Below, piece after piece: positions 1 through 36,803 of a stretch of DNA of 36,803 nt. The translations under genes and the position numbers were made by a program. This DNA is from Raillietiella orientalis. Taxonomy: Eukaryota. Location: positions 372,001-408,803 of the forward strand of contig JAYWIR010000072.1 of assembly GCA_036172245.1 (NCBI GenBank). Reading direction: 5' to 3'. The notes below the pieces were generated by a model. It saw only the letters and a list, made by a program, of their open reading frames with translations. It was not told the origin of the DNA and did not search any database. Positions within the stretch are counted from its first letter, which is position 1. Every line of letters begins with the position of its first letter.

Positions 1-1619
1 GAGGACCTTCTCGCCATTATGCCCGTAAAAGACATGGGCTATTTCAAGGTGCGTTGCAAAGACGCTGCACTTGTGCAACGTTTGCTGCGCACCCCGTTGT
101 CGATCCGTGGCCAGAAGGTCTTCCCGGCCGCCATGGACGACTCATTTGTGGTGGAGATTTTCGACATCGAGTCGGAAATCTCCGATACTGATATTCGGAA
201 CGCGTTGGCGAAATTCGCAACGGTCCATGCGCTGTGGAGGGTGCGTAGCAACCTCAAGGACTTCCCGTCCATACACAGCGGAGTCGCTGGAATCCAGCTT
301 TGTGCCCGGACCGCCGTCTGCCTGCAAACTACAGCTGAATGACACGGTCGTTCACACGCAGTTCATCAGGCAAAGTAAAAACGTGCGAGCAATGCGGGAA
401 GGGGGGGCATTGTTTGGATAAATGCCCCTCTGGAAAATGCCGAATTATTACAAACTATCCGAACTCCAGTGAAAATTGCCCGGATCTTTTGCGAAGAAAG
501 GCAGCCGCAGAGCTCGATCTTAAAAAACAAAACGCGGATAAAAAGAAAAAATCTGCGAGAAACCTGGAGATTCCACGGCAGAAATTCCGAAAAAACGCGA
601 GGCGGAATGTCGCCCCAAAGCAGCAGGAAACCTCGCAAGCGAAGCCCGGCGCGCCCCCTCTCGCGGCAGGGAAGCCGCAAAAGAAAGGGTGCGGGGAATC
701 CGGGGCAATGGTAAGTCCCCCTAGGCGCAATAGCTGTCCTTCATAAGCACACTCAGCTCTTTCGGAGTTTTAGTAACCGGCGGGGACGTCAATCGACAAC
801 GGAGGTAAGGACACTTCCAGTACCGTCAGATTCATTCCTCCACCTCCTGCAGTGGCTGAGAAGCACAAATCGGGTAAGAAGGGTTATGCCGTGTCGACTT
901 TGAAAGTCGGCAAAGAAAAATCCGCGTCGAGATCCAACACCGCGAAAGCGGAGAAAAATCTCATGCCTTCGCAGTCGGATAGCAAGCTCTCGACTGGCGC
1001 GGATGCCATGCCAACGAAGGGATTAGAAGCCCTTCCGAAGGCACGGTCCATGACGAGCGTGTCGGAGCTATCGAAACTGCTCCAGTTTAAAGACGCGGAT
1101 GGCTTCAAAGATGGCAATGGAGCACAATCTCCATTTACGGCCTGCAGTGAACAATGAAGTAGGAGCCAGCAAGGTCCCTCGTTCTGTAGCTGCAGAGCAC
1201 GCACGCTGAAAACAACCTTCGGGAAAGCAGCCGTCACCAAAAGCGATGCCCTGGTGACGGAAAACGAAAACAGGACAGCTGTCAATCCAGCAGAACCTGT
1301 CACTGCTTCGCGGAAGGCCGAAATCCGATCGAACAGGCGCCGGTCGGACTCCGAAATGGATGCCGTTCCGATCACCGAGACGAGGACAACTCGTTCGAAA
1401 GCGTGTGCGCGCCGATCAAAAGTAGGCAGCCAGGCAACGCTCGCCGCGAAGCAACGCGAAGTCTCCACGAAACCCGACGGGGTTCAGCCTGGCGTGGAGG
1501 CATTACATGCATGCAGCACGACAGAGGACGGTGGCGACCGTCCCCTCCAGCCAGTCGTGCTGCTCGCCGTCTGCTCGCCGGATAAAGCGAGAAAAAAGCC
1601 GCCACCTTCCCAGCAGTAA
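1..1619 (+). pseudogene. A1 ORF1 (nucleic-acid-binding, zinc knuckle), partial and disrupted
   Basis: Fragments 19..342, 339..746, 852..1157 and 1254..1619 are collinear with A2 ORF1; contains CEQCGKGGHCLDKC; several indels and stops. Confidence 0.9.
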
Positions 1620-4600
1620 TGCGGGGAATCGCGTCTTCTCGTCGTCTGTCCGTAACGTGTTGGAACGTGAACGGACTGCAGAACGACGAGAAGAGGCGAT
1701 TAGTAGCCAACGCTCTGCGCCCCTTCGACCTCGCGCTCCTGCAGGAGATTCACGTAATCTCCGACGAGCAGGCAGCCGAAATCGAGGAGCGCGCAGGCGG
1801 AACGCTACATTGGCGGTGCGGCGGCGTACACACGTGCGGCGTCGCGTTCCTCGTAAGAGGAAAAATGGCGGAAGCGGTGCGTAGTGTTCGTTTCGATGAC
1901 AACGGACGGATAGGCCAGCTTGTCATCAAGTGGTCCGAGTCCATCGATCTCGTCGTTACGAACGTCTACGCGCCGAGTGGCTCTCGCTACCTCGAAGAAA
2001 GAGTAGCTTTCTTTGGTGAGGTGCATAGCCACTGGCTCAACAACTCCGGTTTCCAAGTGGCGCACCTCGTGGCTGGGGACTTCAACGTCCGCCTGCTCTC
2101 CGACGATTGGAGCCGCTTGAGGGAGCGCGCGCTGCCCATCGAGATGTGCGCGTCCGTGCACGCCGCCAACTTGATGGTCAGCGAACCTGGAATGGAAAGA
2201 TCGCTCGATCACGTTTTTCTCGATGAAAACCTGCATTCGCGTGTGGGTAGGAGAGGAAGATTGTTGACTAGGCTTTCTGACCAGCACAGGTTGGAGTTTG
2301 AGATCCTTCCGCCAGGCAGGGGACCTCCGTTGCAAAGCTGGAGAATGCAGGCGGATTGGCTTAGCCAACCGGAGGCTGCGGAGCATCTACGTGGATACCT
2401 CCGGGGCTTTGCCATTCAAGAACTTGCGGACTGGGACGATCTCAAAAGATCTGTCCGCGAGTTCTGCTGCCAATTCCCCTTGCACCGGCTTCCACGCGGT
2501 TTCGGAGAGGGCGTGGCCAACAGTAGAGACTTTCTGCAGGCCCGCACGTTTTCGAGACGCGCGGATGTCGGGCGTCTCGCAGAGTACAAGGCGAGGGCCG
2601 AGCGCCAGGTCTGGCAGTCCGGAGCAGCATGCCTGCTGGACGACAAAGGCCAGGAATGTTCGGCCCCAGCCGAAGTACGCCGCATTGTGAGACGCTACTA
2701 CTCCTCGCTCTACGCGGATTCCCCGACGGAGGATATTCTTTCTGAGATACTCCTGTCTCAGGATGCTCGTGTTGTCGGCGAGGAGGAACGCGAACGTCTC
2801 GACGAGCCCTTCACGGCGGATGAATTTTCGTCCGCCATCGCTGGGCTGAAGAGACGAAAGGCGCCAGGCGAGGATGGGCTCCCTGCAGAGTTTTATCAGT
2901 GCTTTGCAGTGGAGCTCATTCCTTTGATGCTGAAACTCGCGACGCTGATGAGTGAATCCGGAAATGTCCCTGATTCCTTCCGCTCAGCGAAGGTGCGTCT
3001 CCTGCCGAAAGGCGGAGACTTGCGCCAACTTAACAACTGGCGTCCGATCACCTTGGTGAACTCGGACGTCAAGTTGTTTTCCAAGCTGTGGGTCGCGCGG
3101 TTAGGAAGAATCGCGGAATCTGTGGTGAGCCCGGAACAAACCTACGCGGTTCCGGGACGATCCATGGAGGCGAACATCCTTTTCGCGAGTACATGGATGC
3201 AGCTGCAGGAAGTTGTGGCGCAGCAAAGCCAGGCTGCTGCGAAAGTCACTGCCGCAGGCAAAAAGAACAGGCGCCGACGGCAGGAGGAAACGCCAGGTGC
3301 CTTGGCGGTCGCGGTCGATCTCCACAAGGCGTTCGACTGCGTAAACCAGAAGCTGCTTTTGGAGCATATGGAACGCCTTGGGTTCCCGGCGCAACTCCTG
3401 CTGTATTTGCGCGCGTGCTGGCGCCACGCGCTAACCTGCATCACTTTTAGCGGCTGCCGCGTGTATGGTATTACCGTTCGTAGGGGCATCCGACAGGGCG
3501 ACAGCTTAAGCCCGTTGCTCTTCAGCATCTTCTTTGAGTTGGTGCTAAGAGCATACAGGCTGACGCTGTCTCACTTGCCAAGCTCCTGCACGGGAACGCC
3601 TGCCGTGGCCGCCTACGCTGATGACCTGCTTCTTCTGCACCCCATGTGCACCGCGGCGTCCAGTGTCGAGGATTTCTTCGACCTGATTCGTCGGGGAGCG
3701 GGCGTGAGCGTGAACAGAGAGAAGAGCGCGATCGTTCCTGTGGGTACGTCGTGGGAGGGGCAGTCCGACTGGATCCGCCTGGGGATCCCTACGGGCGGGT
3801 ACTTCAAGTACCTTGGCGTTTCGTCGGGTGCTTTCGGCGCAGGCAAAGCGTGGGCGGACTGTCTTCGGGAAGCAGATTTGGCCATCAGACCGTTCTTTAA
3901 CGGCAAGTTCACCTTGCAGGAACGGGCGACTATTTAGAACACCTTTGTGGCCCCGCTCGTCCGTCCCCTGTTTTTTGTTTTGGAGTCCCCCTATACGGCG
4001 AAACAGCGGGCTAAACGCCTGCTCAGGAACGCTCTCTGGGGTCCGGCGAGATCCAGGATCCGCCTTAAAGATTTGTCAGCTCCGCGTCGGGATGCTGGTT
4101 TGGGTATCTTGACAATGGAGCGAATCGGACTGCAGGTGCAGTTCCGACTGCTGGCACTGTGTGCCCAGCTATGGACATCCCCCCTGTGTGTGCCAGCTCG
4201 CATTCTCCTGCGGAGATGCGCCGGCAGCGGAGGATTTCTCTCGCTTTTGCCGGGCACTCAATACAGGAAGCGGGGTTTCGTGTTTCCATTGCGGCAGTTG
4301 ACCGCACTTCTGGAAGCACACTCTTGGATCTCCTGTCGCCCAATGAACTTTGAAGCTTGGCGGCAGGAGTCTGTTGAATCCTGGGCGGCGTTCCAAGGAA
4401 TACGCTTTGAAGATCTTCGCCCCCTGCGCCAATTTTTTCCACGATCCTTGGAAGAAGTACTCCAGGACGAGGTGAAGTTTTCTACCCTGGCTGCCACGCC
4501 TCTTGCCGCAGCGCTGTCTGCCCTCAGGGCAAGAAACGAAAGTTACCAACCGGCGAGGTGGAAGGTTGCCTGCACTATAGCGGGAAAAACCAAAATCCTT

Positions 4601-5212
4601 GGCGCCTGGAAGACAAGTGAGTTGGCGCACGCCGCCACTTTTAGTGTTACAGCAAAGGGACTCCTCCGGTGGGAAGAAGAACTTGCTGTCACCCCCGAAG
4701 AACTTGTAGTCCCTCCACAGTGTATGGACAGTTCGCTGCTCCCCCTTGCTTGGAAACAAGCCGTGCTGCTTTTCGTTCACTGGGGTTTTCAGTGCAACGA
4801 GCGTTGGCATCGTGACTCCGGGGGACTTGCGTCTGCGAACTGCGTTCGGTGCGGATCGACGGAGTCGCTTCCGCACCTACTTCTGGACTGCGGTGTCCTA
4901 CAAGGACTGTGGCGTAGGCTGGCAACAGCACTATTGCATCCCGTGGACACCGCAAGAGACTTGCTGCGACGAGTCTTCACGCCGAGCGGGCTTTCAGTAA
5001 GCGCAAGGATTGCAACCATCGGTTGCATACGCGCGATAGTTTCCGTCCGCCAGGCGTTGGTAATCAACGGACAGCACCAAGAGGTAATCAGCAAAGCATC
5101 CTTCTACATAGGAGCATCCGCTAGATGGCCTCATTTGACAGAGGAGACAAAGAGGAATCTCGCCGCAATACACCGCCGGTTTACACACCCTCATCAGCGG
5201 CCAACCCGGTGA
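1619..5212 (+). pseudogene. A1 ORF2: APE endonuclease, reverse transcriptase and C-terminal CCHC finger (~1197 codons), one premature stop
   Basis: Motifs WNVNGL, LQE, NVYAP, GDFN, SDQH (SDHH in A2); KAPGEDG, NWRPITL, DLHKAFD, GIRQGDSLSP, YADD, YLG; CVRCGSTESLPHLLLDC. TAG at 3935-3937 where A2 has TGG. Confidence 0.95.
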
Positions 5213-5495
5213 TCATTGCCCTACCCTCCATAAACTAAATTTGTATTTTCTTTTTACACCCGCGTCCCCATAGGCTCCGGAACATTTGAGGTGCTCATCG
5301 TTTAAATCCCCGTGAGTACGGAGCCTCACCAAAAACCCTTTTCCCTTCCCTCCAGTTTTTGATTTTTGTTTGTTTCCCCTCATTCCCCCCACGCTGCGAG
5401 CGGTTTGTTTACCAGGCCTGCGTGGCGGTAATTTTCCTATGTTCTCTGTCGTTCTGTTGGTTGGGGACATTGTCCCTGACCAGTTTATTATTATT

Positions 5496-5525
5496 AATAA
5501 ACGCCCCGGCGTGACCGGGTGATAA
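5496..5525 (+). other. 3'-terminal motif of A1: AATAAA plus CCCGG/CCGGG stem-loop
   Basis: aataaacgccccggcgtgaccgggtgataa; recurs at the ends of A2, B1, B2, C and E. Confidence 0.85.
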
Positions 5526-5534
5526 ATTTCAATC
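5526..5534 (+). repeat. Direct repeat ATTTCAATC flanking A2 (TSD-like; partner at 11441-11449)
   Basis: Identical 9-mer on both sides of A2; the right copy continues into the E endonuclease frame (D)FNLCLL. Confidence 0.75.
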
Positions 5535-5535
5535 G

Positions 5536-5550
5536 AGTGCGGACGTGTTT
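5536..5550 (+). promoter_or_regulatory. Conserved 5'-terminal motif of A2 (candidate internal promoter)
   Basis: AGTGCGGACGTGTTT; similar 15-mers at the 5' ends of C, B1 and H. Confidence 0.55.
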
Positions 5551-5612
5551 TTCTTCGCTCTCGTCTCCGTGCTTTCATCCGCTTCATCTTGGCGTCGTAC
5601 ATTTTGACGACG

Positions 5613-7534
5613 ATGTCGACCCAACTTGAAGCTACTGAAGTTGGAGGAACAGCATCCGGATCTGCAATCGCGGAACCGACGGCCGCCTCCACTTCGTCTT
5701 TCTCGCCAATGGAGAGGAGTTTTGCTGACGTTGCTGCCACAGCAGCCGTCAAAGGGAAACCACTCGACGAGTCGGAGTTGCGGGCACACGTAGCCCAAGG
5801 CTATAGACCTGCTCTCCGATATAAGGTGAGTGGTTTTCTTTCTGCGCGCGACGGGAATCAGTTCAACGATGAACTGACGCGTGTTGGCGTGCGGGAGGAG
5901 GACCTTCTCGCCATTATGCCCGTAAAATACATGGGCTATTTCAAGGTGCGTTGCAAAGACGCTGCACTTGTGCAACGCTTGCTGCGCACCCCGTTGTCGA
6001 TCCGTGGCCAGAAGGTCTTCCCGGCCGCCATGGACGACTCATTTGTGGTGGAGATTTTCGACATCGAGTCGGAAATCTCCGATACTGATATTCGGAACGG
6101 GTTGGCGAAATTCGCCACGGTCCATGCGCTGTGGAGGGTGCGTAGCAACCTCAAGGACTTCCCGTCCATACACAGCGGAGTCGCTGGAGTCCGGCTTACA
6201 ATGCCGGACCGCCGTCTGCTGCCTACCAAACTACAGGTGAATGACACGGTCGTTCACCTGTGGTTCGTGGGCAAAGTAAAAACGTGCGAGCAATGCGGGA
6301 AGGAGGGGCATTGTTTGGATAAATGCCCCTCTGGAAAATGCCGTTATTGCAAACTATCCGGGCACCAATTGAAAAATTGCCCGGATCTTTTGCGAAAAAA
6401 GGCAACCGCGGAGCTCCATTTTAAAAAACAGAGCGCGGATAAAAAGAAAAAATCTGCGAAAAACCTGGAGACCCCACGGCAGAAATTCGGTAAAAACGCG
6501 AGGCGGAATGTCGCCCCAAAGCAGCAGGAAACCTCGCACGCGAAGCCCTGCGCGCCCCCTCTCGCGGCAGGGGAGCCGCAAAAGAAAGGGTGCGGGGAAT
6601 CCGGGGCAATGGTAAGTCCCCCTAGGCGCAATAGCTGTGCTTTCCAAGCACGCCCGGCTCTCTCGGAGTTCAAGCAACCGGCGAAGACGCCAATAAGCAA
6701 CGGCAATAAGGACACTTCCAGTACCGTCAGATCCATTCCTTCACCTCCGGCAGTGGCTGAGAAGCCCAAATAGGGTAAGAAGGGTTGTGCCGTGTCAACC
6801 TCGAAAGTCGGCAAAAAAAAATCCGCGTCGCGATCCAAGACCGCGAAAGCGGAGAAAAATCTCACGCCGTCGCAGTCGGAGAGCAAGCTCTTGACTGGAG
6901 CGGATGCCATGCCAAAGAAGGGTAATAAGGTTCTTCCGAAGGCAGCGACCATTACGAGCGTGTCGGAGCCATTGGAAGTGCTCCCGTTTGAAGACGCGTG
7001 TGGCTACAAAGATGACAATGGAGCACAATCTCCATTTACGGCGCCCCGCGAAGTGAGGAACCGTAATGAAGTAAAGAAGACTTCAGCAAAGGTCCCTCGT
7101 GCAACTGCGCGTGAGCACGCTGAGAACGCGCTTGCCGGGAAAGCAGCCGTCACCAAAAGCGATGCTCTGTAGACGGAAAGAGACAACAGGACAGCTGTCA
7201 ATCCAGCAGAACCTGTGACTACTTCGCGGAAGGCCGAAACGCGATCGAACTTGCGCCGGTCGTACTCCGAAATGGATGCCGTTCCGATCACCGAGACGAG
7301 GACAACTCGTTCAAAATCGTGTGCGCTTTGATCAAAAGTAGGCAGCCAGGCAACGCTCGCCGCGAAAAAACGCGAAGTCTGCACGGAACCCGACGGGGCT
7401 ATGCCTGGCGTGGAGGCATTACATGCATGCAGCACGACAGAGGACGGTGGCGACCGCCCCTCCAGCCAGTCGTGCTGCTCGCCGTCTGCTCGCTGGATAA
7501 AGCGAGCAAAAAGCTGCCACCTTCCCAGCAGTAA
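5613..7534 (+). pseudogene. A2 ORF1 with two CCHC zinc knuckles and a long basic low-complexity tail
   Basis: ATG at 5613; RSFADV; CEQCGKEGHCLDKC and CRYCKLSGHQLKNC; premature stops (e.g. 6771-6773, 7170-7172); ends SQQ-TAA overlapping the ORF2 ATG. Confidence 0.9.
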
Positions 7535-10500
7535 TGCGGGGAATTTCGTCTTCTCGTCGTCTGTCCGTAACGTGTTGGAACGTGAACGGGCTGCAGAACG
7601 ACGAGAAGAGGCGATTAGTAGCCAACGCCCTGCGCCCCTTCGACCTCGCGCTCCTGCAGGAGATTCACGAAATCTCCGACGAGCAGGCAGCCGAAATCGA
7701 GGAGCGCGCAGGCGTAACGCTACATTGGCGGTGCGGCGGCGCACACACGTGCGGCGTCGCGTTCCTCGAAAGAGGAAAAATGGCGGAAGCGGTGCGTAGT
7801 GTTCGTTTCGATGACGACGGACGGATAGGTTAGCTTGTCATCAAGTGGTCCGAGTCCATCGATCTCGTCGTTACGAACGTCTACGCGCCGAGTGGCTCTC
7901 GCTACCTCGAAGAAAGAGTAGCTTTCTTTGGTGAGGTGCAGAGCCAGTGGCTCAACAACTCCGGCTTCCAAGTGGCGCACCTCGTCGCTGGGGACTTCAA
8001 CGTCCGCCTGCTCTCCGACGATTGGAGCCGCCCGAGGGAGCGCGCGCTGCCCATCGAGATGTGCGCGTCCGTGCACGCCGCCAAGTTGATGGTCAGCGAA
8101 CCTGGAATGGAAAGATCGCTCGATCACGTTTTCCTCGATGAAAACCTGCATTCGCGTGTGGGCAGGAGAAGAAGATTGTTGACTAGGCTTTCTGACCACC
8201 ACAGGTTGGAGTTTGAGATCCTTCCGCCAGGCAGGGGGCCTCCGTTGCAAAACTGGAGGATGCAGGCGGATTGGCTTAGCCAACCGGAGGCTGCGGAGCA
8301 TCTACGTGGATACCTCCGAGGCTTTGCCATTCAAGAACTTGCGGACTGGGACGATCTCAAAAGATCTGTCCGCGAGTTCTGTTGCCAATTCCCCTTGCAC
8401 CGGCTTCCACGCGGTTTCGGAGAGGGCGTGGCCAACAGTAGAGACTTTATGCAGGCCCGCACGTTTTCGAGACGCGCGGATGTCGGGCGTCTCGCAGAGT
8501 ACAAGGCGAGGGCCGAGCGCCAGGTCTGGCAGTCCGGAGCAGCATGCCTGTTGGACGACAAGGGCCAGGAATGTTCGGCCCCAGCCGAAGTACGCCTAAT
8601 TGTGAGACGCTACTACTCCTTGCTGTCCGCGGATTCCCCGACGGAGGATATTCTCTCTGAGATACTCCTGTCTCATGATGCTCGTGTTGTCGGCGAGGAG
8701 GAGCGCGAACGTCTCAACGAGCCCTTCACGGCGGATGAATTTTCGTCCGCAATCGCTGGGCTGGAGAGACGAAAGTCGCCAGGCGAGGATGGGCTTCCTG
8801 CAGAGTTTTATCAGTGCTTTGCAGTGGAGCTCATTCCCTTGATGCTGAAACTCGCGACGCTGATGAGTGAATCCGGGAATGTCCCGGATTCCTTCCGCTC
8901 AGCGAAGGTGCGTCTCCTGCCGAAAGGCGGAGACTTGCGTCAACTTGACAACTGGCGTCCGATCACCTTGGTGAACTCGGACGTCAAGTTGTTTTCCAAG
9001 CTGTGGGTCGCGCGGTTAGGAAGTATCGCGGAATCTGTGGTGAGCCCGGAACAAACCTACGCGGTTCCGGGACGATCCATGGAGGCGAACATCCTTTTCG
9101 CGCGTACATGGATGCAGCTGCAGGAAGTTGTGGCGCAGCAAAGCCAGGCTGCTGAGAAAGTCACTGCCGCAGGCAAAAAGAACAGGCGCCGACGGCAGGA
9201 GGGAACGCCAGGTGCCTTGGCGGTCGCGGTCGATCTCCACAAGGCGTTCGACTGCGTAAACCAGAAGCTGCTTTTGGAGCTTATGGAACGCCTTGGGTTC
9301 CCGGCGCAACTCCTGCTGTATGTGCGCGCGTGCTGGCGCCACGCGCTAACCTGCATCACTTTTAGCGGCTGCCGCGTGTATGGTATTCCCGTTCGTAGGG
9401 GCATCCGACAGGGCGACAGCTTAAGCCCGTTGCTCTTCAGCATCTTCTTTGAGTTGGTGCTAAGAGCATACAGGCTGACGCTGTCTCACTTGCCAAGCTC
9501 CTGCCCGGGAACGCCTGCCGTGGCCGCCTACGCTGATGACCTGCTTCTTCTGCTCCCCATGTCCACCCCGGCGTCCAGTGTCTAGGATTTCTTCGACCTG
9601 ATTCGTCGGGGAGCGGGCGTGAGCGTGAACAGAGAGAAGAGCGTGGTCGTTCCTGTGGGTACGTCGTGGGAGGGGCAGTCCGACTGGATCCGCCTGGGGA
9701 TCCCCACGGGCGGGTACCTTAAGTACCTTGGCGTTCCGTTGGGCGCTTTCGGCGCAGCCGAAGCGTGGGCGGAGTATCTTCAGAAAGCAGAGTTGGCCAT
9801 CAGCCCGTTCTTTAACGGCAAGTTTACCTTGCAGGAACGGGCGACTATTTGGAACACCTTTGTGGCCCCCCTCCTCCGTCCCCTGTTTTTTGTTTTGGAC
9901 CCCCCCTATGCGGCAAAACAGCGGGCTAAGCGCCTGCTCAGGAACGCTCTCTGGGGTCCCGCGAGATCCAGGATCCGCCTTAAAGATTTGTCAGCTCCGC
10001 GTCGGGATGCTGGTTTGGGTATCCTGACAATGGAGCGAATCGAACTGCAGGTGCAGTTCCGACTGCTGGCACTGTGTGCCCAGCTATGGACATCCCCCCT
10101 GTGTGTGCCAGCTCGCATTCTCCTGCGGAGATGCGCCGGCAGCGGAGGATTTCTCTCTCTTTTGCCGGGCACTCAATACAGGAAGCGGGGTTTCGGGTTT
10201 CCATTGCGGCAGTTGACCGCACTTCTGGAAGCACACTCTTGGATCTCCTGCCGCCCAATGAACTTTGAAGCTTGGCGGCAGGAGTCTGTTGAATCCTGGG
10301 CGGCGTTCCAAGGAATACGCCCTGAAGATCTTCGCCCCCGGCGCCAATTTTTTCCACGATCCTTGGAAGAAGTACTGCAGGACGAGGTGAAGTTTTCTAC
10401 CCTGGCTGCCACGCCTCTTGCCGCAGCGCTGTCTGCCCTCAGGGCAAGAAACGACAGTTACCAACCGGCGAGGTGGGAGGTTTCCTGCACGATAGCGGGA

Positions 10501-11127
10501 AGAACCAAACTCCTTGGCACCTGGAAGACAAGTGAGTTGGCGGACGCCGCCACTCCTCGGGTTACTGCAAAGGGACTCCTCCGGTGGGCAGAAGAACTTG
10601 CTGTCACCCCCGAAGAACTTGTAGTCCCTCCACAGTGTATGGACAGTTCGCTGCTCCCCCTTGCTTGGAAACAAGCCGTGCTGCTTTTCGTTCACTGGGG
10701 TTTTCAGTGCAACGAGCGTTGGCATCGTGACTCTGGGGGACTTGCGTCTGCGAACTGCGTTCGGTGCGGATCGACGGAGTCGATTCCGCACCTACTTCTG
10801 GACTGCGGTGTCCTACAAGGACTGTGGCGTAGGCTGGCAACAGCACTATTGCATCCCGTGGACACCGCAAGAGACTTGCTGCGACGATTCTTCACGCCGA
10901 GCGGGCTTTCAGTAAGCGCAAGGATTGCAACTATCGGTTGCATACGCGCGATAGTTTCCGTCCGCCAGGCGTTGGTAATCAACGGACAGTACCAAGAGGT
11001 AATCAGCAAAGCATCCTTCTACATGGGAGCATCCGCTAGATGGCCTCATTTGACAGAGGAGACAAAGAGGAATCTCGCCGCAATACACCGCCGGTTTACA
11101 CACCCTCATCAGCGGCCAACCCGGTGA
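7534..11127 (+). pseudogene. A2 ORF2 (EN-RT-CCHC) with two in-frame stops
   Basis: ORF pieces 7534..7833, 7936..9585 and 9619..11127 share one frame; TAG at 7831-7833 and 9583-9585; same motifs as A1. Confidence 0.95.
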
Positions 11128-11410
11128 TCCTTGCCCTACCCTCCATAAACTAAATTTGTATTTTCTTTTTACACCCGCGTCCCCATAGGCTCCGGAACAT
11201 TTGAGGTGCTCATCGTTTAAATCCCCGTGAGTACGGAGCCTAACCAAAATCCCTTTTCCCTTCCCTCCAGTTTTTGATTTTTGTTTGTTTCCCCTCATTC
11301 CCCCCACGCTGCGAGCGGTTTGTTTACCAGGCCTGCGTGGCGGTAATTTTTCTATGTTCTCTGTCGTTCTGTTGGTTGGGGACATTGTCCCTGACCAGTT
11401 TATTATTATT

Positions 11411-11440
11411 AATAAACGCCCCGGCGTGACCGGGTGATAA
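11411..11440 (+). other. 3'-terminal AATAAA plus stem-loop motif of A2
   Basis: Identical to 5496-5525. Confidence 0.85.
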
Positions 11441-12691
11441 ATTTCAATCTATGTCTGCTAACAGGTGAGCCAGAAACACAAGAGAACGCGATGAACGAGT
11501 TGTGCGCCGCCATGCGTGCGCGCAACTTGTTCGCGGGTGAGAGGGGAATGGTCCGCAGCTTCGACCACGTCTTCCTCGACGCTGACCTGTGTTCACGGGT
11601 CGGCAAACGGGGGAGGGTTGCGTCGACGTTGTCGGACCATTCCTGGTTAATTTTCGAGTTGCGGCCTCGTGACAAGTGACCGCCATCCAGGGATTTGCGT
11701 CTGCCGGGGGACTGGACGCGACTCTCAGGTGCGAAGGAATACCTTCGCGAATACCTGAGAGGGGTCACGCTCCGTAATCTCCAGGACTGGGACCTTTTTA
11801 AGGAATCGGTCCGCGAGTTCTATGAGCAGTTCTTCCTGGATCGCCTGCCCCTCGGATTCGGCAAGGGTGCTCGCAAGCATCGGGCCTATTTACAGGCTCG
11901 TAGGTACGAAAGAACCCCTTATGTCCGTCGCCTGGCCGAGTACCGCGCCGGGGCCGAACGCCAAGCCTGGCAATCCGGGTCGGCCAGCTTGCTGGACGAC
12001 CAGGGCCGGGAATGTTCTTCCCCGGCGTCGGTACGGCATCTCGTGCGGAGTTTCTATTCCTCCCTTTACGCCAGGGAGCCCCCGGATCGAGACGCCCCTG
12101 GGCGCTTGCTTCCGGATGGCGCCCCGGCAATAGGAAAGGAGGAGATGGAAAGCCTACTCGAGCCTTTTACCACCAGCGAAATTCTCTCCGATATCAAAAG
12201 GCTCAAGAAGCGTAAAGCTCACGGGAAGATGGCTTGCCCGCGGAGTTGTTTCAGAGCTTTGCGGCAGAGCTGGCACTATTGCTGCTTAAGTTGATCAGGC
12301 TGATCCGAGACGCAGGCGATGTTCCCGCCTCGTTTCGTTCAGCCAGAGTGAGGCTCCTTCCGAAATGGGGACATCTCAGGGATTTAAAGAACTGGCGTCC
12401 GATCACGATCGTGAATGCGGACGCCAAGTTGATCGCAGGGCTATGGGCTTCGCGTCTGGGGCAGGTGGCAGAATCCGTAATTAACCCGGAGCAGACTTAT
12501 GCTGTTCGCGGGCGAAGTATGGATGCCATCCTCTTCTTCGCAAGCACATGAGTGCACCTGCAGAGAAAAGAAAAAAAAGGGATAGGGAAAGTCGGCAACC
12601 CCACATTGGGGCCGCCAGCCGGGCTGGGAAGAAACCCCCGGGCGGGGAAGGGAGTCCTAGCGCTCGCAGTCGATCTCCACAAGGCGCTCGA
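11441..12691 (+). pseudogene. Element E, ORF2 middle segment (EN C-terminal half to RT DLHKALD), cut by A2 on the left and B1 on the right
   Basis: FNLCLL...SFDHVFL...SDH, NWRPITIVNAD, PEQTYAV, LAVDLHKALD; stops and a frameshift. Confidence 0.9.
12678..12691 (+). repeat. TSD of B1 (CACAAGGCGYTCGA; partner at 27711-27724)
   Basis: cacaaggcgctcga versus cacaaggcgttcga, 13/14 identical; removing 12692-27724 restores AVDLHKA(L/F)DCVAQKLLL. Confidence 0.9.
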
Positions 12692-12722
12692 TTTTCACCC
12701 GGATTTCGCCGGGGCGTTTATT
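12692..12722 (-). other. 3'-terminal AATAAA plus stem-loop motif of B1
   Basis: Minus strand reads aataaacgccccggcgaaatccgggtgaaaa. Confidence 0.85.
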
Positions 12723-12910
12723 GTCAAAATAAACTTTTACAAAGACGTGCGGTGGCTGGACCGTTGCTCCAGCGAAGCACGAAGAAACACAGAGCCTGCC
12801 GGGTCACCGGTTCGCAGACCGGTACGGTCCACCACAACAGCAGGGGGAAGGGGGAAAAGCAAAAAACAAAACAAAAAAGAAAAGAAAAGTTGGGAGGGTA
12901 AAAGAAGGGA

Positions 12911-15900
12911 TCACAGTTGCTGGTGGGGCCGTTGCATCCTTTGCAGGATGCCGGCAAGCTCCTTCTGTATTCCTCAGTCCAGGTGGGGCCATCGGGACGC
13001 CCTCCTCAGGAACTGGGAGGCTGGCTGGATGGCACCCTGGACGCGTTGTCCTCCAGTAGCCTTGCTCCAAGCGGTGACGATCCCGCGTAGGCAGCACAAA
13101 GCTACTAACGAGGCCGCTGGCCGAAGGGCGTCGGCAACCAAGAGGGCTTTCTGTGCGTCCCTAAGGTTGCCTCAGGGGATTCCGATGACCGCGGCAAAGC
13201 GAAAACAAAGGGGCCGTAGGGCAACAAAATCCACTAGAAGGTGGATGAGGGACTCCCGTTCCCCACACCTGACGCAATTGGGGTCCACCGCATCCCAGGT
13301 CCAGTGGTGTCGGCGGGCGTTGCAGGGGAGTCCCCAGTGCTGCAACAGGAGAGTCGACTCCTGCCATTTTAAGGAAAGAGCGGAAGTGTTCATGAGCACC
13401 GGGGGCCACTTCAGATGTTCTATGGGAACATCGAGCAGCGCGCCCTAGCGCAGAAGTCCATTGGGAGGCGTACTCGGGGTCGCAGCGTCTGTTAACTGGT
13501 CCGTCTTCCACTCTCCTATCTTCTTCTCCTTTCCGGAGATTGTTACTGTAACCACCCACTTCGCCGCAACATCGCTGACCAGATCTTCCATCAGGAAAGG
13601 CAGCGCAGCAGGGAGGGCGGCTCTTCCTGCCCACGCTCTCTTCTTTGGATCCTTCAGGATCTCGCGGAGCGTGCACCTTCTGTAACCCCTAAACAGGAAC
13701 CTTCGTTCCTGTTGGGAGCGTTGCATGCCGAACTGTCCCCACGTTCGAACCATTTCCTGCAATCAGGCACTACCGTTAAACGGGCGACAGGCGAGCAATC
13801 CTGCGTTTTTCCGATACAGCGCAGCCACCCTCCGTAGCTGGAGTCCGCATCGGTTGACGCGGCGACGGAGTGCAAGAAACGACGTCAGTCCCGTCTTGGC
13901 GGTGGATTGCTGGAGAAGGAGACGTGCAGGGACGCACCAACAGGTGCACCACAACTCTGGAACGAGTGCCGACAAGAGGAACTGGAGCTGAAGCTCCAGC
14001 CGCTCCAGCGTCAGGAGGCCCAGACCACCATCCCTACGAGGAGCGCACAAGTCCTTTAAGCGGGCTCGGGCCCTCCCGTTGCCCCAAAGGACGATACGGA
14101 GGAGGTCCTTTGTCCGCTTTTTAATCCTCTCTGTGGGGGGCAAACAAAAAGCAGGGGGCGGAGGGGAGGAGCCGCGAACGTGTTCCAAACCGCGGCCCGT
14201 TCATGCAGGAAGAACCTGCCGTCCTGGAACGGGCCGATCGCCTCCTGAGCCTTCTGAAGGCAGCCGGACCACGCTTCCGCAGGGGAGTAGTCCCTCAACG
14301 GCACACCAAGATACTTGAAGTACCTCACCGTGGGGATCCACAAACGGACCCAGTCCTGCTGCCCTGCCCACGCCGCACCAACTGGCATCACGGACGACTT
14401 CGCCCTGTTCACCGTAAGTCCGCTTCCCCGATGCAGCAGGTCGAAGAACTCCTCGACCGCCGCACCCGGGGTGGACATAGGGAGCAGCAGCAGAAGGTCG
14501 TCCGCGTATGCTGAAACGGCCGGCGTACCGGCTCAGTCGTGCGGCAGGTGCGCCAGAGTTCCCCTGTACGCTCTCAGTACCAACTCAAAGTAGGTACTAA
14601 AGAGCAAGGGGCTCAGGCTGTCTCCCTGCAGGATCCCACGGCGCACCGGCACGCCGTGCACGGTCTGCCTGCTGAAAGTAACATTGATGAGCGCGTCGCG
14701 CCAGCAGGAGCGCAGATAGGCCACTAATGAGGCCGGGAAGCCCAAGCGTTCCAGAAGCTCCAGAAGGAGATTCTGGTCGACGCAATCGAATGCTTTTCGC
14801 AAGTCGATTGCGACCGCAAGGGCTCCCTCCCCCACCCGACCATCCGACCCCTTGCCGGCGCACGCACCTAAATTCCGGCTGCGCACCAAGCTCCTTTCTT
14901 GTTGGAGCTCTAGCCAGGTGGAAGCGTGGAACAGGTTCGCCTCCATGCTTCGCCCGGGAACAGCATATGTCTGTTCCGGGCTGATGAAGATGCTGGCAAC
15001 CCGTCCCAGACGCTCTGCCCAAACCTTTGCTAGCAACTTGGCGTCCGCATTCACTATTGTGATGGGACGCCAGTTGTTCATGCTCCTCAGATCTCCTCCC
15101 TTAGGGAGGAGCCGCACCTTTGCCGGACGAAACAAGGCGGGAACGTCACCTGTTTCGCGTATCAGCAAGGTAAGTTGCTGTACCAGGGGAGTAAGCTCAG
15201 TCGCGAAAGTTTGATAAAACTCCGCGGGCAGGCCGTCCTCCCCTGAAGCCTTTCGCCTCTAGAGCTTTCCGATGGCCGAGAGGATCTCGTCCATCGTGCT
15301 AGGCTCGTCGAGGGTCTTTCTCTTCTCCTCCCCGATCGCTGGAGCGCCTTCCGGAAGCAGGAGTCGTGAGACGTTCCTCTCCGAAGGTGCCCTGGCATAC
15401 AGGGAGGAGTGTTTACTCCGCAGCAGGCTGCGGATTTGGGCAGGTGCCGAGTGCTCCTGGCCCTGATCGTCCAGTAAGCTGGCCGATCCGGACTGCCAGG
15501 CTTGGCTCTCGGCTCCCGCTTTGTATTACGCCAGCCTGCGGATATCGGGGGTCCTAGCGTAACGACGGGCCTGCAGGTAGGCTCGTTCGTTACGGACCCT
15601 AATCCCAAAACCCGTGGGTAGGAGGTGCAGAGGGAACTGGTCGCAGAACTCCTGGACCGACCGCTTGAAGCGGTCCCAATCCTGGAGTGTCCGCAGACTG
15701 AAGCTCCGTATCAACGTGCGGAGATGTTCCGCCGCGTCCGGGAGCTTCAGCCAGTCCCCTGGGAGACGCCACGCTGACGATGGGGGGCCCCTGTCGCGCC
15801 GATGGATCTCGAGGACTAGCGGGCGATGGTCGGACAGCTCGCACGGTAACCTGCCGCGACTGCCCACAAGAGGGCACAGGTGCTCGTCAAGAAACACGTG

Positions 15901-16338
15901 GTCAATGCTGTCTTCCATCCCCGGTGCACTGGCCAACAGATTACAGGTGTGCACCGCCATGCACACCTCGTTGACCAGGCCAAGCTCGGGATTCTGCTCA
16001 TCTGGTTTCAGGCAAACGTTGAAATCGCCTGCAACTAGATGGGCATTCCGCACGCCTGCTTCGTTCAGCCAGTCTCGCCGGAGGGCAAGGAAAAACTCTT
16101 TTTTCGCCCTCCTGTTCATCAGGTCTTTCCGCTCGGTGCTTACACGTTCGTGACGATCAGATCGATCGAGTCGGACCACCTGTGAGTCAGCTGGCCGACA
16201 CGACCGTGATCGTAGAACCGCACGCCCCGAGCCGCGGCCTCGATGGCTGGCCGAAGCAGGAAGGCGACACCGCAACTTTTCGCTCTCCCACACCTGTACC
16301 ATAGCCGCCCTCCGGAGATCCGTTCGATCTCTTGCGCT
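12911..16338 (-). pseudogene. B1 ORF2, major 3' portion (EN remainder, RT, CCHC finger), with frameshifts and stops
   Basis: GDFN, SIDHVFL, SDH, NWRPITIVNAD, DLRKAFD, GILQGDSLSP, CVRCGERESLIHLLVD; near-identical to the reverse complement of B2 ORF2. Confidence 0.93.
16327..16338 (+). repeat. TSD of C (ATCTCTTGCGCT; partner at 25777-25788)
   Basis: Identical 12-mer at both ends of C; occurs once at the uninterrupted homologous site in B2 (30353-30364, opposite strand). Confidence 0.92.
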
Positions 16339-16455
16339 CGTACAGTGCAGACGTGTTTCCGCGTCTATCCACGCCAACGATCGGGCAACTTTGTGCCTGC
16401 GTTTTTGCTCGCACTTGTGTGTTCCTGTGCAATCTACCAAGTAGCATAGTGTAAC

Positions 16456-17701
16456 ATGGGCAGTACACAGGATAGTGTGGAGGAGCAAGCCACTGGATGC
16501 ACTTCAGCTGCACTTGAAGGGGCTGCATCCTCCGTAATGGTTTCCTCGCCCCCGGTGCGGAGTTACGCCGCGGTTACCTCCCAAAGACCAGGACCCTGCG
16601 ACGCGGAGTTCCAGGCATATGTGTCATCAGGATACATGCCTGCACTCCGTTATAAGGTCAGTGGGCCACTTAACGGGAGAATCGGTCGTGAGCTCAAAGA
16701 TGAGCTCGTCCGGATAGGGGTTCTCGAGGAGGAACTCCTTGCCATAATGCCAGCTGGCAGGATGAAATATACAAAGATTCGGTGCAAGAACGCAGCACTT
16801 GTGAAGCGCCTTCTCCGTACGCCGTTGACCATCAATGGCAAGGAAGTCCTACCTACCGCGATGGACGACTCTTTTGTCGTTCAATTGTGCGACATCGAAC
16901 CGGAAATCTCCGACCGCGATGTCGTAAGTGTGCTGACGAAGTTCGCCACCGTGCACGCTCTGTGAAGGAGGCCAAATCCTCTTAAGGATTTCCCCTCTGT
17001 CCACATTGGACAAGCCTCCGCGCGGATCACCGTCGCGAACAGGCGTGTTGTGCCTGAGCAGATGCAGGTAAACGGCACGGTCGTTCACCTGTGGTTCATA
17101 GGCCAGACTCGCGCGTGCGAGAAGTGCGGCAAGGAGGGGCACCGAATTAATGAGTGCCCTTCTCCAAGATGCCGCTATTGCAAAGATTCCCGGTACGAAA
17201 TCAAAAAGTGCCCGGTACTTGCAAGAAAAAGAGCCGCAGCGGCAATTCGTCGGGTTCAAGAGACCACTGCACGAAAAGCCGCAGCGGAAAATAAAAAACG
17301 TCGTCCGCAAAAACTCGCAAAAAACCACGAGCGATCCGCGGATGAAAAGAAAGCATCCCCGCCCGCAACGCCTCGAAAGGGGAAAGTCACGGCGGGGAAG
17401 CCAATTAAAAAGGGGCCCGAGGGTTTGACGCGTGCCGTGCCTTCCCTCTCTGCCGAACTTGCAGGCACCTCTCCGAGCCAGGAACCAGGGAATCTCCGTA
17501 ACACCCTGGAGGGAAAGGTAGGAAAACAGGAAGACCGCAACAGTGCGAAGACTTCTTGCCCCGTTCCGTTGTCCCTTCCGAGTTCCGGACAGCCTCACTG
17601 CAGCGCAGGCTTCACTGCAAAGGCTACGAAAGCCGTAAAAAGCAGCGTCGCGACGAGCAAAAGCACGCTGCATGCAGTCGCTCCATCGCCGACTCGGCAG
17701 G
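16456..17701 (+). pseudogene. C ORF1, N-terminal part (zinc knuckles)
   Basis: Clear homology to A ORF1 (PALRYKVSG, AMDDSFVV, TVVHLWF); CEKCGKEGHRINEC; TGA at 16963-16965 in place of Trp. Confidence 0.9.
17685..17701 (+). repeat. Imperfect TSD of D (partner at 21176-21191)
   Basis: atcgccgactcggcagg versus atcgccgttcggcagg; C ORF1 rejoins in frame (..SPTRQ|ERSNLPTVKKVTPLPLF..). Confidence 0.8.
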
Positions 17702-20700
17702 TTTCCCCAAGTCCCACAAGGGGTGGGGTAAGTTTATTTTTCTATAAAAATACAAAATTTACATTCGCAATCTCATTCACTCAATACAAACATTTTGCAC
17801 TTGGGGGTCCTTGGGTTGCACTAGAGTTCTGCTTTTCAGGGGGGAATTCCAGCTGGATGGTCCCGGGCGTCGTCCTGGATTCTCTTCAGGATGAATCGGT
17901 ACGTCCAGGCGTGGATCTTCCCGCAGTTCCTGATGCCGATTTCCCTCTTCAAGAGCCCTTGTAGGATCTCCATCCGTGGTGCGGCTCTCCTGGCTTTCCT
18001 CATTTTGCACCACCGCACAAGTATGGCGGTGATCAAGAGGGCTATGGTCGTCCTCACCATGGGATTCTAACAGGGAACATTACCATCCCCATGAAACATG
18101 CCGGCGAGGATCTCCATAACGAACTTGTTGGTAAGTCCTATGATCCTTTTCAGGATCAGCCAGTCATGCAGCAGTGTGGGACACGTCAAGACGTGAAGTC
18201 TCGTGTCGTCGTCGCCACATACTGGGCAGTCTCGGTCTTCCCGTCTTCCTGTGAAGTGCTGCAATCGGGACCCACTCTGGATTCCTCCGTAATAAAACAT
18301 CAGGAGGTTATCCTGGGTGCCCGGCGGGAGGTCACTCCTCCAGAGCGTCGTGCCGATCGCTAACAGGCTGAACCGTTCACTCTCGTAGCGTTCGGTGGCT
18401 TCCTGGAGGGCACTGGTGTCACGGTCGTTTTCTTGGATAAGCCTTCAAAGGTTTGTTCTGGATACCCTCGACCATGCGAAGTCGTTGTGGTTTAACCACA
18501 CTTCGCGGGTCCTGTGGGTAAACCTTCCTAACATCATCTCTGTATACCGAAGTATACGTGTTTGATGTAGGTAGCCTCCTCGCCTCCACTCCTGGATTTG
18601 CAGTAGGGTAACTCTGGACCGCTGCTAGATCCAGCATCTCGTGTCCGGCGGGACAGGAAGCAACCAAGGGATCAGCAGGATGGACTCGTCTTGCCAGAGT
18701 TCCCTGCTTCGCGGCACGATCTTGATTTGGTGCTTCCGCACCAGCCGTTGCTTCCTCCTTCAGGTGGGGTCGATCGTTATCCATTCCCCTACTTTGCCTA
18801 GCAGCGCAGTCATCAGGCCTTTCGAGTTGTTAAGCAACAACGCGTAGGCCCTGTGCGCCGCATACGGCCAGTCATCCCAGTAAGTTGCAATGTCCAGGAT
18901 GTGTCGCGTATCCATGATTTCCATGGAATGTGCAAGCGACTTCATCCCGGAACCGCCTTCTTACCTGGGACGACACAGGGGTTTCAGTCTTACTCTTGGG
19001 CGATAGTGGCCCCAGAGTGTTTTTCTTACCAGCTTGTCGAACTCCCTAGTAGTGTCCTTGTCCATCCTCGCGAAGGCCGCTCCGAAGAGCACTTTCGGAA
19101 GGAGTACTCCGTTCCATATGTTGCCTTTCGCTTCATCCCAAGGTCCGTTCGGGTGTACTTGGCTGCTTCCGTGGCCGTTTTCCCCAGGATTTCCTTCCAC
19201 AGCAGCTTCGACGCAGCGCCGTCGGCGATGTAGACTCCCAGGTACTTGGCCGTGTCCACCGTACGGAATCCACTACCCGTTAGAGTGGAGAGATCCAGTA
19301 TTCCGACGGGCAAAAGCTGGCTCTTCTGGGAATTGATTTTTAAGCCCAAGCCATGTTCCATCAGGTCCAGCACATCCAGAAACGCACGCTGATTTTTCTC
19401 TCCCTTGATGAAGAAGAGTAGATCATCGGCGTATGCCAGATGGGTAAGACGCTGGCTATCGATGGTAATCCCGCTTGGTCGTCCGCTATTCTCGATAAAG
19501 GACGACAACGCCTCCATATAGATTACGAACAGCATCGGACTTAGCGAGTCGCCCTGTCGGACTCCTCGTTCCATCCTGATTGCTGCCATCTCCTGGCCGT
19601 TGATCTTGAGCTGGCAGTACTGGTTCTGGAGTACCGCCCTCACGAAGTTGCTGAAGTGTTCCGAAAGCCCTAGCTTCTCCAGAAATTTAAGCAGCATCCC
19701 GTGGTCGATGGAGTAGAAGGCCTACTCCATGTCAGTGAACACCAGCACCAGGTTCTCGCCGACGTATCGACTGAGTCCAACAGTGGCCTGGGCACACTTG
19801 ACATTGTCCGGCATGTGTCGTCCTGGGACTGCACATGTCTGGACCGGAGAGATCAGCCTCGACATGACCTTGCCTAAGCGGTTGGACCAGATCTTTGCCA
19901 ACCACTTGGCAACGGAGTTTAGGATCGAGATTGGCCTCCATTGGGCGATCTGGGTAGAGTCGCCTCCTTTCGGCAGCAATCTCATCCGACTCTCGTAGAA
20001 GGACTGAGGTAGTCTGCCTTCTTCCCGGATGCAGAGGGTCAACTGGTGGAACAAGGGCAGGTAGGCGTGCACGTACCGCTGATAGTGCGTGATGGGTACA
20101 CTGTCAGGGCCCGCTGCCACGTCCTTGCGAAGTTGCCCAAACGCAGTCTTCACCTCTTCTTCGGAGAACTCCTCCTCCAGTCTGTTCCGCTGGAGGTCGT
20201 CGGTCCTCTTCTCGAGATAGCCCAAGAAGGCCTGTTGACTAGAGCGACACAGCTGTTGTCGCCTGAAGTGTTTCGTGTACTGCCTGTGAAAGGCATCCAC
20301 AATGTCCTCACACGAATGTCGCTTTTGGCCGTCGTACTGGATGCAGAAGATATCGGTTGCCAGATTTCTCTTCTCCAGCACGCCGACTTCCCCTTTTATG
20401 TTATTGAGGACGTACCGACTCTCGTACTGATCGAAGTACTTTGAGAGGGAGCGATCTTGGATGTTCAGCTCCCGGTACGCCTCTTGTTTCAAGCGCCTAT
20501 CCCCGAACTGCATGTTCGCAAACCGGTGTATCCTGTGTCTCAGGCTGTCCCAGTCGGCGACTCTTCGGATTGTTGTTGCCCTGAGAATCGCCTCCAGGAC
20601 AGCCTGATGTCCGGGATGGGTTTCGAACCAGGCGGGCATGCTGATGAGCGCCGCCCTGGTGCCTTGCCTCCGCCGAGGATTCTCCGTTCTTAGGGAAAAC

Positions 20701-21175
20701 CGCACCAGGGGGTGATCGGACACCGTGGTCATAATGTCTCGAAAACCCTGGATGCGGTTCCCAAGTTCGGTGCTGTGCAGGACGTGATCGATCGGCTTGT
20801 GACTTGCAGTTCGCCACACCAGTCCGAACTCGTCGGATAACCGCCGATACGCCGTCCTTCCTCTGGCGTCTTCGGAGTGAGTGATCTCATCCAATATGTT
20901 GAGATCGCCAGCAACAATCACGACGTCCTTGGAAGCAACCTTTTCACGGAGTGCTGCATGCAGCGCCTCCGCACAACGATGTTTTAGCCTGTGCGGCCCG
21001 TACACGTTCACCAGGATGAGGTGAACAGTAGCGGACCAGGCCAGTCGCACGCCGATGATTCGTCCGGGTTGGGGACAGAACACTTTTAGAATAGTGGGGG
21101 CCAAGTTGTTCTTGATTAGGTCCGCCACTCCCTGCGTGTTCCGTTCTCCCTCGCTGACGAAAATCTGCCCGTTGA
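17702..21175 (-). mobile_element. Non-LTR retrotransposon copy D, divergent family, 5'-truncated within the endonuclease
   Basis: Starts in EN (..TQGVADLI..); no ORF1; ends AATAAAC-hairpin-AAA; flanked by an imperfect TSD. Confidence 0.9.
17836..21175 (-). pseudogene. D ORF2 (partial EN, RT, CCHC finger), several stops and frameshifts
   Basis: NVYGP, GDLN, PIDHV, SDH, QWRPISILN, GVRQGDSLSP, YADD, YLG, CPVCGDDDTRLHVLTC. Confidence 0.9.
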
Positions 21176-21190
21176 ATCGCCGTTCGGCAG

Positions 21191-21850
21191 GAGAGGAGCA
21201 ATCTCCCGACTGTCAAGAAGGTGACTCCGTTGCCGCTTTTTAAAGGCGTAGCGAAAACAACGCCCCCAGAGAACGCAGCGAAAATCCCGGAGGTTTCCGC
21301 AACTACTGTCGCGGAAGCCTTCAAAAATCGCGAAGGCGAATGGAAGGTTGTGGAGAGGAAGAAAGAAAAATCTGCAAAAAAAGCTCCGCAACCTCCATCC
21401 CTGAGCTCTTCCAAAGGAAAAAGCAGTCGCGGGAATACGAAAACACGCGCGGCTTGTGACTCTTCCAAGGAAAAAGCCAGCGCCTTCAACGCGTGCAAGT
21501 CCGCTTTTGTGACCGCCGAGAAGACCATTCCGGTGCAATCGGACGGATGCAAGCGCACGTCGATCGTGCGAGCATCAGACTACGCAAAGGAGTCCGATAA
21601 CGCAGCTGAACGACGCGTTACTCGTGCGGGAGCGAGCGCCCGCAGGGCTGAAGCCCTGAGGCGTGACACACTCGCCGCGGAACGGCGAGTGCTCACCCCG
21701 GAACCCACAGGTTCTGCACCCGGAGAGGAGCACCCGATTACGTGCAGCACAGTTGAGGCCGGTGGCGACCGCGCCCTCCAGCCCGTCGTGCTTCTTACTG
21801 CCCGCTCGCCATGTGAGGCGAGCACCACGGCCTCGCTTTCCCAGCCGTGA
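21191..21850 (+). pseudogene. C ORF1, C-terminal part
   Basis: Ends CSTVEAGGDRALQPVVLL..SQP-TGA, homologous to the A ORF1 end; TGA overlaps the ORF2 ATG. Confidence 0.88.
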
Positions 21851-24800
21851 TGAGGGCAATCGCGTCTTCTCGTCGTGTTGCCGTAACGTCTTGGAACGTC
21901 AACGGGCTCCAACACGAGGAGAAGAGGCGACTAGTGGCTGACCCTCTGCGCGCCTTCGACTTGACGCTCCTGCAGGAGATTCACAGCATCTCCGGAGAGC
22001 AGGCTGCCGAAATCGAACGGCGCGCGGGAGGAACGCTACTTTATAGGTGCGGCGTTGCACGTACGTGCGGCGTCGCTTTCCTCGTGCGAGGAACTTTGGC
22101 GGGAGCGGTGCGCAGCGTTCGTTTCGACACGGAAGGCCGAGTGGGACAGCTTGTACTCAAGTGGTCCGACTCGATCGACCTTGTCGTAACCAACGTGTAC
22201 GCGCCGAGCGGTGCTGGACGATGGGCCGAAAGGATTGAGTTCTTCGGTACCCTTCAAAGCCAGTGGCTCACTCGATCTCACCCTACTGTTGCCCATCTCA
22301 TTGCGGGGGACTTTAACGTCCACCTGCTTTCCGAGAATAGATCCCACAAAAGGGAAAAGTTGCTAGCGGAATAGATGTGCGTGTCCTTGCACGCGTGCAA
22401 CTTGTTCGCTAGCGACCCTGTTATGGCAGCAACGCCGGACCACGTATACCTTGATGAACACTTGCTCTGTCGAGTAAGTCGGAGAGGTCCCGTGCCGTCC
22501 GTGCTTTCAGACCACAACAGGCTCGAGTTCGATTTGCTTTCGCCAGGCAAGGGGCCTCCAAACTGTTTTTGGAGGATGCCGGCAGACTGTCTAAGCCACC
22601 CGGAGACGGCTGAGCATCTTCGCCAGTACCTCTTTGGCTTTGCCATAAGTGAGCTCGAGGACTGGGACGATCTGAAAAGATCGGTCCGCGAGTTCTGCTG
22701 CCGGTTTCCCTTGCACCAGCTTCCGCGCGGCTTCGGAGAGGGCGTATCCAACAGCAGAGATTTTCTGCAGGCCCGCTCCTTTTCCATGCGCGCGGACGTT
22801 GGTCGATTATCCGAGTACAAGGCCAACGCCTAGCGCTAGGTCTGGCAGTCTAGAGAGACAGTTCTGCTCGACGACAAGGACCGGGAATGCGCGGCTCCAG
22901 CCGACGTGCGACGGATAGTCAGGCGCTATTACTCTTCTCTGTATGCAGAGGCACCGACGGAACGCAGCCTCTCCCGGCTCCTTCTGCCGATTGATGCACC
23001 TCTTGTAGACGAGGAAGAACGCGTGCGTCTTGATGAGCCCTTCACGGCCGAGGAAATTTCCTCGGCCATCTCGGGGCTCAAGAGACGAAAAGCGGCAGGC
23101 GAAGATGGGCTCCCCGCGGAATTCTTTCTTTGTTTTGCGGCGGAGCTCATCTCCCTGGTGCTCCAACTCTCGTCGCTGATGCGAGACTCGGGCGATGTCC
23201 ACGCCTCGTTTCGCTCAGCGAAGGTGCGTCTACTGCCGAAAGGCGGAGATTTGCGCCAACTGAACAACTGGCGTCCGATCACATTAGTGAATTCGAACGT
23301 CAAGTTGTTCTCGAAACTTTGGGTGGCGCGGATGGGTAGGATCGCGGAATCCTTGGTAAGTCCGGAGCAGACGTACGCTGTTCCTGGGCGGTCCATGGAC
23401 GCGAATCTCTTGTTCATCCGCACATGGCTGCAATCGCAGCATCGTGTTGAGGTGGATCGTCGTGCGGAAGCGACGCCTTCGGTCTCTCACCGACGGAGGC
23501 GCGGGACGCAAAGGGAGACTTCGGGAGCCTAGGCGGTTGCAGTCGATCTGCACAAAGCTTTCGAATGCGTGAACCAAAAGCTTCTTCTTGAGCTTTTGGA
23601 ACGTCTGGGTCTTCAGGCATCCCTGTTGGCGTACTTGCGCTCCTGCTGGCGCCACGCGATTACATCCATTGTTTTCAGTTGCTGTCGCGTGTACTGCGTG
23701 CCGGTACGACGAGAAATTAGGCAGGGTGACAGCTTAAGCCCGCTGCTCTTTAGCATCTATTTTGAATTGGTGCTGGAGGCTTACAGGCTGACGCTAGCCA
23801 GACTGCCGAGCTCCTGTCCAGGTACGCCAGCCGTGGCAGCCTATGCCGACGACCTGCTTCTTCTGTTGCTCATGTCCACCCCGGCGACATCGCTTGAAGA
23901 CTTCTTTGAGTTGATTCGTCGCGGTGCGGGCGTGAGCGTTAACAGAAGTAAGTGTATGGTTGTTCCGGTGGGTGCGACGTCGGAGGGGCAGTCCGACTGG
24001 ATCGACCTAGGGATCCGCTCGGGGAGGTACCTCAGGTACCTTGGCGTGCCGTTGGGCGAATTCTGCATCTCAGAAGCGTGGTCGGACTGCCTTCGGAAGG
24101 CAGAGCGTGCACTTGGCCCGTTTTCAGGAGGCGAGGTCGTCTTTCCGGAACGGGCCTGCATCTGGAACACCTTTGTTGCCCCTCTCCTCCGCCCCCTGTT
24201 TTTTGTTTGTCCACCCCCCCAGGAAGTCAAAGTCTGAGCGCAACGCCTTCTACGCAAAGCGTTGTGGGGCGCTGCAAGATCCCGTGTTAGACTTAAAGAC
24301 TTGGTGGCGCCGCGTCAGCATGCAGGCTTGGGCATCCTCGAATTAAACAGCATCGAACTGCAGCTACAGTTTCGCATGCTGCGGCTCTGTGCCAAGCTGT
24401 GGTGTACGCCGTGGTGCTTACCCGCACGCATTATACTGAGGCGCTCCACGGAAAGCGAGGCACTGCTTTCGTTGCTACCCCACTTTCGGCACACCAGAAT
24501 AGGGTTTGGCTTCCCGCTGAGGCAGCTGTCCTCACTGCTGGAAGCCCAAAGCTGGATCTCCTGCCGCCCCATGAACATTAATGCATGGCGGCAGGAATCT
24601 TTTTTATCGTGGGCAGCTTCTGAAGGAACGCGAACGGAAGATCTTCGACGCCTGCGACTTCTCCTCAGTCATGAAATGGACGAAGTCATGCAGGACAAGA
24701 AGTTGTCGGATCGTCTGACCGCCACACCACTCGCCGTAGCGCTGTCTGCCCTCAGGGCAAGCAACGACGGTTGCCTACCGGCGGAATGGGAGTTCTCCTG

Positions 24801-25423
24801 CAAAATAGCGGGAGTCAGTAAGCTCCTCGGCAGCTGGACGACAAAGGAGCTGGTGCAAGCCGCCACACCTCGGAATCGGGCGAAGGGACTGCTTCGGTGG
24901 AGCGAACATTTCAGTGTGCCCCCCCGGAGAGATAGTGGTTCCCCCCGTTTGTTTGGACAGCTCCGTGTTCCCCCTTAAGTGGAAACAAGATGTGCTGCTC
25001 TTTTTACATTGTGCATTTCACTGTAATAGGCAGCGAAGTAAAGTTTCCGGGGGAGCCGCTTTGCCAAACTGTTCAAGCTGCGGAGAGATCGAGTCTTTTC
25101 CGCACCTTTTGCTGGACTGCGGTGACCTCCTGGAACTGTGGCGAAGGCTCACTTCGGCCATCATGCCACAAGGAGGCACTGCCATTGATGTGCTGCGGCG
25201 CTTCTTCAGCAGAAATGGACTTTCGGTTGGCGCGATTGTCGCAAACATGTGTTGCGTTCGCGCCATCGTGAAGGCCCGCTACGCCCTGGAGTTGTCATCG
25301 CAGCGAAGGGAGGCTCACCTGCTTGCAGCTCAATTCATGGAGAAGGCTTCAAGGTGGTCTCATCTTCGTGACAAGGTGAATGAGGACATCACTGGCATAC
25401 ATCGCCGGTTTACACACCTTTGA
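21850..25423 (+). pseudogene. C ORF2 (EN-RT-CCHC), several stops and a frameshift
   Basis: WNVNGL, LQE, NVYAP, GDFN, SDH, NWRPITL, DLHKAFE, RQGDSLSP, YADD, CSSCGEIESFPHLLLDC. Confidence 0.94.
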
Positions 25424-25746
25424 GAACGGCGTAATCCGGTGACCCCTGCGACCTCTTGCCCACCCATACCCCGTCCCCGTTCGCTCGTTAAAATTTCCGG
25501 TGCCCATGCTTTTATCCCCGTTTCTTCCAGAGCGATCCCAAAGACCCTTATCCCGTCCTCCTTATTCATTGTTTTTATTTTATTTTGGTTTCTTTGTGTT
25601 CCTCGCTTCCCCACACCCTTCACAAAACTGTAACTCTGGCCTGCGTGCCAGCAATTTTCTTTTTATTCTTGTTCAGTCGTCGGTTGGGAGTTTGGTTCCC
25701 AACTGGTTTATTTTGTATAATTGCTTTTTCTCGTTATGTTATATGG

Positions 25747-25776
25747 AATAAACGCCCCGGCGTCAACGGGTGAGAA
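25747..25776 (+). other. 3'-terminal AATAAA plus stem-loop motif of C
   Basis: aataaacgccccggcgtcaacgggtgagaa. Confidence 0.82.
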
Positions 25777-25940
25777 ATCTCTTGCGCTTGTTCTGCAGAG
25801 ATCACGTGGATCTCCTGCAGCAGCGCAAGGTCGTAGGACTCCAGAAGGGCGGCCATGTCTCGTCTCCTGCCGGCGTCTGTCATGCCGTTCACGTTCCAAA
25901 CGGCGATGCGCAGACGACGGCGGGAGGAGATTCCCGGCAT
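25777..25940 (-). pseudogene. B1 ORF2 N-terminus (start of endonuclease), cut by the C insertion
   Basis: MPGISSRRRLRIAVWNVNGM...LLQEIHVISAEQAQEI; matches B2 from 30201 onward. Confidence 0.93.
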
Positions 25941-25954
25941 TACTGCTGGGAAGA

Positions 25955-27616
25955 TTAAGGTGTGGGGGAGCCCGCCTCTTGCCAGACGGGCGGGATGTCC
26001 ATGGGGGTTTCGGGCTTCTCAGGCACCTGAGGCACCTGTTCGGCCTCCACCCCCTCCATCCCTTCCGTGTCCGCGCGTGCGATTCTCTCGGGCGACGGGA
26101 CCCGAGAGTTTCCCACGCTCATGGCACCCTCGCTTGCGGAAGCCATCTCTTCCACTTCGACGGGGGAGACGAGCTTCCTTGGCTTTGTGGACTTACGTCC
26201 AGCCTTCTTGCGCGGTGCCGTGCAAACGGAGGCTGCGCTTCCGGCCTCCACCTCGGGGTCGGAAGTTGGGGACTCCTGAGGAGAGGCCGGACGCCTTACG
26301 GCCTTCCTGCCAGCCTTGGAGGGTTCTGGCTGCAACGAGGCTGCCAGCTCCTCCGCGGCTCGCGCGAAGGCTACGTCATCGATGGTGGTGTCGATGACGG
26401 ACGCCGCCGCCGGCTCGCTCCCCTCGCTGTTGACTGTGTCAACAGAGGGGAGGTCGTCGGTAGCCGCGAGTTCTTTCCGGCAGCGTTCGTTAACATCGAG
26501 AAGGCGTTCGACAACGACTCTGCACTCTTCAATTATCGCGCTACCCTGCTCTTTCTTCTTCTGCTGGTAGGCGATTTTCTTTTCCATCCTCCTCTCCTTC
26601 TTTGATTTTTTGGCGGTTGCCACTTGCCACTCAGTCTCCTGGCCGGCTCCCTCAACTTTTTCTGCGTTGGTCGCCGGGGTCTCCGGTGTGGCCTGGACCT
26701 TGGCCGCGGATGGCACAGCCTTCGCGGCAGCTTTCGCCGCCAGTCTTTTCTGCAGAAGCCGGGCGCGTTTTTTAAGGTTTCTCTTGGAAACCAACCGCAC
26801 TGCTGCTTTTGGGCACATTTCCCTCGTGTGGCCCATTGTGCCGCATACTTGGCACTGCACATTGGGACACCTCTTTCTGAGGTGGCCCCACGTATTGCAG
26901 AAGCCACAGTATTTCGGCTTTCCCACATACCAGAGGTCGACGGTTTCGCCTTCGACCACCAGTTTGTGGGGAACAGTGCAACCCTCCTGAACAGTCATGC
27001 GCGCAGCAGTGAGGCCGTGTTGCAGCCCCGTGAAGTCCTCGAAAGGACTAACTTTCGTCCACTGCGCGTGGACCGTTCCAAACTGTTCCAAAGCGGCGCG
27101 AACCTGTTCTTTGCGCATTCGCGCGGTCACGTTTAACAGGTGGACCACCATGCTGCGGTCCGCGGTAGTGGGGAGAAGCTTGAGCGTACCCATCACAACG
27201 GGGGTTTTAAGCAGTCGTTGAGCCAGCTCTGCATGTTTGCAGATGACTTCAACGTACTGACCCGCGCTGCGGATGGTCATAGCGCTGAGCTCCTCCTCTT
27301 TCACATCGAGAACGCGCATGCCCTTCGAGAAGGCGCGCGCTCTCTCTAAAGAATGTAAATTGCCTACCTTGTAGAACAATGAAGGGTTGTACCCCTCCTC
27401 TACATAGGCCGACAATTCCGCCGCGGCTGCAGGCGATGGCGCCGACACAACGGCGCTTCACGCCCGCGCTGCAGCAGGGACCGATCCTGTGGGGGCGCAT
27501 GCCCCCACCTCCATCTCCTCCGGGGGCGACGTTGCTGCCGCCCCCTGGCTCTCCATCGCCTCTGGGGGCGGCGTTGCCGCTGCCCCCTGGCCATTCCTGG
27601 TGCTCGCGTCAGGCAT
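25955..27616 (-). pseudogene. B1 ORF1 with two CCHC knuckles; one internal stop
   Basis: ATG at 27616 (MPDAST..) in frame with 25955..27448; TGA at 27460-27458 where H has Trp; CGFCNTWGHLRKRC and CQVCGTMGHTREMC. Confidence 0.88.
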
Positions 27617-27689
27617 TGCTGCCTGATCGACCACCGAACCACACGACGCTTCCACTGGGAGAGACTTCCTGGCACGAGGAGCACCGAGA

Positions 27690-27704
27690 AAACACGTCCA
27701 CCCT
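27690..27704 (-). promoter_or_regulatory. Conserved 5'-terminal motif of B1
   Basis: Minus strand AGGGTGGACGTGTTT(T), a few nt inside the TSD; boundaries approximate. Confidence 0.5.
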
Positions 27705-27710
27705 AGAGCG

Positions 27711-29818
27711 CACAAGGCGTTCGACTGTGTAGCCCAGAAACTTCTCTTGGAGCTCCTGGGTCGCATGAGCTTTCCACCCTCCCTGATCAACTACCTGCGC
27801 TCCTGCTGGCGCCATGCCATAATTTCCGTCTTTTTCAGCAGTCAGAAGGTGCATGGCGTACCGGTGCGGCGGGGCATCAGGCAGGGAGATAGCCTGAGTC
27901 CCCTGCTCTTCAGCACCTACTTTGAGTTGGTGCTAAGAGCCTACAGGGTGACTTTGGCCTCCTTGCCGAGCTCGTGTCCCGGCACGCTTGCCGTAGGAGC
28001 CTATGCCGACGACCTTCTGCTCCTGTTACCTATGTCTACCCCGGCGAAGGCGGTCGGAGACTTCTTCGAACTGCTCAGCCGTGGGACCGGACTGCAGGTC
28101 AACAGGGCGAAGTCGTCGGTGGTGCCAGTAGGTGCGGCGTGGGCAGGGCAGCAGGACTGGGTCCGTCTGGGGATCCCCACGGCGAGGTGCCTTAAGTACC
28201 TTGGTGTGCCGTTGGGTGACTACTCCCCTGCGGAAGCGTGGTCCAGCTGTCTTCAAAAAGTTGAGACGGCGATCGGCCCGTTCCTGGAAGGCAGGTTTCA
28301 CTTGCCAGAACAAGCCGCGGTTTGGAACGCCTTTGCGGCCCCCATCCTCCGCCCCTTGCTTTTTGTTTGCCCCGCTTCAAGAGTAGTTAAAAAGAGGACG
28401 ACGGACCTCCTTTGTATCGCCCTTTGGGGCAAGGGGAGGCCCCGAGTCCCTCTGCAGGACTTGTGCGCTCCGCGTCGGGACGGCGGCCTTGGCCTCCTGA
28501 CGCTGGAGCGGGTAAAAATCCAGCTGCGGTGGCGAACCCTCGCCATCGCAGCAAAGATGTGGAGCACCCCTTGGTGCGTTCCGGCCCGCCACCTCGCCAA
28601 GCGTGTGTCCCGATGCGAAGGACTCGCGTCGTTTCTTCTGTGCCCTGGCCGGAAGATCCGAAGATGCGGCCTTTTGCTCGGACGCAGAGCAACCTTGGCG
28701 AAGACGAACGGTTGGATGGTTTGTGGCCCCGTTAACTCCTCCGCCTGGTTTAGGATTCTGCTGGCACATGGGCTAAGCTGAACCGGAGAAGTGAAAACCA
28801 CATGAACTGCCTGCGAATCGGCCCATACGCCAACCGCTCCCTGCGGGAAATACTGGAATTTCCCCGTAGTCGCAGGTGGGCGCTGACGACTTCCCTTGCT
28901 ACGGCGATGCCCTACCTCCTGAGGGCGCTTCAGGATCGCCAGAAGCCAAGATGGCAAGTCACCTGCCAGATCGCAGGCAGAGAGAAGATGTTAAGCGGCT
29001 GGACCACAGGAGAACTGGCGGACGCCACGACCCCGAGCGTCCAGCCGCGTGGATTAATGAGATGGGGCGAGCTGCTCGCCATCTTTACGGATGTGCTGAA
29101 GTGGCCCCCGGTACTAATGGAATCCAGGATCCTGCCCCTTAAGTGGCAAGAGTCGGCGTTGCTACTGCTGCACTGGGGTTTACCCTGCAACGCACGGCGC
29201 TTCCACTGGACAAGGGGAACTGTGGATCCTGAGTGTGTCAGGTGCAGAAAGCGGGAATCGCTCTCCCACATTATTGTGGACTGCGCTGCCATCCGACCCC
29301 TCTGATAACGGTTCGGGACGACCCTCGGGCTCCCTACGGGCAGCACCCCCAGAGACGTTCTTCGGCCCCTCTTCGTGAGGGACGCACGGCACCCAGCTGC
29401 AGCCATCGCAGCCTTGTGCTGTGTCCGTGGCATCGTGGCGGCATGGAGCGACGCCAAAAACGAAGGAGTGGGTCCACACGCGAATGATGTCATCCCATAC
29501 GTCCAACGCTTCATGCGGAGAGCTGCCGGATGGCCCCAACTGGGGAATATACGGACCGACGTCGAGGGCTTCCTTCAACGGATGGGCCCTCCTCACAGCG
29601 CTCAGTGATCCCTTCCCTGCCCTCCAACTTCTTTTTGTCTGTTTATTTTTTATTTCTCTTTTTGTTTTATCCCCATCCCCCTTCGCTGCTGAGGAACGCT
29701 ACGCTGGGCTGCGTCCCGGCGTCCCGGCAGGTCCAGTGCATATGGCCGTGAGCGGGGCCTTGTACCGCGGATGTAGTGTTTTTTAAAAATAAACGCCCCG
29801 GGCATACCCGGGTGTAAA
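27711..29818 (+). mobile_element. Element E, 3' half (RT from HKAFD, CCHC finger, 3' UTR, terminal stem-loop)
   Basis: HKAFDCV, GIRQGDSLSP, YADD, YLG, CVRCRKRESLSHIIVDC; stop at 29606-29608; ends aataaacgccccgggcatacccgggtgtaaa (29788-29818). Confidence 0.92.
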
Positions 29819-30186
29819 CCTCCAAGGCTGGCAAGAAGGCCGTAAGGCGTCCGGCCTCCTTTCAGGAGTCCCCCACTTCCGAACCCGAGGTGGAGGCCGG
29901 AAGCGCAGCCTCCGTTTCCACGGTACCGCGCAAGAAGGCTGGACGTCAGTCCACAAAGCCAAGGAAGCTCGTCTCCCCCGTCGAAGGGGAAGACATGGCT
30001 TCCGCAAGCGAGGGTGCCATGAGCGTGGGAAACTCTCGGGACCCGTCGCTCGAGGGACTTCCACGCGCGGACACGGAAGGGATGCAGGGGGTGGATCCCC
30101 AACAGGTGCCTCAGGTGCCTGAGAAGGCCGAAACCCCCATGGACATCCCGCCCGCCTCCCAAGAGGAGGGCTCCCCCACACCTTAA
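29819..30186 (+). pseudogene. B2 ORF1 C-terminal fragment
   Basis: Near-identical to the end of B1 ORF1 (..ETPMDIPP..GSPTP*). Confidence 0.9.
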
Positions 30187-30200
30187 TCTTCCCAGCAGTA

Positions 30201-33200
30201 ATGCCGGGAATCTCCTCCCGCCGTCGTCTGCGCATCGCCGCTTGGAACGTGAACGGCATGACAGACGCCGGCAGGAGACAAGACATGGCCGCCCTTCTGG
30301 AGTCCTACGACCTTGCGCTGCTGCAGGAGATCCACGTGATCTCTGCAGAAGAAGCGCAAGAGATCGAACGGATCTCCGGAGGGCGGCTATGGTACAGGTG
30401 TGGGAGAGCGAAAAGTTGCGGTGTCGCCTACCTGCTTCGGCCAGCCGTCGAGGCCGCGGCTCGGGGCGTGCGGTTCGACGATCACGGTCGTGTCGGCCAG
30501 CTGACTCTCAGGTGGTCCGACTCGATCGACCTGATCGTCAGGAACATGTACGCACCGAGCGGCAAGGACCTGATAAACAGGAGGGCGAGGAAAGAGATTT
30601 TCCTTGCCCTCCGGCAAGACTGGCTGACCAAAGCAGGCGTGCGGAATGCGCATCTTGTTGCAGGCGATTTCAACGTTCGCCTGAAACCAGATGAGCAGAA
30701 TCCCGAGCGTGACCTAGTCAACAAGCTGTGCATGACGGTGCACACCTGTAATCTGTTGGCCAGTGCACCGAAGATGGAAGACAGCATTGACCACGTGTTT
30801 CTTGACGAGCACCTGTGCCCTCGCGTGGGCAGGCGCGGCAAGTTACCGTGCGAGCTTTCCGACCATCGCCCGCTAGTCCTCGAGATCCATCCGCGCGACA
30901 GGGGCCCCCCCTCGTCAGCGTGGCGTCTCCCAGGGGACTGGCTGAAGCTCCCGGACGCGGCGGAACATCTCCGCACGTTCATACAGAGCATCAGTCTGCG
31001 GACACTCCAGGATTGGGACCGCTTCAAGCGGTCGGTCCAGGAGTTCTGCGACCAGTTCCCTCTGCACCGCCTACCCACGGGTTTTGGGACCGGGGTCCGT
31101 AACGAAGGAGCCTACCTGCAGGCCCGTCGTTACGCCAGGACCCCCGACATCCGCAGGCTGGCGGAATACAAAGCGGGAGCCGAGAGGCAAGCCTGGGATT
31201 CCGAATTGGCCAGCTTACTGGACGATCAGGGCCAGGAGCACTCGGCACCTGCCCAAATCCGCGGCCTGCTGCGGAGTTACTACTCCTCCCTGTATGCCAG
31301 GGCACCTCCGGAGAGGAACGTCTCACGACTCCTGCTTCCGGAAGGCGCTCCGGCGATCGGGGAGGAGCAGAGAAAGACCCTCGACGAGCCTTTCACGATG
31401 GACGAGATCCTCTCGGCCATCGGAAAGCTCAAGAGGCGAAAGGCTCCAGGGGAGGACGGGCTGCCCGCGGAGTTTTATCAAACTTTCGCGGCTGAGCTTA
31501 CTCCCCTGGTACAGCAACTCACCTTGCTGATACGCGAAACAGGTGACGTTCCCGCCTCGTTTCGTTCGGCAAAGGTGCGGCTTCTCCCTAAGGGAGGAGA
31601 TCTGAGGAGCATGAACAACTGGCGTCCCATCACAATAGTGAATGCGGACGCCAAGTTGCTAGCAAAGGTTTGGGCAGAGCGTCTGGGACGGGTTGCCAAC
31701 ATATTTATCAGCCCGGAACAGACATATGCTGTTCCCGGGCGAAGCATGGAGGCGAACCTTTTCCTCACTTCCACCTGGCTAGAGCTGCAACATGAAAAGA
31801 GCTTGGTGCGCAGCCGGAATTCCGGTGCGTGCGCCGGCAAGGGGTTGGATGGTCGGGTGGGGGAGGAAGCCCTTGCGGTCGCAATCGACTTGCGAAAAGC
31901 ATTCGATTGCGTCGACCAGAATCTCCTTCTGGAGCTTCTAGAACGCTTGGGCTTCCCGGCCTCATTAGTGGCCTATCTGCGCTCCTGCTGGCGCGACGCG
32001 CTCATCAATGTTACTTTCAGCGAGCAGACCGTGCACGGCGTGCCGGTGCGGCGTGGGATCCGGCAGGGAGACAGCCTGAGCCCCTTGCTCTTCAGTACCT
32101 ACTTTGAGTTGGTATTGAGAGCGTACAGGGGAACTCTGGCGCACCTGCCGCACCACTGTGCCGGTACGGCGGCCGTTTCAGCATACGCGGACGACCTTCT
32201 GCTGCTGCTCCCTATGTCCACCCCGGCTACGGCGGTCGAGGAGTTCTTCGACCTGCTGCATCGGGGAACCGGTCTTACGGTGAACAGGGCGAAGTCGTCC
32301 GTGATGCCAGTTGGTGCGGCGTGGGCAGGGCAGCAGGACTGGGTCCGTTTGGGGATCCCCACGGTGGAGTACTTCAAGTATCTTGGTGTGCCGTTGGGGG
32401 ACTACTCCCCTGCGGAAGCGTGGTCCGGCTGCCTTCAAAAAATAGAGACGGCGATCGGCCCGTTCCGAGGCGGCAGGTTTTTCCTGCCTGAACGGGCCGC
32501 GGTTTGGAACACGTTCGCGGCTCCTCTCCTCCGCCCCCTGCTTTTTGTTTGCCCCCCCACAGAGAAGATTAAAAAGCGGACAAACGACCTCCTCCGTATC
32601 GCCCTTTAGGGCAACGGGGGGGCCCGAGTCCGCTTAAAGGACTTGTGCGCACCTCGTCGGGATGGTGGTCTGGGCCTCCTGACGCTGGAGCGGATGGAGC
32701 TTCAGCTCCAGTTCCGCTTGTCGGCACTCGTTCCAGAGTTGTGGTGCACCTGTTGGTGCGTCCCTGCACGTCTCCTTCTCCATCAAGCCACCGGCAAGAC
32801 GGGACTGACGTCGTTTCTTGCACTCCGTCGCCGCGTCAACCGATGCGGACTCCAGCTACGGAGGGTGGCTGCGCTGGATTGCTCACCTGTCGCCCGTTTA
32901 ACGGTAGTGCCTGGTTGCAGGAAACCGTTCGAACGTGGGGACAGTTCGGCATGCTACGCTCCCAACAGGAACGAAGGTTCCTGTTTGGGGGTTACAGAAG
33001 TTGCACGCTCCGCGAGATCCTGGAGGATCCAAAGAAGAGAGCGTGGGCAGGAAGAACCGCCCTCGCTGCTGCGCTGCCCTCCCTGATGGAAGATCTGGAC
33101 AGCGATGTTGCGGCGAAGTGGGTGGTTACAGTAACAATCTCCGGAAAGGAGAAGAAGATAGGAGAGTGGAAGACGGGCCAGTTAACAGACGCTGCGACCC

Positions 33201-33764
33201 CGAGTACGCCTCCCAATGGACTTCTGCGCTGTGGCGCGTTGCTCGATGTTCCCATTGAACATCTGAAGTGGACCCCGGTGCTCATGAACACTTCCGCCCT
33301 CCCCTTAAAATGGCAGGAGTCGGCTCTCCTGTTGCAGCACTGGGGACTCCCCTGCAACGCCCGCCGACACCACTGGACCTGGGGAGCGGTGGACCCAATT
33401 GCGTCAGGTGTGGGGAACGGGAGTCCCTCCCCCAACTGCTAGTGGATTGTGTTGCCCTTCGGCCCCTTTGTTTTCGCTTTGCCGCGGCCATCGGAATCCC
33501 CTGCACCAATTCCAGGGACGCACTTAAAGCCCTCTTGGTTGCCGACGCCCTTCGGCCAGCTGCCTCGTTAGCAGCTTTGTGCTGCTTACGCGGGATCGTC
33601 ACCGCTTGGAGCAAGGCTACTGGAGGACAACGCGACCAGGGTGCCATCCAGCCAGCCTCCCAGTTCCTGAGGAGGGCGTCTCGATGGCCCCACCTGGATC
33701 CAGGAATACAGAAGGAGCTTGCCGGCATCCTGCAAAGGATGCAACGGCCCCATAGCAAATGTGA
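30201..33764 (+). pseudogene. B2 ORF2 (EN-RT-CCHC); open for 802 aa, then a stop and frameshifts
   Basis: All EN and RT motifs intact in 30201..32609; TAG at 32607-32609; short deletion near 32877 relative to B1; CVRCGERESLPQLLVDC. Confidence 0.95.
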
Positions 33765-33982
33765 TCCCTTCCCTTACCCTCCCTAATTTTCTTTTCTTTT
33801 TTGTTTTGTTTTTTGCTTCTCCCCCTCCCCCCTGCTGTTGTGGTGGACCGTACCGGTCCGCGAACCGTTTACCCGGCAGGCTCTGTGTTTCTTCGTGCGT
33901 AGCTGTTGCAATGGTCCAGCCACCGCACGTCTTTGTAAAAGTTTCTTTTACAATATACGCCCCGGCGAAATCCGGGTAAAAA

Positions 33983-34822
33983 TCGAATGCTTTGTGTAAA
34001 TCGACCGCGACGGCAAAGGCTCCCGCCATGTCCATCCTACCCTCTGCCCGATCTTCTTGGTCAGAGGGGGGCGCGAAGCTCCCTTGACCGTCCTGTGCAA
34101 CGCGTTGTCGCAACTGCCACCATGAGCTGGCGAGGAGCAGGTTGGCCTCTATGGTTCGTCCGGGAACAGCGTAGGTCTGCTCGGGACTCACCACGCAAGC
34201 GGCCACCCGCCCCAACCGCTCAGTTCACAACTTGGCATACAACTTTGCGTCAGCATTCACTACTGTGATGGGACGCCAGCTGCCAATGTTGCGTAAGTCT
34301 CCTGACTTCGGTAGGAGACGTACTTTAGCTGACCGGAACGAGGCGGGAACTTCGCCGTGTTCGCGGATCAGCGCACTTAACCTGAGCACCAGGGGGGCCA
34401 GCTCTGGCGCGAAGCGATGGTAAAACTCCGCGGGCAGGCCGTCCTCCCCTGGTGCCTTCCTTCTCTTGAGCCTGTTGATGGCGGAGATGTTCTCCGCCAT
34501 CGTGAACGGTTCCGCCAATCTGGAACGGTCCTCCTCCTTGAGCGCGGGAGCACCATCCGGCAGCAGGCGCTGCGCGAAATGGCGCTCAGGTGTTAGTGGC
34601 GCGTTCAAGGAGGAATAAAACTCCCACACGATGCGGCTTACCTGGGCTGGGCTGGAGCGTTCTTGGCCCTGATGATCCAGCAGGCAGGCCGAGCCTGACT
34701 GCCAGGCCTGCCTCTCCGCGTCAGCCTTGAATTCTGCCAGGCGACGGACGTCGGGACGCCTGGAATAGCGGCGGGCCTGAAAGTATGCCCGCTCATTCCT
34801 GACACCCTCGCCGAATCCCCGC
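33983..34822 (-). pseudogene. Element G, ORF2 internal fragment (EN-RT linker to RT DLHKAFD), cut by H and B2
   Basis: RGFGEGV, KAPGEDGLPAEFY, SWRPITVVNAD, PEQTYAVPGR, AVAVDLHKAFD; distinct in sequence from A, B, C and E. Confidence 0.92.
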
Positions 34823-34920
34823 TGTGGAGAGCGGACGTGCTTTTCCTGCGCTCCGCCTGCGTGGCAAAGCGAGTGTTTTTTCTTCTTGAGTGATTTGTGC
34901 GTGCACATCGTCGGTGTCCG

Positions 34921-36755
34921 ATGGCAGCGTTGCCAGAGGACACCGCGATGGAAGTAGGCGTGATGGAGGATTGTTCGTCCCCACAGCCTACTGGATCAGG
35001 GGCATCCGCCCCGGAATCGTCCCCGGCGACGCCGAGGTCCTGGAGCGCCATGGTGGCCGCGCCTAGCGTGGAAGCCATGGCCGAGATGGAAGCCTACAAG
35101 AAAGCGGGGTATAAACCCTCGCTAGTCTACAAGGTAGGCAACCTTTTCGATGGGCGAACTGCACGCGCCTTTACGAAGGCGCTGCAGAACGCCAATATTT
35201 TTGAAAAAGATCTCGACGGCCTCTGCGTCCTCAGCGGCGGGCAGCGGGTCGAGGTGGTAAGCAAGGATATCACCTTGGCCCGACACCTGATCACCGACCC
35301 GCTGATCGTTGATGGTCGGAAGATCTTGCCGATAACGATGGACCGCTCGGTGGTGGTCCATCTCACTGGGATCTCAAGTCGCATGACGAGGTCAGCGGTT
35401 CGAGAACAGCTTCAAAAGCACGGAGAAGTGCACGCGTTGTTGCCGAAGTCCACGATTTTCCAAGGCTACAATAGCCTTTTCGGAGGTCAAGCTGCGGCGC
35501 GTATCACGGTAAAAGAGGGTGGTGCGCTTCCCTATAAGCTGGAGGTCTGCCAAGAAGCGGTGGACCTCTGGTACGTGGGAAAACGCCAATTTTGTGGCTA
35601 CTGCAATGCAGTAGGGCATCTACGAAAAAAGTGCCCGAACATTGTGTGCCACCTATGCGGCGAAAAGGGTCACGTTCGGCGCGTGTGCCCCAAGCGCCCC
35701 ACTTCGGTGCCCCCTGCCGCCAAAAAGGCGCAGGGAAAACGTGGAAAGCTGGTAGAAAGACCAGCTCGCGAAAATGGCCGTTCCCAACTTCCAGCCTCCC
35801 TTCCTCCCGTACAGACGTCGGAGGAAATAGCTCCCGTGAACGCGGGAATGGAGGGTTGGCAGCTGGTTCAGGCCAGAAAAGAGAAAAAAAAGAAAGTGAT
35901 GATAGAAGAAAATTCGGTAAAGAAAACTGCCGGCAACAAGAAAAAAGCCGCGCCGCTTTCAAAAAAAAACTCCGCGAATGCTCGGTGGCACTGGAACGCT
36001 TAGCCGTTCCTGCCAAGTCCGCCCGCGGCAATGTTCGCGGAACAGCTGATGCGGACGCGATGAATACTCGCGTGGACGAGCCCAATCTACGTGTAGAGGG
36101 TGAGACGCGAGACTCGCGCGCCGACAGCCAGGACGCCGCGCTCGATAAAGTCGCGGAGGAGCCCGCGGCAAAGTTCGCCGTCAACGATGACGCCGCGCTC
36201 GATACGGTCGCGGAGCAGCCCGCGGCAACGGTCGCCGCTGGCGAGGACGCGGCCTTCGAGAAAGCGGCTGAGGAGCTCGCAGCAACGCTCGCCGAGCGCG
36301 AAACCCCGTCGCGCAAGGGCGTACGCAGGTCGGCTCCGACGAAGAAGGCCCCCGCAGGTGAGTGCGACCTGGGGGCCGGAAGCGGATCCTCCTCCTCGGA
36401 GGCACCCCCCAGGAAGTCGGGACGCAAGTCCCAGAAACCCAGGAGGCGCCTCCCCTCCACCAGCGAGGAGGAGAAACCGGAAGGAAGCGGCAGCGTGAGA
36501 ATCCCGGAGGGGGAATACCCACGCCCGGAAGCCGTCGAGTCGGCCACCCCCATGGAGGAGGGAGAGCAGGGGGGTTAAGTCCTCCCTGCAGTCGCGAAAC
36601 CTGAGCAGCCCGAACCCATGGAGGAAGGCGAACAGGTAGGCGCGACTCCACGTGCGGGTGATCCGGCCGACGCGCCGGCACCGATGGAGGAGGAGGAAAA
36701 GGTGCCTTCAGTACCTGTCCCCCCTCCCCCTCCACCTAGCGTCCCGCCCCAGTAG
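34921..36755 (+). pseudogene. H ORF1 with two CCHC knuckles; frameshift in an A-rich tract and a probable premature stop
   Basis: YKVGNL, DRSVVVHL and VDLWYVGK shared with B1 ORF1; CGYCNAVGHLRKKC, CHLCGEKGHVRRVC; homology continues in the 35592..36578 frame (RECSVALERL); 3' end uncertain. Confidence 0.8.
36132..36302 (+). repeat. 57-bp tandem repeat x3 in H ORF1 (19-aa unit)
   Basis: Units start at 36132, 36189 and 36246: DAALDKVAEEPAAKFAVND / DAALDTVAEQPAATVAAGE / DAAFEKAAEELAATLAERE. Confidence 0.85.
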
Positions 36756-36803
36756 GTGGCGGACGCCGCATCGCCGTTTTCCCTGGACTAACACCTGGGC
36801 TCG

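What the first reader, a model, noticed from the sequence alone, without database searches (positions are those of the whole stretch)
1..36803. Six-level nesting of L1/Tx1-like elements with no host DNA: possible Zepp-like centromeric or heterochromatic island
Seen: essentially every base belongs to one of nine copies. The order G > B2 > E > B1 > C > D is supported by three paired TSDs and by reading frames that rejoin; the outer two levels have only one junction in the window. A1/A2 lie in E and H lies in G. No other transposon class is present. Known: Zepp elements in Chlorella/Coccomyxa and Zepp-like L1 elements in Chlamydomonas form nested clusters at putative centromeres. Inference: this clade homes to its own clusters, and the locus may be centromeric, subtelomeric or a small-RNA source.
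Basis: partly seen in the sequence, partly recalled or inferred. Interest (0 to 1): 0.75.

Follow-up and report, generated by a model that had tools for sequence, protein, structure and literature searches.

The report
LINEs targeting fixed sites in LINEs
This stretch of an arthropod genome is a pile of related jumping genes (LINEs) nested inside one another because each family lands at its own exact spot inside sister families, and nothing found here shows that it is a centromere.

Summary
The window is wholly LINE DNA, and the nest is real. K>B1>C>D and A1/A2-in-K are confirmed by target-site duplications and collinear halves. The six-level order as written fails. 'E' is a chimera of families K and E, switching at 27744-27788, and the upstream flank has no B2 5' half. 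Two nests are joined here. The cause is sequence-specific targeting. Among 30 genome-wide copies read per family, most sit at one nucleotide of a sibling LINE or in tandem at the regenerated target: A 30/30, C 28/30, B 25/30, E 26/30, D 28/30 (two sites). K and H share one site. The Zepp/centromere reading is not supported. The host looks arthropod, most copies keep their 5' ends, and several contigs carry two or more islands, including telomere-capped C13. Copies are clustered and concentrated in small contigs and contig ends, so heterochromatin is plausible. Earlier scan notes found this mutual targeting on other DNA of this genome. Added here: the chimera, and K and E having different targets despite 94% identical endonucleases. 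It works like TE-targeting Tx1 elements; my searches found no paper on LINEs targeting LINE coding sites.

The parts
1..5526 (+). A1, family A LINE; its 5' end lies 362 bp upstream of the window
   Evidence: Pfam Exo_endo_phos + RVT_1; 94.75% identical to A2
5527..5534 (+). single target copy (8-9 bp, GDFN codons of host K) between tandem A1 and A2
5535..11441 (+). A2, full-length family A LINE: 5' motif GGACGTG, ORF1, ORF2, AATAAA + hairpin 3' end
   Evidence: 63 of 66 diagnostic sites are K-type
12678..12691 (+). left TSD of B1 (H-K-A-F-D codons of RT motif A)
12692..16326 (-). B1 3' half, antisense in K
16327..16341 (+). left TSD of C (15 bp, in the B EN region just after LQEIH)
16342..17684 (+). 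C 5' part (5' end, ORF1 with zinc knuckle), antisense to B1
17685..17701 (+). left TSD of D, between the ORF1 zinc knuckles and ORF2 of C
17702..21175 (-). D, divergent sister lineage (36% RT identity to B), 5'-truncated by about 2.2 kb against an upstream D copy
21176..25776 (+). C 3' part, starting with the right TSD of D
25777..27710 (-). B1 5' half with intact 5' end, including the right TSD of C (25777-25791)
27711..27744 (+). right TSD of B1 (27711-27724) and the last K-type bases
27744..27788 (+). K-to-E switch interval (crossover, homology-joined 5' end of an E insertion, or mis-join)
27788..29818 (+). 3' part of family E, ending at E's usual target in B ORF1
29819..33982 (+). B2 3' part (end of ORF1, ORF2, 3' end); its 5' half is not upstream
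33983..34818 (-). G fragment between RT motif A (B2's target) and the GFG codons (H's target)
34819..36803 (+). H 5' part (5' end, ORF1 with zinc knuckles), antisense in G; cut by the contig end

Best explanation
A radiation of two-ORF, APE-endonuclease LINEs (L1/Tx1 group) in an arthropod, in which every family is sequence-specific and its target is a fixed site inside sibling LINEs. A goes sense into the EN GDFN codons of K/E. B goes antisense into RT motif A of K/E, G, A and others. C goes antisense into the B-type EN. D goes antisense just upstream of ORF2 in C, with a second site in other families. E goes sense into B ORF1. K and H go antisense into GFG codons of G and others. G goes into ORF1 sites. 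SHOWN: recurrence of the junctions, family-typical TSD lengths (about 9, 10, 14, 15, 16 bp), tandem copies separated by one target copy. INFERRED: target-primed reverse transcription at an element-made nick. Every full-length insertion brings new targets for other families and the TSD regenerates its own target, so nests deepen with no need for centromeric chromatin. The K/E switch is a later recombination or an insertion-linked deletion joining two nests (left J>G'>K>B1>C>D with A1/A2 in K; right G>B2>E and G>H). The islands are probably heterochromatic as a consequence.
For: 3' flanks of the 30 best-matching copies per family (window copies included). A: 18 at the site + 12 tandem. B: 23 + 2 tandem, 5 other. 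C: 26 + 2, 2 other. E: 22 + 4, 3 other, 1 uninformative. D: 13 + 10 tandem + 5 at a second site, 2 unknown. 5' flanks, K: 22 at the site, 7 after a 3' end plus the same target, 1 other. H: 18, 10 after a 3' end plus target, 2 at contig starts. G, 17 of 40 listed read: 6 at one site + 3 tandem, 5 at a second site, 3 other. Independence: B's motif-A hosts fall in 8 flank clusters at 85% identity. Truncated and full-length copies share a site. 5 of 30 H copies follow a K-type 3' end with one target copy between them, which duplication of one element cannot make. Uninterrupted K and E copies with empty sites exist. A, B and C each differ from their target at their own homologous site.
Against: The loci are the best 30 of 211-1439 candidates per search, so they lean to young copies and count loci, not events. 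The K/E switch shows that these islands rearrange, so some identical junctions may be duplicates. 5 of 30 B copies lie elsewhere, sharing only about 4 bases with the target. K and E have different targets but ENs that differ at only 15 of 235 residues, 1 of 77 in the C-half, which a pure endonuclease-specificity model does not explain. No cleavage or transposition assay was run. All ORF2 copies in the window carry stops.
Confidence: 0.85

Rival explanations
1. Zepp-like centromeric island: the clade homes to centromeric chromatin and forms one cluster per chromosome.
For: Copies are clustered: 12 of 14 spaced samples had none. 274 of 320 best hits lie on contigs C26 and smaller. 27 of 90 hits on 13 contigs over 2 Mb lie within 100 kb of an end, against 5.1 expected. 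The window ends its contig. In the algae, Zepp clusters are GC-rich and ZeppL contigs also break there.
Against: Two or more multi-family islands lie on C5, C13, C26, C33 and C54. C13 ends in TTAGG repeats and has islands at 2.45-2.58 Mb and 4.30-4.37 Mb. The shared 3' motif occurs at six or more separate places on 12.19-Mb C1. The host looks arthropod. Sequence targeting alone explains the nesting.
Confidence: 0.12
2. The repeated junctions come mainly from segmental duplication, unequal crossing-over or retrotransposition of composite units after a few founding insertions.
For: The K/E switch shows rearrangement. 12 of 30 A copies are tandem. Two pairs of loci have near-identical junction text (L009/L028, L222/L226).
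Against: The same nucleotide is hit in hosts that do not cluster at 85% identity (8 clusters for B; three host groups each for K and H). Heterologous K-then-H tandems exist. 5' ends differ at one site. A1 and A2 differ by 5%.
Confidence: 0.08
3. The K/E switch, and so the joining of the two nests, is an assembly mis-join rather than a biological rearrangement (this rival concerns the local order only).
For: The window lies at a contig end in dense repeats. The one run laid gave no contig cover at 27602-28228.
Against: The switch interval is only about 44 bp, between families about 9% apart on either side. That is little for a long-read overlap, though the read type of this assembly is not known to me.
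Confidence: 0.15

Closest known systems
TE-targeting Tx1-clade LINEs: Xenopus Tx1L (into Tx1D), crocodilian Tx1-Mar (Mariner-N4_AMi), Tx1-8_Crp and Tx1-4_AMi (LTR elements), Tx1-9_AMi (Harbinger); PMC4494074, PMC1950540 (passages read)
   Same: APE endonuclease + RT, animal host, fixed target inside another transposon, fixed orientation per site, tandem copies sandwiching a TSD (described there for SINEU-3).
   Different: The targets here are other LINEs of the same radiation, often conserved ORF2 codons, and at least eight families form a network. RTs are only about 30% identical to fish Tx1-like proteins and form their own clade.
Zepp (Coccomyxa C-169) and ZeppL-1 (Chlamydomonas); PMC3446292, PMC8226300, 10.1101/2025.03.28.645958 (passages read)
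   Same: L1-type LINEs in GC-rich nested clusters where assemblies break.
   Different: Zepp is described as strictly one cluster per chromosome, made mostly of 5'-truncated 3' ends. Here there are many families, mostly intact 5' ends, nucleotide-exact cross-family targets, several islands per contig and an animal host.
R1/R2 rDNA-specific non-LTR elements; PMC5035012 (Introduction and passages read)
   Same: Exact insertion into a conserved multicopy sequence.
   Different: Their target is a host gene; here it is the sibling elements' own conserved sequence.

Membership tests
Zepp/ZeppL centromeric L1 LINEs | L1-type LINE with APE endonuclease and RT | tested here: met
   Pfam Exo_endo_phos + RVT_1; best solved relative is human L1 ORF2p, E 1.5e-47
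Zepp/ZeppL centromeric L1 LINEs | Nested clusters | tested here: met
Zepp/ZeppL centromeric L1 LINEs | Strictly one cluster per chromosome, absent elsewhere | tested here: not met
   two or more multi-family islands on C5, C13, C26, C33, C54; six or more places on C1; contig-level assembly, best hits only
Zepp/ZeppL centromeric L1 LINEs | Arrays mostly of 5'-truncated 3' ends | tested here: not met
   A1, A2, K, B1, C and H keep their 5' ends; D is truncated; the 5' ends of E, B2 and G are not at this locus
Zepp/ZeppL centromeric L1 LINEs | RT groups with Zepp | not testable with these tools
   no Zepp sequence came from any call; the host looks arthropod
Zepp/ZeppL centromeric L1 LINEs | CENH3 occupancy | not testable with these tools
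   no chromatin data
Target-specific Tx1-clade LINEs | Two ORFs; zinc-knuckle ORF1; APE EN + RT + C-terminal cysteine motif | tested here: met
   zf-CCHC in C and H ORF1; cysteine/histidine motif near the end of E ORF2
Target-specific Tx1-clade LINEs | More than 20% of flanks are one target type (criterion of PMC4494074) | tested here: met
   35% (G, 6 of 17) to 87% (C, 26 of 30) at one site before counting tandems, for all eight families read
Target-specific Tx1-clade LINEs | RT falls inside the Tx1 clade | tested here: inconclusive
   own clade with SH-aLRT 98; the join to fish Tx1-like rows is only 61; quick tree, no named Tx1L, Keno, human L1 or Zepp rows
Target-specific Tx1-clade LINEs | Endonuclease nicks the target sequence in vitro | not testable with these tools
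   shown for Tx1L-EN in PMC1950540; here K and E ENs are 94% identical yet their targets differ

The most novel reading that the evidence does not exclude
A closed community of at least eight sequence-specific LINE families whose main niche is each other's sequence: mutual hyperparasites that break rivals at catalytic-motif codons while avoiding their own versions. Target choice has diversified quickly and is set, at least for K versus E, outside the endonuclease, for example by the hypervariable block of about 100 residues after the RT (62% identical K versus E, against 88-99% in the rest of ORF2).
Probability: 0.3. Interest if true: 0.88.

Novelty: new variant of a known kind. Interest (0 to 1): 0.7.

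Why it matters
It offers a natural panel of closely related LINE proteins (63-93% identical RTs among A, B, C, E, G, K) with distinct short DNA targets. That makes the question of how APE-type LINEs gain and switch target specificity directly testable by domain swaps, and K versus E is close to an isogenic pair. It shows a route to deep nests that needs no centromere. It also warns that in such islands outer nesting levels cannot be read from single junctions, because recombination between sister families joins unrelated nests.

Tried and rejected
(1) Six-level single nest: rejected by the upstream flank and diagnostic sites. (2) B1 itself as the recombinant junction: rejected, since the 5 diagnostic sites right of its TSD are still K. 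(3) CpG-decay signal of methylation: none; 18 of 74 and 20 of 100 transitions lie at CpG against 17-18% of sites. This says nothing on chromatin. (4) The idea that the variable post-RT block tracks the target: inconclusive. One further family with the K-type site is K-like there (L237, L238: 91-93% to K, 63% to E). Another is nearer E (L205, L211: 76-77% to E, 63% to K). L222, L226 and L206 were uninformative. (5) Run search: one DNA holder, no RNA holder listed. Laying its contigs gave short pieces and no bridge over the switch. (6) Metagenome scan: 7 loci of 145 candidates, all distant, no relatives of this group. One metagenome protein, P0001 (76% to B), shows a relative exists, without context. 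(7) The careful tree did not finish; the quick tree is reported. (8) The K/H target row of the homologous-site table failed to align, so self-avoidance was read for A, B and C only. (9) A primary Zepp paper (PMC169880) is not held. (10) Tandem Repeats Finder found only three short arrays, so there is no satellite in the window.
Full report
ANATOMY. The window is the last 36,803 bases of contig C72 (408,803 bp) of a 210-Mb, 491-contig genome. ORF2 pieces carry Exo_endo_phos and RVT_1; the ORF1s of C and H carry zinc knuckles. All families except D share a 5' motif (GGACGTG plus T-run; one base differs in C). All end in an AATAAA-like signal, a small hairpin and only 2-4 A, with no poly(A) tail. 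Three TSD pairs are present, each with one or two differences. A match of 13 of 14 bases occurred in 3 of 200,000 random pairs. The halves split by A, B1 and C are collinear on uninterrupted copies and overlap only by the TSD.

THE NEST IS TWO NESTS. I read 80 kb upstream. A1's 5' end is at -362, in GDFN codons, as predicted, and the host's 5' half runs to about -2680. It is flanked not by a B2 5' half but by a G copy 95% identical to the window's G over the same segment, so a different copy. That G sits in ORF1 of an A-like family J. Against three uninterrupted K and three uninterrupted E copies, the upstream half is K at 311 of 334 diagnostic sites and the middle piece at 63 of 66. The piece right of B1 is K for its first 5 sites and then E (175 of 190 overall), with the switch between 27744 and 27788. 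Each end of the chimera sits in the target typical of its own family. So K>B1>C>D and A-in-K are genuine, and the left side continues outward as J>G'>K. G>B2>E and G>H belong to another nest. The join may be non-allelic recombination, an E insertion whose cDNA annealed to K and deleted the interval (a mechanism I recall from human L1 work, not read here), or a mis-join. The one run laid does not bridge it.

WHY IT NESTS. For each family I read the flanks of the 30 best-matching copies in the genome, out of 40 listed and 211-1439 candidates; window copies are included. A: 18 of 30 at the EN GDFN codons of K/E and 12 tandem. B: 23 antisense at RT motif A of sibling families, 2 tandem, 5 elsewhere. 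C: 26 antisense in B-type EN, 2 tandem, 2 elsewhere. E: 22 in B ORF1, 4 tandem, 3 elsewhere, 1 uninformative. D: 13 in C, 10 tandem, 5 at a second site just after ORF1 of other families, 2 unknown (the D 5' end was confirmed by alignment for one tandem and by shared text for the rest). K 5' ends: 22 antisense at GFG codons, 7 after a 3' end plus the same target, 1 other. H 5' ends: 18, 10, and 2 at contig starts. G: 17 of 40 listed were read; 6 at one ORF1 site, 3 tandem, 5 at a second site, 3 other. All pass the 20% criterion for target specificity used in PMC4494074 (passages).

INDEPENDENT EVENTS OR DUPLICATES. Against mere duplication: B's 23 motif-A hosts fall in 8 clusters at 85% identity. 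A 5'-truncated B upstream and full-length B1 share the site, as do truncated and full-length D. Five H copies follow a K-type 3' end with one target copy between them. A, B and C differ from their targets at their own homologous sites, a weak sign of self-avoidance. These are counts of loci, biased to young copies, and some may be duplicates.

WHAT SETS THE TARGET. In Tx1L the endonuclease alone nicks the target (PMC1950540, passages). Here K and E have unlike targets, yet their ENs differ at 15 of 235 residues, only 1 of 77 in the C-half. A block of about 100 residues after the RT is only 62% identical, against 88-99% elsewhere in ORF2; the 5' kilobase (ORF1) is 66-80% identical at DNA level. 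By position the block falls where human L1 has its wrist domain (863-1061; PMC10830420, passages); this is by numbering only, not aligned. Whether the block tracks the target was inconclusive: one family for, one against. ORF1, the EN N-half (14 differences) and the RNA 3' end remain candidates.

CENTROMERE OR NOT. The families are clustered. 12 of 14 spaced 5-kb samples had no cover; the other two had 4% and 17%. Of 320 best hits, 46 lie on C1-C25 and 274 on smaller contigs. On the 13 contigs over 2 Mb whose length I had, 27 of 90 hits lie within 100 kb of an end, against 5.1 expected. But the pattern is not Zepp's strictly one cluster per chromosome (PMC3446292, PMC8226300, passages). The shared 3' motif has 329 exact matches (reversed control 0); the first 100 listed include six or more separate places on C1. 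C5, C13, C26, C33 and C54 each carry two or more multi-family islands. C13 ends in a TTAGG array (motif recalled; the 100 listed of 149 matches are all there) and has one island 115-190 kb from it and another 1.9 Mb away. A host exon from C1 has CUB domains, and all its named best hits are arthropods (one gene only). Pericentromeric or subtelomeric heterochromatin remains plausible for some islands. CENH3 binding, shown for ZeppL (10.1101/2025.03.28.645958, passages), cannot be tested here.

RELATIONSHIPS. The best protein hits are one metagenome protein at 76% and fish Tx1-like proteins at about 30%. In a quick tree of 51 RT rows (10 from this genome, 41 chosen from the 120 listed hits), A, B, C, E, G, J, K and P0001 form a clade (99), with D as sister (98). 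The join to fish Tx1-like rows is weak (61), and no Zepp, Tx1L or human L1 row was available. It works like a target-specific Tx1 element; membership of the Tx1 clade is not settled, and two defining Zepp features fail.

NOVELTY. Transposon-targeting LINEs are known. Seven searches of the held library (listings and abstract starts seen) returned no paper on LINEs targeting fixed sites in other LINEs. The library lacks most subscription papers and Repbase, and I read no supplements, which may list such targets. A recent centromere atlas had no 'Tx1' in its main text (10.64898/2026.09.17.752431, passages). Earlier notes of this scan describe the same mutual targeting on other DNA of this genome. 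I had stated that reading before looking, and tested it on my own loci. Verdict: observation partly confirmed, centromere reading unsupported, new variant of a known kind, interest 0.70.

Noticed in passing
L035 (C72 about 325,230-333,900; 38-47 kb upstream of the window): Two copies, about 66% identical, of a distantly related RT element interrupt the EN region of a D copy. Pfam RVT_1 only; no APE domain seen by tblastn. R2/NeSL-like by recalled motifs, untested. No other copy among held loci.
   Followed up: partly
L038-L037 (C72 about 301,200-307,600): A lower-GC stretch (zone GC 0.43) with no match to these LINEs inside the island.
   Followed up: no
P0001 (metagenome protein, 2,870-bp contig): 76% identical to B ORF2 and sister to B in the tree, so the group probably occurs in another organism or sample.
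   Followed up: partly
window 5496-5526, 11411-11441, 25747-25776, 29788-29818, 33952-33982, 17702-17738: All families end in an AATAAA-like signal followed by a GC hairpin and only 2-4 A; D has a different hairpin. Possibly the RNA signal for the element's own RT.
   Followed up: partly
L254-L258: A G subfamily with a slightly different 3' end uses a different ORF1 target from the other G copies: a possible recent target switch.
   Followed up: no
G000:C20 about 2,925,928-2,926,107: Three short tandem matches to the last 56 bases of the G 3' end at 62-bp spacing.
   Followed up: no
window 27509-27591 and 36119-36294: Short in-frame tandem repeats (42 and 57 bp) within the ORF1s of B1 and H.
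   Followed up: no
G000:C13 4,486,415 to the end: TTAGG telomeric array; the listed matches of this pattern were all on this contig.
   Followed up: partly

Follow-up and report, generated by a model that had tools for sequence, protein, structure and literature searches.

The 36,803-nucleotide stretch analysed here (the window) raises the question of how two full-length copies of one LINE family, A, came to stand head to tail at a single point within the coding sequence of another, E. The first copy, A1, an L1-group LINE, fills positions 1..5525 of the plus strand; its 5' junction (G000:C72:371638) falls outside the window, 363 bp upstream, where E's ...KAHLIAG-G codons run into a first ATTTCAATC (363-372 bp upstream, within E's GDFN codons) and then into A1. 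The middle copy of the target duplication (5526..5534, plus strand; ATTTCAAT and a C at 5534 that may be A2's first base) is followed by A2 (5535..11440, plus strand, 5,906 bp). At the 3' copy (11441..11449, plus strand) the host E, of E-beta type, resumes with the remainder of its endonuclease and the start of its reverse transcriptase, up to the HKALD codons (11441..12691, plus strand). ATTTCAATC marks all three joints of these copies of about 5.9 kb (E-A1, A1-A2 and A2-E) and occurs within the window at 5526 and 11441 only. Past A2 the frame reads D-F-N-L-C-L-L-T-G-E-P, placing the 9-mer on the second and third bases of E's D codon and on its F and N codons. Further downstream, E is interrupted in its KAFD-type codons by an antisense copy of family B (12692..27710, minus strand), which has a 14-bp duplication and holds D and other elements nested inside it; E ends in a 3' part of E-alpha type (27711..29817, plus strand) whose tail meets B ORF1, the target of E-alpha. 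A1 and A2 are 94.75% identical across 5562 columns and have no stop in common: A1 has one at amino acid 773 of ORF2 and a frameshifted ORF1, and A2 has stops at amino acids 100 and 684 of ORF2 and 387, 520 and 573 of ORF1. An earlier note on this DNA had read the order of the copies, the 9-mer behind each, its place in the D-F-N codons and the differing stops in the same way, and had pointed upstream for the A1 junction, which we found there.

Judged by its domains, A belongs to the autonomous non-LTR retrotransposons of APE type (L1 group), with two ORFs, no LTRs and a target duplication. ORF1 is broken by stops in A2 (5613..7534, plus strand) and about 640 amino acids long in an intact copy; it shows two CCHC knuckles when read by eye, and a Pfam search with it gave no match. 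Its stop overlaps the start of ORF2 (TAATG). ORF2 (7534..11127, plus strand) encodes an N-terminal APE endonuclease followed by a reverse transcriptase (Pfam PF03372 and PF00078) and a C-terminal Cys/His motif, and includes A2's own G-D-F-N-V codons, GGGGACTTCAACGTCC (7990..8005, plus strand), which are unlike the target. The 3' terminus (11411..11440, plus strand) consists of AATAAA and a short GC hairpin with no poly(A), and the sister families have a similar tail. The best solved relative of the reverse transcriptase is human L1 ORF2p (E 1.7e-44, versus 7.1e-15 for R2), a coarse comparison among L1 and R2 reverse transcriptases. In a tree, A and its sister families, whose reverse transcriptase regions are 66-75% identical, group as a separate clade (96/99) and share a long branch with one unnamed protein, P0001; homology searches for the clade of A returned unnamed or distant matches and no named Tx1 sequence. 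A falls outside the R1 and R2 clades, its target being E coding sequence and its endonuclease of the N-terminal APE type. The earlier note's comparison with R1, R2 and Tx1 is apt for the mechanism of R1 and Tx1 and fails for R2, which has an endonuclease of a different kind.

To place the locus among other A copies, we surveyed A ends across the genome. Of the 3' ends, whose flanks the earlier note had proposed to survey, we sampled 30, and every one carried the site, 18 of them leading into E and 12 into another A copy; so did every one of 30 sampled 5' ends, of which 24 were entered from E and 6 from another A copy. Because these 60 ends were those that best matched the ends of A2, young copies are over-represented. 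We found 61 exact empty E sites, each with a single 9-mer, which identifies the 9-mer at A joints as a target-site duplication; the GDFNL frame was kept in 25 out of 25 inspected, and filled E sites were about as frequent as empty ones. A arrays are tandem and hold 2-3 or more copies, with A-A joints on many contigs (23 of the 100 5' joints listed, counted by eye). Exact 19-nt A tails were followed by ATTTCAAT in 93 out of 150 cases. Of the 57 non-matching tails, 33 were inspected; 20 of the 33 belonged to a different family with loose flanks, and we rejected this tail as a marker of the A family. Further A-group tails, mostly older, lay at D-F-N-type sites in 10 out of 13 instances, a number of them in hosts with about 65% identity to E, and off-site in the other three (L187, L199 and L208); the variant 8-mers ACTTTAAT and ACTTCAAT are tolerated as targets. 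Most copies, then, sit at one nucleotide of a multicopy target at both ends, and empty sites exist. These findings favour the earlier note's suggestion of two insertions at one specific target, and we conclude that A very probably inserts sequence-specifically, in sense orientation, into the G-D-F-N endonuclease codons of its sister family E, in several subfamilies. Among the A copies and joints surveyed we found no occupied case of A's own GDFN codons (GGGGACTTCAACGTCC). An explanation of this self-avoidance by first-nick bases alone is weakened by ACTT-type sites that are sometimes filled.

The earlier note placed the 9-mer in the D-F-N codons, and this location stands; the duplicated unit probably spans 8 bp (ATTTCAAT), and the C in ninth place would be A's own first base. 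An older full-length A copy has ATTTCAAC on both sides and different next bases, and at three young loci and one array a C stands at the 5' joint, against T, G or A at the 3' one (of these loci, two have variants in common and were counted once). We consider a duplication of 9 bp less likely than one of 8 bp. The target is an interrupted palindrome, GGAGATT-TC-AATCTCC, self-complementary at 14 out of 16 positions, compared with 6 out of 16 at the sites that A, B and D themselves carry. Dyad symmetry does not appear to be a guild-wide rule: by eye, the targets of B, D and E showed none.

We propose that A inserts by target-primed reverse transcription, whereby ORF2p would make one nick at GAAAT^CTCC on the bottom strand and another at TCAAT^CTCC on the top strand, the junctions being consistent with an 8-nt stagger. 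The context of the first nick would survive insertion only at the 5' joint, so that most later copies should enter upstream of those already present, as happens in R1 arrays, and we take A1 and A2 to be a double hit of this kind. Each hit parts E's catalytic Asp and Asn codons from the remaining gene and should thereby inactivate that E copy. The targeted GDFN motif aligns with L1 D145/N147 (numbering counted by hand); in the accessible text of one L1 study, D145A leaves nicking at 3% and D145A/N147A reduces retrotransposition to 0 (PMC1950540). An active E element is not readily able to alter its catalytic codons, which would make them a lasting place to land.

Specificity could instead come mainly from RNA-DNA pairing, with read-through into the downstream ATTTCAATC annealing to the nicked strand and steering a loosely specific endonuclease. 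This reading, which predicts the same targeting and is compatible with targeting by the endonuclease, strikes us as rather unlikely. The target follows every young A copy, and A has no poly(A) tail. The structural model of the A endonuclease (pLDDT 90.1) matches the L1 endonuclease 8sp5 with Z 25.6 and rmsd 2.5 over 214 aligned residues, APE1/ExoIII entries tying with 8sp5 to about 1-2 Z. It is about 20 residues shorter where L1 carries its target-probing hairpin, and the model has no strands from residue 185 to 196, so the betaB6-betaB5 hairpin (L1 T192-S202), of the kind found in L1, Tx1L, R1 and TRAS endonucleases, seems to be absent from the model. Likewise, the spacing from GDFN to SDH is 65-67 amino acids in A, B and E-beta versus 74-107 (median 85) in 48 of the 56 relatives scored. 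The hairpin is not a clade-defining feature. Against pairing, AATAAA lies 24 nt before the A terminus, and 3' cleavage is expected near the terminus, downstream of such an AATAAA. The 5' joint, moreover, is just as precise, and there are older copies with host-type 8-mers on both sides (L218). Read-through pairing has been proposed for R1 (PMC2718515) and raised as a possibility for L1 in the Discussion of PMC1950540, as far as the accessible portions of both papers go.

The targeted insertion that we favour must also be weighed against the tandem duplication or unequal exchange of a single inserted copy, the other origin considered in the earlier note. Head-to-tail order would fit such an event. 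The window's E, judging by the types of its two parts, is a chimera (E-beta type 5' of B and E-alpha type 3'), which indicates that recombination acts at this locus, and two other tandem pairs of the seven complete ones share clustered private variants (13 and 7), indicating that local conversion occurs. However, we found no pair-private variant common to A1 and A2 among 18 aligned copies, and the seven non-majority states that they share each recur in 2-6 other copies. They are 4.7% apart, with nearest copies on other contigs at 3.5% (A1) and 2.4% (A2), and tandem pairs are on average 4.5% apart versus 4.2% for non-tandem pairs. Four A copies differ by 1.1-1.4% while their host flanks differ by 3.9-16.9%, which, together with the lack of any private variant or stop in common, supports repeated targeted insertions. 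Duplication is thus very improbable, and for A1 and A2 it is refuted except in the case of a duplication right after insertion, before any mutation. We give equally little credence to a single A insertion into E that multiplied as part of a composite element or through gene conversion among E copies: conversion-like sharing is seen between two C91 loci, but near-identical A copies sit in far more diverged hosts of different subfamilies, arrays contain unrelated copies, and older A-group copies occur in other host families. Least probable of all is an assembly artefact by repeat expansion or collapse, since, although no contig of run X1 (the sole public run with the element) bridges the A-A joint, A1 and A2 differ along their whole length, A-A joints lie on many contigs, and X1, possibly the same sample, has E-A and A-E joints as loose ends. 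No RNA dataset was among those listed as carrying the element.

The earlier note also suspected a second family aimed at the catalytic codons of a relative, and A is such a family, besides B at the reverse transcriptase KAFD codons. As read from their insertion sites, the families close a loop in which A enters E, E-alpha enters B, and B enters A (RT KAFD codons). We think it quite possible, though somewhat short of an even chance, that one LINE lineage radiated into a closed guild with a non-transitive loop of mutual landing sites (A in E endonuclease codons, E-alpha in B ORF1, B in A RT codons), each sparing its own motif and owing its specificity to a hairpin-less endonuclease for which a palindromic target presents one and the same motif, to be cut, on either strand. 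If true, such a loop would amount to mutual copy-number control among competing retrotransposons, and theories of transposon competition would become testable within one genome. The usual account of site-specific LINEs has them shelter in multicopy host DNA where they do no harm. In this genome the refuge would be a competing relative's catalytic core, making insertion an attack as well, and related APE endonucleases, each strict for a different target and all with a shortened surface for recognition, would offer a natural series for specificity change. Our literature search, with most subscription papers and Repbase Reports outside its scope, returned no report of a non-LTR element aimed at another's catalytic codons; within that literature, the use of a sister LINE's catalytic codons as target, the unhit own GDFN, the loop and the apparent lack of the endonuclease hairpin likewise found no precedent.

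Several known systems resemble A in part; among them, Zepp inserts into itself. The comparisons that follow draw on the accessible text of each source. The green-algal Zepp/ZeppL elements are, like A, L1-group LINEs in dense clusters, but with one family per Chlamydomonas cluster, at putative centromeres, whereas A avoids itself and hits a sister (bioRxiv 2022.06.16.496473). Group II intron twintrons of Methanosarcina acetivorans and Thermosynechococcus likewise home repeatedly and site-specifically into related retroelements and form nested arrays, but they are prokaryotic, RNA-guided and splice out, whereas A cannot splice and breaks its host gene (PMC4424553, PMC2882425). Xenopus Tx1L, the crocodilian Tx1-Mar, Tx1-8_Crp, Tx1-4_AMi and Tx1-9_AMi, and SINEU-3 share with A the L1 group, transposon targets and tandem insertions sandwiching the duplication (no named Tx1 sequence was among A's matches); their named targets are DNA transposons or LTR elements instead of sister non-LTR elements or catalytic codons, and the accessible text describes no reciprocal targeting (PMC4494074). 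Ancestral-type R1 of Drosophila 28S rDNA is, like A, an APE-type site-specific LINE in tandem arrays split by the duplicated target, its new copies entering the duplicated target that lies 5' of a copy already there, as proposed for A; it differs in its rDNA target and 14 bp duplication, the A reverse transcriptase being nearest to L1 among solved structures and its target another LINE's coding sequence (PMC2718515). Tandem re-insertion as such is already known from R1 arrays. In A, the 5'-most copy was the less diverged one in 11 out of 13 arrays (sign test, p=0.022), a count biased by four 5' copies that doubled as references; the window's array is one of the two exceptions, with A1 3.3% and A2 2.6% from young copies.

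The window (G000:C72:372001-408803, from a eukaryotic assembly of 210 Mb in 491 contigs) is a nest of related LINEs, within which two copies of family A, A1 (1-5525, +) and A2 (5535-11440, +), lie head to tail with 94.75% identity. The 9-mer ATTTCAATC occurs in the window at positions 5526 and 11441 only, and the frame 3' of A2 reads D-F-N-L-C-L-L-T-G-E-P, which bears out the earlier note's description of head-to-tail copies that are each followed by this 9-mer, with the D-F-N frame of the host family E after A2. That note had also pointed to the 5' junction of A1. This end lies 363 bp upstream of the window start, where we found ATTTCAATC and, on its outer side, E's ...KAHLIAG codons. Together, the upstream, inner, and 3' joints give the locus order E5'-site-A1-site-A2-site-E3'. 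In the public sequencing run X1, which may be the source sample, both E-A and A-E joints were present and no bridging of an A-A joint was found.

We conclude that A's targeting of E's catalytic codons is real, and that site-specific insertion would be expected to yield the double copy as a by-product. For each end of A, we took the 40 best matches and fetched 30. Among these, the site directly follows the 3' end, whose flanks the earlier note had raised, in 30/30 (28 exactly and 2 with a single change; 18 lead into E and 12 into another A); it directly precedes the 5' end in 30/30 (24 preceded by E, 6 by another A). Since each of 61 exact empty E sites holds the 9-mer once, the repeat flanking A is a target duplication, and the GDFNL frame is kept in all 25 empty sites read. 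A pattern tolerating any D-F-N codons before the A 5' end matched 118 joints; among the 100 listed, counted by eye, 77 follow host codons and 23 another A, with ATTTCAAT at 97 and A's own ACTTCAAC at none. Filled E sites (~90) and exact empty ones (61) are similar in number, roughly speaking given unequally strict patterns. Among the DNA fetched, the own GDFN sites of 30 A, 17 B, 3 D, and 1 G copies are uninterrupted. A 19-nt A tail pattern gave 150 matches, 93 of them with ATTTCAAT next; 33 of the other 57 were read. Of these, 20 come from a different family with loose flanks and 13 from the A group, at 67-96% identity to A2; 10 of the 13 occupy D-F-N-type sites, including some in hosts only ~65% identical to E, and the other 3 lie elsewhere. 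The dispersed family with this tail (L170-L188, L200-L206) lies on large contigs with flanks mostly starting AC, and is possibly a non-specific or weakly specific sister of A. Young copies of A occur mainly on small contigs (G000, under ~0.5 Mb) and, on larger ones, in clusters.

Family A encodes an ORF2 of 1197 aa in one intact natural copy and, in another, an ORF1 of 640 aa carrying two CCHC knuckles, identified by eye. Its ORF2 has Pfam matches to an APE-type endonuclease and RT, and among solved proteins human L1 ORF2p is the closest (E 1.7e-44); its G144-N147 (numbering counted by hand) aligns with the G-D-F-N motif. In the L1 endonuclease, D145A is reported to lower nicking to 3%, and D145A/N147A to bring retrotransposition to 0 (PMC1950540). 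In a tree taking in 30 database proteins, none of them a named Tx1 reference, A, B, D, E-alpha, E-beta, G, and J form a single clade (support 96/99), which shares a long branch with a single unnamed protein from the database. The GDFN-to-SDH spacing is 65-67 in A, B, and E-beta versus 74-107 in 48 scorable relatives, some 20 residues shorter. The A endonuclease model (pLDDT 90.1; versus L1, Z 25.6, rmsd 2.5, 214 aligned) predicts no hairpin at the position of the L1 betaB6-betaB5 loop, whose deletion is described as reducing L1 nicking to 10% and altering specificity (PMC1950540). The main rival explanation of how A achieves its specificity is pairing by read-through RNA.

The earlier note had weighed two insertions at one specific target against an old tandem duplication. 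We aligned 18 full-length A copies (of 22 sequences, 6 were interrupted or partial and 4 of these were dropped). A1 and A2 differ there by 4.7%, each has its nearest relative on a different contig, and no pair-private variant is common to both; their stop codons differ, as had been noticed. These observations favor two insertions and lead us to reject duplication of the pair. Mean distance is 4.5% for tandem pairs versus 4.2% for non-tandem ones. Counting against a clean picture, 2 of 7 complete tandem pairs, L068/L069 (C92) and L080/L081 (C91), have 13 and 7 clustered private variants in common, a pattern that suggests conversion between neighbouring copies. The window's host E is E-beta before a B insertion (11441-12691) and E-alpha after it (27711-29817), its two ends have no common duplication, and this chimera probably arose when B copies residing in different hosts recombined. 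Both conversion and recombination are thus at work in these nests. Hitchhiking of A with its host is excluded by four A copies that are 1.1-1.4% apart in flanks 3.9-16.9% apart.

Judging from the joints, the target duplication probably spans 8 bp. In an older A copy of full length, ATTTCAAC lies on both sides with differing next bases, and young loci with T, G, or A as the ninth base of the 3' joint still have C in that place at the 5' joint. In its empty form the target, GGAGATT-TC-AATCTCC, reads as an interrupted palindrome (14/16 positions); the dyad score at the own sites of A, B, and D is 6/16. Cutting at AAT^CTCC on each strand of this palindrome would produce a stagger of exactly 8 nt. 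After insertion, the first-nick context would survive at the 5' joint only, and new copies are therefore predicted to land upstream, a rule also described for R1 arrays (PMC2718515). In 11 of 13 arrays the 5'-most copy is the less diverged one (p=0.022; two more were unscorable), including all 3 picked through their 3' copy; this count is biased by the choice of arrays and references. The window is an exception to this polarity, so either A1 or A2 may have inserted first.

Site-specific APE LINEs are a known kind of element. Published accounts describe tandem re-insertion, as in A, for R1, SINEU-3, and Utopia-1_NVit, targeting of other transposons, like that of E by A, for Tx1L, Tx1-Mar, and Tx1-8_Crp, and repeated homing into relatives, as A does into its sister E, for group II introns. 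In a literature search whose scope excluded most subscription papers and Repbase Reports, we found neither a non-LTR element described as targeting the catalytic codons of a sister nor a targeting loop among families. What makes the system interesting is the choice of target, A's avoidance of its own site, the loop, and the reduced length of the endonuclease.

The loop is closed by A inserting into E-alpha, E-alpha into B, and B into A. Among 25 E-alpha tails read, counted by eye, 18 lead into B's ORF1, 4 into another E-alpha, 2 elsewhere, and 1 lies at a contig end. B inserts antisense into KAFD-type codons of the RT and duplicates 14 bp there. Its hosts are E and J in the window (copies at 12692-27710, -, and 29816-33981, +) and A at locus L073. 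Its insertions at these codons are also found in tandem; B's own motif is DLRKAFD, and the targets seen are DLHK, DLQK, or similar. Catalytic codons are only some of the targets of this guild: E-beta inserts antisense near GFG[EG]G codons, D antisense just past the LQEIH codons in B's endonuclease gene (16338-25776, +, flanks ATCTCTTGCG(C)), another family antisense in the A 5' UTR, ~45 bp from the start (L015:1454; G000:C53, near 299400), and a further family antisense in E's GVTL[RQ] codons, ~340 bp past the A site (L016 and L022). Several empty-site E copies have alignments ending at the same offset, 343. The tail of D is nearly identical to that of A, and nested in D is a distant L1-group element (17725-21180, -) outside the guild clade, with an RT region ~32% identical to A. 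Finally, in the E copies at L151:1525-5190 (-) and upstream of the window, ORF2 has no ATG where A and B start and has an ACG after the ORF1 stop region; it may use a non-AUG start.

Follow-up and report, generated by a model that had tools for sequence, protein, structure and literature searches.

Several LINEs of the Tx1 clade insert into other mobile elements, as the initial annotation of this DNA had stated. This behaviour is documented in the passages of the published account drawn on here (PMC4494074), according to which Tx1L inserts into the piggyBac-type Tx1D, the crocodilian Tx1-Mar inserts into Mariner-N4_AMi in a fixed orientation and at two positions, Tx1-9_AMi inserts into Harbinger families, and Tx1-8_Crp and Tx1-4_AMi insert into LTR retrotransposons. 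The same passages attribute the choice of target in Tx1-clade LINEs mainly to the endonuclease, and count a LINE as target specific when a given sequence is found at >20% of its flanks (PMC4494074). A second arrangement is that of Zepp and ZeppL, green-algal L1 LINEs that form nested clusters at putative centromeres (PMC3446292, PMC8226300, PMC9940879). In the parts of these papers considered here, Zepp targeting is described merely as 'targets existing copies', without a nucleotide-level site (PMC3446292, PMC8226300, PMC9940879), and the arrays are said to consist for the most part of 5'-truncated copies of a single family, represented by their 3' ends (PMC8226300). In the literature searched, which lay outside the primary Zepp papers and their possible target-site accounts, no LINE aimed at the RT-coding motif of other LINEs was found. 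LINEs that target transposable elements and self-nesting Zepp clusters have thus already been described, and the RT-coding motif of LINEs as a target would be new.

The window, by which we mean the whole 36.8-kb stretch of DNA analysed here, contains two copies of an element, B, that lie in two host LINEs, E and G. Compared with the passages on Tx1-clade LINEs, B is likewise an APE-type LINE found at a defined site and in a defined orientation inside another multicopy mobile element, its endonuclease would likewise set the target, and its insertions at one target were likewise sequential. In contrast to the targets given there, that of B is a protein-coding block of a catalytic-domain motif, common to several sibling LINE families of one superfamily with synonymous differences. 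The likeness is one of site behaviour, and is drawn from 2 copies of B against hundreds in the published cases.

Composition of the LINE nest and of element B

The window has a G+C content of 58% and was found to be non-LTR retrotransposon sequence throughout by self-BLAST, tblastn with B ORF2 and tblastx; the map was built from these searches, with the junctions read directly. Its long ORFs contained Exo_endo_phos and RVT_1 domains, and its ORF1-like frames contained zinc knuckles (Pfam). Two elements of family A, A1 (1-5526, plus strand) and A2 (5535-11441, plus strand), lie in tandem and are 94.75% identical by self-BLAST. They are followed by the left part of host E (11442..12691, plus strand), which was assigned by tblastn with B ORF2 and sequence reading and runs in ORF2 from the endonuclease DFN codons to the RT codons ...DLHKAL-D(GA). 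Its last 14 bp, read directly from the sequence, are the left copy of a target site duplication (TSD), CACAAGGCGCTCGA (12678..12691, plus strand). The 3' part of B1 (12692..16338, minus strand; 3' end at 12692) comprises the 3' UTR with its terminal hairpin and most of ORF2, and its 5' part (25777..27710, minus strand) comprises the ORF2 start, ORF1 and the 5' UTR. Between them lies element C (16339..25776, plus strand), inserted in B1 with a 12-bp TSD, ATCTCTTGCGCT, at 16327-16338 and 25777-25788, and itself holding the divergent element D (approximately 17400-21500, minus strand). The right TSD copy, CACAAGGCGTTCGA (27711..27724, plus strand), opens the right part of host E (27711..29818, plus strand), which contains the RT from HKAFD onwards, the 3' UTR and a terminal hairpin ending ...gggtgtaaa. 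B2 (29819..33982, plus strand) reaches from the ORF1 region as far as its 3' end, with its 5' side cut by E and a premature stop in ORF2 at 32607-32609. Host G (33983..~34820, minus strand), identified by tblastn and sequence reading, covers amino acids ~320-595 of ORF2, ends in ...AVAVDLHKAF-D(GA) and carries the target 14-mer CACAAAGCATTCGA at 33983-33996. Element H, on the plus strand with its 5' end at ~34820, is inserted in G.

The nesting was therefore read as B2 and H within G, E within B2, A1, A2 and B1 within E, and C with its insert D within B1. The motif GNGGACGTGTTT was found at the 5' ends of B1, A2, C and H, with 4 matches in the window compared to 0.87 expected. Since the 5' end of B1 bears this motif in common with A2, C and H, B1 is a full-length insertion, and at least B1, A2 and C are full-length elements in the window. 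Like the Zepp elements as described in the passages considered, these are GC-rich, two-ORF, L1-like LINEs inserted into existing copies, forming multi-level nests of nearly nothing but LINE sequence. The series G > B2 > E > B1 > C > D, together with A1, A2 and H, has the form of the nested clusters of Zepp and ZeppL, a likeness in arrangement. In contrast to the Zepp arrays described there, the nest combines several distinct families, and at least its elements B1, A2 and C are not truncated but full length.

In B2, ORF2 matched Exo_endo_phos (4.5e-12) and RVT_1 (2.7e-23) in Pfam, so that an AP-endonuclease domain at the N terminus precedes a reverse transcriptase, the arrangement of APE-type non-LTR elements. 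The best PDB match of B ORF2 was human LINE-1 ORF2p, which likewise combines APE and RT, with an E value of 1.5e-47 over the RT; the APE domain was matched too. Its domain content marks B as an autonomous L1-like non-LTR retrotransposon that encodes an ORF1 besides its APE endonuclease and reverse transcriptase. A TSD of 14 bp around B1 and one of 12 bp around C, with no LTRs, are in keeping with integration of the target-primed reverse transcription (TPRT) type. In human L1, nicking is only loosely biased towards TTTT/A and the tail is poly(A). In contrast, B has a conserved hairpin with 4-5 A at the 3' end and a precise junction. The B-family 3' end is ...CCCCGGCGAAATCCGGGTRAAAA, and the 3' end of the B RNA has AATAAA, a CCCGG/CCGGG hairpin and then GTRAAAA. 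In all families the 3' end combines AATAAACG with a CCCGG-loop-CCGGG hairpin and a brief stretch of A. These common features suggest that the RT may recognise a specific 3' structure instead of poly(A). The hairpin was kept in 5 of 5 ends, without compensatory changes and hence without support from covariation.

Among 1.8 billion representative proteins searched with HMMER, only P0001 (about 76-77% identity) and P0040 (68%) were close to B; all other matches were at or below 37% identity. A protein search with B ORF2 gave 14 matches, of which P0001 alone was close, with an intact RT. The candidate P0017, with 7 matched stretches, was rejected as an unrelated, repetitive LINE gene model. When the ORF across the B2/G junction was used as a protein query, none of 312 candidates was significant. 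When metagenomes were scanned for a 20-nt pattern from the B 3' end, 25 loci were returned, all 25 of them chance matches without B context; two of these loci (L009 and L012) were the only ones with BLAST matches to the window, limited to the pattern itself. A pattern scan of viral contigs for the B 3' end gave 95 stretches, none of them related, and a protein scan of the viral contigs for B found nothing, as did pattern and protein scans of prokaryote genome contigs. In sequencing run X1, a fraction of 0.23 of the sampled words was present, and 620 contigs mapped at 85% likeness or more, 53 of them at 99% or more, which indicates that related copies exist in this run. Among the matches listed for X1 (6 of 296 loose ends and 8 of 649 pieces), a joint from 12691 to 23629 (side 24) could represent an uninterrupted E-like RT; it was too short to use.

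Two insertions at the same nucleotide of different hosts

The 3' end of B1 (reverse complement ...ccgggtgaaaa) starts at 12692 and adjoins E sequence ...cacaaggcgctcga (12678-12691). A second copy of this stretch, cacaaggcgttcga, occupies 27711-27724, immediately next to the 5' end of B1 (27710), and the reading frame of E picks up again there (HKAFDCV...). The 14-bp TSD reported in the initial annotation is real, with one mismatch between its copies. The 3' end of B2 (...ccgggtaaaaa) is at 33982, and G begins at 33983 with tcgaatgctttgtg; the 5' junction of B2 with its TSD and the other half of G lie beyond the window, so that the TSD evidence comes from B1. Translated across the junctions, the sequences read ...AVAVDLHKAFD|FYPDFAG for G and B2, and ...ALAVDLHKALD|FHPDFAG for E and B1. 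Both B 3' ends abut the TCGA of the antisense H-K-A-F-D codons in equal register, and at both junctions the host sense strand reads ...TTC GA | B (reverse complement). Because A is the last base of each B tail and T the first base of the adjoining host flank, the junctions are exact to the nucleotide and the register is unambiguous. On re-reading, all coordinates and strings given earlier for the B junctions were correct, B was confirmed to interrupt the HKAFD codons of both hosts in antisense and at one and the same nucleotide, and the proposed destruction of the host RT agrees with the finding that the B insertion splits it.

The two copies of B are approximately 95% identical. Over the 840 nt that lie upstream of the motif, identity is likewise 95% between B1 and B2 but only 64% between E and G, with 67-68% for E and B and 66% for G and B. 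Over the same 840 nt, E and G were 60-64% identical to families A or C, and are thus no closer to each other. In a MAFFT alignment of E plus B1 against the reverse complement of B2 plus G, the number of matches per 100-column window was 83-99 in the B part, apart from a last B window with 70, and 43-70 in the host part, with the step exactly at the junction. The TSD-sized flanks of E and G differed at 3 of 14 positions, all synonymous, while the B copies differ by approximately 5%, which argues that the flanks were not co-converted. Moreover, the E 3' end (29818) abuts an internal B2 position that is continuous in B1. Since E sits inside B2 and B1 inside E, B2 was in place before E and B1 arrived after it, so that the two B insertions were events separate in time.

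A single ancestral insertion, followed by segmental duplication, gene conversion, host-host recombination or an assembly error, would account for the fact that one BLAST alignment spans the junction (11854-16338 against 34818-30353, 88.5% identity), and the region is highly repetitive. However, the fall in identity from approximately 95% to 43-70% falls exactly at the junction, E is as distant from G as from families A and C, the TSD-sized flanks are unlike at 3 of 14 positions, and the nest order B2 > E > B1 places the events at different times. We consider such a history very improbable; it is largely refuted by the sequence comparison, which for practical purposes excludes a single duplicated insertion or gene conversion. 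These findings show that B inserted twice, independently, and hit one and the same nucleotide in two host families that are clearly distinct. They uphold the earlier statements that the hosts differ clearly upstream and that this is not one insertion duplicated, and the possibility that E and G are recombined parts of one ancestral insertion was examined and largely refuted.

Probable target motif and alternative explanations

The degenerate 14-mer CACAARGCNYTCGA had 6 exact matches in the window, which were A1, A2, C, both TSD copies in E, and G. The site is unoccupied in A1 (3323..3336, plus strand) and A2 (9238-9251), where the 14-mer is identical, and in C (23551-23564), where it is the variant CACAAAGCTTTCGA. 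The families A, C, E and G encode DLHKAF(D/E). In B1, B2, P0001 and P0040 the motif is DLRKAFD, with Arg for His, and it is intact in both P0001 and P0040. The B version of the site, CGAAAAGCATTCGA, is uninterrupted in B2 (31893..31906, plus strand) and is also found in B1 (14786-14799, minus strand); it is two bases off the G site and has the same 11 nick-proximal nucleotides as the G target. The Arg-for-His motif may be a form of self-protection of the B family, or mere lineage history. By self-BLAST and tblastn, no other family was found inserted at the HKAFD site in the window; C in B1, E in B2 and H in G each interrupt a sequence unrelated to this site.

Both B copies in the window (2 of 2) have the same flank, a count of n=2 set beside the published value of >20% of flanks for target-specific LINEs, as given in the passages cited (PMC4494074). 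By our own arithmetic, a second insertion placed uniformly at random in a ~6-kb host would strike the homologous nucleotide on the corresponding strand with a chance of approximately 1 in 12,000. It could nevertheless be argued that B, as an ordinary L1, has a short, loose nick preference of ~4-6 nt (e.g., YTCGA), and that the shared site is partly a coincidence helped by LINE-rich surroundings. There are only two copies, TCGA-type sites are common in the window (TCGA 308, YTCGA 149, RYTCGA 58, CRYTCGA 25 and GCRYTCGA 12), three H-type motifs are without an insertion, and C, E and H entered their hosts at unrelated sequences. However, if B needed YTCGA only, the chance of finding both copies in the five H-type RT motifs would be (5/149)^2, approximately 0.001; it would be <0.01 with the 58 RYTCGA sites and ~0.04 for a 7-nt requirement (25 sites), again by our own arithmetic. 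Moreover, orientation and register are identical in B1 and B2. A loose preference thus appears unlikely, and these suffix counts and chance values imply a specificity of at least ~7-8 nt near the nick, as estimated in a window that was selected for this coincidence; they do not demonstrate a role for all 14 nt.

Alternatively, B could be guided by nucleic-acid homology and not by protein alone. Read-through B transcripts would bear a tail, UCGARYGCYUUGUG, copied from downstream of B at the source locus. Being exactly complementary to the 3' end of the nicked host strand, this tail would anneal there and set the register; or B's own near-identical RT-motif RNA would help to find the site. R1 and R2 elements insert precisely with the help of target sequence in their read-through transcripts, the 14 nt of the TSD coincide exactly with the segment able to pair with such a tail, and the 11 nick-proximal nucleotides of the G target are present in the B motif. 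Against this, the nick must be placed first anyway, and a host-B identity of 66-68% makes extended pairing impossible. We regard guidance by homology as rather improbable.

The two junctions are best explained by a sequence-specific homing of B to the HKAFD coding block and, judged from n=2 in one window, this explanation is probably correct. The shared position is non-random and suggests that B aims at the site, which two copies cannot prove. The proposal of the initial annotation that B recognises a constrained coding motif of its relatives is partly supported, in that two independent hits were found at the same site; its basis is still n=2, as further copies were not found in the collections scanned.

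Proposed integration and significance

The order of the nicks is inferred from TPRT and the junction geometry; recognition by the protein and a genome-wide restriction of B to the site are putative. The B endonuclease would nick the host sense strand at TTCGA^C, within 5'-CACAARGCRYTCGA^C (GCRYTCGA^C), and the freed 3'-OH would prime cDNA synthesis on the 3' end of the B RNA. A second nick 14 bp upstream on the other strand would give rise to the 14-bp TSD, and the register could be fixed by base pairing between the primer and a read-through tail beginning UCGA.... With this nick geometry, B would always lie antisense to the host RT and would split it four codons past the DxxKAFD aspartate. 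If B homes to this block, the flank of most of its 3' ends would be TCGARYGCYTTGTG, inside antisense RT genes.

A broader reading, which we hold only tentatively and think more doubtful than not, is that the window records a guild of sibling LINEs, each family homing to a short coding block of its own, frozen by selection, within the catalytic domains of related elements. B would be directed to the RT HKAFD codons in antisense, and A to the endonuclease GDFN codons (flank TTTCAATC) in sense, twice in tandem. Nested, self-propagating islands of a Zepp-like or centromere-like kind would be built in which competitors are disabled, the victims could escape only via constrained residues, and the attacker would be shielded by its His-to-Arg variant.

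At two copies, homing of B to the RT motif is a well-founded lead and not a result. If true, it would add a new specificity to those of natural endonucleases, which could be of interest where targeted insertion is sought. A conserved coding motif would serve as a multicopy landing site that is harmless to the host cell, is renewed constantly by the victims' own spread and is kept across families despite synonymous drift, and every B insertion would kill a competitor's reverse transcriptase. It would also provide a nucleotide-level mechanism for the self-assembly of LINE islands, such as the Zepp and ZeppL arrays at algal centromeres as they are described in the passages considered here.

Nest structure and common termini

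The non-LTR retrotransposon copies form a five-level nest across the whole window (G > B2 > E > B1 > C > D). Insertion was antisense to the host element in five of the eight cases (B2 in G, H in G, B1 in E, C in B1 and D in C), and the remaining three (E in B2, A1 in E and A2 in E) were in the sense orientation. When the 3' ends at 5490-5526, 11405-11441, 25741-25776, 29782-29818, 33946-33982 and, on the minus strand, 12692-12728 were compared, a terminus common to all five families was found, in which AATA(A/T)ACG precedes a hairpin of the form CCCGG-N6-CCGGG, and TG and a short run of A residues close the element. Although the hairpin is conserved, no compensatory changes were found in it among the 3' ends in the window. 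At their 5' ends, A2, C, B1 and H have GNGGACGTG(T/C)TT in common.

Element D (17400-21500, minus strand) is a much more divergent LINE, with 28% identity to the B ORF2. Its motif reads DME*AFYSI, and its A/T-rich 3' end near 17730-17790 lacks the hairpin. The highest depth of contigs from sequencing run X1 was observed over this element. One X1 contig joined the left part of E, at 12691, to the RT of C, at 23629; this joint, one side of which is only 24 nt and too short to interpret, may represent an uninterrupted E-like RT in the X1 sample.

Coding state and RT motif of family B

The ORF2 of B2 contains a premature stop at 32607-32609, where the related protein P0001 reads on, and its homology continues past the stop to about 33031. 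Several in-frame stops occur throughout B1, and both copies are probably dead. In the DL(H/R)KAFD motif (31887-31907 in B2; 14785-14805, minus strand, in B1), Arg is present in B1, B2 and the only two close database relatives, P0001 and P0040, and His in A, C, E and G. This position falls exactly inside the 14-nt target of family B. The Arg of the B lineage may confer self-immunity.

Family A insertions within E

A2 follows A1 head-to-tail (junctions 5520-5540 and 11435-11455). The 3' ends of both copies (...gggtgataaa) are followed by the identical 8 nt tttcaatc, the first copy of which is directly adjoined by the 5' end of A2. Family A thus appears to have inserted twice at one site of E, in the sense orientation. 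In E, this sequence is read as (ga)t ttc aat c and corresponds to the D-F-N codons in GDFN, a conserved motif of the endonuclease, and family A is possibly a second case of homing to a block coding for a catalytic motif.
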